A stretch of DNA of 63,449 nt, taken from the IMG/VR virus record IMGVR_UViG_3300012986_000064, positions 1 through 63,449 of that record; one strand, given 5' to 3'. Within the stretch, counting starts at the first letter, position 1. Each line of letters begins with the position of its first letter. Below the pieces are notes generated by a model, which saw nothing but the letters and a program-made list of their open reading frames with translations, had not been told where the DNA came from and searched no databases. Positions 1-63,449 of the stretch are shown piece after piece. The stretch is from a virus (taxonomy: Duplodnaviria > Caudoviricetes). Position numbers and translations under genes: made by a program.

Positions 1-564
1 ATGAACAAGGAATTAGAAAAATTCTTAACAAATAGGGCAAACGAAGCTGACCGCAAAAAGGCTATGCAAGATGCGCGGCCCAAGGTTGCTGAACAGGCAT
101 TAAAGGAGTATCGCGCGCTGGGCACCACGATGAAAAGCCTAGTCGATAAGTTCAATGCCAGTGCCCTGGCTCAAAAGACTGAGGTAACTCTTATTCTGGA
201 AGGGCCTAAGCACCGCACCGATGAACATCTTTTCGTTTTGCATGCACGGGGAGGTAAAGCTGGGTCTAAATCGGAGGCATTGTTAATATCCTTTATTAAC
301 ACCGAAGACTTTGATAGCATGAAGATGCATGTAGGCCACTGGGATGGCAACTTAGTACTTTCAGCACTTGATAGTCATCTATCAGGATACGCGCCAGATG
401 AAAAGCCAAGGCGGAAGAAAGTAGAAGAATATAAAGTGGTGCAACTTGACTCAACGTATGTATGGGTTATGGATAAAGTTGCTCCCGAAAATGGGACGCC
501 ATTTGAAAATGTGTTCAATGACCTGGTGCATAAGCTTGTTGTCTTTAACATGACCGATGTATAG
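1..564 (+). CDS. Hypothetical moron protein (187 aa)
   Basis: AT-rich ORF convergent on TMP1, separated from it by a bidirectional terminator. Confidence 0.75.
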   Translation: MNKELEKFLTNRANEADRKKAMQDARPKVAEQALKEYRALGTTMKSLVDKFNASALAQKTEVTLILEGPKHRTDEHLFVLHARGGKAGSKSEALLISFINTEDFDSMKMHVGHWDGNLVLSALDSHLSGYAPDEKPRRKKVEEYKVVQLDSTYVWVMDKVAPENGTPFENVFNDLVHKLVVFNMTDV

Positions 565-575
565 AACAGGTTTAT

Positions 576-611
576 AAAAAAGCCCCGACCTATTTAGGTC
601 GGGGCTTTTTT
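576..611. terminator. Bidirectional intrinsic terminator
   Basis: AAAAAAGCCCCGACCTA-TT-TAGGTCGGGGCTTTTTT, perfect hairpin with A and T tracts between convergent genes. Confidence 0.9.
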
Positions 612-612
612 A

Positions 613-3600
613 TTACCCGCGTTCATGGTAGCGGCTATTCATTTCCTCTACCCACGTATTGTCCTTGCGGGTCCAGGTGCGCAACCCGTCCTCGGTCAGC
701 CGCTGCTCAGGCCGCGACAGGATGGCATCGACAATCCTATCCGCATCAATGCGGCTGGCCTGGTAGGCAGCGCGGGCCTCGGCTGCTTCGCGCGAACTGC
801 TGCGCCCGGCCGAATGTACGCGCAGCGCCGTGGTTTGGCGCTCCATGTCGGCGTGCTCTTTCCGGGCCACCAGCCGCCCATTTATCAGGTCGTTTTCCTG
901 CAGCAGCTGCTCGGTGCGACCGGCCGTGTACACCTTGTCGCCCGCTTCCAGCCGCTGAATGCCTTCCTGGGCCACGAGCCGGAAGCCCCGGCTTTCGTGC
1001 CCGACCAGCTCCGGGCCCCGCTCGGCAACCAGCGCGTATTCGGCCGGGCCACTTTCCCGGCCTTTGTAGTAGGTGGGCAGGGGCTTGGCCGCAATGGCCA
1101 CGGCCTGCGCCACGCCCTGGGCAATGACGAGCGCCGCCAGCACGCCGGCGCTTACCCCGAAGTCTGCGTAGCGGGTGCCGCCCCCGGTGCTGAGCACCGA
1201 CGTTACGGCCTGCGCCGTGTTCAGGGCCACGTTGAACAGGGCCTGCGCCTTGTCGTACTCGGCCTGCTTGCGCCGTGCCGCCAGCTCGCGCCGACGGTAG
1301 TTTTCCTCAATCTGCTGCCGTAGCTCGGCATTCTCGCCGGCCACGGACAGTTCCTGTTCTTTCGAGTGCTGCAGGTTGGCCAGCTCTTCCGCCCGCCGGT
1401 CGTTGCCGTACTGAAAGAAGATGTCGCTGAACGCCTGGGTTTGCTCCAGGCTGGTGCGTAGAATATCCTCGCGCTTCTGGGCCGCTTCGCGGTCCAGGTC
1501 CTCGGCCTGCTGATTCTCGCGGCGCTTGATTTCCAGCCGCAGCGCCGCGGCTTCCCGCTGCTTGGTAACGTCCTTGTCGAGGTTGGTCAGCTTGTCGCGC
1601 AGGTACTGCGTTTCCAGCCCAAACACGGCCCGCTGGTAGCCCCGCTCGGTGTAGAGGCCCAGCGCCCGGGCGTTTTCCAGCTTGGTCTGCTGCTCGGTGT
1701 AGCGTTTGTCCAGGTCGCTGTTGCTCAGGTCCGCGTTGGGGTTGCGGGTCTTGCGCAGCTGCTCGGCAATGGCCGCATCCTCCTGCGCCTGAATCTGCTT
1801 TAGCACTTCCGCGTCGCCTTTGGCCGCGTTGCGCTTAATGGCCGATTCTATCAGGACGATTTCAATGCGCTTGGCACTGGCATCGAGCAGGGCCTGCTGC
1901 CGCTCTTCGGCGCTGCGGTTTTCGTCTTCGCCGATGCGCTCCAAGGCCTGGGCCTCTTCGTCGAGCACCTGCTTATCGACTTCGGCCAGCTGGGCCGCGG
2001 TTTCGTGGGTTAATGCCAGCAGTGCCGCGTCGGAGCTGATGTTGAGGGCCTTGATTTTGGCCAGGAACTGCTCGTGGATGTGCTGCCGCTCCACACGCAG
2101 GGCCTTATCCCCATTTACCAGCTTGGCGTTGCGCACCGCCGCCTGCCGCAACTCTTCCTGCTCTTCGAGGGCTGCAATCTGCCGGCGGGTTTCGGCCGCT
2201 TTCTGCACGGCGCGGGTGCGTACCTCGTCAGAGTTGGCGTCGTTGCCGGCCTGCCGGTCGTAGTCGGCCGCTTTCTGCTCGAGGCGGAATTTCTGCAACT
2301 CAAATTCAGCGTGCAGCACGTCGGCTACCGACTGCTTTTTCTTCTTGTCGGCTTTCACCGAGTCGTCTACTTTCTCCGTCTGGTCTTTCGTCGACTGGGT
2401 GAGCAGGGCAAACGCGCCTTCCGCATCGAGCCCCAGCCGGGCCAGCTGCCGCAGCACCTCGTCCCGCTTTTTCTCCGAAAACACGGCCTTATCCGTCGCG
2501 GCGGCGCTGCGGGTGGTCAGGTCCAGGTACTCTTTGTAGGTCTGCACGACTTCCGGCGTTACCCGGTCATCGGGTGCCCCGTACAGGGCCGGGTTGCTGG
2601 CTTTTTCGGCCTGCACCCGCATCACGCGCAAAATATCGGCTTGCCCCTGCAGGCCGGTCGCAGCCGTCAGGGAGCGCTCGCGAATAGATGCTTCCTCCTG
2701 TAGGGCGGATGCCAGGGCAGCAGCGGCCTCGCGCTCCTCTTCGAAGCCCTTCAGGCGCTTGGCCAGGTTGGTGGCATCCTCCGTGAACTTGTCGCGGTTG
2801 GCCTTGGTGTTGCGGGCGACAGCGGCCGTGTTCAGGTCGTACTGCCCGGTCTGCCTGTTAAGCACCACGGCCGTTTCGCCCAGCCGGTCTTTCAGCTGCA
2901 GCACGGTTTCGCGCAGCTGCTGCTGCTCGGCATCGGTCCGCTGGGTGATGCTGTTGAGGCGCGTAAAGCGAGCCATCAGCGCATCGGTGCCGTCGGCAAA
3001 CTGCCGGGCCTTCAATGCCGACGTGGCCAGCCCTTCGCCCAGGTCGGCAATGGGGGGCTTGCTCAGGCCCACCAGGCGGGGAATGGCCCCGAAGCCCTTG
3101 CTAAAGTTCAGCGAGGCCCGGGCCCCATCAACCAGCCACTTCAGCGATGCCGCGCCGGCCCCGCTGGTGAAGAAGTTGCTTACGTCGTTTTTGAGCTTTG
3201 CCCACGAGCCGGCCAGGTTGTCGTTTTTAATGGCAGCCTCCGCTGCCAGTGATGTGCCCTGCTCCAGCTGCTCATTGGCAATGGCCTGCTTTTCGGCCAG
3301 CAGGTCCACGTTTTTGGCCAGCGTGGTAATTACCGACTTCGCTTCCCCGCTCTGCAGCTTCAGCGTACCCAGCAGGCTGTTGAACCTGGTGGTGCTGGTG
3401 CCGCCCTCGCGCAGGCCGCGCAGGAACAGGGTAATGGCGCCCTGAAAATCGTTGTTCACCAGCCGCTTGAATTCCTTCAGCGTCAGGTTGGAATCCGCGA
3501 GCTTGGCAATCTTGAACGATTCTTCGGAGCGGGTGCTGAGTGTATTAAACAGCCGGTTCAGCGACGTGCCGCTGACCTCGGCATTAAAACCGGTTTCCTG

Positions 3601-5097
3601 CAACACGGCCGCATACGCCAGCACGTCTTTCAGGCCCAGCTCCGCATTGGAGGCCACGGCCCCGGTGCGCAGGGCCACGTCGGTGAGGAACGGTGCCGTC
3701 GCGGCGCCGCTGGCTCCCAGCTCATTCACGGCGGAGCCGATGCGCCGGATGTTGTCGGGCACATCGTCGCCCAGCTCCTTGCGGAAGACGGTGCCAATCT
3801 TGCCGATTTCGGTGGCAATCTGCTCGGCCCCGCCCTGAAAGTCATCCTCCAGCGCCTGCACGGCCACGTCGACTTCGCGCGTAAAGTCGCCGATGTCTTT
3901 GCCAGCAATGCCCAACTGGCCGCCTACTTTGGCAATGTCGAGCAGCCCGGCCAGGGTGGTGCGGGTGTTCAGGGCCTTCAGGCTCTCGGTGAGCTGGTCG
4001 GTGGCGTCGGCCGATAGCTGCGTGGTTTTGCGCACATCAGCTATCTGGTCGGAGTACTCGGCTACGCTCTCAAACGTCTGGCCCAGGGCGCCAATCAGGG
4101 CCGTTACGCCCAGGAAGGACGTAACCAGCGACTGGCCCATGCCCGCCGCGCCACTGATGAAGCTGTTGGAGGCGGCGCCCCCGTTGCGGGCCGCCGCGCC
4201 GTACTTGTTGAGCTCGCCGGTGATGCTGCGCAATTCGGCTTCGGTGCGGTCGATTTCGGCCCGCAGCTTGCGGTTTTCCTCGGCACTGATGTGGCTGGCA
4301 TTGGCCTGCATCTTCAGGGCCTGCACCTCGCGGGTCAGCGCCTCGCGCTTATGGTTGAGGGCCGTCGTGGCTTCGATGATGCCACGGGCGTAGGAACCCA
4401 CCTCCCGGAAGTTCTGATTCAGCTCCCGGTCGAAATCCTTCAGCTTTTGGGTATTGTCGAAGAATTCCTTCTTCATCCGGGCCGCCGCCTCGTTGGTGGC
4501 ATCGAAGCCACCGGGCAAGGCCCGGATTTTATCACCCAGCTTTTCGGTTTCGATGCGCAGGCGGTTGTAAGAGCCCGCGACGGCCGTGAACTCCGAGTTG
4601 GCCCCGCGAATCGCTTTGCTGAGCTGATCGGTGTCGCGCTTGTACTGCTGCACAGCCAGCGCCGCCTTGGTGATGCGCTCGGCATCGTTGGCCGCGTAGG
4701 CTTCTTTCAGCTCTTTCTGCAGGGCACGCAGGGCCGCTGTAGCTTCCTTGTCGGCATTGGTCGCAGCCTGCCGGATGCTGGCCTGACCCCGCAGGGCGGC
4801 CTGGTAGTCCTGCTGCTCTTTGGCCAGCTTGTTAACCTCCGCGCTGAGCCGGGCAAGGCTGGCCCGCTCGGCTTCGCTGGTGGTGTTGAGTTGTTCGGCC
4901 TGCTGCCGCAGCGCCTGGGTGCCGGTGGTGATGGCTTGCAGGCCCGCGCCAATGCGCTGCCCGTCGGACTCCAGGTTTTTGCCCAGAACTTTCACATACC
5001 GGCTCAGGGTCGCGACGGATTTACCCAGCTCGTCAAGCTCAGCACGGCCTGGGCCGGTGGGTCCGAATAATTCGTCGAAAGAAATAGGTCCAGCCAT
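613..5097 (-). CDS. Tape measure protein 1 (TMP1, ~1494 aa, TP901-like core)
   Basis: Long Ala-rich coiled coil with core ADVRKTT...LLDIAKVGGQLGI...GTSLNRLF and C-terminal ERGPEL motif; start MAGPISF (5097) chosen by homology to the TMP2 N-terminus. Confidence 0.9.
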   Translation of the reverse strand: MAGPISFDELFGPTGPGRAELDELGKSVATLSRYVKVLGKNLESDGQRIGAGLQAITTGTQALRQQAEQLNTTSEAERASLARLSAEVNKLAKEQQDYQAALRGQASIRQAATNADKEATAALRALQKELKEAYAANDAERITKAALAVQQYKRDTDQLSKAIRGANSEFTAVAGSYNRLRIETEKLGDKIRALPGGFDATNEAAARMKKEFFDNTQKLKDFDRELNQNFREVGSYARGIIEATTALNHKREALTREVQALKMQANASHISAEENRKLRAEIDRTEAELRSITGELNKYGAAARNGGAASNSFISGAAGMGQSLVTSFLGVTALIGALGQTFESVAEYSDQIADVRKTTQLSADATDQLTESLKALNTRTTLAGLLDIAKVGGQLGIAGKDIGDFTREVDVAVQALEDDFQGGAEQIATEIGKIGTVFRKELGDDVPDNIRRIGSAVNELGASGAATAPFLTDVALRTGAVASNAELGLKDVLAYAAVLQETGFNAEVSGTSLNRLFNTLSTRSEESFKIAKLADSNLTLKEFKRLVNNDFQGAITLFLRGLREGGTSTTRFNSLLGTLKLQSGEAKSVITTLAKNVDLLAEKQAIANEQLEQGTSLAAEAAIKNDNLAGSWAKLKNDVSNFFTSGAGAASLKWLVDGARASLNFSKGFGAIPRLVGLSKPPIADLGEGLATSALKARQFADGTDALMARFTRLNSITQRTDAEQQQLRETVLQLKDRLGETAVVLNRQTGQYDLNTAAVARNTKANRDKFTEDATNLAKRLKGFEEEREAAAALASALQEEASIRERSLTAATGLQGQADILRVMRVQAEKASNPALYGAPDDRVTPEVVQTYKEYLDLTTRSAAATDKAVFSEKKRDEVLRQLARLGLDAEGAFALLTQSTKDQTEKVDDSVKADKKKKQSVADVLHAEFELQKFRLEQKAADYDRQAGNDANSDEVRTRAVQKAAETRRQIAALEEQEELRQAAVRNAKLVNGDKALRVERQHIHEQFLAKIKALNISSDAALLALTHETAAQLAEVDKQVLDEEAQALERIGEDENRSAEERQQALLDASAKRIEIVLIESAIKRNAAKGDAEVLKQIQAQEDAAIAEQLRKTRNPNADLSNSDLDKRYTEQQTKLENARALGLYTERGYQRAVFGLETQYLRDKLTNLDKDVTKQREAAALRLEIKRRENQQAEDLDREAAQKREDILRTSLEQTQAFSDIFFQYGNDRRAEELANLQHSKEQELSVAGENAELRQQIEENYRRRELAARRKQAEYDKAQALFNVALNTAQAVTSVLSTGGGTRYADFGVSAGVLAALVIAQGVAQAVAIAAKPLPTYYKGRESGPAEYALVAERGPELVGHESRGFRLVAQEGIQRLEAGDKVYTAGRTEQLLQENDLINGRLVARKEHADMERQTTALRVHSAGRSSSREAAEARAAYQASRIDADRIVDAILSRPEQRLTEDGLRTWTRKDNTWVEEMNSRYHERG

Positions 5098-5099
5098 AA

Positions 5100-5459
5100 C
5101 TACGGATGCATTAGTAAGGTGTAGCTGATGCCGGCGAGAAGGGCAGCACCGGCCCAATTGAGCAGCCCCCGCCGGCGGGCGCGGGCTTTCCAGGTAGCGG
5201 CCTGTCGGCTCTGCTCGTCGAAGGCGGCCACGGCCGTCAGCCACGCCACGGTTGTGGTGCGCAGCTGCAGGGAATCAGCTTCGTAGGCCGCTTTGTAGTG
5301 GCCCGCCGCTACCGCAAAATCCCGCCGCTGCCGGCGCAGGGTGGTCAGCGTGTCGGCCAGGCGCACCCGCGTTGCTGGTGCCAGGCAGCGGAACTCAGAG
5401 GGTTGACAGTACACTGTCTGAGTAGTGCACAGTAGCAGGAGTAACAGGAGTAGGCGCAT
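5100..5459 (-). CDS. Spanin-like lysis protein (signal peptide, helix, C-terminal TM)
   Basis: MRLLLLLLLLC N-terminus; C-terminal hydrophobic segment; last gene of the holin cluster, overlapping the upstream gene. Confidence 0.5.
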   Translation of the reverse strand: MRLLLLLLLLCTTQTVYCQPSEFRCLAPATRVRLADTLTTLRRQRRDFAVAAGHYKAAYEADSLQLRTTTVAWLTAVAAFDEQSRQAATWKARARRRGLLNWAGAALLAGISYTLLMHP

Positions 5460-5652
5460 GGGGAGCAGTGGCACGGTGAAGGGCAGCGCGGCCGAGTTGG
5501 GCCGCTGCTGCGCCGGGGTTTGGGTTGGGGGTGGGGTTGGCCGTTGTAGCGGGCGGGGCGTAGGCCACCAGCCAGAACAGCAGGGCCACCAGGGCAGCCA
5601 AGCCGCACAGGCCCATGGCGACGGGCAGCCAGGACGGGGAGTAGGCTTTCAT
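5395..5652 (-). CDS. Inner-membrane spanin-like protein (N-terminal TM, Pro-rich tail)
   Basis: MKAYSPSWLPVAMGLCGLAALVALLFWLV then Pro/Thr-rich; position downstream of the holin. Confidence 0.45.
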   Translation of the reverse strand: MKAYSPSWLPVAMGLCGLAALVALLFWLVAYAPPATTANPTPNPNPGAAAAQLGRAALHRATAPHAPTPVTPATVHYSDSVLSTL

Positions 5653-5654
5653 GG

Positions 5655-6104
5655 CTATTCCGTCTGGGTGGTGGTTTCTACCTTGGTCGTAGTGGTAGCC
5701 GTGGGGGTGGGCCCCGGCACTGGCTGCCCTGTCAGCCCGGCCTGCTGCACGTCGGCTTCGGCCTTGATTTTCTTCGTGTTTTCGTACATGTTGAACCCAT
5801 GCCCAGCAGCCAGGTAGGTGAGTAGCGGCCAGAGCACGTCCGGCTGCCACTTATCGGTCAGGCAGCCGCGGACCACAATGGCCCCCACGTACATGGTCAC
5901 GGCCCACAGGCTGAGCTGCTTGCCGTCCGCGCGCCCGCGGGGGTCGGTGAAGCTCTCGCCAAAGAAGCCGGCCAGCTCACGGATGAATTGGCGGTTGAGC
6001 AGCCAGGCCACGCAGAGCCCAACGGCCAGCCCTGCCAGGCAGGCCAGCACGGCGCCCATAACGGTAGGCGAGAAGGAGGAGAAAAAAGCGATGGGCTCTT
6101 GCAT
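5655..6104 (-). CDS. Holin-like membrane protein (3 TM)
   Basis: Three hydrophobic segments, polar C-tail, lysis-cluster context. Confidence 0.55.
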   Translation of the reverse strand: MQEPIAFFSSFSPTVMGAVLACLAGLAVGLCVAWLLNRQFIRELAGFFGESFTDPRGRADGKQLSLWAVTMYVGAIVVRGCLTDKWQPDVLWPLLTYLAAGHGFNMYENTKKIKAEADVQQAGLTGQPVPGPTPTATTTTKVETTTQTE

Positions 6105-6112
6105 GGCGGGGC

Positions 6113-6505
6113 TTATTTGTCGGAGATAAAATCAGCAAGGGGAATGCCCAGGTGCTGGGCAATGCGCAGCGTCAGCCGCCACTGCTGGCCGTCGAGCTTG
6201 CCCGACTCGTGCAGGTTGCTGAGCACGTCGGCCAGCTGCTGCAGGTAGTGGCGGTACTTCTCGCCCAGCTCGGCCCGCACGTCCTGATTCGCGGTATTGG
6301 CCTTCACCACTTCCCCGTGCAGGCGCTCAGCCGTGGCCTGGTGCGCAGCCTTTTCTTTGAGCAGCTGCACGACCAGCCAACCCACGGCGAGCAGGGCCAG
6401 GGCCAGCAGCACCGACACGACGGCCAGGGCAATGCCCACGTCCCAGAGCAGGGGCAACCCGCGCGTGAGCGCGGTTTCGGCGGCTTTGGTTCCTAGTTCG
6501 TTCAT
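6113..6505 (-). CDS. Holin/antiholin-like protein (1 TM + coiled coil)
   Basis: Single long hydrophobic helix followed by heptad region; ATGA overlap with the upstream gene. Confidence 0.5.
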   Translation of the reverse strand: MNELGTKAAETALTRGLPLLWDVGIALAVVSVLLALALLAVGWLVVQLLKEKAAHQATAERLHGEVVKANTANQDVRAELGEKYRHYLQQLADVLSNLHESGKLDGQQWRLTLRIAQHLGIPLADFISDK

Positions 6506-7365
6506 GCGGCGGGGGTAGAAGTAGAAGAGCGGGGAAAGCGGGATAGCACGTCGTCGAGGTGAGCTTCGGCCCGGCGGGTCAGCTCCTGGTCGCGGGCCGC
6601 AAACAGGGCCCGCACGTTTTCTTCATCGTCGGTGAAGGAGGTGATGCGCAGCACGCTGCCATCGGCCGCGACGTGGTTGCCGGCCGACACGCGCACCCAG
6701 CGCCGCCCGCCATCGGCCGTCAGGAATTCCATGGGGTATTCCACATGCCCCACCTTGCCGACCTGCTTTTTCACCTGCTCGTGCCGCTGCTCGGGCACAA
6801 TGGACGCGCCATGCAGCGACACCAGCCCGTTGCGCTCATCCGTTTCGTAGGCGTAGCCCAGCATGGCACAGGCCCGGCGGTTGGCCGCCGTGATGCGCCA
6901 CCCCAGCGGAGTAGTCGCATCGGGCCGGGAATAGAGCACCCCACAGTTGCTGGCATCAAGGGTGGCATGCAGCAGCCGGTCGCGCTCAATCACGGCCACT
7001 TCCGGGTACAGGCTTTCCAGGGCCCCGCGCCGGGCCCAGCAGTAGCCGGCGAAAGTCAGGGTGAAGATGGCCGCGGCCGTTTTCAGGTAGATGTGGGTAA
7101 CAGCGTTATATAAGCCCAGCGCCTCGTTGATGAATTCAAACGCGAAGGCCCCGGCAATGCTCAGCAGCCAGAAAAACACGATGCGGGCGAAGCTTTTCCC
7201 GTCGACCGTCTGCGCCACCCGGGCCCGCCGGGCCACATACAGCACCGTAGCGGGCAGCAGCACACCAAACGAGGCCGCCAGCAGGGCATTGGCCACCAGG
7301 GCGAGGTACAACACGGGCAGGGGCGTAATGGGCAGGGCGAGCGGAAGCATGGGCGACGGGGGCAA
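6502..7365 (-). CDS. Membrane sensor: 3-TM domain + PAS domain, no output domain
   Basis: PAS signatures ANRRACAMLGY, E(F)LTADGGRRWVRVSA, ITSFTD; three N-terminal TM helices. Confidence 0.75.
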   Translation of the reverse strand: MPPSPMLPLALPITPLPVLYLALVANALLAASFGVLLPATVLYVARRARVAQTVDGKSFARIVFFWLLSIAGAFAFEFINEALGLYNAVTHIYLKTAAAIFTLTFAGYCWARRGALESLYPEVAVIERDRLLHATLDASNCGVLYSRPDATTPLGWRITAANRRACAMLGYAYETDERNGLVSLHGASIVPEQRHEQVKKQVGKVGHVEYPMEFLTADGGRRWVRVSAGNHVAADGSVLRITSFTDDEENVRALFAARDQELTRRAEAHLDDVLSRFPRSSTSTPAA

Positions 7366-7378
7366 AGGGTGGGGGCGA

Positions 7379-7597
7379 CTATTTCAGGCAGTCCGGCACG
7401 GCCTGCGGCACGAAGTCCGTATCGGCCAGCTCTTCCAGGGTGTAGTCGAGGGCGTCGAACAGCGGGGCAAAGTCCACCAGGCACATGGGCGCGAAAGCAA
7501 AGCGGCCGTCCAGCAGCTCGCGGCAAGCGAAGAAGTCGCCGGCCTCATTCTGGTAGCCGTCCGGGGCGGGGTTGGCAGTGGTGATGGCGTAGAGCAT
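7379..7597 (-). CDS. Small acidic protein, possible tail-fibre assembly factor
   Basis: 72-aa ORF tightly packed behind the putative receptor-binding gene. Confidence 0.55.
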   Translation of the reverse strand: MLYAITTANPAPDGYQNEAGDFFACRELLDGRFAFAPMCLVDFAPLFDALDYTLEELADTDFVPQAVPDCLK

Positions 7598-7600
7598 GGA

Positions 7601-8464
7601 TTAGACGTTGCGGCCCAGGGCCGTTAGGCAGGTGATGGCGAGGCTGTCCCAGGCGGCTTCCTGGGTAGCAGAGGCCCCCAGCAGAATGGCGGCCTCGCCC
7701 ATGGTGTGGGGTGAATTGCCGTACACACCGCCCGGGATGCCGGTGGCCCCGAGCAGCACCGAGCGCGTGGGCAGGGTGCCCGCCCCAGAGCCCGCACTGA
7801 GCAGCGTGCCGTTCTTGGTCAGTCGGTTGGTCGTCACGGCTGGCTGGCGGTTCACCGAGTACAGGCCCAGGCCACGCACGGCCGCGTTGGATTCCTGCAC
7901 GTACTGGTCAATGGTGAAGGCTTTGCAGTAGGCCACGTCGTTAAGCGAGCCCCCGGCGTTGTTGCGCCCCGATAGCGCAAACGTGGCAGAGCCCGAGGAA
8001 ACGGCCCCCATGTCGTAGCAGTCCCCGCCCAGCGCATTGCTACGGGAATAGTAGTACAGCCCCATGCCGGTGGTGAGGCTGCCCGCCACGGACGGAACTA
8101 GCAGCGTGTCGGCGTACTGCGTGGTGCCGTTCCAGGCCATGCCCCCGCCAAAAGGCGTCGGGCTGCCGTAGAGCACCAGCCGGTAGGCAGCATCCAGGTC
8201 GCGCGGGTCTTTGGCGTTGAGCTTGTTGGCGGCCGTGGTCGCGCCCAGGCAGGGCCACCAACCTAAAACGAGGCCCTGCAGCCCCGCATCCTTGATGCCT
8301 TGGAAGCGGTTATTGATGGCCGTCCAAATCTGTGCCCCCGTGCGCTCGTAGCTCGTGCCGGCGTAGAGTGACGAGCCGTCGTTTGGAATGCCGGCCGCTG
8401 TCAGGTAGGCGTAGGCATCCGCATCAAAGCCACTGCCGAGCAAAGTGTGTCGTCTGCTGCCCAT
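7601..8464 (-). CDS. Putative tail/receptor-binding protein (beta-rich, LamG/ConA-like)
   Basis: Gly/Ser/Thr-rich beta protein, WNGTTQYADT motif, tail-operon position. Confidence 0.55.
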   Translation of the reverse strand: MGSRRHTLLGSGFDADAYAYLTAAGIPNDGSSLYAGTSYERTGAQIWTAINNRFQGIKDAGLQGLVLGWWPCLGATTAANKLNAKDPRDLDAAYRLVLYGSPTPFGGGMAWNGTTQYADTLLVPSVAGSLTTGMGLYYYSRSNALGGDCYDMGAVSSGSATFALSGRNNAGGSLNDVAYCKAFTIDQYVQESNAAVRGLGLYSVNRQPAVTTNRLTKNGTLLSAGSGAGTLPTRSVLLGATGIPGGVYGNSPHTMGEAAILLGASATQEAAWDSLAITCLTALGRNV

Positions 8465-8466
8465 CG

Positions 8467-9960
8467 CTAGTAGGTTTTAGAAGCCCAGTAGAAATAGGTG
8501 CCGTCGTAGAGCCAGCTCAGCTCGGTCACGGCGTTGGCCGTATTACCCACACTATAGGAGCCCTTGCTGTTTGCAGGTGGCGTCAGCGTATAGACCGTGG
8601 CAGTAGCGTCGTGCGTAATCAGGATGATGCCCGTAGCCCCACTCACAGCCCCCGTAATGGCCAGCGTGGTGTTGGCGGCCAAAGGCATCGTATAGTTGGG
8701 GTTCAGCTTGCCGCCAGTGGCCAGCGTCACCGTGCCTGACACGGCTGCGGGCGCAGCACTGAAGGCGGGGTCGTACTTGGCAATGGCGGCCGTGTTGGTG
8801 CTGATATTGGCCGTGTTGGTGCTGACTGTGCCAAACACCTCATTGATGGCAGCAACCAGGTTGCCTTTGGCTGTGGTACTCAGGCTGGCCAGCGTGCCGA
8901 TGTTGCTGACAATGGTTGTAGTGAGGGCCTTCAGCTCATTGATGGCCGCTACTACGCTTGTCTTTATTGTAGTCGTGAGAGCGGCCAGGCTGCCTACTTT
9001 CACGTCCGTCGCCAGCATGTTGTTGGTGATGGAGTCGTTGGCAATCACCACGCCCGTATCGACGGTGAACGTCCCAGCAGCCACGTCAACCGTGCCGTAC
9101 TCAATCGTGCTGGCCGTGGGCAGCCGCACCCCCCGCGGGTGAAACTGCCGGTTGCTGGCTGCATACACCTGCACTTCCCCGCCGGGGAAGTTGTAGATGT
9201 CGTACCGCTTGGCTTTCTCCAGGGTATGCGCCGCCATCGTCGACTGTGCCAGGCTCAGCGACACCGACAGCGTGGGCAGGTAGGTCGTGCCGGTACTGGG
9301 CGAAATCTCTTTGTAGTTGGCATCCTCGCCCCCCAGCGGCGGCTCCGGCACCAGGGCCGGGCTACCGCTCGGAAACAACTGATGCTTCACCACAAACAGG
9401 CGAATTATGCTATCCGAGCCTTCGTATTTCACCTCCCAACCCGTGTTCTGCACAATCGTGCGGTCCAGCGAGCGGTAGGCGGCGTACTGTGCCTGCGGGG
9501 CCGTTTCCGGGTACCACTCGCACAGCACCCGGTCGTTCTGCGCCGGGTCGGCCGGGGCGCCGCCGGCATTCCAGAAGCCAAATACCGAGCCATTGCCCGA
9601 CTGCGCCACCAGCACAAACACCGCCGGTGAGGCCGTTTGCCCGGCTTGCAGCTCCAGGGGCGTGGCCGGGTTGTTGACCCGCACGCGGGTACCTACCACA
9701 AGGCTTTCCGGCGCGAGCCCGCTCCGGGTAGTGGCCCAGGTTGGCATGCCCACCCAGGGCTGCAGGTAGTCTACTTTCTTATCGGCCCCGCGCAGGCGGT
9801 TGGCGTTGAACAGCGTTGCATCGCCCAGGCCGCTGGGCGCCTGAGCCGGCAGGTACCGGTACTCCCGGTCCGTGTCCGGGTCGTAGAAAAACAGGATGCC
9901 GTTGGCGGGCACCGTGCCGGTCCACACCGGAAGGTCGCGGATGTCTTTATTGAGCGCCAT
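8467..9960 (-). CDS. Tail fibre protein
   Basis: Repeats GSLAALTTTIKTSVVAAINEL / GTLASLSTTAKGNLVAAINEV; C-terminal LSWLYDGTYFY. Confidence 0.7.
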   Translation of the reverse strand: MALNKDIRDLPVWTGTVPANGILFFYDPDTDREYRYLPAQAPSGLGDATLFNANRLRGADKKVDYLQPWVGMPTWATTRSGLAPESLVVGTRVRVNNPATPLELQAGQTASPAVFVLVAQSGNGSVFGFWNAGGAPADPAQNDRVLCEWYPETAPQAQYAAYRSLDRTIVQNTGWEVKYEGSDSIIRLFVVKHQLFPSGSPALVPEPPLGGEDANYKEISPSTGTTYLPTLSVSLSLAQSTMAAHTLEKAKRYDIYNFPGGEVQVYAASNRQFHPRGVRLPTASTIEYGTVDVAAGTFTVDTGVVIANDSITNNMLATDVKVGSLAALTTTIKTSVVAAINELKALTTTIVSNIGTLASLSTTAKGNLVAAINEVFGTVSTNTANISTNTAAIAKYDPAFSAAPAAVSGTVTLATGGKLNPNYTMPLAANTTLAITGAVSGATGIILITHDATATVYTLTPPANSKGSYSVGNTANAVTELSWLYDGTYFYWASKTY

Positions 9961-9969
9961 GCCAGAGAA

Positions 9970-9996
9970 TTAATGTTTGTAAAGTAAGTACATTAA
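9970..9996 (-). promoter_or_regulatory. Palindromic late-gene element copy 1 (TAATGT-N13-ACATTA)
   Basis: TTAATGTACTTACTTTACAAACATTAA on the minus strand, just upstream of the 9960 ATG. Confidence 0.8.
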
Positions 9997-10027
9997 TCGC
10001 GCTTTGCCATACCGGCCCGGCATCTGC

Positions 10028-11824
10028 TTACCCACGCAGGCGCAGGAAGCCGCCCAGGCGCAGCGTCAGCAGCGAATCCTGCTGGTCGGCCTGCAGCTGG
10101 TCGTCGCCGTTGCCTGTGCCCAGGAACGGCACCTGCTCCAGGTCGATGCGGCCGTTGCTGAGCGGGTAGGCCCGCTGCTCGCTCGCTTCGTAGACATTCT
10201 CGCCGGCCCGGTACATCCGCCCGTTCACCCGCAGCCAGTCGAGCCGGCAGGCCAGGTACAGCTTTTCGTGCAGGTAAGGCGGCAGGCCCTGGGTTTCGAG
10301 CGCGAGCAGCCGCGCGGCCGTGCTGGTGAGCAGCACCGGCGTGTAGTCGGAGTTGCGGTGTACGCTCAGCTGGCCGCCGTTTTTCTGCCGGAAAAACACG
10401 CCCGGCACCCGCAGCCGCGGCGTGAAGCCGGTGCTGAAGACCGTGCCGTAGCAGTTATCCGAATTCTTGTACTCTACCAGCACCGTGGTGGGGTGCTCGT
10501 AGGCCAGGCGCCACGGCTCGCTGATGGCCGTGACCGTGCCCCAGGCGGGGTTGCTGGGCTGCGAGGCGTGCAGCCGCATTTCGTACAGCCCTTCCGGTAG
10601 GCTGGCCGTGTTCGCTGCGACTTCCCACACGTTGAAGTTGGCCAGGCTCACCGGCCACTCGATGCTCACCACGTCAGGGCCCGTTTCCCAGCGGCGGTTC
10701 AGCACCACGTAGTCATCGCTGCTCACCAGGCTGGCCCGGCCGCTGCGCAGCACCCGGTAGGTTTGGTCACCGCCGGGCAGCCCGTGCACCACGACGCGCT
10801 TAGCCGCCAGCAGGTCAGCCGGAAAGCCCATGCCGGCCGGCTGCAGCAGCGTAAAGCCGTCGGCGCTGCTGCTCAGCTCCACGTCCATGGCAAACGACCA
10901 GCCGGTGAGGGCCAGTACCTTTTCCATGGGCTGAATCAGCACGGCCACACCATCACTGACCCGGTGCACCACGGCCTGCACCTGCTCGTAGTTGGTGAGC
11001 ACCTGCACCGGCAGCGGGTCACACTTGGCCACGCGCTGGTAGAAGAGCGGCCGCCGCTGCATGCCGGGCCGGGTCTGCGCACAGAACAGCGTGTTGTCGG
11101 TGGTTTCGAACGTGCCGCAGTTGTCGGGTATTTCGGGCACCACAAAGCGCAGGCCGTTGAGCAGGGGCACGGCAAAGAACGGGGTTTGCGCCGGGGGCGT
11201 GTAGGTGCAGGAGCCGTTGTCGAAAGTGGCCGTGGGGTCGTAGTTGTCGGCCGTGGTGTCGGTGCAGCCGCCTACTTCCGCTTCCGGCACGGTCACGAGC
11301 AGGTCGGCGGTGGTGCCGCTGGCATCCGTGGCCCGCACGGTGTACACCCCGGCGAGCATTCCCGTGAAGGTGTACTTGCCCGAGCCGTCCGGTACCAAGC
11401 CGCTGGGCCCACTGGGCGGGTTCAGCGCAAGCAGCACCCCGCCGGCGCTGCTGGTCGCCTGCACCGTGAAGGTGCCCGTCGCCGTGCCGAAGCTGGTGGG
11501 CGCGTTTACTTCCGACAGGGTTAATTCCAGGTCTGACACCGTGCCGCAGCTGACCGTTAAGTAGGTGTTGTCAGCATCGTAGCGGGCGCCGCCGCGGTAG
11601 CAGCGCACCTGCGTGCGGTAGTTTTGGTCGGGCAGGGCGCCGCTGCCCATTGGCAAGTCCAGCGGGTCGAACGGAAAGCCATAATCTATGCCGTCGTCGA
11701 AGCCGACAATCAGAAACTCCCAGGTGTCGGGGTCGCTGGGCAGGGCGTGAGTCGCCGTTTGCAGCGCAATGAATCCGCCGTCGGACTGGCAGCTTTGCGA
11801 GGTGGTGTAGTTGATAAACGGCAT
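10028..11824 (-). CDS. Tail/baseplate structural protein with Ig/SprB-like domain and GCTD...NY...AT.D.GSC repeat
   Basis: FTGMLAGVYTVRATDASG and GCTDTTADNYDPTATFDNGSC motifs; tail-operon position. Confidence 0.6.
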   Translation of the reverse strand: MPFINYTTSQSCQSDGGFIALQTATHALPSDPDTWEFLIVGFDDGIDYGFPFDPLDLPMGSGALPDQNYRTQVRCYRGGARYDADNTYLTVSCGTVSDLELTLSEVNAPTSFGTATGTFTVQATSSAGGVLLALNPPSGPSGLVPDGSGKYTFTGMLAGVYTVRATDASGTTADLLVTVPEAEVGGCTDTTADNYDPTATFDNGSCTYTPPAQTPFFAVPLLNGLRFVVPEIPDNCGTFETTDNTLFCAQTRPGMQRRPLFYQRVAKCDPLPVQVLTNYEQVQAVVHRVSDGVAVLIQPMEKVLALTGWSFAMDVELSSSADGFTLLQPAGMGFPADLLAAKRVVVHGLPGGDQTYRVLRSGRASLVSSDDYVVLNRRWETGPDVVSIEWPVSLANFNVWEVAANTASLPEGLYEMRLHASQPSNPAWGTVTAISEPWRLAYEHPTTVLVEYKNSDNCYGTVFSTGFTPRLRVPGVFFRQKNGGQLSVHRNSDYTPVLLTSTAARLLALETQGLPPYLHEKLYLACRLDWLRVNGRMYRAGENVYEASEQRAYPLSNGRIDLEQVPFLGTGNGDDQLQADQQDSLLTLRLGGFLRLRG

Positions 11825-11827
11825 GGC

Positions 11828-14041
11828 TTACGCGGAAAGCACCGCACAGGCCAGCAGGGTAAAGTCTCCCTCTTTCTTGGCGGCGTTGTGTTTGACAGTG
11901 AGCACCCAGCCCTCGCAGGGCCGGCTTTTGGCGTCGAGAAACCGCACCCGGCCGTAGGGCTGGGCGAAGAGCTGCGCGGCTTGGGGTGCCGTCAGCGGGC
12001 AGGTAAACGTGTAGTCGAGCGGCAGCCAGAGCGGAGCGGCCAGCTCATCGGTGAGCACGTCGGCCGATTCGGCGATGTCGGCCGTTTCGGTCTGCAGGCG
12101 GCTCACCACGTTGTTGTTGCCTTCCCCAAAGGCGAAGCGCACCACGGCCGAGCCGCCCAGCGGGGCCAGGCCGGCCCGCAGCGCGGCCCCGTGGTTGCGC
12201 AGGTTGCGGGCCGGGCTCCAGATGGCGTTGTACACCGTTTCGGGCGAGAGCATGCCATCGAGCCGGGCAAAGCGCTGGTTGCGCTCGGTTTCAAACCCGC
12301 CCCCGTCCTTGCGCAGCAGGGCAATCAGGAAGTTGTTGTTATCGGTGGCGCCGTCCGTGGTTGAGGTTTCGCTGTAGCGCTGCCGGCGCACCAGCTCCAG
12401 GCGCAGACCGCTGGTGATGTACCGGCTCACGGCCGTGAGGGCATTCTTAATCCGGGTCAGGGGTGTGGTCCACTGCCGCTTTGTGTTGAACTCATCAAGG
12501 CCGTTGACGCCTTCGGGCTCCCAGGTTTCGTAGCCGACCTCCACCGTGTTGTAGTGGCGCTCGGCATTGACTTTGGCCGTGGCATCGAGTGGCCCCAGGC
12601 CGGTGAGGTCCAGCACCACCTGAGCCGGGTAGAAGTAGGCCATGGGTTCCACGCGCACCACCGATTTACCCGTGGGCTGCAGCCGCTCGATGCCGTAGCC
12701 CAGGCCGTGAATAGCGGCCAGCGAGTCGTAAAGCTCGCGCCACGAGGCAAACAGCGACTTGCGTGAATCCGGCGCCGGGGCCGTGGGCGACGCATCAAAT
12801 GGGGTGGGGAAGCCCCGCAGCTGAAAGCCGCCCGCCACCAGGGCCAGTGCCCCCGGCCCGTCTTCGTCGTAGGGAATGCGGGTGTCGGTGCGGCCGAAGT
12901 AGGTGCTGCGGAAGGCGTCGGGCGTGTCGGCAAGGGCCGTGCTGAGCCGGTCCAGTGCTTCATACACCAGCAAGCCGTTGCAGGGGGTGGGGGCGGTCTG
13001 CGTCACGGCCGTAATGCGCAGGTACGACCCTTGCTCCAGCGTGGCGTAAACAGTTGTATTAAAAGTTACTATGCCAGTGTCGGGGTTGTGGTAGTAAAGC
13101 TCCGCGTAGAGGTACACCGCATCGTTTTCATTCAGCGTTGCCTGAATTGTGGTTGGCGGAATGGCAAACTGATGGGAGTAGCGGTTTCCATCTATGGCAG
13201 TGGTGAAGGAGTCCGTGGCCAGCACAGTAGCCGTGCTAGGGTCGCCGTTGATGCGGAAGTGGTACTTGATGTCGATAGTGCGCCCGCCGGGTCCCATCAG
13301 CGTCTGAATGGTATCGGTAAGCGCAAACTCAATGGTAAGTTCTTCTTGGCCCTTAGCCTGGTAAATGGGCACGGCCGTTGTCGCGTCGCCCGAAGTCAGT
13401 ACCGGCGAGCCGGCCGCAAGGCCTAGTTCATCTGTTGTTACCTTGGCAAAGCCGAAGTAGCGCGTCTGCGAGCGGCTGTCGTCGTCAAAAAAAAGCCCTT
13501 CGCTTATGACGGGAGGCAGGTTCGCCGGGTTTGAAACATCATGCCGCTTCACCACGGCACGGCTGTGCAGCTCCACCGTTAGCGGGGTTTCTTGGCGACT
13601 GGCAGCCCCGCTCACAGTAGTGTTGCCCCACAGGTCTATTGGCACATCGTCGCGGTTCAGGAAACGCTGGCTGAAGTCTTCGTTTTCGACGTTGCACCTA
13701 ACCTCCGTGCTGGTGAACTCAGCGTCTGAAAAATCAATACGCCCCCGGTAGTACTCGTCGTATAGCCAAGTGTTGGGGTTTTCCTGCTCAATGAGGACCC
13801 GCACGTCAGCTTCAATGCCCAGCGTGGCGTAGGCTAGCTCCAGATAGGCTTTGGCTTCCTTGATGAAGCCCATCTGAACTGAATAGTCAAGCAGAAGGCC
13901 ATGTGTCGCAGATGAGCGGGTAAGCGTTTTCCCTAATTCGTCCCAGCCGATGGGGTCGTTTTTGAGCACGAGCGGGCCTAAAATGTCGCTATCGAGGGTG
14001 AAGCGAAACCGGGGCGAGTTTTGGGCGAGTAGAGTTGTCAT
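11828..14041 (-). CDS. Tail tip/baseplate hub-like structural protein (~737 aa)
   Basis: Directly downstream of TMP2; start MTTLLAQ (14041) supported by the duplicate N-terminus at 22579. Confidence 0.7.
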   Translation of the reverse strand: MTTLLAQNSPRFRFTLDSDILGPLVLKNDPIGWDELGKTLTRSSATHGLLLDYSVQMGFIKEAKAYLELAYATLGIEADVRVLIEQENPNTWLYDEYYRGRIDFSDAEFTSTEVRCNVENEDFSQRFLNRDDVPIDLWGNTTVSGAASRQETPLTVELHSRAVVKRHDVSNPANLPPVISEGLFFDDDSRSQTRYFGFAKVTTDELGLAAGSPVLTSGDATTAVPIYQAKGQEELTIEFALTDTIQTLMGPGGRTIDIKYHFRINGDPSTATVLATDSFTTAIDGNRYSHQFAIPPTTIQATLNENDAVYLYAELYYHNPDTGIVTFNTTVYATLEQGSYLRITAVTQTAPTPCNGLLVYEALDRLSTALADTPDAFRSTYFGRTDTRIPYDEDGPGALALVAGGFQLRGFPTPFDASPTAPAPDSRKSLFASWRELYDSLAAIHGLGYGIERLQPTGKSVVRVEPMAYFYPAQVVLDLTGLGPLDATAKVNAERHYNTVEVGYETWEPEGVNGLDEFNTKRQWTTPLTRIKNALTAVSRYITSGLRLELVRRQRYSETSTTDGATDNNNFLIALLRKDGGGFETERNQRFARLDGMLSPETVYNAIWSPARNLRNHGAALRAGLAPLGGSAVVRFAFGEGNNNVVSRLQTETADIAESADVLTDELAAPLWLPLDYTFTCPLTAPQAAQLFAQPYGRVRFLDAKSRPCEGWVLTVKHNAAKKEGDFTLLACAVLSA

Positions 14042-14067
14042 ATAATGTACGTAAAGTAAGTACATTA
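13928..14067 (-). repeat. Inverted repeat arm A (late element + first 38 codons of the tail gene)
   Basis: Reverse complement aligns with 22549-22692; 99/114 nt identical over the coding part by manual alignment. Confidence 0.9.
14043..14067 (-). promoter_or_regulatory. Late element copy 2
   Basis: TAATGTACTTACTTTACGTACATTA followed by T-ATG (leaderless start). Confidence 0.8.
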
Positions 14068-14076
14068 TTGACGGTT

Positions 14077-17000
14077 TTATTGCCGTCTATATCGCTTGTT
14101 CACCTTCTGTAACCAAGTGTCGCCTTTTTTCACAAATCGCTGCAACTCTCCCTCGCTTACTCGCAATTGCTCCTGGCTCTCTACGGCCTGCACTATCCGG
14201 TCGCCTAGTCGCTCCAGGTCGAGGCGACTGCTATGATAAGCTGCGCGCGCCGCCGCCGCTTCTCGGCTAGCTTGCCTACCAGGTGCAGAAGCGCGGAGAG
14301 ATTGCGCCTGCTGTTCCATATCTGCTTCGTAGCGACGCTGAACAAGCCTGCCGCCTATTAACTCGTTCTGCTGCAATATCTGCTCTGTGCGAGGCGCAGT
14401 AATTACACGGTCTCCTGCTTCTAGGCGGGTTACGGTTTCCTGGGCCACCAAGCGGAAGCCCCGGCTTTCGTGGCCTACCAATTCAGGGCCACGCTCGCCA
14501 ACGATAGCTAATTCTGCGGGGCCTCCTTCGCGGCCTTTGAAATAAGCTGGCAACGGCTTAGACATTACAGCCGCTATTTGTGCCGCCCCTAAAACGCCCA
14601 CAGCCGCCCCAAAGGCGATACCTACAGGGCCAGGAAATTCAGCAACGGCAGCAATAACCGCCTGCGCCGTGTTGATAGCAATGCTGAAAATAGCAGCAGC
14701 CTTATCAAACTGGGCTTGCTCCCGCTTCAAGGCCAGGCTACGGCGGTGGAAATTATCTTCAATTTGAGCCCGTAGCACAGCGTTTTCTCCTGCATTGGCG
14801 AGGTTGCGGTCCCGCTCTGCCTGAATGTTATCCATCTCAGCCGAACGCAGGTCGCTGCTGTATTGAAAAAAAGCATCAGCATACGATTGGGTAATAGCGA
14901 AGCCCTGCTGAATAATGCGCCGCTTAGTTTCCTCCTTTTCTCTAAACTCAGCTAGTTCACGGTCATTTTTACGCCTAGCAATTTCTAGCTCCAGGTCAGC
15001 CGCTTCTTGTTGCTTGGTTGCGTCCTTTTTAAGGTTGTCCAGCTTCTGCTGCAAGTTGGCATCCTCTAGCAGTTCCAGTGTGCGGTAATACTGCTTTTCG
15101 GTATATTCCCCGGCCGCTCGGCTGTTTTCAAGCGCTAGCTGTTGCGCCCGATATTGCTTAGCTAGGTCATCATTAGCAAGGTCGGCATTGAACGGGCGGG
15201 CGGCGGCTTGAATAGCGGCCGTGTCGTTAGCCTGTTTCTGCCGAATCTCTTTGATTTTGCCGGCGCTTCCCTGTGCAGCCCGCACTTCTTTGTCGGCTTG
15301 CAAATCGACTATCTCAATGCGCCGGTCAGCCGCCTGAAGCGCGGCTTGCTGCCTTTCTTGGTAAGTCAGGTTTTCATTGGCAACAATGCGGTCTAGCGCA
15401 GCCAGTTCCCCCTCAATAACCAACCTGTCTACGTCTGCTAATTGGTCCAGCAGGGCATTACGCAAGGCCAATAGCCGCTTGTCGCCAGTGCGCTCAATCT
15501 CAATCGACTTGTTTTTAAAGTCTTCACTCAGCCGCACCCGCACCACGCCTAAAGCTTGCTCGCCGTTGATTTTTTCGGCATTGGCCTGTCGGGCCTCTCG
15601 CAGCAATTCATTTTGTTCCAGCTTGGCTAGCTCAATCCGGGCAGCAGTGCCTTTCTGTGCGGCCCTGGTGCGGATTTCTTCGCTATTAGCAGGATTGTCG
15701 TATTGGCGGTCTAAGTCTGCAATCTGGGCTTCTAGCTGTTGTTTGCGACGCAGGTATTCCTCCTTCGCCACATCAGCCACCGCCGCCTTTTTCTTCTTAT
15801 CGGCTTCGAAGTCGTCGGTGGTTGCCTGGGTGTTTGCTTTGGTGGCGTCTGTTGTTTTCTTGGTCAATGCAGCCAATGCAGCCGCAATACGGGCGCGCTC
15901 CTGCTGCTGTCGCTTCAATTCGGCCTCCGATTCAGCCAGGGCTTTTTCAGCCGTCGTAAGCGCTTCTACCGTGCGGACTTGGGTTTTGGGTAAGTTGTCG
16001 ACTTCCCGCGTTTGCGCCGTTGGCCCCAGGGTCTTACGAACTTCCTCCCGGTATGCCAACGCCTCCCGAATGTCCTTAACCCTGCTTTCGCCAATGCCAG
16101 CCTTCGTGACACCTAATTGAGCCTTACCCACGGCCTGTTGCAACTCGGCAACTTGCCCTTCTACGCTGGGCAGAATAGTGCTATCAAAGTAGGCTAGCTG
16201 GTCAGCAAGCAGGTCTTTATTAATCTGTGCCTGTCTCTGCTTTGCAGCAATAGCCCTTCCTACAGCCGACGTATTTAGGCTTAGCGCCTGGGTGCCTTTA
16301 TCCACTTGCACGACTTCGCTGCCCAGCATCTTTTGCAGGCGCAGGGTAATGTTGTTGAGCTCCACCTGCTGCGCGCTGGTACGGGTCGCGGCGGCCGTTA
16401 ATTGCTGGTAGCGGTCTAGTAGCTTCTGCGCCTCTTCTGCTTGTTTAGCCAGACTTTTGGTAGCAGACAGGGTGCTGCTTGCAAAATCCACGGGGGCCTT
16501 TGTGGGTAATACGCTATCCAGCCCCAGTTTCTTACCGAACGAACTTTTAGCAACCGCCTCACTGGCAGCCAGCGCCTGCGTTTTAATGTACCGGAACGCG
16601 TCGCCCACGGCTTGCAGGCGAGCCCGTTGCTCATCGATAACATCTTTGAGTTGCCCCGCAAAGAAGCCTTCCGTGAACAGATTAGAAAGGCCGTTTTTCA
16701 ACTTCGCCCACGAACCGGCCAGGGTATCATTTTTAACAGCCGCTTCTGCTGCCAATGACGTGCCTATTTTCAGTTGTTCATTGGCTGTTTTTTGCCGCTC
16801 GGCTACCAGCTCTGTGTTTTTGGCGAGGGCAGTTAATGCGCTCTTGGCTTCGCCGCTGTTCAGTTTCAACGTGGCGAGCTTTGCTGAAAAGGAAGTGGTT
16901 GTGGTGTTACCACTGTTCAACCCGCGCAAGAACAATTGCAGGGCCGCGTCCATGTCCGTATTAAGCAGCCGCTTAAATTCTTTCAACGTCAGGTTAGTAT

Positions 17001-18609
17001 CAGCCAGCTTGGCAATACGGAAGGCTTCAGCAGTGCGCCCTGTCAGGGTGTTGATGATACGATTTAGGGCAGTGCCCGAAACCTCAGCTGAAAAGCCTAA
17101 CTCCTGCAGCACGGCCGCATAGGCTAGTACTTGAGGCAAGCCAACTCCTGCATTGGCCGCCGTGGCACCTACGCGCAGCGCTACATCGGCAAGCTGTGGC
17201 GCGGTGGCTGCGCCAACCGCCCCCAACTCATTTAAGGCACTGCCAATGTCTAGTAGCTTCTGTTCGGTATTCTTGCCCTCAAACTGCTTGCGGAAAACCA
17301 CGCCGATTTTGCCTAGTTGCGTAGCTATTTCCTCTGCATTGCCTTGGAAATCGTCGGAAAGGGCTTGGTTGGCAATGTCAATGGCTTTGGTAAACCCTAA
17401 GACCTCATCCTTCGCAATGCCGAGTTGGCCCGCAACTTTGGCAATATCCAATAGCTCCGCAAGGCTGCTGCGAGTGTCAATCTGCTTTAAGTTCTCAGCC
17501 AGGCGCGCGGCTTCGTCGGCTGAAAGCCCGGTTGTCTTTCTAACATCCGCGAGGGCATCACTATAATTTACCAGGTCGCTAAATACGCCTTTTAGCACCG
17601 TGGCCAGCCCCTGCACACCAAAATAAGCCCCGGCGAATGCCTGGCCCAGCCCGCCTACATTGTTAGCCAGCCCAGCCGTAAACCCGCCGCCCTGCTTCAC
17701 GCCCACGCCGTAGTTGCGAAGCTGCCCGTTTACCTTGCCCAGCTCGGCTTCTGTCTGCTTGATTTCGGCCTGTAGCTTATTCTGCTGCTCAGTCGATAAG
17801 CCCGTAGCCTGCGACTGAGTACGCAAGGCAGCCGCGTCAGCCAGCAGGGCACGGCGCTGCTTTTCCAGCGCCCCTACGGCCTCAATGATACCCTCTGCAT
17901 ATCGGCCAACATTCTTATAGCCCTGGTTCGTGTCCTTGCCAAAGGTTATGATGGCTTGGTTGACTTCTGCCAGTCGGGCCTTCATCTGCTGGGCTTCTGC
18001 GCTGTCAGCCTGCATACCCCCGGCCAGCGCCTTCAATTGCGAGTCGAGTTGTCGGGCCTCGTTTTCCAACGCCCGGTAGCTGCCCTGCGCTGCCGTAAAG
18101 GAGCTATTCGCCCCGCGCAAGGCACGGTTCAGGTCTTCGGTTTCCCGCTTCAGGGCCAGGATAGCCTGAGCCGCTTGCTTGGCCACCTCTGTGTTTCCCG
18201 CTGCATAGGCTTCGCGCAAAGCATCCCGCTGCTTTTTTAGTTCGGCCGTGTAACCCTTTACCGCCTCGCCAGCGGCCTTATCGATGCCCGCTTGACCTGC
18301 CTTGGCTGCTTTGAGCAACTGCTGCTGCTGGGCAAGTTTCGCTATTTCGGCACCTAATGCAGCCAATGATGCCCGCTCTTGCTCGCTTGCCAGATTGATG
18401 CCTGTAACCTGGGTGCGTAGCGCCTGAGTATTCTGGGCAATCAACGCCAACCCGGTTGCCACCTTGGCCCCGTCGGCTTCAATATTTTTGGCAAATGCCT
18501 TGTAATTGCGGTTGAGCGCCTGTACTTCTTTTGTGAAGTCGGCTAGCTCCTGCTTGCCGGGTCCAAGCTCATTAAATAGCTCGGAATAGGAGATGGGGCC
18601 TGCTGCCAT
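14077..18609 (-). CDS. Tape measure protein 2 (TMP2, 1510 aa, TP901-like core)
   Basis: Same architecture as TMP1 (ADVRKTT, LLDIAKVAGQLGI, LAGSWAKLKN, ERGPELVGHESRGFRLVAQE); visibly more A/T-ending codons. Confidence 0.9.
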   Translation of the reverse strand: MAAGPISYSELFNELGPGKQELADFTKEVQALNRNYKAFAKNIEADGAKVATGLALIAQNTQALRTQVTGINLASEQERASLAALGAEIAKLAQQQQLLKAAKAGQAGIDKAAGEAVKGYTAELKKQRDALREAYAAGNTEVAKQAAQAILALKRETEDLNRALRGANSSFTAAQGSYRALENEARQLDSQLKALAGGMQADSAEAQQMKARLAEVNQAIITFGKDTNQGYKNVGRYAEGIIEAVGALEKQRRALLADAAALRTQSQATGLSTEQQNKLQAEIKQTEAELGKVNGQLRNYGVGVKQGGGFTAGLANNVGGLGQAFAGAYFGVQGLATVLKGVFSDLVNYSDALADVRKTTGLSADEAARLAENLKQIDTRSSLAELLDIAKVAGQLGIAKDEVLGFTKAIDIANQALSDDFQGNAEEIATQLGKIGVVFRKQFEGKNTEQKLLDIGSALNELGAVGAATAPQLADVALRVGATAANAGVGLPQVLAYAAVLQELGFSAEVSGTALNRIINTLTGRTAEAFRIAKLADTNLTLKEFKRLLNTDMDAALQLFLRGLNSGNTTTTSFSAKLATLKLNSGEAKSALTALAKNTELVAERQKTANEQLKIGTSLAAEAAVKNDTLAGSWAKLKNGLSNLFTEGFFAGQLKDVIDEQRARLQAVGDAFRYIKTQALAASEAVAKSSFGKKLGLDSVLPTKAPVDFASSTLSATKSLAKQAEEAQKLLDRYQQLTAAATRTSAQQVELNNITLRLQKMLGSEVVQVDKGTQALSLNTSAVGRAIAAKQRQAQINKDLLADQLAYFDSTILPSVEGQVAELQQAVGKAQLGVTKAGIGESRVKDIREALAYREEVRKTLGPTAQTREVDNLPKTQVRTVEALTTAEKALAESEAELKRQQQERARIAAALAALTKKTTDATKANTQATTDDFEADKKKKAAVADVAKEEYLRRKQQLEAQIADLDRQYDNPANSEEIRTRAAQKGTAARIELAKLEQNELLREARQANAEKINGEQALGVVRVRLSEDFKNKSIEIERTGDKRLLALRNALLDQLADVDRLVIEGELAALDRIVANENLTYQERQQAALQAADRRIEIVDLQADKEVRAAQGSAGKIKEIRQKQANDTAAIQAAARPFNADLANDDLAKQYRAQQLALENSRAAGEYTEKQYYRTLELLEDANLQQKLDNLKKDATKQQEAADLELEIARRKNDRELAEFREKEETKRRIIQQGFAITQSYADAFFQYSSDLRSAEMDNIQAERDRNLANAGENAVLRAQIEDNFHRRSLALKREQAQFDKAAAIFSIAINTAQAVIAAVAEFPGPVGIAFGAAVGVLGAAQIAAVMSKPLPAYFKGREGGPAELAIVGERGPELVGHESRGFRLVAQETVTRLEAGDRVITAPRTEQILQQNELIGGRLVQRRYEADMEQQAQSLRASAPGRQASREAAAARAAYHSSRLDLERLGDRIVQAVESQEQLRVSEGELQRFVKKGDTWLQKVNKRYRRQ

Positions 18610-18614
18610 AGAAT

Positions 18615-18653
18615 TAACCTTTAATGTTTGTAAAATAACAACATTAAAGGTTA
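18615..18653 (-). promoter_or_regulatory. Late element copy 3 with extended 14-bp arms
   Basis: TAACCTTTAATGTT...AACATTAAAGGTTA immediately upstream of the TMP2 ATG. Confidence 0.75.
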
Positions 18654-18678
18654 GTCAGACCAGCAAGGCTAGCAAGGG

Positions 18679-18966
18679 CTAGTAAAACAAAACCGCCCCG
18701 TCAGATTTTACGGCAACAGTATCCACTCGCTCGGTTTTGATGCCTGCGGAATCGGTTAACTCCCAATGGTTGGCATACCACAACTCGCCTAGCCGGGTGG
18801 CTTCTTTCATTGGTGGCTTTATTTTCCGCAACTCTATTGGCTTGTAATGACGAGGCGGGGCAATCAACGAGTTAAACTCTTTGGCAATGGCAGCCTCAGC
18901 TTTTTCCTCAGCAGAAGGGCCGCAACCAGCTAAAACCAGAGCACAAGCATAGAACAGTGTTTTCAT
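18679..18966 (-). CDS. Small lipoprotein moron (possible superinfection exclusion)
   Basis: MKTLFYACALVLAG-C lipobox; own promoter-like box a few nt upstream. Confidence 0.7.
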   Translation of the reverse strand: MKTLFYACALVLAGCGPSAEEKAEAAIAKEFNSLIAPPRHYKPIELRKIKPPMKEATRLGELWYANHWELTDSAGIKTERVDTVAVKSDGAVLFY

Positions 18967-18969
18967 GCC

Positions 18970-19008
18970 GCCAAGCTACGAAAAAGCCCCGGCTGACTAA
19001 CCGGGGCT
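18970..19008 (-). terminator. Terminator-promoter unit copy 1
   Basis: Minus strand AGCCCCGG-TTAGTCAG-CCGGGGCT TTTT CGTAGCTTGGC (hairpin, U-tract, TAnnTTGGC -7-like box). Confidence 0.8.
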
Positions 19009-19013
19009 CGCGC

Positions 19014-19793
19014 CTATACCACAGGGCGGTTTTTCAGAAAGAACGTGCCAGGGGGGAGGGTGTTTAGAATATCGACGGCCGAACTGAAGCATTCTGTATA
19101 CCCCGAAAATGCTTTTTGTGGTTTGTAGCTCAGAGTTTTGAACTGTCTGTGAATGGCTTTTTCCAGCTCAAACACCTCTCTGACGTTATAACTTTTGTAT
19201 AAAGCAACTGTCCGCCATCTGTAAGGCATTCTGCGGCTAAACCTGCCACTCAGATTAAAGCTTATACCAACCTTATAAAATAGCTCATTCTCGCCGGTCA
19301 GCTCTATTATATAGAGAGTGGCTCGCCTTCCGTTTTGCCGACATCCCCAGCTACTGGCTGACCAAGGGCCGCCCCCTGGCCGGCCAATATTGCCCTGCCT
19401 CTTTCCGCACTTGGGGCAACCTTGTCCCTTCAAGTGCGCGTGTGGTGTTTGGGTAAAATTGCCGTGTTCCAGGCAGGTAATAACTATGGCTTCCTCAGTA
19501 CCTGCGTAGTTAGCTTGCTTATAACAGTAACGCTCGCCATGAATTTCACGAGCCTCGACTATAAACTGCTCTGTGGTTTTGGTGTTGAATATAATTCGGG
19601 AGGAAGTAGCGCACTGAGGGCACCCTCTTCCCTGCAAGTGCCCTCTTGTACGTTGCAAGAACCCTCCGTGCTGAGAGCAAGCAATTTCTACGCACGTCCT
19701 TGCATTCACGTACTTGGTGCGCGTGTAGTCATATCGCTCACCATGCACAGCGCGAGCCTTGGCTATGAAAGCTTCTGTTGTTAAACGCTTCAT
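19014..19793 (-). CDS. DUF723-like Zn repeats + GIY-YIG (T5orf172/MUG113-like) endonuclease
   Basis: Two T(T)E.FI..A...HG.RY.Y...C..HG.F......HL.G.GCP.C repeats; LYII...YKVGIS...LEK.IH...G.TECF. Confidence 0.75.
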   Translation of the reverse strand: MKRLTTEAFIAKARAVHGERYDYTRTKYVNARTCVEIACSQHGGFLQRTRGHLQGRGCPQCATSSRIIFNTKTTEQFIVEAREIHGERYCYKQANYAGTEEAIVITCLEHGNFTQTPHAHLKGQGCPKCGKRQGNIGRPGGGPWSASSWGCRQNGRRATLYIIELTGENELFYKVGISFNLSGRFSRRMPYRWRTVALYKSYNVREVFELEKAIHRQFKTLSYKPQKAFSGYTECFSSAVDILNTLPPGTFFLKNRPVV

Positions 19794-19796
19794 AGC

Positions 19797-20570
19797 TTAC
19801 GAAGGCATAGACACAACACCATGCACCCGAAACCAGGCATACGCTCCCCACTGAAAGGGCAATTCCCGATGGGAGCGTCGGGGGTTACAGTCGTCGAAGA
19901 GGGTGAACAGACGTGCGCTGATGCGCTCATACGAATGGCACTTATGCACCCGCCCCACGTCGCTTAGTTTCAATACCCCATCAACCGGCTTCACCCGCAC
20001 CAGCACGTCGCCGGGTTGCACGTCCTCAAAAGCCCTAACCGGAACCACGGCAACCAGCGCCCCCTTTGGATATGCCGGGGCCATCTTATTGCTAGGAAAC
20101 ATGAACAGCTCGACCCCGCGCAGGTCGGGCGAAGGCTTGACAACACGTAGGCCCGTTTCCGGGCCTACGTGTTGGAGAATGGAGGCCCACAAGTTGCCAA
20201 TCTCGGCAACCGCGTCGGCTTCTTCTAGGCGGTTGATTTTTACCAGCGCCTGGGTGCGCTGCGCCGGCGTAACCCCCGGCAATTGCACCAACGCCTTAAT
20301 TTCTTCCTTTTGGGTAGCCGTGGCATACCGCACGGCGGGCCGCTGCCGACCTTCGCGGCTGGTCAGCTCCTTGCCAACATTGGCCGTCCACCGCACTAGG
20401 CGGCTGAGGCAGTTGCACTCATGCACGTTATGGTTAGCACGCAGCTGCTCCGCTTCCGTGAACAGGTCGTTGCCCACAATCAGGGCAAGCAGGTTGACGC
20501 GAAGCACGCCAATAGGGGTCTGGGCGTCGGCCACCTGGGCGACGTTTCCATGTTTGGGGGTGTTGTACAT
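19797..20570 (-). CDS. Putative antirepressor-like protein: helical ATAxQKE domain + degenerate S24-like C-terminal domain
   Basis: YATATQKEEI...INRL shared with 58148-58822; SNKMAPAYPKGALV aligns with GESMEPTFFGGDYV of CI but lacks the Ser. Confidence 0.55.
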   Translation of the reverse strand: MYNTPKHGNVAQVADAQTPIGVLRVNLLALIVGNDLFTEAEQLRANHNVHECNCLSRLVRWTANVGKELTSREGRQRPAVRYATATQKEEIKALVQLPGVTPAQRTQALVKINRLEEADAVAEIGNLWASILQHVGPETGLRVVKPSPDLRGVELFMFPSNKMAPAYPKGALVAVVPVRAFEDVQPGDVLVRVKPVDGVLKLSDVGRVHKCHSYERISARLFTLFDDCNPRRSHRELPFQWGAYAWFRVHGVVSMPS

Positions 20571-20578
20571 TTGTACAG

Positions 20579-20667
20579 TTGGGAAAGTGAGATTTTCCCA
20601 GCTTCAGAGGCAGCCCCTGCCAGGGCTGTTTCGGGAGGCCAGCCCCTGCCAGGGCTGGCCTCTTTTC
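20579..20667 (+). ncRNA. Predicted cis-antisense sRNA 1
   Basis: TACATTTG box at 20566-20573 on + strand, three hairpins, last (20635-20662) followed by TTTT. Confidence 0.55.
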
Positions 20668-20699
20668 CATTCCTCATCTACTGGTGTTCCCCTTTGGAA

Positions 20700-20797
20700 C
20701 GATACAAATGTACCAGTGCTTTTTTGGTGTTACAAGTTTTTTACCAAAAAAAAACCAAAATATCTTTGGTATAATTGCAGTGTATTACATTTGCAGA
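20700..20797. promoter_or_regulatory. Divergent promoters with putative RHH operator array
   Basis: TACATTTG boxes on both strands (minus ~20705-20712, plus 20786-20793); repeated TTTGGT/ACCAAA half-sites between them. Confidence 0.6.
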
Positions 20798-20965
20798 ATG
20801 AAAAAGGAAAAAGCCGAGCGCACCGGGAAAAAGCAGATAGGCCTAGAAGTAACTGCTGCCGAAAAAGAGTTGGCCGAAAAGGTAGCCGAGGCCAGAGGGC
20901 TCGGTCTCTCTGCATTGGTAAGGCTGCTGATTAAGGACGAGGCTCGCCGCTTGGGTATCGAGTAG
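20798..20965 (+). CDS. Ribbon-helix-helix (CopG-like) regulator, 55 aa
   Basis: KQIGLEV strand followed by two helices, ending LSALVRLLIKDEARRLGIE; leaderless after TACATTTGC. Confidence 0.75.
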   Translation: MKKEKAERTGKKQIGLEVTAAEKELAEKVAEARGLGLSALVRLLIKDEARRLGIE

Positions 20966-21007
20966 CTCCACCAGCCGCTTGGGCATTTTCACAACAGTTC
21001 CTTGCTT

Positions 21008-21145
21008 ATGAAATCGTCTGACATACTTGTTCTGATTATCACAGCAACTTCGTTTGTGGGCGCGGTGGTCTGCTACCTGCGTGTATTTAACCCCATTTTA
21101 TTAAATCACAGACAGCGGCAAATCAAAGCAACACGCCGCTCATAA
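21008..21145 (+). CDS. 45-aa single-TM peptide (below ORF-track cut-off)
   Basis: Manual translation MKSSDILVLIITATSFVGAVVCYLRVFNPILLNHRQRQIKATRRS. Confidence 0.55.
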   Translation: MKSSDILVLIITATSFVGAVVCYLRVFNPILLNHRQRQIKATRRS

Positions 21146-21201
21146 ACAGGCAGCTTTACCGCTCTGCTGTAGAAAAGCGGGCATTTTTGCCGGTAATGTC
21201 A

Positions 21202-21729
21202 TCAGCGCGTGGCTACGGCCTTCGCCAACCCCGTGCCATCAATGAAGATGCGGCGCACACTGGCAGGCCGGGCCACACGCCACGGCGTGCGCCGGGCACA
21301 CTTCAGGCTCGACTTCGGGAATGGGTCAATACCGTGCCGGTTGGCCTGGTTGCCGCCCAACACATAATAGTGGTGCTCATCCTCGCCCACGTAAATGCCC
21401 ACGTGGGAGAAGCTAAATACCAGCACGTCGCCCAGCATCGGCACGGCCGTCGGGTTGCCCCACTTGCACCACCAGAACGCGCGGGGCATCTCGGGCTGAC
21501 GTAACGAAGCCACGCCGGCCCGCACGGCCGCAATAGCCATTGCCGTTCCGCACCAGGGCGTTTCATCGTCGTTAATCCACGAAAACCCCAACTCCTTAAG
21601 CCAGGACATAATCACCGGGCTATGCTGCTTGCCTGGAATTTCGTGGGTGCCAAAGAGCTTCAGAGCTTCAAGTAGCAGCTTGGGGGCGGGCTCTGTGGCG
21701 AGGTAAGCGAATTTGGCGGGAAGGTTCAT
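21202..21729 (-). CDS. Endolysin, TIGR02594-type NlpC/CHAP-like hydrolase
   Basis: DDETPWCG, GDVLVF...HVGIY, VLGGNQ motifs. Confidence 0.85.
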   Translation of the reverse strand: MNLPAKFAYLATEPAPKLLLEALKLFGTHEIPGKQHSPVIMSWLKELGFSWINDDETPWCGTAMAIAAVRAGVASLRQPEMPRAFWWCKWGNPTAVPMLGDVLVFSFSHVGIYVGEDEHHYYVLGGNQANRHGIDPFPKSSLKCARRTPWRVARPASVRRIFIDGTGLAKAVATR

Positions 21730-21735
21730 GGCGGA

Positions 21736-22514
21736 TTAATCGGTTTTGTTTTTCTCTATCAGGTAGTCGATGGCCGAGTGGAAGTCGAACAGCGTCAGCT
21801 CCCCGGCGCGGGGAAAGCCCTGGTCAGCCAGGGCCGCGCAGAGCTTGCCAAACCGCTGCTGCTTTTCCACGACCACGTTGCGCGGGTCGCCGTCGTCGAA
21901 GATGTCCGGGCGGGCCAGGTCCAGCAGGTAGCTGTCGATTTCCTGCAGCGTATCGATGTGCGTCGCCTCGCCTGTTAGCACGAAGTCGCAGACCGCAACC
22001 ACCCGCCGCTGCAGCTGCCGGGCGTAGGCCTGGGTTTCGGCATCGGCGCTGAAGCGGGCCGGGAAGTAGGTGCTCAGCTCCGCCGGAAGTTTTTTTTTAC
22101 GTCGGTGAGCAGCTCGCTCACCTGGCCTTGCGTCAGCCCCATCGCGCTGAGCCGTAGCAGCAGCTCCTTCAGCCCCTGCTCGCTCAGGTCCGTAACCGGC
22201 ACGCCATCCACGGCCGCGACCAGGCAGCCAAAGGCCAGCTGCGTGGGGTCGAACTTCTCCAGCATGAACTGCACGTTGTAGTGCAGGTTGGCCAGCTCGT
22301 CGGCGGCCTCGCCCAGGCGGTGCGGCTCCTGCTGGGCGGCTACCATCAGCGCTGCCAGCTGCTCGAAGTGGCGCTGCACTGCGCCTATGCTGGAGCCGAT
22401 GCCGGCGGCTTGCACCAGGTACTGCTGCATGGTGGCGTGGCGCCCGGCGGGCAGCTCGAAAATGCTTTGGTACAGGCTGACGTGGTGGGCGTCGCCCAGG
22501 GGAACGGTTTGCAT
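21736..22514 (-). CDS. Tail assembly chaperone GT form produced by -1 programmed frameshift
   Basis: A9 run (22090-22098); the -1 frame is open (LPAELSTYFP...) into ORF 21736-22002. Confidence 0.75.
22074..22514 (-). CDS. Tail assembly chaperone G form (146 aa)
   Basis: Ends ...DVKKNFRRS over the slippery GTA AAA AAA AAC. Confidence 0.75.
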   Translation of the reverse strand: MQTVPLGDAHHVSLYQSIFELPAGRHATMQQYLVQAAGIGSSIGAVQRHFEQLAALMVAAQQEPHRLGEAADELANLHYNVQFMLEKFDPTQLAFGCLVAAVDGVPVTDLSEQGLKELLLRLSAMGLTQGQVSELLTDVKKNFRRS

Positions 22515-22548
22515 AAGGCAGGGCAGAATGAGAGGTGTAAGTACGGTA

Positions 22549-22692
22549 TTAATGTACTTACTTTACAAACATTAAACCATGAGCACCCTCCTCGCCCAGA
22601 ACTCGCCCCGCTTTCGCTACACCCTGGATAGCGACATTTTAGGCCCGTTCGTGCTCAAAAACGACCCCATTGGCTGGGATGAGTTGGGCAAG
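22549..22692 (+). repeat. Inverted repeat arm B (late element copy 4 + tail-gene N-terminus)
   Basis: TTAATGTACTTACTTTACAAACATTAA (22549-22575) then MSTLLAQNSPRFRYTLDSDILGPFVLKNDPIGWDELGK. Confidence 0.9.
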
Positions 22693-22836
22693 TGGGAAAA
22701 GAGCAGCCATCCGTACATGTCGGATAGCTGCCCACCGAGCCGCTTAGGCAAAGCCTTTTCAGGCTGCCAGACTTCCACCCGGAAACCGGCTGGCAGAACC
22801 AAGGTAACGAGTTGCGAGCAATGGCGGTATCCTTAG
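22579..22836 (+). pseudogene. Truncated copy of the tail gene 11828-14041 (38 homologous codons, then unrelated sequence)
   Basis: 35/38 aa identical to the N-terminus of the full gene. Confidence 0.8.
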
Positions 22837-24839
22837 TCTAGTGCATCTTTCGGCATTAAACCGAACTGCTTAAGGAGGTAGCGCACGTCTTTATTGGGAA
22901 GAGAGCGCCACCCCGCAGCGGTGTTTACTAAAACAAAAGTTGGTGGCTCGATATAAGCATACGACATATCCCCTAGAGCTGCCCTGTTTTGATTCTGAAG
23001 AAGCTGCCACCCCTTCCCTTTTGCATATTTTTCGAATAACCTTGTTGAAGCTATATCTACCATAACATTGCCTATCCTATCAGGAGGCAAATTGTACGCT
23101 TCTAAAATTCTTCTGGCGAAGAACTCCATGTCGGCATCGGAATAGTCTTGTAGCTTTTTTGGCTCTTCGAGTGATTGTTGCATTCCATAATAAGCCTCCT
23201 CTACAACCGAGACAAATTTCCTTATCCCCGTTCTCTTCTCTAATTCAATCAGGCAATTTTCGATTTCCTGGTAATCTGCGGTGTTAAGGCTTATACCAAA
23301 ACACTTCTCCGCCATGAATCTAATGTCATACGAGGTGCCGAGGGCGACATGGGCATCTTTGTAAAGCGCACATTCTATTAAACAATTGTAGGCACTGAGC
23401 GCTAGTTTAAGATGTGTTTCGTATACTTTATCTAAGTCAGCAGAAGCCGAACGGGATTTACCTGCGAAGACCAGCATGGAGGTAAACTGCGATGATTGAA
23501 ACATTTTAGCCAAAGCAAGCATCGCATACCCCAGTACTCTCTTATTGTCGCTACCTCTATACTCCTTGTATATTGACAGCACGCGTTCACGGCTTTTTTC
23601 TGATAATGACAGCAAATAAGATGCTATCTTAACCCGCTGTGGTTCTGGGGAAAGTGCGCCTAACCGTTCCTGTATTCTAATATTATATCCGTGCTTAAAG
23701 ATTAGCTTGTCTGTGTATATGTATAGATTTTCAGCATTAAATACCTGCAAGGCGGCCTTGCTTTCCGCAGTCAAGCCTGATGCCTCAATTTCACTAAAAA
23801 TAGAGTCTATTTGTTGCTCTATGGTTTCATCAACCACTTCATTGGCAAATGTGTGCAGGAGCAACGTGTAGACAATATTAATTTTGAAACCGAGAATATT
23901 GGCCTCGTTTTTTGCTGATTTAACCAACTCACTGAGAATACCACCCAACTCTTCGGTGGTTATTTCTCCTTTCAGGAAGCTTGTCCTCGCTTTTGTAAAA
24001 TGCAGCAGTTCCTGTTCAGTAGGCGAGAATGAATCAATTTCGTTGAAACACCGGCGCAAGAATGGTTCGGCTTCAATAATGTACCCGGCGCTCCCATAGG
24101 TAATTGCACCAATAAAAAGGAGCTTGTTTGACTTGTTTATAACAGCGGCGGGCAACTGCTCCAGCATCCATAATAGCATGTCCATTGAATCAGTGTTCAA
24201 AAGGCCATGACCATATTGCTCCAAAAACCTAGTGATGTTTTGAGGGCTACTGAAGTCTATTTCATCCGGCGACTTGATATGCTCACTAAAAACAGGGATA
24301 CCATAGCTCTGACCATGTTTGGTGAGCATAAGGCTCTGATTCTCATGTCTGGCAAGCATTTTCTTGTGAAGTGCTTTAGCAGACTCTTCGTTTAATTCAT
24401 TTGTCTCAATGTAAATCGTTGCGTTTGCCTGGCTTTTCCATTCCGGGTTGTATTCATCAAGCCTGGAGACAACCGAATCTACATAATCGAAGTAGCTTTT
24501 ATTTCCTATCTCATCAAACAGGACAATAATTCCATATGCTGGTGGCCTTTTGCACAGGTACCCCAAACGAGAGGTTTTAAAGGTAAGTGTACAATATTGG
24601 ATCCCGTTTTTGGTGGTGAGCTTCACCTTGCCGGTACTCTTGATTTGTACAGCAAACTTTTGAGATGATGCCCGCTTATCCGGGGTTACGAGTTCCACAT
24701 CCATGTCAACCCCGTAGTCCGGAGTCTCTTCGCGGCACAGGAACCCGTTACGACGGGTCAGTACACACCGGACGGCATTTACCGACTCCTCGCTTCTTAT
24801 AGAGTTGTCATCAACTTCTGGTTCGTCTGAAAAGGCCAT
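22833..24839 (-). CDS. DUF4365 (PD-(D/E)XK-like) + helical/TPR-like protein, candidate anti-phage effector
   Basis: REETPDYGVDMDVE...FAVQIKS motif; long helical C-terminus; AT-rich. Confidence 0.75.
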   Translation of the reverse strand: MAFSDEPEVDDNSIRSEESVNAVRCVLTRRNGFLCREETPDYGVDMDVELVTPDKRASSQKFAVQIKSTGKVKLTTKNGIQYCTLTFKTSRLGYLCKRPPAYGIIVLFDEIGNKSYFDYVDSVVSRLDEYNPEWKSQANATIYIETNELNEESAKALHKKMLARHENQSLMLTKHGQSYGIPVFSEHIKSPDEIDFSSPQNITRFLEQYGHGLLNTDSMDMLLWMLEQLPAAVINKSNKLLFIGAITYGSAGYIIEAEPFLRRCFNEIDSFSPTEQELLHFTKARTSFLKGEITTEELGGILSELVKSAKNEANILGFKINIVYTLLLHTFANEVVDETIEQQIDSIFSEIEASGLTAESKAALQVFNAENLYIYTDKLIFKHGYNIRIQERLGALSPEPQRVKIASYLLSLSEKSRERVLSIYKEYRGSDNKRVLGYAMLALAKMFQSSQFTSMLVFAGKSRSASADLDKVYETHLKLALSAYNCLIECALYKDAHVALGTSYDIRFMAEKCFGISLNTADYQEIENCLIELEKRTGIRKFVSVVEEAYYGMQQSLEEPKKLQDYSDADMEFFARRILEAYNLPPDRIGNVMVDIASTRLFEKYAKGKGWQLLQNQNRAALGDMSYAYIEPPTFVLVNTAAGWRSLPNKDVRYLLKQFGLMPKDALD

Positions 24840-24911
24840 CGCCTGGGGAATTTGAAATAGTCCGGCCAACTATAAAGAAGGCAAGCACGTGGACCAGATT
24901 TTTAAATATGG

Positions 24912-25652
24912 CTAATCTGCAGATGGGCTTGAGGCAACAGGTGCGCTGCAGGCTTTCAAAAAAGCAATTCCCAGCTTTGTAGGACCAATGTTAGCTGTCC
25001 CGTAACCAGTCGCCATTGAAAGTTCTGGTGTACCACCTTTAATAAGTTCATTGAGTGCTTGAATCATTGAGACGGTGCCAGCGACTATACACAGACGAAG
25101 GCGAACTAAGTTATCTAACGCAACGTCAAATTCATCGCCCGAAATACCCTCTTTTACAACCGCTTCTTTGATGAAGTTGGTATCCATCATGAATAAAGAA
25201 CCGGCTTTCTTTATGCCGCCACGTGATTCAGGAAACAGGGCATTGAGAATTCGTACATGGATAGGGCCGAGCTGCTTCATAATTTCTATGAAACCACTAT
25301 CAAATTTTGCAACTGAATGAGGGTTGGCTGCATTTGCCAGCAAATTGGCCCATGTTTTCTGAAGGAATTCATCTTCTTCCAGGGAGGCGCTTTCTATAAG
25401 GGGAACTAATACCTTAAAAGGTACTTCTTGAGGTTCAATGTTGGCTTCAACCAGTACATTGCCAGCGTCTATTAATACCTTCGCTCCCGCCTTCGCTCGC
25501 AATCCTTTTACATAGTCCCTGCCTGCCTCTCCAATCTCTTCGAGTGCCGGCTTAAATACAGTGCTGAGTGCTGGACGAGCGGCCTTTATTATGCCTACGG
25601 CAGTTACCGTCTGCGGCATGGCTTGGATAATGGTAGTCAACAGGTCAGACAT
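24912..25652 (-). CDS. Abi-alpha (DUF4393) family protein
   Basis: PLIESASLEEDEFLQKTWANLLANA, FIEIMKQL, LDNLVRLRL, T.LG..F..AC. Confidence 0.8.
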   Translation of the reverse strand: MSDLLTTIIQAMPQTVTAVGIIKAARPALSTVFKPALEEIGEAGRDYVKGLRAKAGAKVLIDAGNVLVEANIEPQEVPFKVLVPLIESASLEEDEFLQKTWANLLANAANPHSVAKFDSGFIEIMKQLGPIHVRILNALFPESRGGIKKAGSLFMMDTNFIKEAVVKEGISGDEFDVALDNLVRLRLCIVAGTVSMIQALNELIKGGTPELSMATGYGTANIGPTKLGIAFLKACSAPVASSPSAD

Positions 25653-25672
25653 AGCGAAGGAATAAGTGAATT

Positions 25673-25707
25673 GCCAAGCTACAAAAAGCCCCCGGCTTGT
25701 GGGGCTT
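25673..25707 (-). repeat. Terminator-promoter unit copy 2
   Basis: + strand GCCAAGCTACAAAAAGCCCCCGGCTTGTGGGGCT. Confidence 0.85.
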
Positions 25708-25750
25708 TCTAAAACTCATTAGCCATGACTGCTTATGTAGCAAGGAACAA

Positions 25751-26848
25751 CTAATGTAGTCCCCCTGTATTAGCTGAGTGTTTGGGTAACATATCTGGCT
25801 TCTTAATGGGAATAGGGCAGCAGACTGCGTGTCCCTGTGTTATCCAATGATTGAGGGCATACTCCATTACACACGGATTGAACTCCGGCTGGCATACACT
25901 CGACAACTCCCGGCCGATTTTGGTTAGTACTACCACACCTGCCTCAATGACAGGGTAATCTCCTGCCTCTTTGGATTCAATTTCGACCTTTTCGCCATTA
26001 TAGGACAAGACAAGAGTCTGCGCGCCATAGGTATACCCTCCAAGGGCGGGTGAAAACTCAATTAGGCCAATATCGTGCAGGTGCTGTAGGTCGCTATACC
26101 CTAGAACATCTACTGAGTAACCTTCTGGGTCTGTGCCAAAAAGAATGATATCAGCTTGACCAGATGGTAACACCCAAAGGAATGCACACAACTTCCGAAA
26201 ACTTAAGGCCTCCTCATTGGTCAGGGTTGCCAAAAAGTCAACGGTTCGGGCCGAGAAGCTACCCGGTTGCTTGATTTCACCAGCGAGGATTTTCCCAAAA
26301 ATCAACTGCATTTCTTCGCTGGAAATATCCTGGGCCGTCCGGAAGTATCGGGTAGCCCAGTCCGGGTCAACTGGCTTATCGGACACGTCCGGCTCATCCA
26401 GCAGCTCGGCTGCAGCGTGAACCACGGCACTGTCCCGATTAAGTTGTTGGAGCATATTCTCGTAAGCTATGCGAAGCTGGCTCCGACGGTGTAAATCCTG
26501 CACTTCCTGCGGCATTCCCTTAAGCTCCGCTTGTACACCTGCATCCGTAATCGTGAGGCTTTCTAAATGGAGGCCACTGCGAGCCAGCTCGGTAATAATA
26601 CGCGCCTTCTCTTGAGCTACCCGCGTGTGTGCCGCGCCAGTCACCTGGATGCGATAGGCTTCATTATCCGCATTGGTCTTTGCAAGCCACTTTGCGCCAA
26701 TAAGGCGACCAACTGCGTCGGCTAAACGTCCACCGCCTGCTTGCACCAGTCCAGCCAACTTCTCAATTCCTTTGCCTCCACCCAAAAGGTCAGAAACGTT
26801 GAGACTAAATAATGCTTTGTCCCCTGATTTAGTGTTCTCCTCTGCCAT
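25751..26848 (-). CDS. DUF2806 family protein
   Basis: VDPDWATRYFRTAQDISSEEMQLIFGKILAGEIKQPGSFSART. Confidence 0.85.
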   Translation of the reverse strand: MAEENTKSGDKALFSLNVSDLLGGGKGIEKLAGLVQAGGGRLADAVGRLIGAKWLAKTNADNEAYRIQVTGAAHTRVAQEKARIITELARSGLHLESLTITDAGVQAELKGMPQEVQDLHRRSQLRIAYENMLQQLNRDSAVVHAAAELLDEPDVSDKPVDPDWATRYFRTAQDISSEEMQLIFGKILAGEIKQPGSFSARTVDFLATLTNEEALSFRKLCAFLWVLPSGQADIILFGTDPEGYSVDVLGYSDLQHLHDIGLIEFSPALGGYTYGAQTLVLSYNGEKVEIESKEAGDYPVIEAGVVVLTKIGRELSSVCQPEFNPCVMEYALNHWITQGHAVCCPIPIKKPDMLPKHSANTGGLH

Positions 26849-26873
26849 TGCACTTAACTCTGCGTGTTAAGCT

Positions 26874-26915
26874 GCCAAGCTACACAAAAAAGCCCCGGCT
26901 TGTGGGGCCGGGGCT
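26874..26915 (-). repeat. Terminator-promoter unit copy 3
   Basis: + strand GCCAAGCTACACAAAAAAGCCCCGGCTTGTGGGGCCGGGGCT. Confidence 0.9.
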
Positions 26916-26922
26916 GTATACT

Positions 26923-27954
26923 TTATTTGGTTAACATCTCCCATAGAAAAATGAGTCCAGCCCTCATAAAGGGCACTAGAAAACCCCCAATCAAAAGTGT
27001 AAATACTAAAAATTTAAATACATCGGCAGTAGACAAGGCTCGCCTTTTAGACGTTCCTATTGCGACAGCTGAACTAGGTGTGAGTAACGGCAAGTAAGTA
27101 TATGCAAGGTAGAAAGCACCCAGCCCTAAAGAAAATACGATTACGACGCTAGCAAGCATCTCAACGAAGTGGCTAGGTTTGGGTGACAGCTGCCAGTTAA
27201 AGTAGTAACTAAGCTTATCTTCAATCCTCACTGCTGCATTGATGCGCTTTAGTACTTTTAAAGCTTCTTTTTCATTGGTAATATCCACATATTTATCAAC
27301 TTTTTTAAATCCCCATATCAGTAATGCGATTGTAGTTAGTGCGCCAATAGTTTGTACAAACCATTCTTTCTGAAATATCCATAGTGGACGCATGATACCA
27401 CCATGAGCAGTCGTTTTTGCCATAGGTACTAAATCATCAAATAATTGGTCAACCCAGCGTTGATCAGAACCTGATACTATAATTTCTATCTTAGCTTTAA
27501 GAAAGTGATTGCGCTCATCGCGTCCGGTTTTAAAACGCTTTTCTGTTATAAATAACAGTTCAACATGCCCAGAAACAGCTTCTCCATTGCTGTCTATGGC
27601 AAATTTGCTCCATGTTATCTTAATGCTCAACGGGTCCTGACGCTTCCCTGCCCTATCAAGGAAGTGTTCAAAGCTATCAAATCGTTGAGTTGATAAGTCC
27701 TCAAAGCGAACTGCCCCTACGAAATCAATGCTTTCAGTTATACTTATAGTGTCCAACTGCTTATTAATCTCCTTATTAAACTCTTCTAATTGGTTGTCAG
27801 TTATAAAAAAAGGAAAGTATAAAAGCTGCTCGCGCTTATAACGCCGTAAATCATCCGCAGCCAAGCGGTTCATAAATTTAAACAGCCTAGTAGCTTTTGT
27901 ATCCTCTAGCGGGAGTGCCATCACTTTAGTATTAGGGTCGCTTTCGTTTTGCAT
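26923..27954 (-). CDS. Hypothetical protein, soluble N-domain + 3 TM
   Basis: AT-rich 343-aa ORF with C-terminal hydrophobic helices. Confidence 0.75.
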   Translation of the reverse strand: MQNESDPNTKVMALPLEDTKATRLFKFMNRLAADDLRRYKREQLLYFPFFITDNQLEEFNKEINKQLDTISITESIDFVGAVRFEDLSTQRFDSFEHFLDRAGKRQDPLSIKITWSKFAIDSNGEAVSGHVELLFITEKRFKTGRDERNHFLKAKIEIIVSGSDQRWVDQLFDDLVPMAKTTAHGGIMRPLWIFQKEWFVQTIGALTTIALLIWGFKKVDKYVDITNEKEALKVLKRINAAVRIEDKLSYYFNWQLSPKPSHFVEMLASVVIVFSLGLGAFYLAYTYLPLLTPSSAVAIGTSKRRALSTADVFKFLVFTLLIGGFLVPFMRAGLIFLWEMLTK

Positions 27955-27994
27955 AAGGGGTAGGTCTTTGTAAGGTTAAGTAATGCCCATCTTT

Positions 27995-28023
27995 TGGGCT
28001 GCCTATTTGATGTTGAGGCGGTA
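27995..28023 (-). repeat. Degenerate RHH 3'-tail remnant 4
   Basis: TACCGCCTCAACATCAAATAGGCAGCCCA; 21/29 nt match to remnant 2. Confidence 0.45.
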
Positions 28024-28041
28024 GGTCAAGAACAAGGTAAT

Positions 28042-28080
28042 GCTAAGCGACGAAAAAGCCCCAGCTTGTGGAGCTGAGGC
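28042..28080 (-). repeat. Terminator-promoter unit copy 4 (degenerate)
   Basis: + strand GCTAAGCGACGAAAAAGCCCCAGCTTGTGGAGCTGAGGC. Confidence 0.8.
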
Positions 28081-28095
28081 CAATGAATGGCGCCC

Positions 28096-28902
28096 TTAAC
28101 GAGTAGGTGGAACAGTAGGGGGCCCCAGCCCTTCCAACTGATAGAACAAGGCACTAAGGAACGAGAGCCACTCTAGCGCCCGGTTCACCTCCTCTAGTTC
28201 CGTTAAATTGTGGGCGTAATGGTTGCGCAGAGCCTGCACCGAGCCTTGAAACAGATTCATAAACCCCATTTGTTCGTTTGGGTCGTGCGACAATAGTAGG
28301 AGCGGGTTCTTGGGGGAAAAAGCTGTTGTCATCAAGGTAGTTCCCGTGGTGGTGGGGAGGCCCGCTCGAACCTGCACGGCTTTGTCCAACGCAATACATA
28401 CGTCGAGTATGGCCTGCCGATAGTGACCGTTAGCGAATAGCGGGCCGGCCACCTTATGTACGACCGGGTGTAGATGGGCCAGCGATTGAAAATCGACGGT
28501 TTCTAATTCTGAAGTGTTGGCAAGGGGGTTTGATTGGTTGGATTCTTCAGCAGGTTCTTCTTCCTCAAATAGTATCTGCGTTTTTAGCAGCTGGAGCCAC
28601 TGTTCAAAAATATGCAGAACCGCCCGCCAGTCATCAATCGGTCCATGAATAGTCTGCTCCTTTGTAGCCAGGATTAATTTCCCTGCCTTAGGCGTAGAGT
28701 AGGTATAAAGCCGCATTTCCTTCCCCGTGTTGGCGCCACTGAAGACAACCTCTTTGGCTTCCACCAAAAAATAGAAGTCGCTCGCTTCATGAACTACCCT
28801 AATGGAGTTTTTTGTGGGCTCAACAATCTTAAACTCGCTCCATCTCAATCCCAAGCCCTTAACGGTATTGAGTAGAGAGTTTTTTTGATTTTGAAGAAAC
28901 AT
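28096..28902 (-). CDS. TIGR02391/Ymh HEPN-like domain protein with extra N-terminal domain
   Basis: LHPVV...LFANGHYRQAI...LMTTAFS...EQMGFMNLFQG...LRNHYAH (RxxxxH). Confidence 0.85.
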   Translation of the reverse strand: MFLQNQKNSLLNTVKGLGLRWSEFKIVEPTKNSIRVVHEASDFYFLVEAKEVVFSGANTGKEMRLYTYSTPKAGKLILATKEQTIHGPIDDWRAVLHIFEQWLQLLKTQILFEEEEPAEESNQSNPLANTSELETVDFQSLAHLHPVVHKVAGPLFANGHYRQAILDVCIALDKAVQVRAGLPTTTGTTLMTTAFSPKNPLLLLSHDPNEQMGFMNLFQGSVQALRNHYAHNLTELEEVNRALEWLSFLSALFYQLEGLGPPTVPPTR

Positions 28903-28925
28903 GGTAGGTATTACTTGGTCGGCAC

Positions 28926-28955
28926 CTCAATACCCAGACGGAAGGCTTCATTGAG
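28926..28955 (-). repeat. RHH 3'-tail remnant 3
   Basis: Translates LNEAFRLGIE versus KDEARRLGIE. Confidence 0.6.
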
Positions 28956-28975
28956 GGCTGGCCAATGAAGATAAT

Positions 28976-29398
28976 CTAAGAGGGCTTTTTGTTAAACCAT
29001 CCGCGCGCATAGGGGTGCAGGATAGGCGCTAAACTGCTGCCGGCAACCAAGGCAATGCCAGCGTACATCATAAGGTAATAAAGCCCTGTGTTCTTGTCTG
29101 GGATTGTCTGCCCTGTAATGAAGTTGGTGGCAATACCGATTAGTAACGAGCCAATTAGGCTACCTAAGGCCGAGAAAGCCGCTGTAAAAGGCGAGGTTTT
29201 GAGGTATTCTAGCTGAGCCGTCAGGTCATTGATAATAGCATCCTTCTCCTTAACCTTTTTTGCTTCCAGATTGTGAGAGTTTATAAGTTGACGGATTGCG
29301 ACATCGTTATTTTTTAATTCATCTGCAGCAATCTGAGATACGCCACCGCCTTCATAGATGAGCGAGGTATCCGGGTTTGGTATAACAACGGAGCCCAT
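28976..29398 (-). CDS. Coiled-coil + 2-TM protein
   Basis: Two hydrophobic helices; 3 nt downstream of partner gene. Confidence 0.75.
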   Translation of the reverse strand: MGSVVIPNPDTSLIYEGGGVSQIAADELKNNDVAIRQLINSHNLEAKKVKEKDAIINDLTAQLEYLKTSPFTAAFSALGSLIGSLLIGIATNFITGQTIPDKNTGLYYLMMYAGIALVAGSSLAPILHPYARGWFNKKPS

Positions 29399-29401
29399 AA
29401 C

Positions 29402-29761
29402 TTATTGCGATACAGTTTTTTTATACCAAGTGTAGTGCAGGGTTTTGCTAATGCTTTCTATATGATACACCCTATAACTGAAGTATAAGCCAATTTTTCG
29501 CGTTACATCAAGCCAACCCGTTAATAAGGGGTCATGATTGCCGACCCCCATTGGATTATTAAAGTTAAAAAACTTAATAATCAGCGTCTTTTCTCCTTCA
29601 GGTTCGGCCTCCAATCGATATGCATTGGTTTTGTCATCATTGAAAAAGACCAACTTGAATATTAAATCTTGTACCCTAAAGACGATTGGCTTATCGTCTA
29701 TTCCGATAACAGTACCGCTACCAAGTACTTCATATTCGCTTATATTAACTTGAATGTTCAT
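29402..29761 (-). CDS. DUF6864-like beta protein
   Basis: SGTVI...L.F.F..D...L.I.F.NFNN.MG.G...LYFSYRV...LHYTWY pattern. Confidence 0.65.
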   Translation of the reverse strand: MNIQVNISEYEVLGSGTVIGIDDKPIVFRVQDLIFKLVFFNDDKTNAYRLEAEPEGEKTLIIKFFNFNNPMGVGNHDPLLTGWLDVTRKIGLYFSYRVYHIESISKTLHYTWYKKTVSQ

Positions 29762-29818
29762 AGTTAGACAAAAACATTAAATTGGATGACGGTCTTTTTT
29801 GTAAACACTCTGGGCTGA

Positions 29819-29878
29819 CTATTCTATGCCAAGGCGGCGGGCCTCGTCCTTAATCAGTAGTCTTACCAACATAGACAT
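29819..29878 (-). repeat. RHH 3'-tail remnant 2 (mini-ORF MSMLVRLLIKDEARRLGIE*)
   Basis: 17/19 aa identical to the RHH C-terminus; nucleotide differences mostly synonymous. Confidence 0.9.
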
Positions 29879-29904
29879 TATAGTTTGCGAGGGCTGAGTT
29901 GGCC

Positions 29905-30657
29905 TTATTGCAACAGGTCAGTTGCAGAGGGTAGATGCAAAGCACCCTTTACAATTTGAGAAATAATCTCCTTTTGAATAATTGGGTATACTTCTTTAAT
30001 CCATTTCAAGCTCCCCTTCTGGATTTTGGCAAAAAGCTTTGATAACTTGCTAAAGGTTTCTCTTTTTGTGGAAGTGGTAATGCTATCCTTAATCTGCTCA
30101 GCTTCCTGTATTAAAGCCGTAATGCTTTCTTGATTGGCCTCGTCCCTTTTTGCCTCAAGCTGATAGATGACTTTAGTTATTGCTTCATCTAAAAGTAACT
30201 GCTGTTCAAGTGAAAAACTGTTCACAGTTGCATCCGCGTCGGCACTTTCAAACTTGGCATCAAAGTCTTCTTCGTACTTCTTCAGGATAGGGTCATCAAA
30301 TATTGTATTAATAGACCTATATTCATCAACTAACCCCAACCATTGAGTTAAGACTTTGCCAAATGATTCCACCTTCATTGTTACAACAAGCCGGTTAATA
30401 TCTACTTCACTTGCTGGTATGTACGCAGCTAGTAGGTGAAGTGCGCCATCTCTTACCTCTGCTTTATTAAGACTGAAGCTGAATCTAGAACCTTCGTCAT
30501 TATCCCATATAGTGAATAGTCCCTCATCTTTGCTTGTGTCGATAACATAGTGTCCAGACCTAAGTCTTTCATTAAACGGCTCAAGCGCCTTTAATAATGC
30601 GAGCGGAATTTCCTTTTTCATGTTGACTGCTATGGTTGATAAGTGGGAGCTTGACAT
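29905..30657 (-). CDS. Hypothetical protein (alpha/beta N-domain + helical C-domain)
   Basis: AT-rich 250-aa ORF preceded by a terminator-promoter unit. Confidence 0.8.
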   Translation of the reverse strand: MSSSHLSTIAVNMKKEIPLALLKALEPFNERLRSGHYVIDTSKDEGLFTIWDNDEGSRFSFSLNKAEVRDGALHLLAAYIPASEVDINRLVVTMKVESFGKVLTQWLGLVDEYRSINTIFDDPILKKYEEDFDAKFESADADATVNSFSLEQQLLLDEAITKVIYQLEAKRDEANQESITALIQEAEQIKDSITTSTKRETFSKLSKLFAKIQKGSLKWIKEVYPIIQKEIISQIVKGALHLPSATDLLQ

Positions 30658-30711
30658 GCCGTTGTATGTGAAGCTAGCATATGCTTAGCTAACGCGCTTT
30701 GGCAAGGTGCT

Positions 30712-30755
30712 GCCAATCTACGAAAAAGCCCCAGCTTGTGGGGCCAGGGCTTTTT
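30712..30755 (-). repeat. Terminator-promoter unit copy 5
   Basis: + strand GCCAATCTACGAAAAAGCCCCAGCTTGTGGGGCCAGGGCTTTTT. Confidence 0.9.
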
Positions 30756-30765
30756 GTACATCTTA

Positions 30766-31209
30766 TTAAACGGTTATTTTAAGTTCGGGCTCTCCCTTTT
30801 TCTTTTTCGTAAAAACGAGCTTTTGCTTCTTAGCATCCGGAGCCACTTTGTAAAGCCCTTCGTCCATTGTAATGGCATCAATGACTTTGTTCAAAAACTC
30901 GGTTCTGGCCTCCCTGGTAATGTTCTCGCTCCCTTCAGGCCCGGTTTTAGGGTGAACATACATCAGGTACAAGCAATTCTCCTTGATTATGGCAAGGAAA
31001 TAAACCCTGTATCCACCGCTGCCCTTAATGCGCTTTTTTACATAAGGCATGGTTTCCGAAGCGTTCAGTAGCGTACCGTTTCGTGCTTCAGCAATCGTCT
31101 TGCCATGAAAATGCTTCAAAACTTCAGCTTCTAGCGAAGCATACGACTTGTACTTGCTTAGCTTCTCAATCTCAACCTTAAAATCATCTAGGCAATACAA
31201 GTCTAGCAT
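30766..31209 (-). CDS. RelE/HigB-like toxin
   Basis: F...I.KL...Y.SL..E...KKRI.GSGGYRVYF...LYLMYVHPK. Confidence 0.7.
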   Translation of the reverse strand: MLDLYCLDDFKVEIEKLSKYKSYASLEAEVLKHFHGKTIAEARNGTLLNASETMPYVKKRIKGSGGYRVYFLAIIKENCLYLMYVHPKTGPEGSENITREARTEFLNKVIDAITMDEGLYKVAPDAKKQKLVFTKKKKGEPELKITV

Positions 31210-31691
31210 AGGCTTTCCAGTCTTTTGTTGGCATTCTGGAAATCCTCGTCTTGCGGCAAGACAAATACGACATCGTGTAGGTCAGCTGCAAGCTCTTTGA
31301 AATCATCAATTGTTGATTTGAATTCGGTGAGTTCTGCTTTCCCTATTTTATGTGTAGCAAAATAACGGCTGACAAGAACGTAGTTTTTCACCAGTAGGCT
31401 GTGCAAACTGTGCATCAGGCCGACGATTTTCCGCATATCCGCCAAAAACTCTTCAGTGGGGTTTGACAATGACCACGTAAAGGCTTCCAGCTTCGGCATA
31501 ATATCCTCTAAATCATTTATCGTTTCTCTCATATATTCTTTCCTATACAAGATGCCATCAAGGAAGTCATTAACCTTCTTCTCCAGCTCGGCAGCTTTTG
31601 AAGTTTCCCTGACAGTGACTTTTTCGAACGCTCCAAAAATTGATTGGAGTTGCTCTTTCTGTCCTGTCCGGTCGATAACGAGTTCGCTCAT
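31203..31691 (-). CDS. Putative antitoxin, all-helical, no HTH
   Basis: Overlaps the toxin start; acidic coiled-coil protein. Confidence 0.55.
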   Translation of the reverse strand: MSELVIDRTGQKEQLQSIFGAFEKVTVRETSKAAELEKKVNDFLDGILYRKEYMRETINDLEDIMPKLEAFTWSLSNPTEEFLADMRKIVGLMHSLHSLLVKNYVLVSRYFATHKIGKAELTEFKSTIDDFKELAADLHDVVFVLPQDEDFQNANKRLESLC

Positions 31692-31845
31692 AATACAGTC
31701 GTTGCAATGCCCAAAAGTGGGCTAAAGATAGTTTTTTGTGACCGAGTTGAATCGGGTCCCCTACAAATGTAACGGCTCAACGCATTCCCCAAACTATTTG
31801 TTCGAACATCTTAGACCATTGGAGAGGTCCAAGTGCTAGGGCTGG

Positions 31846-31881
31846 CTACTCGATGCCTAAGCGGCGGGCTTCGTCCTTAAT
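31846..31881 (-). repeat. RHH 3'-tail remnant 1
   Basis: ATTAAGGACGAAGCCCGCCGCTTAGGCATCGAGTAG = IKDEARRLGIE*, only synonymous differences from 20930-20965. Confidence 0.9.
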
Positions 31882-31882
31882 A

Positions 31883-32158
31883 CTACTCTGCTGGCCATCT
31901 GCTGTAGAACGCACGACAAACAGCAGCCGCAGGAAATGCAGCCAGTATATGCCACGCCGATATTTCGGATACGGCCATATAAGCCGCAACTTGAAACAGG
32001 CTGAGATAGAAGCCCGCGCAGAAGTCGCAGCGCTTCATCAGCCACGCGGGGCGCCGGACCTCCCAGGCCTGGAGCCAGCCCCACTTCGCAAAGCAGAGCA
32101 GCAGGGTAGCCGACGTGAGGCCGGCGAGCAGGGCGAGGGTTAGTAGTTGGGTGAGCAT
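31883..32158 (-). CDS. Small membrane protein with CxxC (CDFC), structural-module gene
   Basis: MLTQLLTLALLAG...RCDFCAGFY; hydrophobic. Confidence 0.7.
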   Translation of the reverse strand: MLTQLLTLALLAGLTSATLLLCFAKWGWLQAWEVRRPAWLMKRCDFCAGFYLSLFQVAAYMAVSEISAWHILAAFPAAAVCRAFYSRWPAE

Positions 32159-32227
32159 AGTCGTGTAAATTGGGCTATGGGAAAAGAACGCCAGGCCGGA
32201 ATTGCGGGGGAAAACATCACAATCAGG

Positions 32228-32404
32228 ATGATTCCCGAGTTTGAGTTGAGCGCGGAAGTGGACCGCCAAACCGCAGCTTGGGGGGCGTTAGATGACTTAG
32301 ACAAAGGCCTGAGTCCTGACGACGTGTACACGATTTACGGGCTTAGCGTCGCAGATATTGAGCCTTACCGGGCTACTTGGCCCAGCAGGCGCCCTTTAGC
32401 ATAG
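32228..32404 (+). CDS. Possible 58-aa antisense-oriented moron
   Basis: MIPEFELSAEVDRQ...; fills the gap between two minus-strand genes. Confidence 0.4.
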   Translation: MIPEFELSAEVDRQTAAWGALDDLDKGLSPDDVYTIYGLSVADIEPYRATWPSRRPLA

Positions 32405-32968
32405 CATGTTCAGCACGTGCAGCTCCAGCTGAATCCGAAAGCCGCAGAAGGGATGCCGTAAAAACTGCTCATCAACGGTGTCGACGCTGAAGCCGCGATA
32501 CACCTCTTCAGCGCTGGTAAATACCCGCTTGATAAGGACCCCGCCTTCCTGGTTGAGCACCCGCAGCACATCCTGCAGCAGCTCCGCTTCGAAGCGGTAC
32601 GGCTTGGTAGGGTCTATCTTTTTCAGGTTGCACCAGAATATCAGGTCGCAGTCCATGCGCAGGCCCACGCTGGGCCCGGGCTCATCGGCTAGGTTGGTGG
32701 CCGGGTCGCGCGGGTAGAAAAACGACTGGGCGGCCACGTTGTCGTTGGGCAGCACGTCGCGGTACTCGCCGTTGCCGTGGTACACCTCCGGGAAGGTGAT
32801 GAGCTTATTGCCTTGCTTCTTGCCGCCGCGGGTGGCGCGGCCGTAGCTCACCGCCAGCCAGGACAGTTCGGCGGCCAGGGCCAACTGCAGGCGCTGAATC
32901 TCGGCGTCAAAGCCCACCGGTGCGGGCAGGGTGGGAGCGAAGGGGGCGGTGTAGGAAACGGCAGCCAT
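32396..32968 (-). CDS. Tail completion/terminator-like protein
   Basis: Size and position in the neck module. Confidence 0.55.
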   Translation of the reverse strand: MAAVSYTAPFAPTLPAPVGFDAEIQRLQLALAAELSWLAVSYGRATRGGKKQGNKLITFPEVYHGNGEYRDVLPNDNVAAQSFFYPRDPATNLADEPGPSVGLRMDCDLIFWCNLKKIDPTKPYRFEAELLQDVLRVLNQEGGVLIKRVFTSAEEVYRGFSVDTVDEQFLRHPFCGFRIQLELHVLNMLC

Positions 32969-33303
32969 TAGTTACCTGAAAAAGGGACAATACTGGAAAA
33001 GGGAAACACAGTGCGTACACGCTGGCCTTTGCGGAATTGCCGAAAGGCTTTCTGTACTTCGGAAAAATGAGCCTGCAGGTAGATGTATTCCCCCCGCCAG
33101 CGCAGGTAGCACCGCGGCTCGGGCATATCCTCCATCATGTGGCCGGGAACCGTGCCCACGTAATGCACATCTTCCCACGCCCACACGCCAATTGCACACG
33201 TCAGGTCGCAGTCCTCGCCGTTCAGCCAGTAATGCCGGCCCGTAAACATGGTGCCGTCATCAAGCTGCTTAAACGTCGACTGCGGTTCTTGCTGGTCAAT
33301 CAT
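32968..33303 (-). CDS. Hypothetical protein (111 aa)
   Basis: Start/stop overlaps with both neighbours. Confidence 0.65.
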   Translation of the reverse strand: MIDQQEPQSTFKQLDDGTMFTGRHYWLNGEDCDLTCAIGVWAWEDVHYVGTVPGHMMEDMPEPRCYLRWRGEYIYLQAHFSEVQKAFRQFRKGQRVRTVFPFSSIVPFSGN

Positions 33304-33743
33304 AGTCCTAATTCGTCACGGGTTTTCTCCAGCAGCTCAGGTTTCACGTAGTCCTGCCGAAACTCTTCCAGGGCCGCATCGGAGAGGCCCAGAATGTCTT
33401 CGCCGTACTTCCCCGTCAGGCCCGGCGTTTTAACATCGGTGCCCACCATCTCGACTTCCCCGCTGCGCACGTCGGCCACGATACCGGAGTAGAAGTCGCC
33501 CTCGTCGCGCAAGGTAACACGGTCCACGGGCTGACCTTTCAGCTGTTTTATCGCCCTGGTGAGGGGGGCATATTCCGGCGTAATGTCCTGCCCATCGGCA
33601 TCTTTTCCCTGAGCCAGCTGCGCCGTGTTGGCATCCTCCAGCACGTGCCGGTTCGCGTCTACCACGTCGGCCGTGGCAGCTTCGAGGGTAGCCGGCAGCC
33701 GCTTCAGGGCCTGGGCAAGCGCTTCGAGGCGGGCGAGGCTCAT
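33300..33743 (-). CDS. Neck/tail-completion protein (gp10-like)
   Basis: VTLRDEGDFYSGI...KYGEDILGL pattern; position. Confidence 0.65.
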   Translation of the reverse strand: MSLARLEALAQALKRLPATLEAATADVVDANRHVLEDANTAQLAQGKDADGQDITPEYAPLTRAIKQLKGQPVDRVTLRDEGDFYSGIVADVRSGEVEMVGTDVKTPGLTGKYGEDILGLSDAALEEFRQDYVKPELLEKTRDELGL

Positions 33744-34087
33744 AGGGTTTTGATATACTGCATGTAGCCTTCGTGGCCCGCCATGAAGGGTGCAAATCCT
33801 AGCGATTTATAAAGCCGCTGAGCTCCCTCGTTTTTATCGGCAACCGTCAGAGCCACCAGTGTTTTTCCCATCTCGCGGCACAAATCAAAAGCCCGGTTCA
33901 GCAGCTGTTTGCCAACTCCTTTGCCTCGGTACGGTTCCTCCACAAACAGCGCGCCTATCCAGCCAGCGGGCTCGTTAATCTCAAGCCTGAGCATACCTAC
34001 AGGTTGCAAGCCTTTGTTGTGCGCAAACACATAGATGGCCGTTGGCTTATCCGTGTCGATTTGAACGCTGAGCTCTGAAAGGGTCAT
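33740..34087 (-). CDS. GNAT acetyltransferase
   Basis: LFVEEPYRGKGVGKQLL, LTV...NEGAQRLYKSLGF. Confidence 0.9.
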   Translation of the reverse strand: MTLSELSVQIDTDKPTAIYVFAHNKGLQPVGMLRLEINEPAGWIGALFVEEPYRGKGVGKQLLNRAFDLCREMGKTLVALTVADKNEGAQRLYKSLGFAPFMAGHEGYMQYIKTL

Positions 34088-34091
34088 GGGA

Positions 34092-34457
34092 TTAGGGCCT
34101 GAGGTCAGTATAGCGATAACCTTGAAATCCAGTGTGGGGAATAGGCTCATCCAGTGGATGCCAGTTGGCCAGAATAAGACTTTGGGTGGTGCGCTCTTTG
34201 CCGATGCCGTGCCGTTCGCGCCAATTCTCGGTAAGGTCGGTGTCTACGATGTCTAAGTAGCCCCGAATGAGCCCGTCGTATATCATGAAGCACTGCGCAC
34301 CGGTGCCGCTCTGCGTCGGCAGGCGCTGGCAGTTCACCAGCCAGAACCACTCGCCATCACCCCAGTCTGTGGTGCCGTCGCACCGGCGAAGTACCCGTTC
34401 GGCGGTGGGCCAATCCGGGTACTTGCTCTTAGGTATGGTAGTCAGGACGTTTTTCAC
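34092..34457 (-). CDS. Hypothetical protein (121 aa)
   Basis: Coupled to the upstream gene; ends GFQGYRY. Confidence 0.65.
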   Translation of the reverse strand: MKNVLTTIPKSKYPDWPTAERVLRRCDGTTDWGDGEWFWLVNCQRLPTQSGTGAQCFMIYDGLIRGYLDIVDTDLTENWRERHGIGKERTTQSLILANWHPLDEPIPHTGFQGYRYTDLRP

Positions 34458-34966
34458 CGGCCGTGAACTGCATCGTACTTATCCCAATTGAACGGCGGCG
34501 ATTCAACCGGCAAGAGCGGCCCGCGGCTCTTGCGGTAGTCCTCAAACATGCTGGTAAGCGCGCAGTGGGCTACACATTCGGGCACTGTAGAGCACTCGCA
34601 ATTAGGGTCCTTAGGATTGTAGCGCTCCTTGGCTTCTGCCAAGTAACTGCTAGGCTCCTTGAACTGTATAGCAGTACCAGCTGCGTCGTAGGTGGCTTCG
34701 AAAATATCAGGCTTGCAGGGGTAATATTCTCCCTTGACGCCCTTAATGATATAGTCGCCCTCTGTGGCTAACATCTCGCCCTCCAACGTGGGGATGAGGG
34801 CCCCAATCTTGGTGTTATCAGATGGGTGCTCTGTCAGAGAGCCATCTGGATTGATACAGGTGCCGCGGAAGCCTTCGACTTTTACAAAGTCACAAATAGC
34901 CCCCCAGTTTTCCCAAGTGAGCTGAATGGCTTGAACTACTACAGGTTTCTTTCTGAAAAGTGGCAT
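34454..34966 (-). CDS. Common phage protein (KKPVV..A...TLEG...GDYII.GV.GE.YPCKPDIF..TY family)
   Basis: Motif recognised by eye. Confidence 0.75.
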   Translation of the reverse strand: MPLFRKKPVVVQAIQLTWENWGAICDFVKVEGFRGTCINPDGSLTEHPSDNTKIGALIPTLEGEMLATEGDYIIKGVKGEYYPCKPDIFEATYDAAGTAIQFKEPSSYLAEAKERYNPKDPNCECSTVPECVAHCALTSMFEDYRKSRGPLLPVESPPFNWDKYDAVHGR

Positions 34967-34992
34967 GATGAAAAGGTGAGAAATGGTGAATG

Positions 34993-36138
34993 TTAAATAG
35001 CCCCAACCCGCACGCCTGATTTCGGTGCACAGGGCAGGCACGGCCGCGACACGCCCGACAAGTCCACATCGAGGGCTTCCAGCGCCGTGGTCAGCCGCGA
35101 GAGCATGCCCGGCTGGTAGTCTGGCCGGTTGTTAAGCTCCAGCAAAGCCAGCTTCTGCACCTGAGCGCTCACGCCGTTGTTGCGGGTCGTATTGGCCATC
35201 AGGCTCAGCAGGTCGCAGCCCAGCTGCAGGCGCAGCGCTTCAGCAAACAATGCCTTGTGGGCGCAGAAGTAGCTGCTCAGGTCGCACACGGCCGAAAGCT
35301 TCAGGTTCAGGCCGAAGTTGGAGCCCGTGACGTAGCTCACGCTGCCGTCGCCGGGTAGTTCGTCGGTGTCGGCCGCGGCTTCTGCCGTAAAGGCCCGCAC
35401 CTGCACCATAGGCGCCCACTTATCGAAGTACTTGTAATCGTCGTTGCAACTCTGGCAGGGCCGGCGGCTAAAGTCGGCCTCCAGGTCGATGGCTTGCCCC
35501 ACCAAATCATCTTCGAAGTAGCCCAGCCGGTATTCCCCACGGTCCAGGCCGGCGGGCAGCGGGATGGTCAGCGGCGTCCATTCGAAGTACACCGTCTGGT
35601 TGCGTGGCACGTCGAACGTGGCCACAGGCAGGGCGCTGCTGGAATGGTACAGGTACAGCCGGAAATCCGGGTTTACCTCGGTGAACTGCGTGCCGAGACC
35701 CGTGATGCTAACGGCCACGTCGGTACCGGATACCTGCCGCAGCGCGAGGCCCACGAAACGGCCCTGCTTGATGACTTTGCGGCGGTAGGTGCCACTCTGG
35801 CCAGTCAGTTGCGTGTCAGCCAGCACGGTTTTGCCCGCGCCGGTGAGCTTCTTCCGGGCGGCAAAGGCTTCGACTACCTTGCCCGCGGCCGCACGTCGGG
35901 CCTGGTCGAGGTAGGCGCTGAACTGAGCGGCAGTATCAGCACCTGCAGCGGGTACTTCGGGCGCCGCCTGCGCAATGTTCTGAATAGTCAGCAGCGGGTG
36001 AACGTCCTGCACGGCCACACCGCCATCTGCAATCAGCAGGGCGTCGGCCAGCTGGGGCGCATCGGGCGAGCCTTCGGGCGACTGCCGGAAACCCAGCAGC
36101 GGGGCTAGGCAGGCAATAACAGTAGCGGGGGTGTACAC
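34993..36138 (-). CDS. Head-tail connector-like structural protein
   Basis: First gene after the capsid; 381 aa. Confidence 0.6.
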   Translation of the reverse strand: MYTPATVIACLAPLLGFRQSPEGSPDAPQLADALLIADGGVAVQDVHPLLTIQNIAQAAPEVPAAGADTAAQFSAYLDQARRAAAGKVVEAFAARKKLTGAGKTVLADTQLTGQSGTYRRKVIKQGRFVGLALRQVSGTDVAVSITGLGTQFTEVNPDFRLYLYHSSSALPVATFDVPRNQTVYFEWTPLTIPLPAGLDRGEYRLGYFEDDLVGQAIDLEADFSRRPCQSCNDDYKYFDKWAPMVQVRAFTAEAAADTDELPGDGSVSYVTGSNFGLNLKLSAVCDLSSYFCAHKALFAEALRLQLGCDLLSLMANTTRNNGVSAQVQKLALLELNNRPDYQPGMLSRLTTALEALDVDLSGVSRPCLPCAPKSGVRVGAI

Positions 36139-36173
36139 GGCAGTGAATTATGAGTGATAAATGGCTAGAAGGC

Positions 36174-36205
36174 AAAAAAGGCCGGCCCAGTGGACCGGCC
36201 CTTTC
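36174..36205 (-). terminator. Intrinsic terminator after the major capsid gene
   Basis: Minus strand GGCCGG-TCCACTGGG-CCGGCC TTTTTT. Confidence 0.75.
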
Positions 36206-36260
36206 TCACCTTTTTTCTGCAATACACCAACTGCCGAGGCAGCCGGATGGGGGTGAACTA

Positions 36261-37352
36261 CTACGCGTTGAGCAGTTCGAATTTCTGAATTGGCTGGTAG
36301 CGCGTGGTCGGGTCGCTGTTGTAGGCGCCGAAAATGCAGTAGTCGCGGCTCCACTCGAACGATTCCACATAGGTGCGCGTCAGACCGGAGAGGCGGTGCG
36401 CAGCCAGCGTGGCCGACTGGTCCGAGCAGTCAGCTTGGTAGTACAGGCCGAACTCGTCGAAGCCGGGCAGGGTGACTTTGCTCCACTGCTTCGCCGGATT
36501 CTCGGGGCTGCCGATGAGGCGGCCACGCAAGCAGTCCGGGTCGAGGCGGCCGGTGATGGCCACCGAGTTGGGCAGCACAGCGTATTCCGTAGCAGCCACG
36601 CCAGCGCCGGAGTTCACCACGCGGGGCGACTGGAAGAAGTTGCCCACCAGGTCAACCTCCCAGGCCTTGTTCACCGCGTTGTAGGCGCCCTGCGACAGCA
36701 GCTCGCGCACATCGCCCATGGCTCGGGGGTTGGCAAGGATGTCGGGCTGTTCGGCGCCGAAGTCCTGCTGGGCCAGAATGGAGGTGAGGTTGTTGTACAA
36801 GCCCACCCAGTTCTGCCGCTGGTTGCTGTCGGTCTGCACCGGCACCTGGAAGGCGTTGCCGCTCTGAGCGTAGTACGACAGCATTTCAGCCGGGAAGTAG
36901 CTGTTTTTGTTCAGGGCCAGGAAGTCGATGCACTTGGTATCGAGCAGGGCCTTGGCCTTGTTGATGCGCGAAACCAGCTGGTTCATCCACAGGTCCTCGT
37001 ACTTGAGGTCGTTGTTTTCGAACATGGCCGGCACCATCACGAAGCCGAACGACACGGTGAAGAAGGTGAAGGGCACCTGCTTCGAGGTAGCCCCGCCGGT
37101 CTGCACAGCGCAGGTGCGCACGTTAGAGATGGTGGGGTTCTCGTAGTCGATGACCGACGCTTTCACCACTTGGCCAAAGCTGTTGTTCAGCTTGGTGTCG
37201 AGGTCGGGCGTGAGAATAGTCATCGGTGCGGCGCTCTGTTTCTTGAACAGGTCGAGCGCACCGTACATGCTGGGGCGGTTTTCGTTGGCCCCAAGCCGGG
37301 CGGCGCCATTAGTGCGCAGCTCCTGCATCAACGTTGCAACAAGATTTTGCAT
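36261..37352 (-). CDS. Major capsid protein
   Basis: 363 aa, after the scaffold and before a terminator; RPS.YGAL...VIDY...GF...PAM..NN motifs recalled from B40-8-like capsids. Confidence 0.8.
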   Translation of the reverse strand: MQNLVATLMQELRTNGAARLGANENRPSMYGALDLFKKQSAAPMTILTPDLDTKLNNSFGQVVKASVIDYENPTISNVRTCAVQTGGATSKQVPFTFFTVSFGFVMVPAMFENNDLKYEDLWMNQLVSRINKAKALLDTKCIDFLALNKNSYFPAEMLSYYAQSGNAFQVPVQTDSNQRQNWVGLYNNLTSILAQQDFGAEQPDILANPRAMGDVRELLSQGAYNAVNKAWEVDLVGNFFQSPRVVNSGAGVAATEYAVLPNSVAITGRLDPDCLRGRLIGSPENPAKQWSKVTLPGFDEFGLYYQADCSDQSATLAAHRLSGLTRTYVESFEWSRDYCIFGAYNSDPTTRYQPIQKFELLNA

Positions 37353-37474
37353 GGGTGTAAGGGAGGATAAAAAAGTTGAAAAATGAACTGGGTGAGCAAT
37401 CGTCCCTTAATCACTCGGGGGCTTGGGTAGGGCGCTGTCCGTCACGTGGCCAGCGCCCTACACCGGGGTATTAC

Positions 37475-38380
37475 TTATTGCAGCGGTAGGCCCTGGCTGT
37501 GTTTAGCGTAGGCTTCGTCGAACTGCTTGGTGTCTTTCTTCACGCCCAGGCCCAGCAGCCAGGCGTTTACCTGCATCTTGGTGGTGACTGTGGCTGGGCG
37601 CGTGTCGGGCACCTTCACGGTACCGTCGTCGTTCAGGCCACTGCCGTTGTCGTTGCGGCCAGCACCACCGCCCTGGCCCTGGTGGCCCGTGTCGAGCACG
37701 TCCTTCAGCAGGTCGGAAAGGATGAAAGAGGCGTCAGCCGGCAGGTTCTCTTTGTTGAGCAGCGTCTTGCCGTCTTTCACATACACCACCTGCTTGCTGC
37801 CGTCGGCATTGTCCTGCACCTTGGCCATGCTGATGATTTGCGCCGTTGCGTTATCGACCAGCACATTGCGCACCGACTCTTTCACAGTTGGGTCGAACTT
37901 TAGCCCGCGCAAGCCATCACGCACGTCCAACTTCACATCTTTCTGAAAGCTCTCGGTTTGGGCCTGCTGCAGCTTGGTTTGGTACTCCTGCTCTTTGGCT
38001 TGCGCCGCTTCGAGTTGTGCCTTCAGTGTCGCATCGCCGCTGCCCTGGGCAATCTTCTGTTCCAGGTCAGTAATCTTCTGCTGTAGGGCCGTAGGAGCCG
38101 ATTTGAGGCCGCCAATCACGCGCTTGGCGTAGTCGTAGGTCTTTTCGGTGCCTTCCTTGGCAATACCGCTGGCGGTGAAGATGTCATTGTCGAGGCCTGT
38201 GTACAGCTCGCTGGTTTTTGCCCCAATCTGCTTGCCCAGTTCCGAGTCGAACTCATCTTTGGTGTAGGGCGTGAAGCCCAGTTTTTTAACCGAAGCAAGC
38301 ACGTGGTCCTTTAGCGCCGGATTAGCGGTAAGGGCGGCATCGAGTTCGGCGGCGTCAAAAGTGTTGTCAGAAATAGCCAT
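37475..38380 (-). CDS. Capsid scaffolding protein (possible upstream start at 38485)
   Basis: Coiled coil, EKTYDYAKRV, GGGAG linker; directly before the capsid gene. Confidence 0.7.
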   Translation of the reverse strand: MAISDNTFDAAELDAALTANPALKDHVLASVKKLGFTPYTKDEFDSELGKQIGAKTSELYTGLDNDIFTASGIAKEGTEKTYDYAKRVIGGLKSAPTALQQKITDLEQKIAQGSGDATLKAQLEAAQAKEQEYQTKLQQAQTESFQKDVKLDVRDGLRGLKFDPTVKESVRNVLVDNATAQIISMAKVQDNADGSKQVVYVKDGKTLLNKENLPADASFILSDLLKDVLDTGHQGQGGGAGRNDNGSGLNDDGTVKVPDTRPATVTTKMQVNAWLLGLGVKKDTKQFDEAYAKHSQGLPLQ

Positions 38381-38580
38381 CTGAGTCCCGTTCAGTGGGT
38401 GGTTAGTGGTTGATGAATGAGAAAATGCGGGGGAGGGAAGGGCCAGGGCAAGAAGTGCCAGGGCCGAGAAAAGCAGCGATTTCATGGTCGGTGTTTGGTG
38501 AGATAAGGCGATGAATGGCGGCAACTGAATCGAGCTGGCTCCGACGACTCGTCAGCCGCCGGAGCACTCGGGAATCGGCA

Positions 38581-39288
38581 CTAGGCCGTAGGGTTCTGCT
38601 TTTCGAAGTGGGCGATGGCTTCTTTCAGCTCATCTACCGTTTTGTCGGCCGGGGCTTCTTCACCAGCCAGCTCCATGTAGCGGGCCTGGTAGTCGGCTTT
38701 GGTGCGCAGCGGGCGGCGGGTAGCGTCCGGCGTGGTTTTCTCCGCTTTCAGGGAAGCCTCCAAGCCGCTGATGATTTCCAGCAGCTCTTCCAGGTTCTTA
38801 TCGGCCGGGGCTTCCTGCTTGGTCAGCTCGTGGTAGCGCATCTGCGCATCATTGAGCGTGGCCAGCGGCTTGTTGGGTTCGGCCGGGCTGCCTGTGGTCA
38901 CGTCGCCGGTTTTGTCGGCCTGCTGGCGGGCCTTGCTGCGCGGGTCATGCAGCAGGTTTACTTCGCCGTCTTCGCCCTGGTAGGGCGCAAACGAGTCGTT
39001 TTTCTCCATGCGCTCGAACTCCTGCACGCTCAGCGGCTGCACCCGGGCCACACGGTCAAAGTCGCGGGTACCGGGCTTGCGCACGTATTGCACCAGCTCC
39101 ACGTGCACCAGGTGCTGCTCGTGCTCCGGCACCTGGTAGCATGCTTTCTTGCCGGCGGCGGTGTTGCCGGTCACATGGGAGATGTCACCGCGGCCATCGT
39201 CCGACATGGTGGCGTCGAGTTGCTGCTGGCGAAGGGCGTCCACCTGGGACGATTTAAGCACCTGGGGTTTGGTTTGAAGGGTTGACAT
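38581..39288 (-). CDS. Hypothetical head-module protein with two short helical repeats
   Basis: YHELTKQEAPADKNLEEL / YMELAGEEAPADKTVDEL. Confidence 0.65.
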   Translation of the reverse strand: MSTLQTKPQVLKSSQVDALRQQQLDATMSDDGRGDISHVTGNTAAGKKACYQVPEHEQHLVHVELVQYVRKPGTRDFDRVARVQPLSVQEFERMEKNDSFAPYQGEDGEVNLLHDPRSKARQQADKTGDVTTGSPAEPNKPLATLNDAQMRYHELTKQEAPADKNLEELLEIISGLEASLKAEKTTPDATRRPLRTKADYQARYMELAGEEAPADKTVDELKEAIAHFEKQNPTA

Positions 39289-41038
39289 ACGACAACAGGG
39301 TGTTAAGAATGAGCTGTTTCTTGACGTGGTAAGGCTGCAGCGCAGCGAACAGGCGCACGTCGGCCTGTTCAGATTCGAAGCGTGCGATGTAGGCAGGGAA
39401 GTCGGCCTTCAGGGCCAGCTTCGCCGGGTCGTAGACTTGGAGCAGGTAGCTACCGCCCTGGGTAAGCGACTGGTTAATCATCGTCGTAATCTGGTCGACG
39501 GAGTACTGCGCCCACGGCTCCAGGTCGGAGAGGATGCGCACCCGGTCCAGCTGCGGCGGGTTGTTGCGGTACTGGGTGTAGAACTGCTTTTCCTGCAGCA
39601 GGCTCAGCACAAACACCGGGCTGCCGGCTTTGCGGGCCGATTCCAGCTCCTGGCTGATTTGCTGCGGGGTTTGCAGGTAAAACTCTTCGCCACGGCTCAC
39701 CACGACGCCCCGAAACACGGCCGCGCCGTAACGCAGCAGGCCGATGGTTTGCAGCACCCACTGAACGGCACTTTCGAAGTTTTTCTTGACCCGCACCAGC
39801 ACGTCCTGCCGGCTTTCGAAGCCCGCCCGCACGTCTTTTTCGTTGCGGGCCTGGTCGTTATGCGACTCGCCATCGGCCCCCAGACAGGAAATGAGAATGT
39901 CCCGGCGCAGTTGCTCTTGCGTGTCGGTGGCATTCTTCAGCGCCTCCACATCCGGCGACACCCACCCCAGGGGGTTGCGCGTGTCGGGAATTTCCTTGGT
40001 AGGACCTGGCACGGTGATGTGTGTGCCCGGTCCCATGTACTTCTTTAGCTGGCAGGCCGGGCAGGCCTGTGCCTGATACCGCGGCTTTTCGTCGTCGTAG
40101 CCCACCAGCAGCTGCACGATGCCGTTCTGGCACGGCTCGCCCCCAATGGGCTGGTAGCTGCACTGCTCTTCTACGCTCCAGAGCAGCGGGAACATGCCGA
40201 ACATCTTGAAGTACTCGATGCAGGCATACCAGAGCACGTAAGCATCCAAGTCGCCCAGCTGAGCTGTGAGCGGGCTGCGGCGGGCTAAGCTGGTTTCGCC
40301 CAGCAGGGCTTCGCTCCACAGCAGCCGGGCAGGACAGTAGCCCAGCGCGTGGGAATTCTCCAGCGCAGCAACCGTGGGCCACTCGGCTTCGGTTTCCAGC
40401 TTCTCGAAGATGCGGTAGTGCCCATCGTCGTACACAGCCCGACGCTGAACCGTTTTGCCGGCTTCGTTGAGCCGGCTGGGCAGCGCGAAGATGATGTACT
40501 CGCAGCTGGCGTCCTCTTTTATTTTGAGGTCTACAACTTCTTCAATTGGCAGCAGAAACACGTACGGCTCGGGCCGGGGCGTGGTCTGCGTTTCGGGCAT
40601 GTCCACGACCAGCACCGAGTGCGGTGCCCGACGTGCCGCCCGGAAGGCCTTCTGCGACCAGAAAGTTTCTTCGTTGAGCGTGCCGCGGTAGGCTTCGAAA
40701 TCCGACTCCAGCTCCGCACTAGCCATATCGAGCGTCACGGCCCCGTCCTGCGCTTCGAAGAGGCGGGAAAGGCCGTCGAACACCTGGCCCACAATCTTGG
40801 CCGTTGGCAGGGGAGCCGGAATGAAGCTGACCAGCTTTTCATACTTCTCAGTCGGCAGCACCGCTTTGGGCAGTGCCAGCAGATTGCCTAGCCCGGTACT
40901 GGTGCGCAGCTTCAGCGGTTCTATCTCCGGGTCCGCGTGCAGCCGAATCCGCTCCTCATGTGCCCGGCACGATGCTAAGGCCTCCACGTTTGCGGGGCTT
41001 TTTAGCAGTTGGCTTACTTGCGTCGGGGTGAGCAGCAT
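39254..41038 (-). CDS. Portal protein
   Basis: 594 aa between terminase and scaffold; HALGYCPA motif. Confidence 0.75.
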   Translation of the reverse strand: MLLTPTQVSQLLKSPANVEALASCRAHEERIRLHADPEIEPLKLRTSTGLGNLLALPKAVLPTEKYEKLVSFIPAPLPTAKIVGQVFDGLSRLFEAQDGAVTLDMASAELESDFEAYRGTLNEETFWSQKAFRAARRAPHSVLVVDMPETQTTPRPEPYVFLLPIEEVVDLKIKEDASCEYIIFALPSRLNEAGKTVQRRAVYDDGHYRIFEKLETEAEWPTVAALENSHALGYCPARLLWSEALLGETSLARRSPLTAQLGDLDAYVLWYACIEYFKMFGMFPLLWSVEEQCSYQPIGGEPCQNGIVQLLVGYDDEKPRYQAQACPACQLKKYMGPGTHITVPGPTKEIPDTRNPLGWVSPDVEALKNATDTQEQLRRDILISCLGADGESHNDQARNEKDVRAGFESRQDVLVRVKKNFESAVQWVLQTIGLLRYGAAVFRGVVVSRGEEFYLQTPQQISQELESARKAGSPVFVLSLLQEKQFYTQYRNNPPQLDRVRILSDLEPWAQYSVDQITTMINQSLTQGGSYLLQVYDPAKLALKADFPAYIARFESEQADVRLFAALQPYHVKKQLILNTLLSYVNPSNQTPGA

Positions 41039-41237
41039 CGGAAGAATCAGCAGCGGATTCAGTGGCGGTGGGAGAGGTGGGAGCGTCTACCGGTTGCCAG
41101 TCGGTGCGCTTGGTGGCGGCTTGTCGGGCGAGGATGCGGGCGGCGTGGTCGGCGTCGAACTCGCGGGTTTCGCCCAACTCGGGAGCGTGCAGCAGCTCCT
41201 TGGCCGGCTGCACGCTCCGTTGCTGGGGCTTTTTCAA
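40956..41237 (-). CDS. Small conserved phage protein
   Basis: TREFDADHAARIL; TTG start right after the tail-tube stop. Confidence 0.5.
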   Translation of the reverse strand: MKKPQQRSVQPAKELLHAPELGETREFDADHAARILARQAATKRTDWQPVDAPTSPTATESAADSSDAAHPDASKPTAKKPRKRGGLSIVPGT

Positions 41238-41867
41238 TTAGGCGGGGTTCAGGGCCTTGCGGGGGTCGAAGCTGGGCGTAATCAGCACCAGGTCCTTGTC
41301 CCAGTCGGGAGCCAGCGAGAAGCCGAAGGGCAGCTTATCCGTCGTTTTCAACCCTTCCAGACCACGGCTGGCCAGGTAGAAGTTGTAGAGGTCGATGCCC
41401 GCGATTTTGCCGTCGGCCAGCTTGCGGGCCAGAATGCGGCGGTCGCCGGTGATGAGGAAACCCGTCAGGCCCTGGGTGAGGCCGGCGGTGCTCTCATCGG
41501 CCAGGGTGCGGATTTCTTCGGCGATTTCGAAGGGCAGGCTCTCGAATACAGCCGTCGCTTTCACCGAGTTGAAGCCCACGAAGGTGCCCAGCCCGTCGAT
41601 GCTTTCGTTGCTGTTTTCGTTGATGTACTGCGGCTCCGACGAGGGGATTTTGAAGCCCGGAAACTCCGGCGTCTTCACCATCTTGGTATCGTCAGCGGCA
41701 GTCAGCAGTGCGGTCCAGTTGGCCAGCACCTTCGCGGCTGCCTCCGTGGCGAAGGGCGCATCGTCTTGTTGGCGTTGGAACACAGCGGCCACAATCTGGC
41801 CTAGGTTAATACCGCACACGACCGCTGAAATGGCGGTGAGGGCGGCGGGGCGGGTGCAAGTAGCCAT
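41238..41867 (-). CDS. Major tail tube-like protein
   Basis: C...GQI....FQR...W..LL.A.D.TK pattern recalled from B40-8-like major virion proteins; own late element. Confidence 0.65.
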   Translation of the reverse strand: MATCTRPAALTAISAVVCGINLGQIVAAVFQRQQDDAPFATEAAAKVLANWTALLTAADDTKMVKTPEFPGFKIPSSEPQYINENSNESIDGLGTFVGFNSVKATAVFESLPFEIAEEIRTLADESTAGLTQGLTGFLITGDRRILARKLADGKIAGIDLYNFYLASRGLEGLKTTDKLPFGFSLAPDWDKDLVLITPSFDPRKALNPA

Positions 41868-41890
41868 GGGCTCAGCGGGGATGAGGTGAA

Positions 41891-41917
41891 TTAATGTTTG
41901 TAAAGTAAGTACATTAA
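41891..41917 (-). promoter_or_regulatory. Late element copy 5
   Basis: Identical 27-mer to copy 1. Confidence 0.85.
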
Positions 41918-41943
41918 ATCCATCTTTTCCAAATCCGCTTCAG

Positions 41944-43509
41944 CTAGTTGCGGCGCTTGATAAACCAGGGCTTTGGGGTGGGCTTGCCCAGTTCAAAGAA
42001 CTCGCGCATCATAAACGTGTCGCCAAAGTCAGGCGAGCGGCCCTGCAGAATGACTTTCTGGGCCTCCTTGCTGTTGATGGTCTTGCGCTTATCTGGGTCG
42101 GTTGGGCCGCGCTTGATGGCCTTCAGGTCAGCTTTCAGCAACTCCAGCACCGTCGTTACTTTCTTGCCCAGCATGAGCTTCACGCCCCGTATGCCGTCCA
42201 CGGTAACGGTGTCGTCGTTGACCTGCACCGCCACCGAGGCCAGATTGGTGCGGTCGGCCATGCGGTAATAGCACTGGGTCTTCAGGTTGTAGTAGCGCTC
42301 CACCTCGCCTGTATCCGGGTCTTCCATGGGACTGGCGCCGCCGGCGAAGCCCCGGTAGCCCTTGCCATAGATAAACACCTTGCCGCCTACGCCGTCCTGG
42401 TCGACCAACACGTCCGACTCCGCTACCTGCCAAGCCCGGCGCTGGGTTTCGATGGCGTTGTAGATGGCGAGGGAATCGGTTTTGCGCTCTACGACGATTT
42501 GCACCACCTTCCAGCCTTCCCACACCATTATCACGGTGAAGTCCTTGCCGAAGCCGGCGGCGTCGCATGTGATGTAGCGGGGCGGCCGCGGCGGCTGGGC
42601 CAGCTGGTTGCTGAAGAGGTCACTGAGGCGGTTCGTTTCGAACAGGCCCAGGCCGTCTACCTTGATTTTCCAGTTGCCCTCCAGCAGCTGGGCTTTCTCC
42701 TCCGGGCCCAGGGCCATCAGGTTGCCGAGGTAGCTGGGGTCGATGTCGAGCAGCTTCCGGTTTTCAAATACGGTGCCCGGGATGAAGGTGGCCGACTTGG
42801 GCTGCACCGACGCCAGGTCGCCTTCGAACAGGTGCGGCGCCTGCGCTATCACGTCGGCCGGCGTGTCGCCCCAAATGGTCACTTCGCCGTCGCGGGTGAA
42901 GTAGCGCACCACCCCGGCCCGCTCCTTGATGGGGAAGCCGGTTTCGGGATTTATCCACCAGGATATAAACTCAGCTACCCAGCTGTCCGGGTCGGGGTTG
43001 CAGCTGGCCCGCACGTAGGGCTTCACGCCGCTCGTGCTCCGGTTGCGGCTGAGCATGTAGAAGAACTGGTACTCCGAGAAGTGCGTGAGCTCGTCGAAGA
43101 TGATGAGCGGTATCTCGGTGCCTTGCCAGTCGCTCACTGTTTTGTCAAACTGCAGGTGTCGAAACGCCACGGTGGCTCCGCTGCGAAACTTCCAGTCCAC
43201 CTGGGCTTCGCGGGGCGTGGCCCCAATGAGGGGGAACAGCTTTTTGCTGGCATCCCACAGGCCGCCGGCGTTCATAATCTGCGGATAGGTCCGCCGGAAG
43301 ACAACCGCTTGAAAGTTGGAGTTGAACTGATGGCGGGTGCATTCCATGAGCAGGGCAAAGGTTTTGCCACCACCAGCGCCGCCGCCGATGATGGCAATGT
43401 CGGCCGACGTGCTCAGGGCCGCCGTCTGAAACCCAGGCTGCGGGTAGATGCCGGGGCCGCGCTGGGGCTGGCCGGCCCGGCGGGGCTTAGCTACGCGAGT
43501 GGCGCTCAT
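41944..43509 (-). CDS. terL: Terminase large subunit
   Basis: Walker A GGGAGGGKT, Walker B IIFDELTHF, SCNP, nuclease ITCDAAGFGKD...SPDFGD. Confidence 0.95.
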   Translation of the reverse strand: MSATRVAKPRRAGQPQRGPGIYPQPGFQTAALSTSADIAIIGGGAGGGKTFALLMECTRHQFNSNFQAVVFRRTYPQIMNAGGLWDASKKLFPLIGATPREAQVDWKFRSGATVAFRHLQFDKTVSDWQGTEIPLIIFDELTHFSEYQFFYMLSRNRSTSGVKPYVRASCNPDPDSWVAEFISWWINPETGFPIKERAGVVRYFTRDGEVTIWGDTPADVIAQAPHLFEGDLASVQPKSATFIPGTVFENRKLLDIDPSYLGNLMALGPEEKAQLLEGNWKIKVDGLGLFETNRLSDLFSNQLAQPPRPPRYITCDAAGFGKDFTVIMVWEGWKVVQIVVERKTDSLAIYNAIETQRRAWQVAESDVLVDQDGVGGKVFIYGKGYRGFAGGASPMEDPDTGEVERYYNLKTQCYYRMADRTNLASVAVQVNDDTVTVDGIRGVKLMLGKKVTTVLELLKADLKAIKRGPTDPDKRKTINSKEAQKVILQGRSPDFGDTFMMREFFELGKPTPKPWFIKRRN

Positions 43510-43901
43510 GGCAAACTCGATGGAGTAGCCCGGGTTCGTCTAAAGCTTACTATCAATAAGACGGCGTTAGCTACGGCAATGGTCCATTGAATAGCGTTAT
43601 GGGCTAACGCTGGTATAAGTACACCTCGGAGAACAGCAGTGAGGAATGCTACAATAAAGCCCCCTGCTAGAAGGAGTAACATGATAACCTTAGCCCATTG
43701 CTTGCCCTTCCAGACATAAACAGCAATAAGGAAGAAGACAGTGCTCAAAATAGCTATTTGCAGGGTAGGGGTAGATTGAAGGGGATGCTTGCCAATGCTT
43801 TTGACTTGCATGTAATAGCTGATTAGCCAGTTGATTATGAATCCAGCTAGAAATAGCACTGCTGACAATTTTTCGTACTTGCGTTTCCGGGTGATTTCCA
43901 T
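43506..43901 (-). CDS. 4-TM moron between terS and terL
   Basis: AT-rich, hydrophobic; TACTTTGC box at ~43943-43950. Confidence 0.7.
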   Translation of the reverse strand: MEITRKRKYEKLSAVLFLAGFIINWLISYYMQVKSIGKHPLQSTPTLQIAILSTVFFLIAVYVWKGKQWAKVIMLLLLAGGFIVAFLTAVLRGVLIPALAHNAIQWTIAVANAVLLIVSFRRTRATPSSLP

Positions 43902-43958
43902 CGTATGAGGACTTAGTGCGCAGAACGGGCTGCTTTTTCCAAGCAAAGTAGAGATTTG

Positions 43959-44510
43959 CTACCGCCCGTTATCGGGCACGTAGATGTTAGACCCAGCCTC
44001 GAACTTCTCCCCAGCGTTTGTGTGGTCGAACTTCTGTGGCGCATAGCGGCCGTGTATCTGCAGAATCTTGTGCACGGCATCCTTCGCGTCGTGCAGCTTT
44101 ACCGTGGTGCGCCGCTCGGTGCGCTCAGCATCGCCCATCGCGATGGTCACAGTGGTCTGCGTCATCTCCTTGATGAGGTGCAGGTGGTCCTTCGCCTCCG
44201 GGTGGCTCAGGTTGAACTCCAACGTCCCATCCTCACCCACCTTCAGAAACCGCTGGATGCTGCCGCGGCCCCAGTCAGCCAGCTTGGCAATGGCTTCCCC
44301 GGCTGACATACTATACCGGGCCATGTGCTTTTCAATAGCCGCCTGCACCCGCTCATCACCGAGCAGGTCGCTGCCCGTTTGCCGGGCCGATTTGGCCGAA
44401 TACCCGGCTCGCTCCGCGGCAGCCGTCGCATTCCAGTCAATGCAGTACTCCAGCACGAAGGCTTTCGCCTTCGCGCTGAGTGCTTTAGTCTTCGGTGGTT
44501 GGCTTCCCAT
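43959..44510 (-). CDS. terS: Terminase small subunit
   Basis: FVLEYCIDWNATAAAERAGYSAKSA. Confidence 0.9.
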   Translation of the reverse strand: MGSQPPKTKALSAKAKAFVLEYCIDWNATAAAERAGYSAKSARQTGSDLLGDERVQAAIEKHMARYSMSAGEAIAKLADWGRGSIQRFLKVGEDGTLEFNLSHPEAKDHLHLIKEMTQTTVTIAMGDAERTERRTTVKLHDAKDAVHKILQIHGRYAPQKFDHTNAGEKFEAGSNIYVPDNGR

Positions 44511-44550
44511 CGCCTTAACCTATGGTAGAATGTACGGAAATGTACGGTTG

Positions 44551-44575
44551 TAATGTTTGTAAAGTAAGTACATTA
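44551..44575 (-). promoter_or_regulatory. Late element copy 6
   Basis: TAATGTACTTACTTTACAAACATTA upstream of terS. Confidence 0.85.
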
Positions 44576-44576
44576 T

Positions 44577-45017
44577 TCATAAAAAAGGGGCTGGTTGGGG
44601 TTGATGACGGGCCGCCCAGATGTCGGTGCCCTTCGCCTGGTTGCACGGCTCGCACAGGCACTGAAAGTTGCTGCGGTGGTTGCTGCCGCCCCGTGCCAGC
44701 GGCACAATGTGGTCGGCCGTCAGCCGCTCCGTGCTGCCGCAGTGCTCGCAGCGCCCGCCGGCGGCGGCAATCACCTCGGCCCGCATGGCAATACGCTCCG
44801 GCTTGCTCAGCCGCTCCAGGGGGGCGGGCTGCTCGGGCGCGGGGCCGTAGAGCTCCTGTAGCCGGCGCTTCTTCCGGGCCCGGCGGCCCTTGCTGGGCTT
44901 CGGGGTGGGCAGACCGCCGGGGAAGTACTCTTTGTTGGGGAGGCGCACGGCTTCGAAGTAGACTTCCCCGGTTTCCGGGTCCCGGCGCTTGACGATGTGG
45001 CGCAGCTTCTTCATCAC
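44577..45017 (-). CDS. HNH endonuclease (terminase-adjacent)
   Basis: CEHCG...DHIVP...GG.N...N..CLC..CN..K. Confidence 0.85.
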   Translation of the reverse strand: MMKKLRHIVKRRDPETGEVYFEAVRLPNKEYFPGGLPTPKPSKGRRARKKRRLQELYGPAPEQPAPLERLSKPERIAMRAEVIAAAGGRCEHCGSTERLTADHIVPLARGGSNHRSNFQCLCEPCNQAKGTDIWAARHQPQPAPFL

Positions 45018-45649
45018 GCGGGCAGTTTAACGGCGGCCTGCACCTGCGCAATCACGTCTTTTGGCACCTCCCACAGTGACAGGGCGCCTTTGGCCGGTAC
45101 TGGCTCGGCCAGGCGCAGTACGTCCTGCAGCACCCACGCGAAGCGGCCGGGGCTGTAGTCACCGAAGGCGTATTCCTGGGGCGTGAGCTGGGCCGGGTCC
45201 AACTCTCGAGCATTCGTAATGCGCTGGCCGGCGTGGGCACCTTCGGGCATGATGCGCTTGCACAGCTGCAGATTGGCCACAGCCACGATGCCCCCGCGGG
45301 GCAGGGTATCGAAGGTGTGGCCCATCGCTTCCACGGCTGCTTTGATGTACGGGTCGTGCTCGCAGAGGGTACGCACGTGGCTGGGCTTGCCCAGGCTGGC
45401 GGCAATGGCCAGCGGCCCACGGTAGGCCGTATTCCAGCTGCGTGTTTCCAGGTGCTTCAGCCGGAAGGCGACCAGTGAGGCCCACGGCTGCAGCAGGGAA
45501 ATAGCTTTAAGACCCGGGCCCAGGCGGAGGTTGGCGCGTAGGGCCGCATCGACGAGTTCAAGCACGGCCAGCTTTACCGGCGCGGGGGCGTTGGGGTCCA
45601 TCGTGGCCGTGGCCGACGAGAAGGGCAGGGGTAGGGTGTGGTGTTCCAT
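45014..45649 (-). CDS. ASCH domain protein
   Basis: KAISLLQPWASLV...K..ETRSW...YRGPLAI...KGALSLW. Confidence 0.9.
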   Translation of the reverse strand: MEHHTLPLPFSSATATMDPNAPAPVKLAVLELVDAALRANLRLGPGLKAISLLQPWASLVAFRLKHLETRSWNTAYRGPLAIAASLGKPSHVRTLCEHDPYIKAAVEAMGHTFDTLPRGGIVAVANLQLCKRIMPEGAHAGQRITNARELDPAQLTPQEYAFGDYSPGRFAWVLQDVLRLAEPVPAKGALSLWEVPKDVIAQVQAAVKLPA

Positions 45650-46305
45650 TATGCTGCTATGGGATAAAGTTTTCCGTTGTCGAGTCGCACCCCATCAATG
45701 ACGCCTTCACGAATCAGCTTTGATAAGGCAGCAGTACCGCTGGGGATGCTGGCGTAGTGGTGGTCTATGGCTTTCAGTGCTTCTTTCAAGCTGATGCCTG
45801 GCCGGCCAGATATGTACCGCGTAAGGCGTTGCACAGTGCTTTGGAAGCGGGTAAAATGCCCTCCGTGGTTACTACCTGCTGCGCACCACGTTTTTTGCTC
45901 CTCATGTAGATGCACCGTCCCAGGGCGCCGGTTGAGCTTTGGAGCAATGTCCTGTTTCACTTGGTGCTCTTCGCCACCGTGACGCGGGATTAGACGCAAC
46001 ACACCAAAGCCAAGCTTCTGGGCTATGTCATGTGCTAACGCCCAATTGCGTGGGGTAGCGAAAGGCAGCCGCGCTGGGGCTGGAATGGCAATGCTGCTGA
46101 AATGAAACCAGGCTGCGTTCCGATATGCTTGGTCCATTACTGCCAGGTTGAGCTGCGTCTTAACCTCAATCGCCCACCGGACGGCGCCACGCACGGCTAC
46201 AATGTCGGCTCGCCCCTGTGGCGTTGCAACTTCCTGGTATACTTCCCACCCTCCGACGGTTAGCCATTCGACAACGGCTCGGGCTAAAAGCTGTTCAGAG
46301 TTCAT
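45649..46305 (-). CDS. PD-(D/E)XK nuclease-like protein
   Basis: YQEV...RADIVA...IEVK. Confidence 0.7.
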   Translation of the reverse strand: MNSEQLLARAVVEWLTVGGWEVYQEVATPQGRADIVAVRGAVRWAIEVKTQLNLAVMDQAYRNAAWFHFSSIAIPAPARLPFATPRNWALAHDIAQKLGFGVLRLIPRHGGEEHQVKQDIAPKLNRRPGTVHLHEEQKTWCAAGSNHGGHFTRFQSTVQRLTRYISGRPGISLKEALKAIDHHYASIPSGTAALSKLIREGVIDGVRLDNGKLYPIAA

Positions 46306-46484
46306 AGTTTTCGCAGTTGGCGAGCCAGCACCACGTGCCGGCCCTGGGTTTCAAATTCCACTAGCATGTTGCTGTTGCGGCCCCGGATGCACTTGCCGGC
46401 GCTGTTGAGCACGGCCGTGCAGGGCTGGTCCTTCAGGGCGACCGACGTAAGCCGGTCGCCCAAGTAGAGGTAGCGCTTACCCAT
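46302..46484 (-). CDS. Hypothetical 60-aa protein
   Basis: Overlaps both neighbours. Confidence 0.6.
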   Translation of the reverse strand: MGKRYLYLGDRLTSVALKDQPCTAVLNSAGKCIRGRNSNMLVEFETQGRHVVLARQLRKL

Positions 46485-47289
46485 GACTCACCGGCGCTTT
46501 GCGTAGCCCATGCTGCTCATAGCGGACCTCTTGCCCATCAGCCCACGCAACCACGTCTCCGACGGCCTGTGCCTGCGTGGGGTGGGCCTGGCCCGTCGCG
46601 GTACCGGCGGCGTTCTTGCCGAAGTAGCGCAGCTGGGGCGCCTCGCTGGGGCGGGCAGTGTTGATGCACTGCACGGTGCCGATGGGTTCGCCCTGACGGT
46701 AGATTATGGTGTGCGTATCAGGGTGACGCAGGACCGTGTAGGAGAGTGAAGGCACTACTGGGCTTTGCTCGGCTAGTATCCTGTCAATGGTTGTCAGGTT
46801 GATACAGTTGGGCACGCCCCGCGTCGCCATTGTGCGTATGGTAGCCAGTTTGGCTTCGGCGGTATCAGCCCGCACTTCAGCAGTCGCCAGTTTATCTGCC
46901 AACGTAATGATGCGGTTGCGGGCCAGCACGACAACCATTTCGTGGTCCAAATCGCTCCGGCTTAGCATCCGAACCTTGTCGGCAACCTGCGCATGGGACA
47001 GCTCGGGCAGCATCATGCCATTGTGCTTCACAATGCTATCAAATCGGTCTAGCCGGTCGTTGGCCTGCTTCAGTTGAGCCAGCAGCTCAATTAGGTAGGT
47101 GCGGTAGGTCGCACGTTCCAGCGGCGCAGCATCGGTATCATTCACCCATGCCTGAATCTCGTTGCGGCGGGCGGCACACCAAGCGGCTGGCATTGGGTGC
47201 TGGGTATGGTAGGGGGCTTGGTTCTCAGACATGGAATTGTGGCGTTTTTGGTCGGTGAATGGGTTCTTTAGATTGTGGCAGGTACTCAT
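46477..47289 (-). CDS. Hypothetical protein
   Basis: ATGA overlap with the upstream gene; alternative start 47232. Confidence 0.6.
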   Translation of the reverse strand: MSTCHNLKNPFTDQKRHNSMSENQAPYHTQHPMPAAWCAARRNEIQAWVNDTDAAPLERATYRTYLIELLAQLKQANDRLDRFDSIVKHNGMMLPELSHAQVADKVRMLSRSDLDHEMVVVLARNRIITLADKLATAEVRADTAEAKLATIRTMATRGVPNCINLTTIDRILAEQSPVVPSLSYTVLRHPDTHTIIYRQGEPIGTVQCINTARPSEAPQLRYFGKNAAGTATGQAHPTQAQAVGDVVAWADGQEVRYEQHGLRKAPVSHG

Positions 47290-48272
47290 GCCGCCACCTC
47301 CTGTCCTTGTTGGGGCACCTGGTCCCACGTGCGGCCGCCCAGGTCACGGCCGGCGGCATGCTTGCCTAGCTTCACCGATACTACCCCGCCGGGCCAGTTG
47401 TACCAATCGGTGCGGCCTTTGGCGCCAATTCCGTCCGGCTTGGGCTCCGTTGGATAGAAGGGCTTGTACTCGCCCCACTGCTTGAAAAAGAAGCTCACCC
47501 CCGCCGCGGTGCATTGGTCGCGCAGGTTCCGGGCCCAGTCGGAGTGCATCGGCCGGGCACCGGGGCCGCTCTCGCCACCGACGATTACCCAGTTGATGTG
47601 TGGGGCAAACACGGAAGCACGACGCAAGCAATTCAGCCGGCGTTCACCATTTGAAAGGGGCAGTGTTGTTAAGTCTACCGGCCCCAACAGCGGCTCGCAG
47701 CTCAGGAAGCGCACGGCCGCTGGCGCGGCCAGCAGGTGCGGAATGCGCAGGTCGGCCTGCTCCTGGTTTTCCACCGACGTGCCCAGCCAGACGTTGGCGG
47801 GCGGGCAGCCGTTTATCCAAGCTTCTGCCCATTCTACGAATGACATATCAAGCTCTGCATCACTCCAGGTCGGAGTTGTTTCAAATGAGCGAAGCGCCGG
47901 TACAATATTCTCCGGCCGCTTCGTGAGCAGCAGCCAGTCCAGGTGCGGCGTATCGTAGATGAGGCGCAGCAGGCGCAGGCGCGGGGCGTGCAGCTCGGCT
48001 CGGTCTTCGAACACATCAGCCAACGAAGCGCAGAAAACACGGTGGCGTTGGCCAGCGGCCTGGGCCAGCTGGTTCCATTTCAGTGGCTGCTTCCATTGCG
48101 CCTCGGCGGCCACTACACGGGTGCCATTGTCGCCCCAGATGCCCAGCACGCCGGGGTTGCGCTTGCTCAGGGTTTCGGCGTAGCAGTTTTTGCACCCAGC
48201 CGAAACTTTGGTGCACCCGCGCCAGGGGTTGAAGGTGTGGTCAGTCCACTCGATGTTGCTATTCTCAGCCAT
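47286..48272 (-). CDS. Gp37Gp68 (DUF5131) family protein
   Basis: IEWTDHTFNPWRGCTKVSAGCKNCYAE, LLTKRP, SCEPLL, WVIVGGESG, FFFKQWG. Confidence 0.95.
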   Translation of the reverse strand: MAENSNIEWTDHTFNPWRGCTKVSAGCKNCYAETLSKRNPGVLGIWGDNGTRVVAAEAQWKQPLKWNQLAQAAGQRHRVFCASLADVFEDRAELHAPRLRLLRLIYDTPHLDWLLLTKRPENIVPALRSFETTPTWSDAELDMSFVEWAEAWINGCPPANVWLGTSVENQEQADLRIPHLLAAPAAVRFLSCEPLLGPVDLTTLPLSNGERRLNCLRRASVFAPHINWVIVGGESGPGARPMHSDWARNLRDQCTAAGVSFFFKQWGEYKPFYPTEPKPDGIGAKGRTDWYNWPGGVVSVKLGKHAAGRDLGGRTWDQVPQQGQEVAA

Positions 48273-49467
48273 TGGTAAGGGCGCCCACCTGCGCGGGCAT
48301 TTCGGGTTGGGGTGTAGGAATCGGGTACAGCAGGTAATCGTCGTACTTCTTGCTCACTTTCCGGTAAGCCGGGCGCACCTGGTCAGCTTCTTTGGGCTTC
48401 AGCTTGTGGTCGCGCACCAGCGCCGTTTTGGAGCAATAGCCTTCCACATAGTCATGTGTGTAGGGTACATAATCCACACCGAGCACCAGCTTGCGCAGGC
48501 TGTAGAGCGGGGTGAGGTAGTTGCCGTATTGGCTGCGGGGGAAGTCCTCGTCTTTCTGCCACATGGCCACCGGCTGCAGCTGGTCGTCGGGTTTTAGCAG
48601 GTACACATTCTCCCGGCTGACCAGGTGCTTCGGGCGGGGTGGGTGTTCAGCCTGGCCGTAGCGGCGCAGCTTCAGCAACTTGCCGTACCGGTTCCATACC
48701 GTCACCGGGTAGCCGGTCAGGTGCTCGCAGAAGGTGTTAGCCGATGCCTGGGCCCGTAGCTCATCCGGCAGCAGGTCCCGGTCTTCACGCAGGCCCATTG
48801 CGGGATAATGGCGAGCCTCCCACGCTTCATTGCGGGCCTGTGCCGCTTTTGCCACCTCGCGCTGCTCGCGCGCCCACACACCCTCCAAGTACCAATCCAC
48901 CTGCCGCTGCGCCCAGCGTTCGGCCTTCGCAGCCTCCAACCGGGCCCGCTCGGCCGGGTCGGTTAGCCAGGCCCACACGTCGCGGGCGGCATAGCAGTCA
49001 GCCAGAGCTCCGTGCGCTTTGCCGGTCCAGACGTGGCCCACGTGTTCAGTAGCCGTGGCCAGTGACTGCCAGCGGTAGTTGCCGTGGTACTCATTCCACA
49101 CCCGGACCTCGGGGTGCTCGGAGAAAACCAGCATGCAGCAATGCACCGCCGCCGGTGGGCCCAGGGCAAAGGCTTCGCGCAACACGGTGGTGTCGTAGCT
49201 GGCATTGTAAATAACAACTTCCTGCCCGCGGATGAGGTCGGATACCTGCCGTGTTACATAGCCCAGGCACGGTACCGCTTCGTGAAACACATCAGCCGGC
49301 GTAATGCCGTGGATGCGCTGGGCGTCGGGCCAAGACTTCGCCCGCTCGGGCCGCACCAGGGTGTTGAGCAGCACAGTGCCTTGGTCGTTGATGATGGCCA
49401 CCGAAAGGCATTCAGCGGTATCGGGGTATTTCCCGGTGGTTTCGGTGTCGAGTACGAGGTAAGCCAT
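48265..49467 (-). CDS. DEDDh 3'-5' exonuclease with C-terminal extension
   Basis: LDTETTG, YNASYD, HGALADC. Confidence 0.9.
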   Translation of the reverse strand: MAYLVLDTETTGKYPDTAECLSVAIINDQGTVLLNTLVRPERAKSWPDAQRIHGITPADVFHEAVPCLGYVTRQVSDLIRGQEVVIYNASYDTTVLREAFALGPPAAVHCCMLVFSEHPEVRVWNEYHGNYRWQSLATATEHVGHVWTGKAHGALADCYAARDVWAWLTDPAERARLEAAKAERWAQRQVDWYLEGVWAREQREVAKAAQARNEAWEARHYPAMGLREDRDLLPDELRAQASANTFCEHLTGYPVTVWNRYGKLLKLRRYGQAEHPPRPKHLVSRENVYLLKPDDQLQPVAMWQKDEDFPRSQYGNYLTPLYSLRKLVLGVDYVPYTHDYVEGYCSKTALVRDHKLKPKEADQVRPAYRKVSKKYDDYLLYPIPTPQPEMPAQVGALTNG

Positions 49468-49471
49468 GTAC

Positions 49472-49717
49472 TTAGGGATTAGGTAATGAGAGAGGCTGTA
49501 ATGCTTCGCGTGCTTCGGCGCTGCCCTGTGCTTCCCGACGCTGCAGCTCGGCAATGGCCCGCTTGCGCAGGTCCAGCTGGGTAGGGGTGGAGCCCGGCCC
49601 GTAGAGCTTGACGATGTGGGCCAGCGTGCGCACGGGGTACACCCGCAGGTTGCCAATGTGCTGGTAGAAGCGCCAATAGGTCGCTTCGGGGGTGCGGTGA
49701 AGGGAGCGTAGTTCCAT
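49472..49717 (-). CDS. Hypothetical protein (81 aa)
   Basis: Operon packing. Confidence 0.55.
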   Translation of the reverse strand: MELRSLHRTPEATYWRFYQHIGNLRVYPVRTLAHIVKLYGPGSTPTQLDLRKRAIAELQRREAQGSAEAREALQPLSLPNP

Positions 49718-49721
49718 GGGT

Positions 49722-50867
49722 TCAGGCGCGGCGGCTCTCGCCGATGAAGGGAATGATGTTGCAGAGCTCTTCCAGCCGGTTCACGGCCCGCTCGCCGTAT
49801 CGCTCTTCCCAGCTGGGCATGTTGGCCGGCAGGTCCTTGGTGCGGTACAGCGGATTGTTACTGCTCAGGTGGGTGGCCCAGCGGGGTAGTATGCCATCCT
49901 GGTAGCGCTTGTAGCGGCCGAGTATCAGCTTCGCCATGGGGGCGTCGGGATTGCCGAAGTCCTTCACGGTTTTTTCCTCGGTGCATACATCGTCGATGCA
50001 CAGGTGGCGTCCGTCGCGGCCGCACAAGGCCTGCTGGGCTTTCAGGCCCGCTTCCCCGGCGCGGTAGGCCGCTTCAACCTGCTCCGCTGTCAGCAGCCGA
50101 AATGGCCGGATGGGGTTGGCGGCGAAGGTGCGCAGCAGCAGCGTTTTGCCGACGCCCACCGGCCCGAGCAGGGCCAGGCCCTTGTGAATGCTGAGCCCAC
50201 GCAGCGCAATGGGTTCGTTGAACTCCCGCAGGGCCGTCGCTTCCACGCGCCGGGCCTGGGCCAGAAACCCCGCCTCATCCCCGGCGAAGTAGTACACCAG
50301 CAGGTCGAACAGGTCCGCGGCGTATTGGCTGGCGAAGCCGTAGGGCTTGGGCGGCATGAGGGCAGCGGTGAGCCGGCGCCCGTTATCGAGTGCCCAGTTG
50401 GCCAGGCGGCCCACGTCCCACGGCTGGGCCGGCAGTTCACGTGCAGCGGTATCGGCGGCCAGCTGCTGAGCGAGCACCCAGGCGGCGTGCTGGTCGCCCC
50501 ACACCTGCCGCTGCATTAGCTGCAAGGCCTCGGCTGCTTCTTCCGGCGTCAGCTCCACCTGGTCGCGGGGCGGCAGGGGCGGCGGCTCGGTGGTGCTGGT
50601 TTCCCGGCGCACGTTGTGCCAGGTGTCGGTTTCCGGGTCGTGCACCAAGTCGCAGTTCAGGCGCTGCCAGCTGACATGGGCGCGGTACAGTTCGCCCCAC
50701 TTGCGGCCCCGGGCCCTGTGCAGGGCCTCTTCGGCCTGCAGGGGCGTCAGCTCTACCTCATCCAGCTGCGGCGGCGGAGTCGCGAGCGGTGTAGGCGGAG
50801 CCGGAGAGGCGGCTGACGCGGCTGGCTGCCGCAGCGCTGCTAGTGCTGTTCCGATGTGAAGTCCCAT
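49722..50867 (-). CDS. DnaC/IstB-like helicase-loader ATPase
   Basis: GPVGVGKT, LCIDD, SSN, RYGERAVNRL...GESRR. Confidence 0.85.
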   Translation of the reverse strand: MGLHIGTALAALRQPAASAASPAPPTPLATPPPQLDEVELTPLQAEEALHRARGRKWGELYRAHVSWQRLNCDLVHDPETDTWHNVRRETSTTEPPPLPPRDQVELTPEEAAEALQLMQRQVWGDQHAAWVLAQQLAADTAARELPAQPWDVGRLANWALDNGRRLTAALMPPKPYGFASQYAADLFDLLVYYFAGDEAGFLAQARRVEATALREFNEPIALRGLSIHKGLALLGPVGVGKTLLLRTFAANPIRPFRLLTAEQVEAAYRAGEAGLKAQQALCGRDGRHLCIDDVCTEEKTVKDFGNPDAPMAKLILGRYKRYQDGILPRWATHLSSNNPLYRTKDLPANMPSWEERYGERAVNRLEELCNIIPFIGESRRA

Positions 50868-51717
50868 GGGTGTGCGTTTGAAGGAAGGTGGCGTATTTGG
50901 TGGCCCAGTCGAGTTCGTTCCATGCACCATCGGCATACTCGCGGGCCTCCGAGCCGAGGTAGGTTTTCCAGGAATGCAGCTGCTCGTCGCGCTGCTTTTT
51001 GTAGTCGCGGTAAGCGATGAATTGGGCGGTCAGCTGTTCGCCCTTGCCGGCGGCGAAGAGGGTTTTCACGAAGCGCAGCACCCGCATTTGGGCATCGGCC
51101 TGCAGGTGGCCCAGTCCCCAGAGCCCGTACATGCCGGCGGCCAGCTCGCGGGCCTGGGGTTCCCAGTCCGGCTGGGTGGGGGGGGCGGCCGCAACGGGGG
51201 GGGCTTCGGGGTGGGCGGCGGCCAGCGCGGAATTTTCAGCCGCTGACCCCTCTATTTTTTTTTGTTCACCCACCCTGAGGGGCTGGGGTGTAGATTCTGA
51301 ACGAAGTGAAGAATCTATTTCTTTTCCTTTCTTTTCTTTTCCTTTCTTAGCATTGCTTTCGCTATGCGTTCGCATTGCGTCCGCATTTTGCCAACGCTTA
51401 GCGGCTGATTCAGCGGCTTTTAAGCTCTTGCCTTTTCGGCGTTCCAAGCGGATAAGTGCGCTGTTGCTCCAGAACTTTTCCCCGTCATTTTCGAACAGGC
51501 CGAAGTCGTGAATAAGCGACTGCAGCAGGTTGCTTTCGGTGCGCAATGCGAACGCATAGCTATCGCATTCCGAAAGCATCAGGTAGCCGTCCTGCTCGTA
51601 GAGCATTTCAATAATGTCCCAGTACACGCCTTTGCCGGCCTGGCCCAGGCGCATAAGCACCTTGATTAGTTTGGGGTCGTTGCGGGCGCCCTCGTCGTGT
51701 GAAAAGAAGTTTTTCAT
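50758..51717 (-). CDS. Replication initiator, DUF4373 (Lin1244/Lin1753-like) N-terminus
   Basis: FFSHDEGARNDPKL...G.GVYW.IIEML; upstream of the loader. Confidence 0.85.
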   Translation of the reverse strand: MKNFFSHDEGARNDPKLIKVLMRLGQAGKGVYWDIIEMLYEQDGYLMLSECDSYAFALRTESNLLQSLIHDFGLFENDGEKFWSNSALIRLERRKGKSLKAAESAAKRWQNADAMRTHSESNAKKGKEKKGKEIDSSLRSESTPQPLRVGEQKKIEGSAAENSALAAAHPEAPPVAAAPPTQPDWEPQARELAAGMYGLWGLGHLQADAQMRVLRFVKTLFAAGKGEQLTAQFIAYRDYKKQRDEQLHSWKTYLGSEAREYADGAWNELDWATKYATFLQTHTHGTSHRNSTSSAAAASRVSRLSGSAYTARDSAAAAG

Positions 51718-52184
51718 TGTTTTTCGGAGGCTAGCAGGGCCCGGAATTCTTCGGCCGACTTATCCCGCTTTCTGCGGTTGCATTTGAGGCAGGCCGTGGT
51801 CAGGTTGTCGTAAGCATTGGTGCCGCCCTTGGACACCGGCTGGATGTGGTCGACTTCAAGCACCCCTCCACGCTGGCCGCAGTAGGCACAGGTGTAGTCA
51901 TCGCGCTGGAAAATGTCGGCCCGTATCTTCTGCCACAGTTTGATGTCGATGTTGTACAGCCGCACGGGGTTGCGCTCAATCTCCTTGCGGTAAGCCAGGT
52001 AGCCTTCGAAGTCGGCTACTCCGAAGCCATACTGCTTATAGCTCCAGCGTGCGGCACGTAGGATGAAGTCTGGCGCATTGTATTTGGCCAGGGCTGGGTC
52101 GGCTGCTATTCGTTTTTCAATGATGAGCCGATTGGCATTGATTGCCATTGCCTTGTCTAAGGCTGGGTTGTCTCCAAATGCCAT
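51714..52184 (-). CDS. HNH endonuclease
   Basis: RDDYTCAYCG...VDHIQP...NLTTACLKCN. Confidence 0.9.
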   Translation of the reverse strand: MAFGDNPALDKAMAINANRLIIEKRIAADPALAKYNAPDFILRAARWSYKQYGFGVADFEGYLAYRKEIERNPVRLYNIDIKLWQKIRADIFQRDDYTCAYCGQRGGVLEVDHIQPVSKGGTNAYDNLTTACLKCNRRKRDKSAEEFRALLASEKQ

Positions 52185-52188
52185 GGTT

Positions 52189-53256
52189 TTAGTGTGTCGT
52201 TAAGGTTCCCGCCATTACCGCATCGCGCAGCTCCTTGGCGCGGCCCGTTACGGGCAGCTCCGTGAGGCTCCAGCCGTTTTTGAAGGTGGCGTTGCCCAGC
52301 ACCTCCAGCTGAATCAGGTGGGCGTATAGCTCCGGGTTGTGCTGGGCCCCGTTGAGCAGGTCGTTTTTGCTGCCCAGCACGCAGAAGGCACAGCTCAGGC
52401 GCTCGTTGCCGAACACGTAGGCTGGGTGCGCTGGCCAGCCAGCTAGGGCCTCTTCTACCTGCCCGGCTTTGTAGAGGGCCTGCCGCCGGCGCAGGTCGGC
52501 CAGGGTGGTGCCGCAGGCCTGCCAGATTTCCTCTGTATTCCAGTGAAAGAGTGGCCGCCAGTTCAGGGCCACCCGTTGGCCAGGCTGGCGAGCCGCCAGC
52601 GCCTGAGCGGGCTCCATCGCCGACAGGTTGCGGGTCGGGTCGATGCTGTCGGCCGTGATGCCGGCGCGTAGCTCAACCACGTGCTTCTTTGCCCGCGCAC
52701 TGGATTCATCGGCCCGCACGCCTTCGGCCGATATAACTACCTCGGCTGAGCGCAGGGCCGTATCAATCGGCCCCCGCTTCAGGTCGGAGGTGCAGTAGCG
52801 GCTGGCTGACGAAGGCCAGAACGGGGCCGGGTTGCGCAGGGCGGTATCAATCGGCCCGCCCTTCAGGTGGCTGGTGCAGTAGCGGTTTTTGGCATCGGGC
52901 CAGAAAACGGTATCGGTGCCCGCTACCGTGGCCAGCCGCTCTTCGAAGCGGGCAATCAGGTCGCCTTTGGGCCGGCGCACCACGAGCAGGGGCAAGGCCA
53001 CTTCGGCCGCAATGCGTTCCACCAGGGCTGCCGTCTGGGGCCACTCGGCCCGGCCCAGGTCGGCATGCACGATGTACTGCCGGCCGGGGTAGCCCTGCGC
53101 CCGGAACCAGGCCGCGCCCACGTTCACCAGCGCATGAGAGTCTTTCCCACCGCTGAGGCTCCAGGCACAGTCAGCACCAGCGCGCAGGGCCTCATCAATC
53201 ACCGCGGGCACTGCCAGGGTAGGCGTGGGCCGGGGAAATAAGTCGAACTGGCTCAT
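52189..53256 (-). CDS. PAPS-reductase family protein with internal duplication
   Basis: SLSGGKDS PP-loop, GVRADES..RA, RLSCAFC. Confidence 0.85.
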   Translation of the reverse strand: MSQFDLFPRPTPTLAVPAVIDEALRAGADCAWSLSGGKDSHALVNVGAAWFRAQGYPGRQYIVHADLGRAEWPQTAALVERIAAEVALPLLVVRRPKGDLIARFEERLATVAGTDTVFWPDAKNRYCTSHLKGGPIDTALRNPAPFWPSSASRYCTSDLKRGPIDTALRSAEVVISAEGVRADESSARAKKHVVELRAGITADSIDPTRNLSAMEPAQALAARQPGQRVALNWRPLFHWNTEEIWQACGTTLADLRRRQALYKAGQVEEALAGWPAHPAYVFGNERLSCAFCVLGSKNDLLNGAQHNPELYAHLIQLEVLGNATFKNGWSLTELPVTGRAKELRDAVMAGTLTTH

Positions 53257-53933
53257 GCCGCTTGCTTTTGCTGGTTGATGTAAGCTTCCCAGGTGCGGCG
53301 CCCGCCCAGGTTGTAGGCCTGCCGCTCCGGGTGATTCGCGGGCAGCTTCTTGATGTAGGCCACCGAGCCGGGGCCCTGGTCGGCTTCGTCGTGTTTGTCG
53401 CGCTTGCCCTTCTGGGCGTTCAGGTTCGGGGTGCCGGCGTCCTTTTTTTGGGGCGGGGCTACCACGGGCCGGGCGGGTGCGGGCTTCGCAACTACTACTG
53501 GCTTTGCCGCCACAGGCCCAGGTGCTGGTGACCGGCGCTCAGGCTTGGGCTCCGGTGCCGGTTTGCGCTCAACTACCCGGGCGATACCCAGGGTGCTGGC
53601 TTTCTTGGCCACCGTGCCGGCGCTGCGGCCCACCTGGTTGGCCACATAAGCAGCCCCATGAATAGGGTAGTCCCGTGCCAGGATTTCCAACTGCTCGGCG
53701 CTCCACACGCTCACGGCCCTGCGAAGCGGGGGATTTTGCTTGCTGGCCTGCTCTTCAATGGCTGTTTTATTGCGGGCCGGCAGCGCGGCTAGCAGTTCCT
53801 CCCACGTGGCGCCGGGGGAGAGCTGGTGCAGCAGCTGCAGCTCGTGTTCCGACCAGGGCCGGCCGGTCGAGTGCAGCGGGCGCGTAGTTTCTTTAACGCG
53901 CTGGGCGGGGCGGGTAGCGGGCTGGCTCAGCAT
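53253..53933 (-). CDS. SANT/Myb-like repeat DNA-binding protein
   Basis: WSEHELQLL / WSAEQLEIL repeats, Pro-rich linker. Confidence 0.6.
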   Translation of the reverse strand: MLSQPATRPAQRVKETTRPLHSTGRPWSEHELQLLHQLSPGATWEELLAALPARNKTAIEEQASKQNPPLRRAVSVWSAEQLEILARDYPIHGAAYVANQVGRSAGTVAKKASTLGIARVVERKPAPEPKPERRSPAPGPVAAKPVVVAKPAPARPVVAPPQKKDAGTPNLNAQKGKRDKHDEADQGPGSVAYIKKLPANHPERQAYNLGGRRTWEAYINQQKQAA

Positions 53934-55861
53934 GACGCCACCTCCTTTCCAAATAACTCAGTCTGCTCCCAGCGCAGCACCGGCCCCATGCGCAGCGCCG
54001 CCCGCTTCTTGCGTCGGGCAGCGAATAAGCTCGCCTGCATGGCCCGGCCCAGCGCTTCCGCTACCGGCGGGCACACGGCATTGCCCAGCATGGCCTTTTG
54101 CTCGGTGGTGTTGCCCAGCAGCACATAATCAGCCGGGAACCCCATGATGGCTTTTAGCTCCGGCACCTTCAGCATCCGCATTAAGATGTCGGCAATGCCA
54201 AAGCGGCGGCACACGGCCTTGAGCAGCCGCATCGTCACCGAGTCGCCGGCCTTGGGCTGCAGGTGCGGGCAGCCCCGCTGCACCTGCACCACGTACTGGT
54301 GCCGGCGCGAGGCCACCACCGTGCGGCTGGGCTCCTGGTACCCGCGGGGCTGGTTGCTGAACTGCTGGGCAAACAGGAAGCCCTCTGCCTCCACCTTCGC
54401 CACCCGGTCTTTCGTGGTGATGGTGGCACACGGCTGCGACAGGTCGCGGGTACCGCCGTGCCGGTAGTAGGTCATCAGGTACTGATTGCCCGCCGTGCCC
54501 GTCAAGGTGCGAGCAGGCTCACAGGTCGGGAAAGTGCGGCTGGCCTGCGAGCCGGCGCGGGTGCCGTAATTGGAAAACAGCAGCGTAGCTACTGAGAGGT
54601 TGCCCCCGTTGGTCGTCACCGTAGGCGACGGCTGGCACAAGGGCCGCAGCAGCCGGGCGGCCGTGTCGTTGGGCCGGGTGCCGTTGTTTTGAAACAGCAG
54701 CTGGGCCGTTACCATTGCTGCCTTAGGCTTCGTCATCACAGTCGGGCAGGGTACTGAAGCGCCCGATGATTGCCCGCCGCCCTGGTAGTAGTGGCTCAGA
54801 AACTCCGCACTAATCAGCCGGGCGTGAGGGTTGCTGGTCACCGTTGCGCAGGGCGTGCAAACGCTGCTGCTCTGCCCGCCGCCGCTGTAGTAATGGGCCA
54901 GAAACTGCGGCTGCACCAGGGCAAGGCGCTGCTGGCAGGTGATGGTATGGCTCGGCTCATCGATGCCAGGGCCTGGGTTGGGCTTGCCGCTGGGCGAATT
55001 GCTCAGGTACTTGTTAAAGAACGGGGCCGGTGCCTCCGCACCAATGACGTGCTTGCGCAAGCCGGCCAGGATGCGGCGCAGCGACTTATCCTTCAGCGCC
55101 TTTTTTCCCCGCTCTTCGCGGGTAAAGATGCTGTGGCCCCGGTCTTCTAAATCAAGGCAGCTGCGCACGCCTACCCATTTGGGCAAGCCGTAGCGGCCGT
55201 TCACGTCGTGCGTGGGCTTGGGCCATACAATCGGAATGCCGACGCGGGTGAAGATGCCGAAGTACCGGACGCGGCTTTGCGGTACGCCGTAGTCAGCCGC
55301 ATTAATCAGCCGGTACTCGTAGTTAACGAAGCCCATGGCTTTGAGCGTCGCCACCCAGCGTTGATAGTATTCGCCCTTGCGGTTTTTCACCGGCACGAAA
55401 ACCTTTTGCAGCTCGCCGTCCTTGCCGCGCTTGTACACGATGTGGCCCTGCTTGTCGCGCTTTTCTTCGACCGGCCCCCACTGCCGGAACTCCTTCACGT
55501 TTTCCACCATCAGGCAGTTGGCGTTGGAGGTGAGCAGGAACCGGGGCAGCTCTTCGGGCAGGGCGCGCTCCTGCTCATCGCAGCTTTCGCCCCCGCGGGC
55601 AATGCTGTGGTGGGTGCAGCTGGGCGAGGCCCAGATAATGTCCACCTGGGGCAGGTCGTTTTCATCAATCTTCCGCACATCGGCGCAGAAGTGCACCGTG
55701 TGGGGAAAGTTGATTTTATGCGTAGCCACCGCCGTGGGGTTGTGGTTCAGCATGGCTACCACATCGTAGGAGCCGGCGTTGTGAAAGCCAATGGTGTCAC
55801 CACCGCAGCCGCCGTAGTGGCTCTGGCTTTTCAGTTTGGGATATGTGGCCAGGCTAACCAT
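53927..55861 (-). CDS. C5 cytosine DNA methyltransferase with long repetitive variable region
   Basis: Motif I YGGCGG, IV SPSC, VI ENV, VIII QSRVR, IX/X MGFP...GNAV. Confidence 0.9.
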   Translation of the reverse strand: MVSLATYPKLKSQSHYGGCGGDTIGFHNAGSYDVVAMLNHNPTAVATHKINFPHTVHFCADVRKIDENDLPQVDIIWASPSCTHHSIARGGESCDEQERALPEELPRFLLTSNANCLMVENVKEFRQWGPVEEKRDKQGHIVYKRGKDGELQKVFVPVKNRKGEYYQRWVATLKAMGFVNYEYRLINAADYGVPQSRVRYFGIFTRVGIPIVWPKPTHDVNGRYGLPKWVGVRSCLDLEDRGHSIFTREERGKKALKDKSLRRILAGLRKHVIGAEAPAPFFNKYLSNSPSGKPNPGPGIDEPSHTITCQQRLALVQPQFLAHYYSGGGQSSSVCTPCATVTSNPHARLISAEFLSHYYQGGGQSSGASVPCPTVMTKPKAAMVTAQLLFQNNGTRPNDTAARLLRPLCQPSPTVTTNGGNLSVATLLFSNYGTRAGSQASRTFPTCEPARTLTGTAGNQYLMTYYRHGGTRDLSQPCATITTKDRVAKVEAEGFLFAQQFSNQPRGYQEPSRTVVASRRHQYVVQVQRGCPHLQPKAGDSVTMRLLKAVCRRFGIADILMRMLKVPELKAIMGFPADYVLLGNTTEQKAMLGNAVCPPVAEALGRAMQASLFAARRKKRAALRMGPVLRWEQTELFGKEVASC

Positions 55862-56162
55862 TGCGGCGCTCCTTCCCATACATGTTTTCCACAACAATGT
55901 CGAGCAGCGTTTTGCGTGGACGCTGGGGCTTTGCTACACTGTGGTGCGTGCAAAGCGGCGATGTCCACATTCGCACCTCCATAGGCGGTTCGGGCAGCAC
56001 AACTGGCACCGAAGGCAACGACGCGTTATGCGCTGCATCGGGTCCAAGCATGTTATGCTGGAGCTCTGCCGGCGTCAGCATCCGGTGCTCTGGCAGATTG
56101 CCTAGAGCATACTTTTGGTAGCCAGCCAGAAATCTGGCTACCGTTTTAGATGAGTAACCCAT
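55854..56162 (-). CDS. Small protein carrying a copy of methyltransferase motif IV
   Basis: MWTSPLCTHHSVAK versus IWASPSCTHHSIAR in the adjacent MTase. Confidence 0.6.
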   Translation of the reverse strand: MGYSSKTVARFLAGYQKYALGNLPEHRMLTPAELQHNMLGPDAAHNASLPSVPVVLPEPPMEVRMWTSPLCTHHSVAKPQRPRKTLLDIVVENMYGKERRNG

Positions 56163-56187
56163 AAAAGTGAGGTTGATAAGTGTGCTG

Positions 56188-56268
56188 TGGGTGCGGGGTG
56201 GGCTCGAACCACCAACCACCGGCGCAAGTCGAGGCGCCGGCCGCTCTACCAATTGATGCTACCGCCCC
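56188..56268 (-). tRNA. tRNA-like element with enlarged anticodon arm (atypical or pseudo-tRNA)
   Basis: GGGGCGG TA GCATC AATTGGTA GAGC G GCCGGCGC CTCGACTT GCGCCGGT GGTT GGTGG TTCGAGC CCACC CCGCACCCA. Confidence 0.65.
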
Positions 56269-56303
56269 AGGGTGGCCCAGCTACCGCAGCAGCTGGGCCG
56301 GTT

Positions 56304-56537
56304 TTAGTCTGTTTCAGTGGTGTGTCCTTGGCACCCTTTCTGATAATCCCAGTTATCGCAAGAGCCCATCGGCAGCACTTTTCGGCCCTGTTCCAATTGT
56401 TCCAGCAGCCACATGCGCGCTGCGCGGGGTTTCATGGGCTGGCCGTCATCATGTTCTATGCAGGCCAGCTGTTTTTTCTTCCAGTTCAGCAGGGCGCCTT
56501 TGATATCGACGCCCATGCAATAGGACTTGTGAGGCAT
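56304..56537 (-). CDS. Hypothetical protein (77 aa)
   Basis: MPHKSYC...CDNWDYQKGCQGH; operon packing. Confidence 0.6.
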   Translation of the reverse strand: MPHKSYCMGVDIKGALLNWKKKQLACIEHDDGQPMKPRAARMWLLEQLEQGRKVLPMGSCDNWDYQKGCQGHTTETD

Positions 56538-56541
56538 CAGA

Positions 56542-57270
56542 CTAAGACACGTAGATGACGGAGCAGCCGAAGCCGGTGAAGTAGTCCGTTTCCTCCTTGA
56601 TGTACTCTTCCTTCTTCTGCAGCAGCAGGTCAAGCAGCTGGGGCGAGTCCATGTAGAGCTTGGCGGTGTTGCCCTCGGCATCCACGCCGAACTCCACCTC
56701 AAACCGCTCTTTGGGGTAGCCCTTGTAAATGGGCATGCACAGCACGAAGGGCGCGGGAATGTTCCCTTCTACCTTCACCGTCACGGCCCGGCGGGCGTTC
56801 CCGTCCTGGCTGCTGGCCTCTTCGAACATCTTGTTCACCCCAATGCTCCAGTTGCGCAGGTGGGTAATCAGGGCCACCTGCGCTTCCTGGGTGGCGAAGT
56901 AGGGCCGCATGCGCTTCACCAGCTCAATCAGCTGGGGTACCGTCCAGCGCTCGCCCGAGTTGAGCTTGAACTGGGCAATGGCTTCGCTGGGTTCCAGCTT
57001 GCCAGTGATGACATCGGCCGACTCGTGGCTTTTCTCGGCACCGATAAAGCGCACCGTGCCCTTCTCGGCATCGACCTCAAACGTGCACTGGGTAGGCGTA
57101 TAGTTGGCTTCCTTGGGCTTGACGAACAGGCGGGGCGTATCCAGCCGGCCGGAATAGCTGAGCTTGGCGGGAGCCTTAAGGGGCTCGGCTGCCTGGCCCG
57201 TGAGCAGGGTGAACACGCCGTTGGCCGTGTTCTCGGGTTTTACAACGACAGAAGGAGTTTCGCTTTTCAT
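56542..57270 (-). CDS. DUF2303/YfdQ-like phage protein
   Basis: IPAPFVLCMPIYKG pattern, size and early-operon position. Confidence 0.55.
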   Translation of the reverse strand: MKSETPSVVVKPENTANGVFTLLTGQAAEPLKAPAKLSYSGRLDTPRLFVKPKEANYTPTQCTFEVDAEKGTVRFIGAEKSHESADVITGKLEPSEAIAQFKLNSGERWTVPQLIELVKRMRPYFATQEAQVALITHLRNWSIGVNKMFEEASSQDGNARRAVTVKVEGNIPAPFVLCMPIYKGYPKERFEVEFGVDAEGNTAKLYMDSPQLLDLLLQKKEEYIKEETDYFTGFGCSVIYVS

Positions 57271-57321
57271 TGAAAAGGCTGTTAAAAAGTGGGGGTGAGG
57301 TACTGCAGTGGCCGAAGCCGA

Positions 57322-57774
57322 TTAGTCGATGATGCGCATGCTGATGTGGCGCTGGGCATCTTCCGGCCCAGCCCGGCGGCGGCTCAGCCACGTCCCGTTT
57401 TCGTTGTATTTGTCCACGAAGCGGCCGTCCTCGCTCATGATGGAGTACACCTTGCCCGACGCTTTCACCGATTCGTGCGTGATGTCATCGAGCAGCCCTT
57501 TGTTGGCTTTGCTCAGGCGGGTGGCGCGGCCGTTGAGGTCGGCCGTCACGCGGCGCTTTTCTTCGGCGATGCGGTTGAGCTCCACCGAGTTTTCAACCAG
57601 CTCGTTTTTGCGGTCGGTCAGCTCCGCTTCGGAGAGGGGCCGCATGTAGGTTTCCTCCGAAATGGTGTGCGCCAACGCTTCGAGGTTGTCGGCCCGTTCC
57701 TTGGGCGTCATGCCCTGGAACAAGTCGGCCTGGTTTTCATCAGTTGCCGGGGTAATGAGAATGGCGTTTTGCAT
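57322..57774 (-). CDS. Conserved coiled-coil phage protein
   Basis: 150 aa with GC-biased codons, operon partner of the downstream gene. Confidence 0.7.
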   Translation of the reverse strand: MQNAILITPATDENQADLFQGMTPKERADNLEALAHTISEETYMRPLSEAELTDRKNELVENSVELNRIAEEKRRVTADLNGRATRLSKANKGLLDDITHESVKASGKVYSIMSEDGRFVDKYNENGTWLSRRRAGPEDAQRHISMRIID

Positions 57775-57812
57775 GAAGTGATGGGGTAAAAAGTGAATGT
57801 GAAAGCAGTAAG

Positions 57813-58148
57813 TCAGGCCGCTTTGCGGTAGCTGTGGCGGGTCAGGTAGGCATCCACTGCGGATTGCCGCACCCGCGCCCCACGCTCGAAGCCGGTATCA
57901 CCGGCCGGGATTTTGGGCGCAATGGCGGGCTGCTCGGGCTTGCCATTCTTAGCGGCCCGGTAGGGGCGGCCCAGCACCAGCAGCCGCATGTGAGGCTCAC
58001 TGAGCCGGGCGTAAGCCGCGGCCTCGGGAATCGTCAGCCACGGGTCGGGTGGGGGCAGGCGCTGGTAGTATTCGCGGGCCTGCTGCTCGTACACCTGCGA
58101 CGCCAACGCCTTCAGGTCAAAGTCTTCGGGAAGGTTGATGGACAACAT
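57813..58148 (-). CDS. Excisionase-like HTH protein
   Basis: WLTIPEAAAYARLS...RVRQSAVDAYL. Confidence 0.7.
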   Translation of the reverse strand: MLSINLPEDFDLKALASQVYEQQAREYYQRLPPPDPWLTIPEAAAYARLSEPHMRLLVLGRPYRAAKNGKPEQPAIAPKIPAGDTGFERGARVRQSAVDAYLTRHSYRKAA

Positions 58149-58822
58149 CAGGCAGCGGTTTCAATGGGTTCTACCATCTCGTCACTGCCGGCGGCCCGGG
58201 CAGGTGCCGGCCGTTTTGCCAGCTTTTCGCGGGTTATCTGCGTCTTCATCCGCAGTGCTGCTTCGTTCAGGTGGGGGATGGTCAGGGCCGCTTTGCGCCG
58301 TTCCTCAGGCGTCACCCGGCTATCCTTTAGCAGGTCCTGCAGCTCATCCAGCGCCTGCTGCCGGCCGTCGCCTTGCAGGGCTGGGTGGGAAGGGGTATCA
58401 TGGGCATCAATCAGGCTCTGGAGCTTGGTAATGGTTTCCTCTGCTTGCTGATAATCGAGCTTGTTGATGCCCAGCAGCGTCTTGGTGAGCAGCTGCCGGG
58501 AAATGGCGGGGTGCAGCACCTGCGTACCGATGCGCTCCTTTTGCTCGGCCGTGGCCCAGACTTCCGGCGCAACCTGCGCTGGGGCCGGGGCTGCCGCCAT
58601 GCGCAGCACCAGGGCAAACATTTCCTGCTGGAGCGGGGTGAAGCCGGCCAGCGCTTGCAGGTGCTGAATAGCCGCCCGCAGCTTGGCCAGGATTACCGAC
58701 GATTCCAGCGACGTAAGGGTGCCGTAGCCAATGCGCTGCTTGTGGGACTTGGGCAATTCATCCAGCAGCCGCTTCAGCTCATGTGCCAGCTCGGCATAGG
58801 TATAATCAGTCGCGTGTGCCAT
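58148..58822 (-). CDS. Protein with two helical ATAxQKE-type repeats
   Basis: WATAEQKERI...INKL and a second degenerate repeat; paralogous domain in 19797-20570. Confidence 0.7.
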   Translation of the reverse strand: MAHATDYTYAELAHELKRLLDELPKSHKQRIGYGTLTSLESSVILAKLRAAIQHLQALAGFTPLQQEMFALVLRMAAAPAPAQVAPEVWATAEQKERIGTQVLHPAISRQLLTKTLLGINKLDYQQAEETITKLQSLIDAHDTPSHPALQGDGRQQALDELQDLLKDSRVTPEERRKAALTIPHLNEAALRMKTQITREKLAKRPAPARAAGSDEMVEPIETAA

Positions 58823-58842
58823 AAATGGAGTAGATTTGTAGC

Positions 58843-58917
58843 GTTCTTGTGAAAGAGAATTCGTCAGGCGGTCAAGAGCCTGGCAGTAGCGGCAGCCCGG
58901 CAAGGCTGCCGTTTTTC
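58843..58917 (+). ncRNA. Predicted cis-antisense sRNA 2
   Basis: TAGATTTG at 58831-58838 on + strand; hairpins; terminator CGGCAGCC-CGGCAA-GGCTGCCG TTTTT (58890-58916). Confidence 0.55.
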
Positions 58918-59104
58918 ATTGCTGCTCGCTGGACTCTTTATCGGTCGAGTTCTTTGAAGCATATGTGGGCGTTGTGTGGCAGAGCATGGCAGCGAAGACG
59001 ACCCAGCCCCAGCCATCGCGCTGTAGGTAAATGAGGTAGGCGGCGAGGCCGAGCAAGCCGAGCGCAACGAGGTTGGCCGAAAGGATGATTAGGGCTGCTT
59101 TCAT
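58916..59104 (-). CDS. Small 2-TM protein
   Basis: Hydrophobic 62 aa; ATGA overlap. Confidence 0.65.
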   Translation of the reverse strand: MKAALIILSANLVALGLLGLAAYLIYLQRDGWGWVVFAAMLCHTTPTYASKNSTDKESSEQQ

Positions 59105-59292
59105 TGCTGCATCAGCAGATTGCCCTGCGCACTGAAGCCCGCAACCGGGCGCGTGATGGGATGGGCATCGAAGCCGGTCACGTACCGTTCCCGGTACAGT
59201 TGGCCGTCAGCCCCCACGAAGTATTCTTCCGTTGTGGCTGGCCGTAGCAGGCAGGCCCGGACGTTGTGCAGGAAGCGGCGTAGGCGTTTCAT
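59101..59292 (-). CDS. Hypothetical 63-aa protein
   Basis: MKRLRRFLHNVRACLL...; ATGA overlaps on both sides. Confidence 0.55.
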   Translation of the reverse strand: MKRLRRFLHNVRACLLRPATTEEYFVGADGQLYRERYVTGFDAHPITRPVAGFSAQGNLLMQQ

Positions 59293-59438
59293 GCGGTCAG
59301 CGCCCGGATAATGAGCCACACCATGCCAGCGAGCGTCAGGCTGAAGCTGGCTGCCACAAAGGCCCAGGCAAGTGGTTTGCCCACGCGGTGCCACCAGTTG
59401 CGGCGGCGGTTGAGGTTCGGGGTGAAAAGGCGAGCCAT
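59289..59438 (-). CDS. 49-aa single-TM protein (below ORF-track cut-off)
   Basis: Manual translation MARLFTPNLNRRRNWWHRVGKPLAWAFVAASFSLTLAGMVWLIIRALTA. Confidence 0.55.
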   Translation of the reverse strand: MARLFTPNLNRRRNWWHRVGKPLAWAFVAASFSLTLAGMVWLIIRALTA

Positions 59439-59441
59439 GGA

Positions 59442-59888
59442 TTAAGCCGCAACGCGGAGGCGAGAGGTGGAACGCTGGGGATACATCGGAATCACTTTGG
59501 CGCCCTGGCTGCGGCTGAGCGAGAGCACATGCGCGTAGTCCGTGATGTCGATTTCGGAGAGGTACATCGGCAGCAGCTTGTCGAAAAACACTTCCTCCTG
59601 AATCGCATCGGGCCGCTGCGTGGCCTCGCGCAGGGCGAAGGGGATGCTGCAGCCCGCGCCGGGCCGGGCCGCCACGTAGGCCCGCAGGCAGTAGGGCGTT
59701 TCGTCGACGTCCTTGCACAGGCAGAAGCCCAGCAGGGGCACGGCCGCGCCGGCAGGGTAGCCGACCAGGGGCACATCGAAGTGCAGCATGTCACCGGCTT
59801 TAAAGCCATCGGTGACGTCGAACCGGGTGCGGGGCGTAGCAGCGCACGGCAGGCTCGGGATGAGCGGAAGTTGCTTGTTGATTTTCAT
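59442..59888 (-). CDS. Hypothetical protein (148 aa)
   Basis: Second gene of the early operon. Confidence 0.65.
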   Translation of the reverse strand: MKINKQLPLIPSLPCAATPRTRFDVTDGFKAGDMLHFDVPLVGYPAGAAVPLLGFCLCKDVDETPYCLRAYVAARPGAGCSIPFALREATQRPDAIQEEVFFDKLLPMYLSEIDITDYAHVLSLSRSQGAKVIPMYPQRSTSRLRVAA

Positions 59889-59936
59889 TGTGAAAGAGTG
59901 AAGGGGTAAGGCAGTGAAAGAGGAAGCGGCAACTTC

Positions 59937-60167
59937 CTAGGCGGCTGCCAGCGACTCGGCCAGCGATTCAAGAATTTCAGTTAGTCGCTCATCAGAGCTG
60001 GCCCCGCTCAGCACGTTGTTGAGTTTGATGGCACCCGAGCGAGTGTCGTATTCGGGGTGGCGTTCCACCACAAGGGCCCGGACGTTTTGCGGCAGCCGGG
60101 GGCGCACGGCGAACACCCGGGTTTTTAGCTCGGTCGGGGTAACCGTCTTCTTTTTTGTGGGTATCAT
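59937..60167 (-). CDS. Cro-like small regulator
   Basis: 76 aa, divergent from CI. Confidence 0.55.
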   Translation of the reverse strand: MIPTKKKTVTPTELKTRVFAVRPRLPQNVRALVVERHPEYDTRSGAIKLNNVLSGASSDERLTEILESLAESLAAA

Positions 60168-60198
60168 TGTGTAGTGTTGTTAATGGTATTGCAAATAA

Positions 60199-60214
60199 AG
60201 AAAGCATACTTTCT
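60199..60214. promoter_or_regulatory. Putative CI/Cro operator
   Basis: Palindrome AGAAAG-CATA-CTTTCT between cro and cI; similar site at ~60240-60256. Confidence 0.5.
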
Positions 60215-60224
60215 AAAAGCAAGC

Positions 60225-61175
60225 ATGGTTTCCAATAAGGAAAAAGAATACCTTCCGCCCAAGCGTAACGAGCTGTGGTACAGTCAGAAAATTTCTGAGT
60301 TGCGCAAGCACTTAGGATTGTCGCAAGCAGCCTTTGCCAAGAAGTTGGGAGTTTCTGGGGCCGCTATAGGCCAGTTGGAGCGCGGGGAAAGCAAAAGCCC
60401 GAGTGCTGACTTGCTGGGTGCCTTGACAAGTATGCTTTCCGTGAATCTGGACTGGCTGCTCAACAATGAGGGCCCAATGCTCAAATCCGACCAGAATTCT
60501 GCAGGGTCACAAAATAATTTGTCGTATGAGCCTGGTGGTCTGGCCAGCACCACCAGCGACCCAGAGGCCACGTACCGGCCCGAGCCGCGCCACTACGTTG
60601 TCGACGATGGCGTCAACAGCTCGGCTCTACTTTATAATATCAAGACGGCGGCCAGCTACCTGACCGGCTACCAGAGCCAGGAGCAGCCCGAGCCGGACGG
60701 CGTGATTACCCTGCCGCGCTGGCTCCTGAAGAGCGGCGAGCACGCCGTGTTTCCGGTACTGGGCGAATCCATGGAGCCCACGTTTTTCGGCGGGGATTAT
60801 GTGCTGTGCCGTTTTCTGCGCCCCGAAGAGTGGGCCAGCCTGCGGCCTGAAACAGTGTGTGTTGTGGTCAGCGAAAACCGTGGCCTGCAACTTAAGCGCA
60901 TCAAGCTGCGGCCATCGGAAAAACTAATCCGCTGCAAGTCCGATAATCGCCAGCACCCGGCGTTTAATCTGCCTTATGATGAGGTGCTGGAGCTGTGGCG
61001 CTTCGAATGGCGCCTGACGGCGAACGCGGCTAACCTGTCGGAAACCGTGTTCGGCAAGGTCGACGCCCTGGAAGACGACGTGGCCGACCTGCGCAGCCTG
61101 GTTGAGCAGCTGATTGATAAGAAGGAACTGCAGCGACTGGATTCGCAAAAAGGCCGGAAGCCCTCAGTAGAATGA
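60225..61175 (+). CDS. CI-like repressor (XRE HTH + S24 peptidase)
   Basis: LRKHLGLSQAAFAKKLGVS...LERG; VLGESMEP; LKRI; SDN. Confidence 0.9.
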   Translation: MVSNKEKEYLPPKRNELWYSQKISELRKHLGLSQAAFAKKLGVSGAAIGQLERGESKSPSADLLGALTSMLSVNLDWLLNNEGPMLKSDQNSAGSQNNLSYEPGGLASTTSDPEATYRPEPRHYVVDDGVNSSALLYNIKTAASYLTGYQSQEQPEPDGVITLPRWLLKSGEHAVFPVLGESMEPTFFGGDYVLCRFLRPEEWASLRPETVCVVVSENRGLQLKRIKLRPSEKLIRCKSDNRQHPAFNLPYDEVLELWRFEWRLTANAANLSETVFGKVDALEDDVADLRSLVEQLIDKKELQRLDSQKGRKPSVE

Positions 61176-61220
61176 CAACGCCTTACCTCGCTACTGTCAA
61201 TTCTAATCAGCCCTTTTCTT

Positions 61221-61802
61221 ATGAATACACCCTTTGCGCGTTTTGGCTACTGCAGCCTGTTAGGCCTCGGCTTAGCACTTTCTGCATGTAGCAAGGATGA
61301 TGACTTTCTAACAAAAAGCTATAGCGTAACCAACAATACCGGTTTTGATGCCTCATTCACTAGCCGGTCAAATGGAGACACTTTTTCTGTGCCTAACAAC
61401 CGCACCACGGATTTCAAGTCGGAGACTTCGGTTATTGGCTTATTCGATATAACCTCAACCCAAACGCCCTTGCGCTTTGGCACGACGGAAACAGGTGCGA
61501 ATCAATACCGTCTTTACACGTATGGCGCCGATTTAGAGTATCGGATTACGGGAGCTGGAGCAGCTACTACAGCTGACCTTACTTTTCAGAATGCACAAGG
61601 CGGCACGTCGCAACAGAGTAACGTTAGGCTACCTGCCGCTATACCCATTCGCGTCTTCTCAGGTGGGTTTGTTTACATCTCCGCCCAGAATAGGGCTTCA
61701 AGTGGGGGAGTTACGGTTGAGATATACCGAAGAGGGCAGCAGTTTGGCAGCAACTCGGCTTATGGTGGGTACTGCATTGCAACCGCCTCAGGCACCTTTT
61801 AG
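61221..61802 (+). CDS. Lipoprotein in the lysogeny operon (Ig/MmpS-like C-domain; possible superinfection exclusion)
   Basis: LALSA-CSKDDD lipobox; LEYRITG...ISAQN...VTVEIY. Confidence 0.7.
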   Translation: MNTPFARFGYCSLLGLGLALSACSKDDDFLTKSYSVTNNTGFDASFTSRSNGDTFSVPNNRTTDFKSETSVIGLFDITSTQTPLRFGTTETGANQYRLYTYGADLEYRITGAGAATTADLTFQNAQGGTSQQSNVRLPAAIPIRVFSGGFVYISAQNRASSGGVTVEIYRRGQQFGSNSAYGGYCIATASGTF

Positions 61803-61803
61803 C

Positions 61804-62139
61804 ATGCTGACGCCTGTAACCCAGCGCCTGCCCGACTTCGACCAGGCCGCCACCGACCGCCGTTTTCTAACTGAGTTGGACCGCCTGTTGCAAACCGGGG
61901 CGTTCAGCTCATACCGGGAATTGGCCCTGCAGTTGGACATATCCCCCGGCCTGTTCGCAGCCATTGAAGCTGGTCGTTACCACTGCAACCTAAAGCTGCT
62001 CTACGAACTGACCCGCCATTACCCCGCTGCTGACCTATCCTTTATTCTATATGGCGCAGCCGCGGGTAATCGCCCCGAGCCTACTGGGGTTCCTGTACGC
62101 GAACGGGGGCGTCGTTGGACCAATGCCACTACTAAGTAA
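61804..62139 (+). CDS. XRE-like HTH protein
   Basis: SYRELALQLDISPGLFAAIEAGR...DLSFILYG. Confidence 0.7.
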   Translation: MLTPVTQRLPDFDQAATDRRFLTELDRLLQTGAFSSYRELALQLDISPGLFAAIEAGRYHCNLKLLYELTRHYPAADLSFILYGAAAGNRPEPTGVPVRERGRRWTNATTK

Positions 62140-62144
62140 GCGCA

Positions 62145-63449
62145 ATGGTTGAGCCTAAAATTCGTTTTTACTTGCACAGCAAGGTGTCGGCCGATGGCCG
62201 GCGCCCGGTGTACTTGTCGGTGGGCATTGGCGAAACACGGCCCGTGCGCCAGGCCACCGGCGTGGTCGTACACCCCACGTATTTTTCCCCTGCTGCGCCC
62301 CACATCTTAAAAGGGGCCGACGGCCGGGTGGCCTACAACGAGCGGCTGGATGAGCTGCGGGTGCTGACCTCCAAGCTCTGCCGCCAGCTGGCCGATGCTG
62401 GCACCCTCACCAACGCAGTCCTGGCCCCAGCACTGAAAGAAGCCGTAGCGCAGCTGCTCCATAAAAAAACAGCCGCCGCCCCCGCCGCGGCACCAGCCGC
62501 CGCCAAGCCCGCTGCGGCCGTGCCCCTGGCAGCCCAGCCGCTGCGGGCCAGCTTTGCCGCATGGAAAGAAGAAAACGCTGCGCAGTTTTCGGCGACCTAC
62601 TTAAATAAAGGCAGCCAGTACCTGGACTGGATGGAAAAGTTTGATGCCGACGCCACGCCAGCCGACATCGACGACAAGTGGGTGAAGCGCTACTGCAGCT
62701 ATCTGGTGACGGACACGCCCCTGTTCAACAACACCATTCACCAACACCTGAACTGTCTGCGGGCGCTGCTGCAGCAGGCCGGGCTGCCGACGAAGTGGCT
62801 AAAGAATAAGTGGAAGCACCCCGTGCCGAAGTGCTACCTCACCTTTGAGGAGCTGGAGCAGCTGACGGCCTGGGAGCCACCGGCAAACAAGCCCAGCTGG
62901 GCCCGCCAGCGCGACGTGTTCGTGGCCCGCTGTCTGTGTGGCCTGCGCTACTCCGACGCCCAGGCGCTGCTCGTGCCCCACATCCGGGCCGGCCAAAACA
63001 CCAACCTCATCCGGCTCGACCAGCAGAAGACCCGCTCGGCCGTGCAGATTCCCGTAGTAGAGCTGCTGCAAAAAATTCTGGACCGCTACGCCGGGCTGCC
63101 CGCCGGCAAGGCCCTGCCCGTCATCTCGCGCCAGCAAACCGGGGCATTGATAAAAGAAATTTTGCAGGCCGCGGGCATCAACGCGCCCTTTGTGCAGGTC
63201 CGCTACAAAGGCACGGTGAAGCACGAAAAGGTGATGCCCAAATGGAAGGCGGCCAGCACGCACACGGCCCGCCATACCTACGGGGCGCTGCTGGCCCGCA
63301 TGAAGCTGGACCCGCTGACGATGCGCGACTTGATGGGCCACGGCGACCTGAAGTCGACGATGGTGTACGTGCACCTGGAAGCCGACGCCACGGAGAAATC
63401 CGTGCTGGAAGGGTGGGAGAAAATGAGCAGCCTCGGGGCGAAAAAGTAG
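62145..63449 (+). CDS. int: Tyrosine integrase (Bacteroidetes-type arm-binding + SAM-like + catalytic domains)
   Basis: GLRYSD, K, HTARH, LMGH, Y catalytic residues. Confidence 0.95.
   Translation: MVEPKIRFYLHSKVSADGRRPVYLSVGIGETRPVRQATGVVVHPTYFSPAAPHILKGADGRVAYNERLDELRVLTSKLCRQLADAGTLTNAVLAPALKEAVAQLLHKKTAAAPAAAPAAAKPAAAVPLAAQPLRASFAAWKEENAAQFSATYLNKGSQYLDWMEKFDADATPADIDDKWVKRYCSYLVTDTPLFNNTIHQHLNCLRALLQQAGLPTKWLKNKWKHPVPKCYLTFEELEQLTAWEPPANKPSWARQRDVFVARCLCGLRYSDAQALLVPHIRAGQNTNLIRLDQQKTRSAVQIPVVELLQKILDRYAGLPAGKALPVISRQQTGALIKEILQAAGINAPFVQVRYKGTVKHEKVMPKWKAASTHTARHTYGALLARMKLDPLTMRDLMGHGDLKSTMVYVHLEADATEKSVLEGWEKMSSLGAKK

Follow-up and report, generated by a model that had tools for sequence, protein, structure and literature searches.

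Few landmarks of siphophage genomes are as dependable as the gene order tube, chaperone, tape measure, tail tip, and one tape measure protein (TMP) per phage is the rule, lambda gpH being a single protein of the siphophage type. Recombination among related phages also makes their genomes mosaic (modular exchange of the Hendrix type), and mycobacteriophage Marvin is said to have an atypical placement of tail genes. The G segment of Mu and the C segment of P1 are invertible tail-fibre segments. According to the relevant passages of PMC3556154, the siphophage TMP gene comes after a pair of frameshifted chaperone genes, and the length of the tail can be predicted from that of the TMP. Two full TMP genes in one phage are not described in the literature passages on two tape measures and phages that were searched, including those of PMC2147016; where such passages speak of two tape measure items, chaperone pairs or database homologs are meant.

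Here we describe a Hymenobacter prophage carrying two complete, divergent TMP genes, TMP1 and TMP2, in a record of 63,449 nt that was analysed over its whole length (the window). Like the single TMP of siphophages (lambda gpH, TP901-1-type), both products have the PF10145 domain and ~1500 aa, and TMP2 is located between G/GT-type chaperones and tip genes, but here one prophage holds two full genes, with TMP1 9 kb downstream at the operon end, and TMP2 does not follow the chaperone pair directly, four other genes lying in between. As in mosaic phage genomes and in Marvin, a block of foreign composition has its boundaries at or inside homologous genes and breaks the synteny of the tail module; unlike in the usual mosaic exchange, the TMP itself would have been exchanged, and a copy added without replacement because the resident copy lies elsewhere. 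The block is also surrounded by inverted repeats, as are the G and C segments in the tail genes of Mu and P1, but no invertase gene was found among the genes of the block and their neighbours (PHROG, Pfam), the arms are 86% alike, and there is no swap of alternative fibre ends.

Two complete tape-measure genes in one prophage

A preliminary description of this DNA had claimed two intact, paralogous TMPs of near-equal length, colinear from the N- to the C-terminus, and this holds: both minus-strand frames are open, with neither a stop nor a frameshift in either gene, and BLASTP aligns the proteins over their whole length (705/1537 identities, 46%; E = 0). The ATG at 5097 is also the start of the recorded gene call P0017, making a longer GTG frame to 5244 unnecessary for TMP1. 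Both proteins score above the Pfam cutoff of 33.2 bits for PF10145 (PhageMin_Tail; TMP1 52.2 bits, TMP2 56.1 bits), their homologs are named TP901-family TMPs in the source records, and Gly/Ala-rich hydrophobic stretches can be read from both translations, while a PDB sequence search with the two proteins returned no relative.

Since synonymous sites are saturated at protein identities of 46-59%, constraint was assessed by a conserved-column test instead of dN/dS. TMP1 keeps 209/217 (96%) and TMP2 202/219 (92%) of the family-conserved columns, both inside the range of single-copy members (0.83-0.99). The ends and the core are best conserved between the two proteins and residues 682-872 fall to 15-23% identity, a divergence profile that tracks the family's own conservation profile. 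The near-equal lengths are real, but they are not a sign of co-adaptation, since all family members are of similar size (1419-1513 aa, median 1489).

The doubling is confined to this gene. As the preliminary description had it, terminase, portal, tail tube and chaperone are single: PHROG scans gave one terL, one terS, one portal and one tail protein, and an all-vs-all BLASTP of window ORFs of at least 50 aa returned three kinds of pairs only, namely the two TMPs and their antisense shadows, a 38-aa tail-tip stub (see below) and one weak 53-aa match elsewhere. A second prophage in the window was considered and rejected, no other virion gene being doubled and the placement of TMP1 recurring in two relatives. 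A circular or terminally redundant contig was likewise rejected, as the record has no exact terminal repeat and runs from an ATG to a stop. An odd tRNA called by ARAGORN is doubtful because an Rfam search of the window gave no match. The features discussed are collected in Table 1.

Table 1. Positions of tail, late-operon and reference features in the window
Feature	Position	Strand	Remarks
Palindromic hairpin, terminator-like	574..613	.	T-runs on both strands; directly after TMP1 stop; read from sequence
TMP1, tape measure protein	613..5097	-	1494 aa, MAGPISF, ATG start; final gene of late operon
124-aa protein	5100..5474	-	N-terminal signal/lipobox-like stretch, C-terminal hydrophobic helix
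497-aa tail-fibre-like protein	8467..9960	-	Late element upstream
598-aa tail-tip protein	10028..11824	-	Adjoins 745-aa gene; conserved in relatives
745-aa tail-tip gene	11828..14065	-	phrog_15220, virion structural protein
Inverted repeat, left arm	13929..14067	-	Late element and first codons of tail-tip gene
TMP2, tape measure protein	14077..18609	-	1510 aa, MAAGPISY; between chaperone and tail-tip genes
Late element TAATGT..TTTTAC..ACATTA	18622..18648	-	~12 nt before TMP2 ATG
95-aa lipoprotein-like gene	18679..18966	-	LAGC lipobox; between terminator and TMP2 late element; GC3 0.50
259-aa endonuclease	19014..19793	-	phrog_681, E 2e-47; Pfam T5orf172, 27.5 bits (cutoff 20); GC3 0.52
257-aa protein	19797..20570	-	No family matches
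175-aa lysozyme-like protein	21202..21729	-	phrog_1259, phrog_9589; homolog ends contig C49 of G135
Tail assembly chaperone pair	21736..22514	-	phrog_8914; G 22074-22514, T 21736-22002
Inverted repeat, right arm	22550..22691	+	Late element and 38-codon stub, second tail-tip allele
147-aa tail protein	33300..33743	-	phrog_6195; single copy
Portal protein	39254..41038	-	Single copy; served to rank backbone relatives
Terminase large subunit	41944..43509	-	Single copy
Tyrosine integrase	62145..63449	+	Right end of record

Lineage, composition and placement of the two genes

In a tree of 38 full-length TMP family members, TMP1 falls into well-supported clades (SH-aLRT 100, 99, 98) with TMPs of H. 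algoricola and other Hymenobacter prophages, whereas TMP2 is a lone deep branch and not its sister (end branches of 0.29 for TMP1 and 0.46 for TMP2). TMP1 is 59% identical to its nearest relative and 46% identical to TMP2, so that a recent tandem or segmental duplication within the genome was rejected, the copies not being each other's closest relatives. The best relative of TMP2 is 49-50% identical, and its donor was not found. The two genes also differ in composition: GC3 is 0.81 in TMP1, 0.66-0.88 in 22 backbone genes and 0.84-0.88 in the chaperone genes, and 0.58 in TMP2.

The slot between the chaperone pair and the tail-tip genes is occupied by TMP2, along with the four inserted genes, and not by TMP1. 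The chaperone pair has a -1 frame open across G and an A-run slippery site at 22089-22098, its region is 69% similar to that of G060 (see below) at the nucleotide level, and 7 nt separate its T gene from the lysozyme-like gene. The 259-aa endonuclease fits a free-standing homing-type enzyme (T5orf172 / GIY-YIG-like), judging by its nuclease domain and patchy distribution: homologs occur sporadically in the genus (21/165 Hymenobacter genomes, best identity 43%) and at other positions in 2/19 related loci. At the far end of the operon, the ATG of TMP1 begins 3 nt past the stop of the 124-aa gene. Family scans of the genes preceding TMP1, claimed earlier to be lysis genes, gave no matches, and the sole lysozyme-like gene lies away from them, beside the chaperones.

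Late expression is plausible for both TMP genes. The element that the preliminary description assigned to TMP2 is indeed there, as a copy with 3 mismatches, and no late element was found before TMP1 within 3 mismatches. A scan of positions 1-19999 for sigma-70 promoters and terminators was uninformative (26 terminator-like sites against 23.9 expected).

TMP2 had been taken for the regular copy and TMP1 for the odd one, and for this lineage the relatives reverse this. We ranked backbone relatives by portal identity (G060 75%, G066 61%, G135 60%, eight others 48-50%), and in each of the first three the prophage has one TMP. In the two closest, G060 and G066, this sole TMP closes the operon, preceded by a homolog of the 124-aa gene, and the chaperone pair and the tail-tip gene point away from each other; it is TMP2, at a GC3 of 0.58, that is the compositional outlier. 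The TMP of G060 begins with an ATG 6 nt past the stop of the 124-aa homolog, abutted and without a late element, and in G066 a terminator and a late element separate the two genes. Because the TMPs of G060 and G066 match TMP1 in their N- and C-terminal parts only (~43% over 275 aa), they are its counterparts by position and not by sequence; ten genes surrounding the TMP of G060 had no PHROG matches. G135 has its sole TMP behind the chaperones (chapG-chapT-TMP), in an array that diverges from the tip gene, and this protein resembles TMP2 (44% over 836 aa) more closely than TMP1 (30% over 475 aa). The window thus combines both arrangements, the operon end of G060 and G066 and the position after the chaperones of G135.

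Among 19 relatives the position and strand of the TMP gene vary widely: in 7 it is encoded on the strand opposite to the tail-tip gene and in 2 it is found where the late operon ends, and it usually has a late element to itself. Conserved double TMPs in related prophages, which the preliminary description had proposed to search for, did not appear: related records have one TMP match each (5/5), and none of the 39 matching genomes among 165 of Hymenobacter has two full-length matches on one contig. A 225-aa ORF of one related locus (L019) was rejected as a TMP fragment, its similarity being a local match of 45 aa.

The inverted repeat and the second tail-tip allele

The two arms of the inverted repeat (13929-14067 / 22691-22550) are 86% identical over 142 nt and enclose 14068-22549. 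The right arm holds a stub ORF (22579-22836) that shares 38 codons with the start of the tail-tip gene and then continues into unrelated sequence. Of these codons 14 differ, 11 synonymously and 3 non-synonymously, and the tail-tip copies therefore diverged as working genes in separate genomes. As we read the sequence, the stub marks an inversion and keeps the ancestral divergent junction with chapG. In eight relatives, a search for inverted repeats around the TMP gave matches of the size of a late element, or nothing.

The 745-aa tail-tip gene, whose true start is likely the ATG at 14041, is about equally far from all relatives (43-48% identity). Along its length GC3 increases from 0.63 (5' end) to 0.89 (close to the 3' end), and by this composition it is probably chimeric. 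A PDB sequence search matched neither this protein nor the 598-aa one, so that calling the 745-aa gene 'Dit'-type would reflect its position alone.

How the second gene may have been acquired

The prophage is probably a recombinant mosaic of two related Hymenobacter siphophages with redundant TMPs, assembled as the record gives it. Among the options first raised, an unresolved chimera fits the different lineages of the TMPs, the sharp gap in composition and the inversion scar with its second tail-tip allele beside the TMP2 block; two TMPs in one locus were seen in no relative. The parents would have kept the tape-measure gene in different places, so that one TMP could be inherited from each. 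TMP1 would be the resident gene, placed as in G060 and G066 at the operon end and translationally abutted to the 124-aa gene, and TMP2 would have been imported, along with the genes for the lipoprotein and the T5orf172-type endonuclease and probably with the 5' portion of the tail-tip gene as well, from a lower-GC relative with the order chaperone-TMP-tip. An accompanying inversion would have left the 38-codon stub of the resident tail-tip allele beside the chaperone genes. The late element upstream of TMP2 would then drive its expression, and TMP1 would be reached by transcripts reading through the operon. As the family shares a length of ~1420-1510 residues and a conserved C-terminal end, the tail should come out equally long with either TMP, at an expected ~225 nm (0.15 nm per residue), and either may be served by the single tip complex and the single chaperone pair. 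We infer that the pair is a tolerated redundancy, an intermediate of module exchange and not a dedicated two-TMP system. Against this reading it can be said that the counterparts in G060 and G066 are positional, that the donor of TMP2 is missing, and that two intact genes with most conserved positions kept would also fit selection for both.

Such selection, by way of mixed trimers or of two kinds of virion with equal tails and different ejection proteins (the latter perhaps as a way round TMP-targeting factors of the host or of prophages), is the strongest alternative, though an unlikely one. It is favoured by the ~1500 open codons and the conserved columns of each gene, by the late element of TMP2 and the tight joining of TMP1 to an operon closed by a terminator, by the pattern of conserved ends and core around a variable stretch, and by the lipoprotein gene directly before TMP2. 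The pair is, however, a singleton among the 5 records and the 39 genomes, the three ranked prophages manage with one TMP, the composition of TMP2 has not ameliorated, and the variable stretch is that of the family. We give still less weight to a more elaborate proposal, in which the TMP gene would form a late cassette that stands alone, carries a promoter element of its own and can be inverted, moved to the operon end or swapped between phages; breaks by the T5orf172-type endonuclease would drive the exchange, the two-copy state would have been caught in passing, and the lipoprotein (entry-exclusion) and its matching TMP would have come in as a linked unit, with a role for both TMPs.

It is improbable that one copy is useless in practice, its frame still open but its product not made or not assembled, and is heading for loss, either through TMP1 lacking a late element of its own or through TMP2 being mismatched to the resident chaperone or tip complex. 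The missing element before TMP1 would agree with the first, and the lower conserved-column score and longer end branch of TMP2 with the second; but the same element-less, abutted layout serves the sole TMP of G060, the values of TMP2 lie inside the single-copy range, and neither gene has a stop or frameshift. That the 8.5-kb block is an active switch toggling the orientation of the chaperone-TMP2 segment is highly improbable: the repeat encloses it and the flipped state would resemble G135, but the arms are only 86% identical, with differences that are those of two diverged alleles, and the only recombinase seen is the integrase, 40 kb off. There is just as little to be said for pieces of two prophages from the same genome joined in assembly, for although short exact repeats exist (27-30-nt late elements), none longer than 30 nt is exact, the junctions are gene-tight (3 nt at TMP1, as in G060, and 7 nt at chaperone T), at least two false joins would be needed, and the proteins of the record are placed on a contig of 643,576 nt.

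Related Hymenobacter prophages thus depart from both rules, that of gene order and that of a single TMP, and one member holds two full TMPs, probably as a result. Recombination of genomes that differ in where they keep the gene would be a concrete route to a second TMP. In annotation, a TMP found away from the canonical slot should not automatically be read as what is left of a second prophage. The locus may also show, as an experiment of nature, whether one tip complex and one chaperone can be shared by two divergent TMPs of equal length.

Two tape-measure genes in one prophage

Alignment of the two tail tape-measure proteins (TMP1 and TMP2) gave 705/1537 identities (46%) and ran nearly end to end, and with both frames open and both proteins above the Pfam threshold for PF10145, the tape-measure core domain, the intact, colinear and paralogous TMP genes reported in the preliminary description are borne out. 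So is its statement that terminase, portal, capsid, tail tube and chaperone are single: when all ORFs of at least 50 aa were compared with one another, the TMP pair was the sole duplicated virion gene in the window. Its observation of two TMPs stands; its 'lysis' label for the genes preceding TMP1 is best taken as tentative. Listings and matching passages from full-text literature searches showed no phage described as carrying two complete TMP genes. The most likely account, and a moderately probable one, is that the prophage is a recombinant mosaic bearing two redundant TMPs.

When each protein was left out in turn and scored on the columns with at least 90% conservation among the remaining 37 members of the family tree, TMP1 kept 209/217 and TMP2 202/219 (single-copy members, 0.83-0.99). 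Identity between the two is highest in the core (61-66%), 55% near the C-terminus and lowest at residues 682-872 (15-23%), a profile that tracks the conservation of the whole family; their near-equal length is likewise a family property, since members span 1419-1513 aa (median 1489).

Gene order and other features of the window (PHROG and Pfam scans; order runs from the right end)
Feature	Coordinates	Strand	Placement or remarks
CI-like repressor, integrase	right end	+	followed by early genes
terS, terL, 209-aa head protein, portal, three virion proteins		-	after early genes
147-aa tail protein followed by 111-, 190- and 128-aa genes		-	after virion proteins
Low-GC island	22833-31700 (about 22.8-31.7 kb)		co-oriented minus-strand genes; 128-aa tail-module gene on one side, chaperone pair on the other
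G/GT-type chaperone pair	22514..21736	-	
Lysozyme-like gene, 257-aa gene, T5orf172-type endonuclease, lipoprotein-like gene		-	between chaperone pair and TMP2
Lipoprotein-like gene (95 aa)	18679-18966		moron-like; terminator on one side, TMP2 late element on the other
TMP2	14077..18609	-	1510 aa, no internal stop
745-aa tail-tip gene, 598-aa gene, fibre-like gene, five small/membrane proteins		-	after TMP2, in that order
287-aa protein	6502-7365		among small membrane-protein genes before TMP1; sub-threshold PAS-domain matches (about 20 bits, under cutoffs)
124-aa gene, TMP1, terminator		-	end of order
TMP1	613..5097	-	1494 aa, no internal stop
Late elements	9979, 14051, 18630, 22551(+), 41900, 44559		few to about 40 nt from start codons
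Inverted repeat	13929-14067 vs 22691-22550		142 nt, 86% identity
tRNA-like gene	56189-56268		ARAGORN; four-base anticodon (cgac)

The chaperone G gene has an open -1 frame throughout, with an A-run seven codons ahead of its stop. The low-GC island (GC 0.39-0.53), one gene of which encodes a 678-aa DUF4365 protein (66 bits), has the look of a cargo or defence island. The tRNA-like call may be spurious, and Rfam returned nothing in the window. The 95-aa lipoprotein-like gene had no family match; a role for its product in exclusion is a guess.

Tape-measure number and placement in relatives

A protein pattern search located relatives in Hymenobacter genomes, and relatives were scanned with a profile built from three TMPs. 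Each of five related records (5/5) gave one TMP match, and among 165 Hymenobacter genomes (39 with a match) no contig carried two full-length TMP matches, a few fragmented assemblies being undecidable; multiple hits within a genome were fragments of a single ORF or lay on separate contigs. The conserved double TMPs that the preliminary description had proposed to seek in relatives were thus not encountered. That selection keeps both copies for a dual TMP function would fit the conserved columns retained by each, but sits less well with this single-copy pattern, and we regard it as rather unlikely. In one genome (G026), the first 632 bases of contigs C39 and C40 each encode a 211-aa TMP core fragment, the two being nearly equal (E 2e-102 on one and 4e-101 on the other), which points to a pair of similar TMP genes having interrupted the assembly of that genome.

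The three closest backbone relatives lie in genomes G060, G066 and G135 (portal identity to the window 75%, 61% and 60%; eight others, 48-50%). In G060 and G066 the sole TMP is the final late-operon gene, behind a gene homologous to the 124-aa gene of the window (36% identical in G060, 28% in G066), and the chaperone pair is directed away from the tail-tip gene; the gap from the stop of the 124-aa gene to the TMP ATG is 6 nt in G060 versus 3 nt before TMP1. In G135, chaperone G, chaperone T and TMP are contiguous and all directed away from the tail-tip gene, and the TMP is 44% identical to TMP2 over 836 aa versus 30% to TMP1 over 475 aa. The window therefore unites both alternative TMP placements of its nearest kin.

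Ancestry of the two genes and the inverted repeat

Among 5.8 billion proteins searched, 121 came up as TMP relatives at E <= 1e-20, and a tree was built of 38 full-length members (P0002-P0040 minus P0015, at 51% coverage; P0041-P0121 left out). TMP1 falls inside clades with SH-aLRT values of 100, 99 and 98, beside H. algoricola and others, and shares 59% identity with its nearest relatives, more than with TMP2; TMP2 is a lone deep branch whose nearest match is 49% identical (50% in the tree alignment). On this evidence, the pair is not a recent duplication. GC3, which is 0.66-0.88 in 22 backbone genes and 0.84 and 0.88 in the chaperone genes, is 0.81 in TMP1, 0.58 in TMP2, 0.50 in the lipoprotein gene and 0.52 in the endonuclease gene, marking TMP2 and these two upstream neighbours as the foreign-looking part. 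Within the 745-aa tail-tip gene it climbs from 0.63 (first 100 codons) to 0.89 (codons 601-700), and the 5' part of this gene may have arrived together with the TMP2 block.

Of the late element, a palindromic motif of the TAATGT..TTTAC..ACATTA type near start codons, the window has six copies where 0.18 would be expected. One copy lies about 12 nt upstream of the TMP2 ATG; none was found upstream of TMP1 within 3 mismatches. TMP1 abuts its upstream gene, like the sole TMP of G060, and we infer that both genes are expressed. The lack of an element before TMP1 could be read as one copy being silent or incompatible, a reading that the shared arrangement with G060 and the conserved columns of both proteins render improbable.

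The left arm of the inverted repeat comprises a late element and the tail-tip gene start. The right arm supplies the beginning of a plus-strand ORF that matches the tail-tip protein over its first 38 residues before giving way to unrelated sequence. Between this stub and the tail-tip gene, 14 of the 38 shared codons differ (11 synonymous, 3 non-synonymous), the pattern of two alleles whose divergence took place while each was still functional, not of a decaying copy. The stub has more G/C-ending codons than the present tail-tip 5' end and retains the divergent junction with chaperone G found in G060, G066 and G135. In the making of a mosaic, the resident chaperone block would have been inverted together with codons 1-46 of the resident tail-tip allele, and a donor block (endonuclease, lipoprotein, TMP2, late element and tail-tip 5' part) would have entered by recombination, one crossover falling within the tail-tip gene; either step may have come first, and the endonuclease may have made the break. 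Inverted arms would also suit an active inversion switch, which the divergence of the two alleles makes very doubtful. An assembly artefact is just as hard to credit, both TMPs being recorded on a 643,576-base contig. The window itself, a complete virus record of 63,449 bases with an ATG at its beginning and a stop at its end, represents a provirus excised from that bacterial contig.

A related locus (L022, 15196-17975) resembles the window in its stub-plus-inverted-block pattern: a homologue of the window's 259-aa endonuclease lies ahead of an inverted block (tube, 111-, 190- and 128-aa homologues), at whose far end a second, incomplete tube gene occupies the other strand. No DNA-level inverted repeat was found on searching this block.

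Late elements and rearrangement in the TMP family

Across 19 related loci the TMP gene differs widely in strand and in position relative to the chaperone and tail-tip genes: it adjoins the tail-tip gene on the same strand in 9, is oriented opposite to it in 7 (L003, L005, L009, L020, L021, L022 and L023, as against L006, L007, L014-L019 and L026) and lies at the far operon end in 2, no tail-tip gene being in view in 1. It precedes the chaperone pair in some loci and follows it in others. In L026 (7827-12436; G037, contig C6) the TMP is split across two overlapping frames, with stops in the distal part according to the genome search, and may be broken or frameshifted.

Visual inspection showed a motif of the late-element type no more than about 45 nt from the TMP start in 14/18 relatives; of the other four, L024 is without the element and the TMP start was not located in L009, L020 and L021. 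A promoter of its own lets a gene turn or move with its expression intact, which may be the reason why the TMP family tolerates rearrangement, and which accounts for the way in which recombination of differently arranged genomes can give a product with two TMPs.

Follow-up and report, generated by a model that had tools for sequence, protein, structure and literature searches.

Position and composition of the array

How does a temperate phage come to hold, in a single slot, a long series of unrelated accessory genes that all face the same way? The question is raised by a Hymenobacter prophage, in which a ~9-kb stack of foreign genes, mostly of defence type, lies within the window (the whole stretch of DNA analysed, 63,449 nt). 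Ten ORFs, all on the minus strand, occupy 22833-31691; whole-array GC content is 0.447 vs. 0.612 for positions 32000-60000 of the same window, and per-unit values of 0.36-0.51 indicate cargo of heterogeneous composition. The ORF list and the GC values bear out an earlier note on this DNA, which had described ten co-oriented, low-GC genes in eight units, and the array is a real stack of foreign units at a phage module boundary.

That note had placed the array between two tail-module genes, which is only roughly right: the borders are a 128-aa membrane-like protein and a phrog_8914 'virion structural protein'. The 128-aa gene (31883..32269, minus strand), at the upstream border, comes after a block of 'tail protein' genes and directly after a 190-aa virion-block gene, an order retained by its homologues in 14 of 14 distinct relatives; Pfam and PHROG searches gave no match for its product. 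The distal border holds an inverted duplicate (22550..22691, plus strand; 142 nt, 86% nucleotide identity) of the start of a 745-aa gene that comes after the tape-measure gene, and this duplicate is, judged from its sequence, a rearrangement scar.

Array content is not fixed across relatives, among which slot size and cargo both vary. The slot after the 128-aa gene spans 1.0-4.7 kb in the 11 of 14 distinct relatives where it was measurable, and no homologue of any of the ten payloads was found in the slot of these 14. No near-identical relative of the phage or of any unit was detected among 165 Hymenobacter genomes or in a metagenome search for the DUF2806 gene: the closest phage backbone has 68% protein identity, payload DNA reaches at most 68-71% identity, and the metagenome search for DUF2806 yielded nothing nearer than a relative with 35% identity.

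The terminator-plus-box repeat

The first of two junction elements consists of an intrinsic terminator followed by a conserved box, TTTTTYGTAGCTTGGCRGC, which holds a Bacteroidota-type -7-like motif (TAGCTTGG); in the copy at 30703..30751, a hairpin and T-run precede the box CGTAGATTGGCAGC. A DNA profile made from 27 box copies of other genomes, and none from the window, matches the window exactly five times, always on the minus strand (E 4.5e-9 to 5.4e-4; sixth-best match, E 0.031), and these are precisely the five sites reported earlier, all of which are real. Four copies belong to the array, at 30703..30751 (profile match 30709-30737, E 1.8e-7), 28033-28081 (28041-28067, E 6.6e-5), 26871..26915 (26871-26901, E 3.2e-6), and 25664..25712 (25672-25692, E 5.4e-4); the fifth (18966..19009; 18967-18995, E 4.5e-9) abuts the ATG of a 95-aa lipoprotein-like gene (18679-18966). 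Both of the copies folded, two of the five, form strong hairpins (z -3.2 at 30703..30751 and -3.7 at 26871..26915), and the four array copies have in common a hairpin loop, CCACAAGCY, that is absent from copies in other genomes.

The box is a genus-wide element, found at 27 places in 20 of the 165 Hymenobacter genomes, with 0 matches in a reversed-sequence control over the same 165. Seven of the 27 abut an ATG that opens a signal-peptide-like ORF, and seven have an RHH gene or remnant no more than 15 kb away on the same contig, for which a rough estimate of the chance expectation is well under one of 27. Its make-up suggests a stop-then-restart signal, with promoter activity in the box, that would travel with accessory genes. 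Alternatively, the box may be kept purely for regulation and simply accompany each gene, which would count against a role as a recombination handle.

The RHH gene, its module, and its remnants

The second junction element derives from the 3' end of a small regulator gene of the RHH family, represented in the window by a resident gene (20798..20965, plus strand; 55 aa). This gene is divergent from a 257-aa partner gene (19797..20570, minus strand), the N-terminal domain of which is conserved beside RHH genes and the C-terminal half of which is S24/S26-like (as a lead only). A T5orf172 (GIY-YIG-type) nuclease-like gene with zinc ribbons (19014..19793, minus strand; phrog_681, E 2.1e-47) completes the T5orf172 nuclease / repressor-like / RHH module, of which it is the third gene in only a subset of genomes. 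The resident module lies 2 kb from the array in the opposite orientation. The RHH family is present in 48 of the 165 genomes, and RHH is divergent from a 257-aa-type N-domain in 25 of 30 RHH loci; among the neighbours are mobile-element and conflict genes (for example, those for Tn3 transposase, integrases, AbiEii, HipA, Fic, Panacea, and a TOTE-system domain), as well as host-like ones. The RHH protein has a weak match to RelB_antitoxin (E 0.0021), below the family cut-off.

Two of the four RHH 3' remnants claimed for the array are significant. Remnant 1 (31839..31881, minus strand; E 4.9e-6) comprises the last 12 codons plus the tail CCAGCCC and directly adjoins the stop codon of the 128-aa gene, the RHH 5' part being absent; remnant 2 (29812..29877, minus strand; E 1.5e-11) comprises the last 17-18 codons plus the tail TCAGCCC and matches positions 37-54 of the RHH protein profile (E 7.6e-9). 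Compared with the resident gene, the 12 codons of remnant 1 (31846-31881) include 8 identical, 4 synonymous, and 0 non-synonymous, and the 18 codons of remnant 2 (29819-29872) include 10 identical, 7 synonymous, and 1 non-synonymous, the last at the far upstream edge. The mostly synonymous character of these changes had been recognized earlier; because only synonymous differences from the resident allele occur in the core, remnants 1 and 2 derive from functional alleles other than the resident one. The remaining two fall short of significance: possible remnant 3 (28926..28951, minus strand; E 4.4) was spotted by eye and reads EAFRLGIE, and possible remnant 4 (27996-28038, minus strand), next to the box copy at 28033-28081, is a weak, decayed RHH-like stretch ending in TAG GCAGCCC, with only 60% ungapped identity to remnant 2, that an RHH DNA profile search of the window did not detect. 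A junction element had been counted before seven of the eight units; six are preceded by a robust element, and the seventh by a weak one.

Short RHH 3' fragments also occur in eight further Hymenobacter genomes. All 19 partial RHH copies are 3' ends, 15 of which retain no more than the final 36 nt, and the four longer copies start at profile nt 1-13. Random crossovers account less well for the predominance of copies of at most 36 nt than would a more specific process or a single tag inherited by descent.

Cargo units

All eight units are on the minus strand. Unit 1 (30766..31838) has a ~147-nt leader, a 162-aa gene, and an overlapping 147-aa gene, which are probably a toxin-antitoxin pair; homologues with the conserved leader occur in G146 (68% nucleotide identity) and G073. 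Unit 2 (29905..30657) encodes a 250-aa protein that family profiles assign to no known family, with a 51% identical homologue in an unrelated low-GC context in G061. A DUF6864 protein (119 aa) and a 140-aa membrane-like protein, encoded 3 nt apart, make up unit 3 (28976..29761). Unit 4 (28096..28902) encodes a 268-aa HEPN protein (Hypoth_Ymh / TIGR02391), with homologues placed downstream of RHH in two genomes (G133, G114) and in a tRNA-Leu island of a third (G052). The 343-aa product of unit 5 (26923..27954) belongs to no known family and has hydrophobic segments at its C-terminal end. The DUF2806 protein (365 aa) of unit 6 (25751..26848) has a box copy on each side of its gene; its homologue in G158 (46% amino acid identity) likewise has a box upstream, and that in G109 is convergent with an intact RHH gene. 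Units 7 and 8 (22833..25652) encode an Abi_alpha protein (246 aa), with candidate matches to PDC-S47, and a DUF4365 protein (678 aa); the 42 nt that separate their genes contain no junction element.

Pfam and NCBIfam support the HEPN, Abi_alpha, and DUF4365 domains named in the earlier note, and also assign DUF2806 and DUF6864. The 147-aa protein of unit 1, which the note called RelE-like, has no Pfam or NCBIfam profile match, and its TM scores of 0.60-0.63 to RelE/ParE clusters provide a fold-level lead only. Such domain content suggests that the units may function in defence.

Recurrence of the junctions in Hymenobacter

The new finding is that the box and RHH 3' fragments recur as junctions across Hymenobacter genomes, at the joints of similar arrays that carry HEPN, Abi-alpha, TIR, SIR2, and KAP genes. 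Several such arrays lie downstream of an intact RHH gene of the T5orf172 nuclease / repressor-like / RHH module. RHH, HEPN, and Abi-alpha genes follow one another, co-oriented, in G133:C119, so payload homologues do occur beside intact RHH genes; G114:C11 has the same order with a 5'-truncated RHH (followed by HEPN, remnant, Abi-alpha, and box, and further along by a box and SIR2). Two inward-facing modules in G114:C10 surround cargo in which TIR and Abi-alpha occur along with a box and a remnant; G052:C2 is the tRNA-Leu island, with HEPN then a remnant, plus 4-5 boxes; and G055:C39 has the same junction grammar. The contig G139:C119 comes from a related phage whose corresponding slot contains remnants and a box but other cargo. 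This grammar is present in only one of 15 phage relatives (G139:C119), which, together with the lack of significance of remnants 3 and 4, counts against reading the junctions as handles.

The RHH platform and the box are also found in tRNA-linked islands, beside transposases, beside CRISPR-Cas, and in prophages; the proposed source of the morons, two variable slots in related phages, is therefore drawn too narrowly. The junction sequences probably serve as recombination handles, because they also mark comparable stacks of genes elsewhere in Hymenobacter. The DUF2806 unit, between two boxes here and missing from the HEPN/Abi-alpha interval of G133 and G114, is possibly an indel at the boxes, judging by proteins that are 36-60% identical.

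Origin of the array

We favour, with moderate confidence, a hyperplastic moron/defence hotspot in a temperate Hymenobacter phage, built up through recombination at conserved junctions. Eight self-contained, compositionally foreign units would have met at a module boundary through two kinds of joint: the intrinsic terminator plus box, which in other genomes often abuts the ATG of the next gene, and the last 30-55 nt of the RHH gene, which, when intact, heads cargo operons as a member of its module. Units once downstream of RHH genes, or between boxes, would have been joined at these stretches by unequal or homeologous crossing-over, possibly via circular intermediates (as for PeSLs, discussed below), with no dedicated cassette integrase involved.

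It is unlikely that the T5orf172 nuclease / repressor-like / RHH module is instead a dedicated cassette platform, combining acquisition and expression site. The nuclease, or a recombinase in its place, would cut the conserved RHH 3' end, and units tagged with ~30 nt would enter there via break repair or site-specific exchange, the newest beside RHH and each with one tag. This would suit the 15 of 19 partial copies of at most 36 nt, in which the break falls just upstream of GAYGARGCC (Asp-Glu-Ala) codons, and the homology in the window that stops sharply past CAGCCC in remnants 1 and 2 and weak remnant 4. T5orf172 lies within 3 kb of RHH in 11 of about 29 T5orf172 loci, the G114:C10 cargo is bracketed by modules, cargo is co-oriented downstream of RHH in G133, G114, and G139, and remnant quality drops away from the array head (remnants 1 and 2 significant, 3 and 4 not). 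However, no intact RHH heads the window array, and the resident module faces away 2 kb off; G052 has remnants without a T5orf172 homologue; about 59 of 70 RHH places lack a nearby T5orf172; and the RHH fragments have no attC-type secondary structure (z +0.05 to +1.5). The nuclease target is hypothetical, and the four longer copies are unexpected from a fixed cut site.

That the array came as one or two ready-made blocks, by illegitimate recombination from a chromosomal island or other element, with its repeats as inherited furniture rather than handles used in this phage, is decidedly unlikely. Part of the array may have come as a block, because the HEPN...Abi-alpha order is common to G133, G114, and the window; the truncated, inverted tail-gene-start duplicate at the distal border would be a scar of illegitimate rearrangement, and the position of remnant 1 against the 128-aa stop codon, the similar arrays in tRNA-linked islands, and the absence of the grammar from 14 of 15 phage relatives are consistent with such an arrival. 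Against it stand the spread of unit GC, nearest unit homologues scattered over genomes and contexts (G146, G061, G133, G158), and a matching block found in none of the 165 genomes. Block arrival would explain how the array reached this phage rather than how such arrays originate, and so is compatible with growth by recombination at the junctions one step back.

Very unlikely is an absence of any recombination role, with the box as a common regulatory signal and the fragments as decayed regulators or antitoxins once owned by each unit: the location of the box, after terminators and against gene starts, makes a regulatory role plausible, RHH proteins often act as antitoxins or regulators (cf. 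the RelB_antitoxin match), and mini-RHH ORFs lie upstream of HEPN genes in other genomes, but decay in place would be expected to give random pieces rather than uniformly 3' and mostly short ones, the open frame and synonymous core changes of remnants 1 and 2 indicate that a live allele was cut short instead of decaying slowly, and the loop common to the four array boxes is missing from other genomes.

Comparison with known systems

Like integrons, the array has co-oriented, unrelated accessory genes with short sites recurring between them; unlike integrons, it has no IntI beside it, no folded attC-type sites, and units that are probably not promoterless. We reject integron identity on the grounds of the terminators belonging to each unit, the failure of the RHH fragments to fold, and the lack of an integrase at the array. 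The earlier note was right that neither attC sites nor a cassette integrase are visible; its 'integron-like archive' holds as an analogy only, PeSL cassettes and orphan Rhs modules being closer precedents.

Morons of lambdoid and other temperate phages (the Hendrix/Juhala concept) have deviant composition, their own terminator, and a probable promoter. Here too, extra genes absent from relatives are inserted between conserved late genes. Classic morons are, to our knowledge, single insertions without shared junction sequences, whereas here a single slot contains a stack of eight units whose homologous junctions are found again across the genus. Phages also have antiviral-gene hotspots, a class that a 2022 study (PMC9122126) reportedly addressed as well. 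In these, antiviral genes, common to other mobile elements and cryptic chromosomal sites, swap rapidly at fixed positions between conserved genes (Moura de Sousa et al., 2026, PMC13586616). The present locus, of another phylum and phage type, differs from hotspots as portrayed in the parts of that account drawn on here by repeated junction elements and gene-end footprints within it.

Gene-end footprints at array units are shared with orphan rhs-CT/rhsI and cdiA-CT/cdiI modules, which accumulate, once displaced, downstream of the main gene, each keeping a fragment of the conserved gene that permits homologous recombination with the full-length copy (Koskiniemi et al., 2014, PMC3967940). As far as the portions of that paper used here describe them, the orphan fragment lies within the payload's own frame and recombination re-expresses the toxin (PMC3967940), whereas in the present array a separate small regulator gene supplies the fragment from its end, and each unit would be transcribed independently.

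The promoter-early stem-loop (PeSL) cassettes of T4-type phages (Arbiol et al., 2010, PMC2839356; Comeau et al., 2014, PMC4122927) likewise have short terminator/promoter composites repeated between non-essential genes in hyperplastic regions, with no dedicated integrase in the sections of those reports consulted. Recombination-mediated shuffling, indels, replacements, and mini-circles have been shown for PeSLs (PMC2839356, PMC4122927); at the Hymenobacter box, recombination is proposed from sequence comparison. Relative to PeSLs as depicted in those sections, the phage here is temperate and of Bacteroidota, the box also occurs in chromosomal islands, the putative promoter motif is of TAGCTTGG rather than sigma-70 type, the cargo is of defence type, and there is a second junction class, the gene 3' fragment. 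The array is best read as resembling PeSL cassettes, with gene-end footprints like those of orphan Rhs modules, and its stacking would have taken place in a mobile-element pool shared within Hymenobacter, not necessarily stepwise in this prophage.

Gene content of the array and its phage context

The window is a single provirus record, and the Hymenobacter source names borne by homologues of the 190-aa virion-block protein indicate Hymenobacter as the host. Almost every phage gene is on the minus strand. Landmarks comprise the terminase gene (41944–43509), the tape-measure gene (14077–18609), a CI-like repressor gene (60174–61175), and an integrase gene (62145–63449; Phage_integrase, Pfam) in the position of a prophage integrase. 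The left end of the record (613–5244, minus strand) has another tape-measure-like gene (1543 aa, PhageMin_Tail), which could come from a second phage remnant or represent a duplicated tail gene. Pfam searches of 42 further window ORFs gave no annealing protein of the RecT, Erf, or Red-beta type, and Rfam at gathering thresholds placed no family in the window. ARAGORN identified no tRNA near the array; its sole match in the window, a tRNA-like sequence with a four-base anticodon (cgac) at 56189–56268 (minus strand), where Rfam has no tRNA at its gathering threshold, could represent either a spurious call or a frameshift-suppressor-like tRNA.

Ten minus-strand ORFs fill positions 22833–31691, with GC contents of 0.36–0.51 (0.447 for the array overall, vs. 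0.612 for the phage at 32000–60000). Five belong to families recognized by profile search: DUF4365 (678 aa), Abi_alpha (246 aa), DUF2806 (365 aa), Hypoth_Ymh/TIGR02391 (268 aa), which is a HEPN family, and DUF6864 (119 aa); profile searches gave no family for the other five. The DUF4365, Abi-alpha, and HEPN assignments of the earlier note are thus borne out by Pfam and NCBIfam profiles, and its RelE-like 147-aa protein retains a RelE/ParE likeness in predicted fold, which is a lead at the fold level and nothing beyond it. Defence-associated Pfam or NCBIfam names attach to four of the ten genes: Abi_alpha, for which the family name itself states the link, and HEPN/Ymh, DUF4365, and DUF2806, which we take to be defence-linked. 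PADLOC gave candidate or weak matches only (PDC-S47 for the Abi_alpha protein; Aga_HEPN and PD-Lambda-3_B for the HEPN protein), and no match for the remaining eight genes.

The closest DNA to the 9.8-kb array region among the 165 Hymenobacter genomes reaches at most 68–71% identity over unit-sized stretches, and no close relative of the phage or of any unit was present in any collection searched. For the 162/147-aa gene pair, homologues occur in genomes G146 (68% nucleotide identity over 969 nt) and G073, together with a conserved leader of about 150 nt. This leader (window 31692–31838, minus strand) contains TTACATTTG and a small hairpin; it is kept in G146 and G073 (loci L122 and L123) though the proteins are only 36–43% identical, and may therefore be a regulatory 5′ region. 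The DUF2806 protein matched 27 metagenomic loci at 35–41% identity at most. Of the sequencing runs listed, which included none of RNA, only a soil metagenome run contains the region (15% of the sampled words); on the region it yielded ten short, low-depth contigs, nine at least 99% alike and eight identical to the window among the matches listed, with no joint among the ten.

The terminator-plus-box repeat

Four array junctions, read on the minus strand, consist of a terminator-like hairpin (GCCCC-ACAAGCY-GGGGC), a T-run, and then the box YGTAGCTTGGCAGC. A fifth box copy, beyond the T5orf172 nuclease-like gene, directly adjoins the start codon (ATG) of a lipoprotein-like gene at 18966. A DNA profile built from 27 box copies, all from other genomes and none from the window, gave five window matches, all on the minus strand (E = 4.5e-9 to 5.4e-4; next match E = 0.031), which are precisely the five repeat sites reported previously. 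The box includes a −7-like motif, TAGCTTGG, 12–63 nt upstream of gene starts, and putative promoters at these junctions are assigned from motifs only.

Allowing up to two mismatches, the box pattern occurs at 27 places in 20 of the 165 genomes (reversed control, 0); seven of the 27 abut the ATG of a signal-peptide-like ORF, and seven share a contig with an RHH gene or fragment no more than 15 kb away. In G057 and G069, the generic hairpin CCCCACAAGCYGGGG is likewise present as an ordinary terminator that lacks the box, so hairpin likeness alone was not taken as homology.

RHH 3′ fragments and the T5orf172/257-aa/RHH module

The second junction element is the 3′ end of a small RHH regulator gene (55 aa; resident copy 20798–20965, plus strand), present upstream of units 1 and 3 and weakly upstream of units 4 and 5. 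In remnant 1 (31846–31881), 12 codons comprise eight identical, four synonymous, and no non-synonymous codons relative to the resident gene; in remnant 2, 17 matching codons comprise 10 identical and seven synonymous, and the 18th, at the upstream edge, differs. An nCAGCCC motif stands directly after both, and similarity ends there. Four remnants had been proposed previously: the first two hold, their differences being synonymous bar the one edge codon, while the third and fourth are not significant by profile (E = 4.4 and undetected, respectively). Accordingly, six of the eight units follow a robust element, against the seven given in the earlier note.

When profiles were run over approximately 1.1 Mb of retrieved loci, and over loci added later, 19 partial RHH copies emerged, distributed between the window and eight further genomes; another match, inside a 1097-aa ORF, was dropped, and the contexts of three copies (L133, L134, and L136) were seen as ORF maps only. 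All 19 are 3′ ends, of which 15 keep at most the last 36 nt and four are longer. A degenerate codon pattern for Asp-Glu-Ala-Arg-Arg-Leu-Gly (DEARRLG) matched 84 places in 54 genomes (reversed control, 13); it was dropped as a census, about 14 of the 84 being one unrelated conserved gene. A conserved element of about 50 nt (...CATGTGCGGCG.AGCCGACATAGGCCACCTTTTGCGCGGGG...), which is without an Rfam family, directly follows GCCAGCCC behind some RHH genes (after the RHH stop in L034 and L043) and recurs inside arrays (L128 9661–10174 and 12085–13704; L123 54–120).

RHH protein matches occur at 70 places in 48 of the 165 Hymenobacter genomes, one of these 48 (G115) being unpublished. In 25 of 30 fetched loci, the RHH gene forms a divergent pair with a gene homologous to the N-terminal portion of the 257-aa gene (19797–20570 in the window). 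As in LexA/CI-type repressors, the 257-aa protein has a C-terminal half with likeness to S24/S26 peptidases, which is only a lead. Between the divergent 257-aa and RHH genes are two exact copies of a palindromic 18-mer, CAGCCCCTGCCAGGGCTG (20611–20628 and 20640–20657), which are candidate operator sites. T5orf172 nuclease-like genes were found in 22 of the 165 genomes, with an RHH gene no more than 3 kb away in 11 of about 29 loci; the window carries the complete three-gene module (19014–20965). Among the neighbours of the module are genes for a Tn3 transposase, integrases, ParA, AbiEii, HipA, Fic, Panacea domains, and a TOTE-system protein. A DUF2806 gene accompanied by an ADP-ribosyltransferase-like gene, tape-measure genes from other prophages, and a Cas6/Cas7/Cas5 set were also found there; some loci have ordinary host-like neighbours instead.

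Similar arrays in other Hymenobacter genomes

Arrays with the same elements were found elsewhere in the genus. In G133 (contig C119), a co-oriented series runs T5orf172, 257-aa-like gene, RHH, 105-aa gene, HEPN, 342-aa gene, and Abi_alpha. Contig C11 of G114 carries a 5′-truncated RHH, a 179-aa gene, a mini-RHH ORF, HEPN, an RHH fragment, a 193-aa gene, Abi_alpha, a box, further genes, a second box, and SIR2. On contig C10 of the same genome (6000–39268; L137/L138), two complete, inward-facing T5orf172/257-aa-like/RHH modules surround 8.3 kb of low-GC cargo that includes TIR, Abi_alpha, a box, and an RHH fragment, among others, a layout that recalls a composite element. A tRNA-Leu integrase island in G052 (C2) has HEPN followed by an RHH fragment, four to five boxes, and a KAP NTPase, and in a related phage (G139:C119) the 128-aa gene is followed by four tRNA genes, two RHH fragments, a box, and unrelated small genes. 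Payload homologues do, then, occur beside intact RHH genes elsewhere, as with HEPN and Abi_alpha in G133:C119, which favours the earlier note's proposal that units were stacked through short homologies.

The window DUF2806 unit has boxes on both sides and lies within a HEPN...Abi_alpha order common to G133 and G114, where DUF2806 is absent from it. It looks like an insertion between boxes, at protein identities (36–60%) that give no mapped breakpoint. Elsewhere, a DUF2806 homologue has a box upstream (G158) or is convergent with an intact RHH gene (G109). The 343-aa protein of unit 5 was considered as a counterpart of the 342-aa protein in the same relative position in G133, and was rejected on undetectable similarity.

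A mini-RHH-like ORF or remnant of about 37 aa (roughly SFTD.EY.KLG...LGRSEYI..LGL.K) lies just upstream of the HEPN genes in G133 and G114, and such an ORF also occurs within the G052 and G139 arrays (L121 5304–5438; L120 10796–10908; L128 ~12900–13020, minus strand; L131 1440–1530). It may serve the HEPN gene as an antitoxin-like partner; no such ORF was seen before the window HEPN gene. Short tandem repeats at array ends, with GAAATAAGCCGC-like units in G133 (L121 8330–8470) and TTTTTTCGCAAATCCTTTGAC-like units in G052 (L128 ~12300–12500, minus strand), look like iterons.

The insertion slot in related phages

Scans of viral contigs with two single flanking proteins gave one weak locus and no locus, respectively. 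Relatives were retrieved with a query alignment for the 190-aa protein (24 homologues), which gave 10 genome and seven viral loci (17 in total, 14 distinct; 52–64% identity). The order capsid block, 147-aa, 111-aa, 190-aa, and 128-aa gene is preserved in all of them. Past the 128-aa gene, relatives carry 1.0–4.7 kb of unrelated DNA (11 loci with a measurable gap), beyond which lies the tape-measure gene or a 146-aa/88-aa gene pair, each in either orientation. The slot content of the window, at 9.4 kb, is by far the largest. No homologue of the ten payloads was present in the slot of the 14 relatives, and one Abi_alpha homologue lies 7 kb from the slot in L014; at the nucleotide level, the relatives' loci contain no box or RHH repeat bar one weak box match in L015. 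The slot is a variable module boundary, and the array content is accordingly not fixed across relatives, as expected from the proposal in the earlier note.

The array is bordered by the conserved 128-aa gene and a phrog_8914 gene. At its distal border, the beginning of the 745-aa gene, the one after the tape-measure gene, is duplicated in inverted orientation over 142 nt (13929–14067, minus strand, and 22550–22691, plus strand; 86% nucleotide identity, 92% over 38 aa), which is a rearrangement scar. The duplicates bracket an 8.5-kb segment from the tape-measure gene to the 146-aa gene. Among relatives, the tape-measure gene, the 146-aa/88-aa pair, and the 745-aa gene occur in three different orders and orientations, suggesting that the tail region has been inverted repeatedly. 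The 146-aa (22074–22514) and 88-aa (21736–22002) ORFs, both on the minus strand, correspond to N- and C-terminal parts of the 250-position phrog_8914, a virion structural protein; the split is identical in every relative where the pair was found, and could represent a two-gene form or a programmed frameshift. An acetyltransferase-like 136-aa gene (window 33740–34150) varies in position (L013, L015, L008, and L010), being found ahead of the 147-aa gene, in the interval from the tape-measure gene to the 146-aa gene, or behind an RHH gene, and behaves as a mobile accessory gene.

Comparison with known systems

An integron has an IntI-type tyrosine recombinase beside the array (with attI and Pc), whereas the window array has none: Pfam identified no integrase among the array genes and 42 further ORFs other than the sole Phage_integrase protein, 30 kb away. 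Each integron cassette ends in an attC site, an imperfect inverted repeat that adopts a folded single-stranded structure. The array junctions show no such sites; the RHH fragments have no folding beyond that of shuffled sequences (z = +0.05 to +1.5, both strands), and the second junction type is composed of a terminator hairpin, T-run, and box. The absence of a cassette integrase and attC-type sites, noted previously, is thereby upheld. Furthermore, integron cassettes are mostly promoterless and read from a single upstream promoter, whereas the array is broken by four intrinsic-terminator-like hairpins, which would make read-through from one promoter unlikely. Given the lack of an integrase at the array, the non-folding fragments, and the interrupting terminators, the array is not an integron.

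A closer likeness is to PeSL, a composite stem-loop terminator and promoter repeated among non-essential genes of a hyperplastic region; recombination of PeSL copies with one another yields indels, replacements, and mini-circles (PMC2839356, PMC4122927). The hairpin, T-run, and conserved box of the window, in five repeats, are PeSL-like, and by analogy the box is a putative stop-then-restart cassette. As with morons, the array lies between conserved phage genes, has payloads absent from the 14 relatives, and departs in GC (0.447 vs. 0.612); for a moron's own terminator and promoter, it offers terminator-like hairpins at four junctions and motif-inferred promoters. The fast swapping of the array matches that of P2/P4 defence hotspots (PMC13586616), which reportedly are also the subject of a further study (PMC9122126). 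Gene-end footprints comparable to the RHH fragments occur in orphan Rhs modules, which retain homology to the main gene (PMC3967940). In contrast to orphan Rhs/CDI modules, the window RHH fragment lies outside the payload ORF, and the array has no full-length RHH gene at its head, where orphan Rhs/CDI arrays have the full-length main gene; a full-length RHH gene does head the arrays in G133 and G114:C10. The array extends known kinds, namely PeSL-like shuffling and moron and defence hotspots. A junction grammar across a Bacteroidota genus has not been described before in the literature searched, which covered analogues rather than Hymenobacter arrays specifically.

Origin and significance of the array

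The evidence fits an array that would have been built through recombination at short conserved junction sequences, and part of it may have arrived as a block. The observations of the earlier note thus largely stand, and its interpretation stands in part. We regard as unlikely the further proposal of a dedicated, integrase-free gene-capture platform common to Hymenobacter mobile elements, in which the T5orf172 GIY-YIG-type nuclease, the LexA/CI-like partner, and the RHH regulator form the module, the conserved last ~30 nt of the RHH gene are the insertion point, and nuclease breaks at the RHH 3′ end recruit tagged cargo and stack defence genes under the RHH promoter; the uniform shortness of the RHH fragments and the linkage of RHH to the nuclease gene allow for it. 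Such a platform, if true, would be functionally analogous to the integron, with a homing endonuclease driving it.

The clustering of defence genes in phage and island hotspots is known, and the route by which new genes enter is mostly unexplained. In these arrays, the joints themselves are conserved and recognizable across the genus, as a terminator-promoter box and a ~30-nt regulator-gene tag. They provide a searchable grammar for accessory and defence cargo in Bacteroidota, including genes without a known family, and concrete substrates for tests of two possible drivers of defence-gene shuffling, short conserved regulatory sequences and a linked nuclease.
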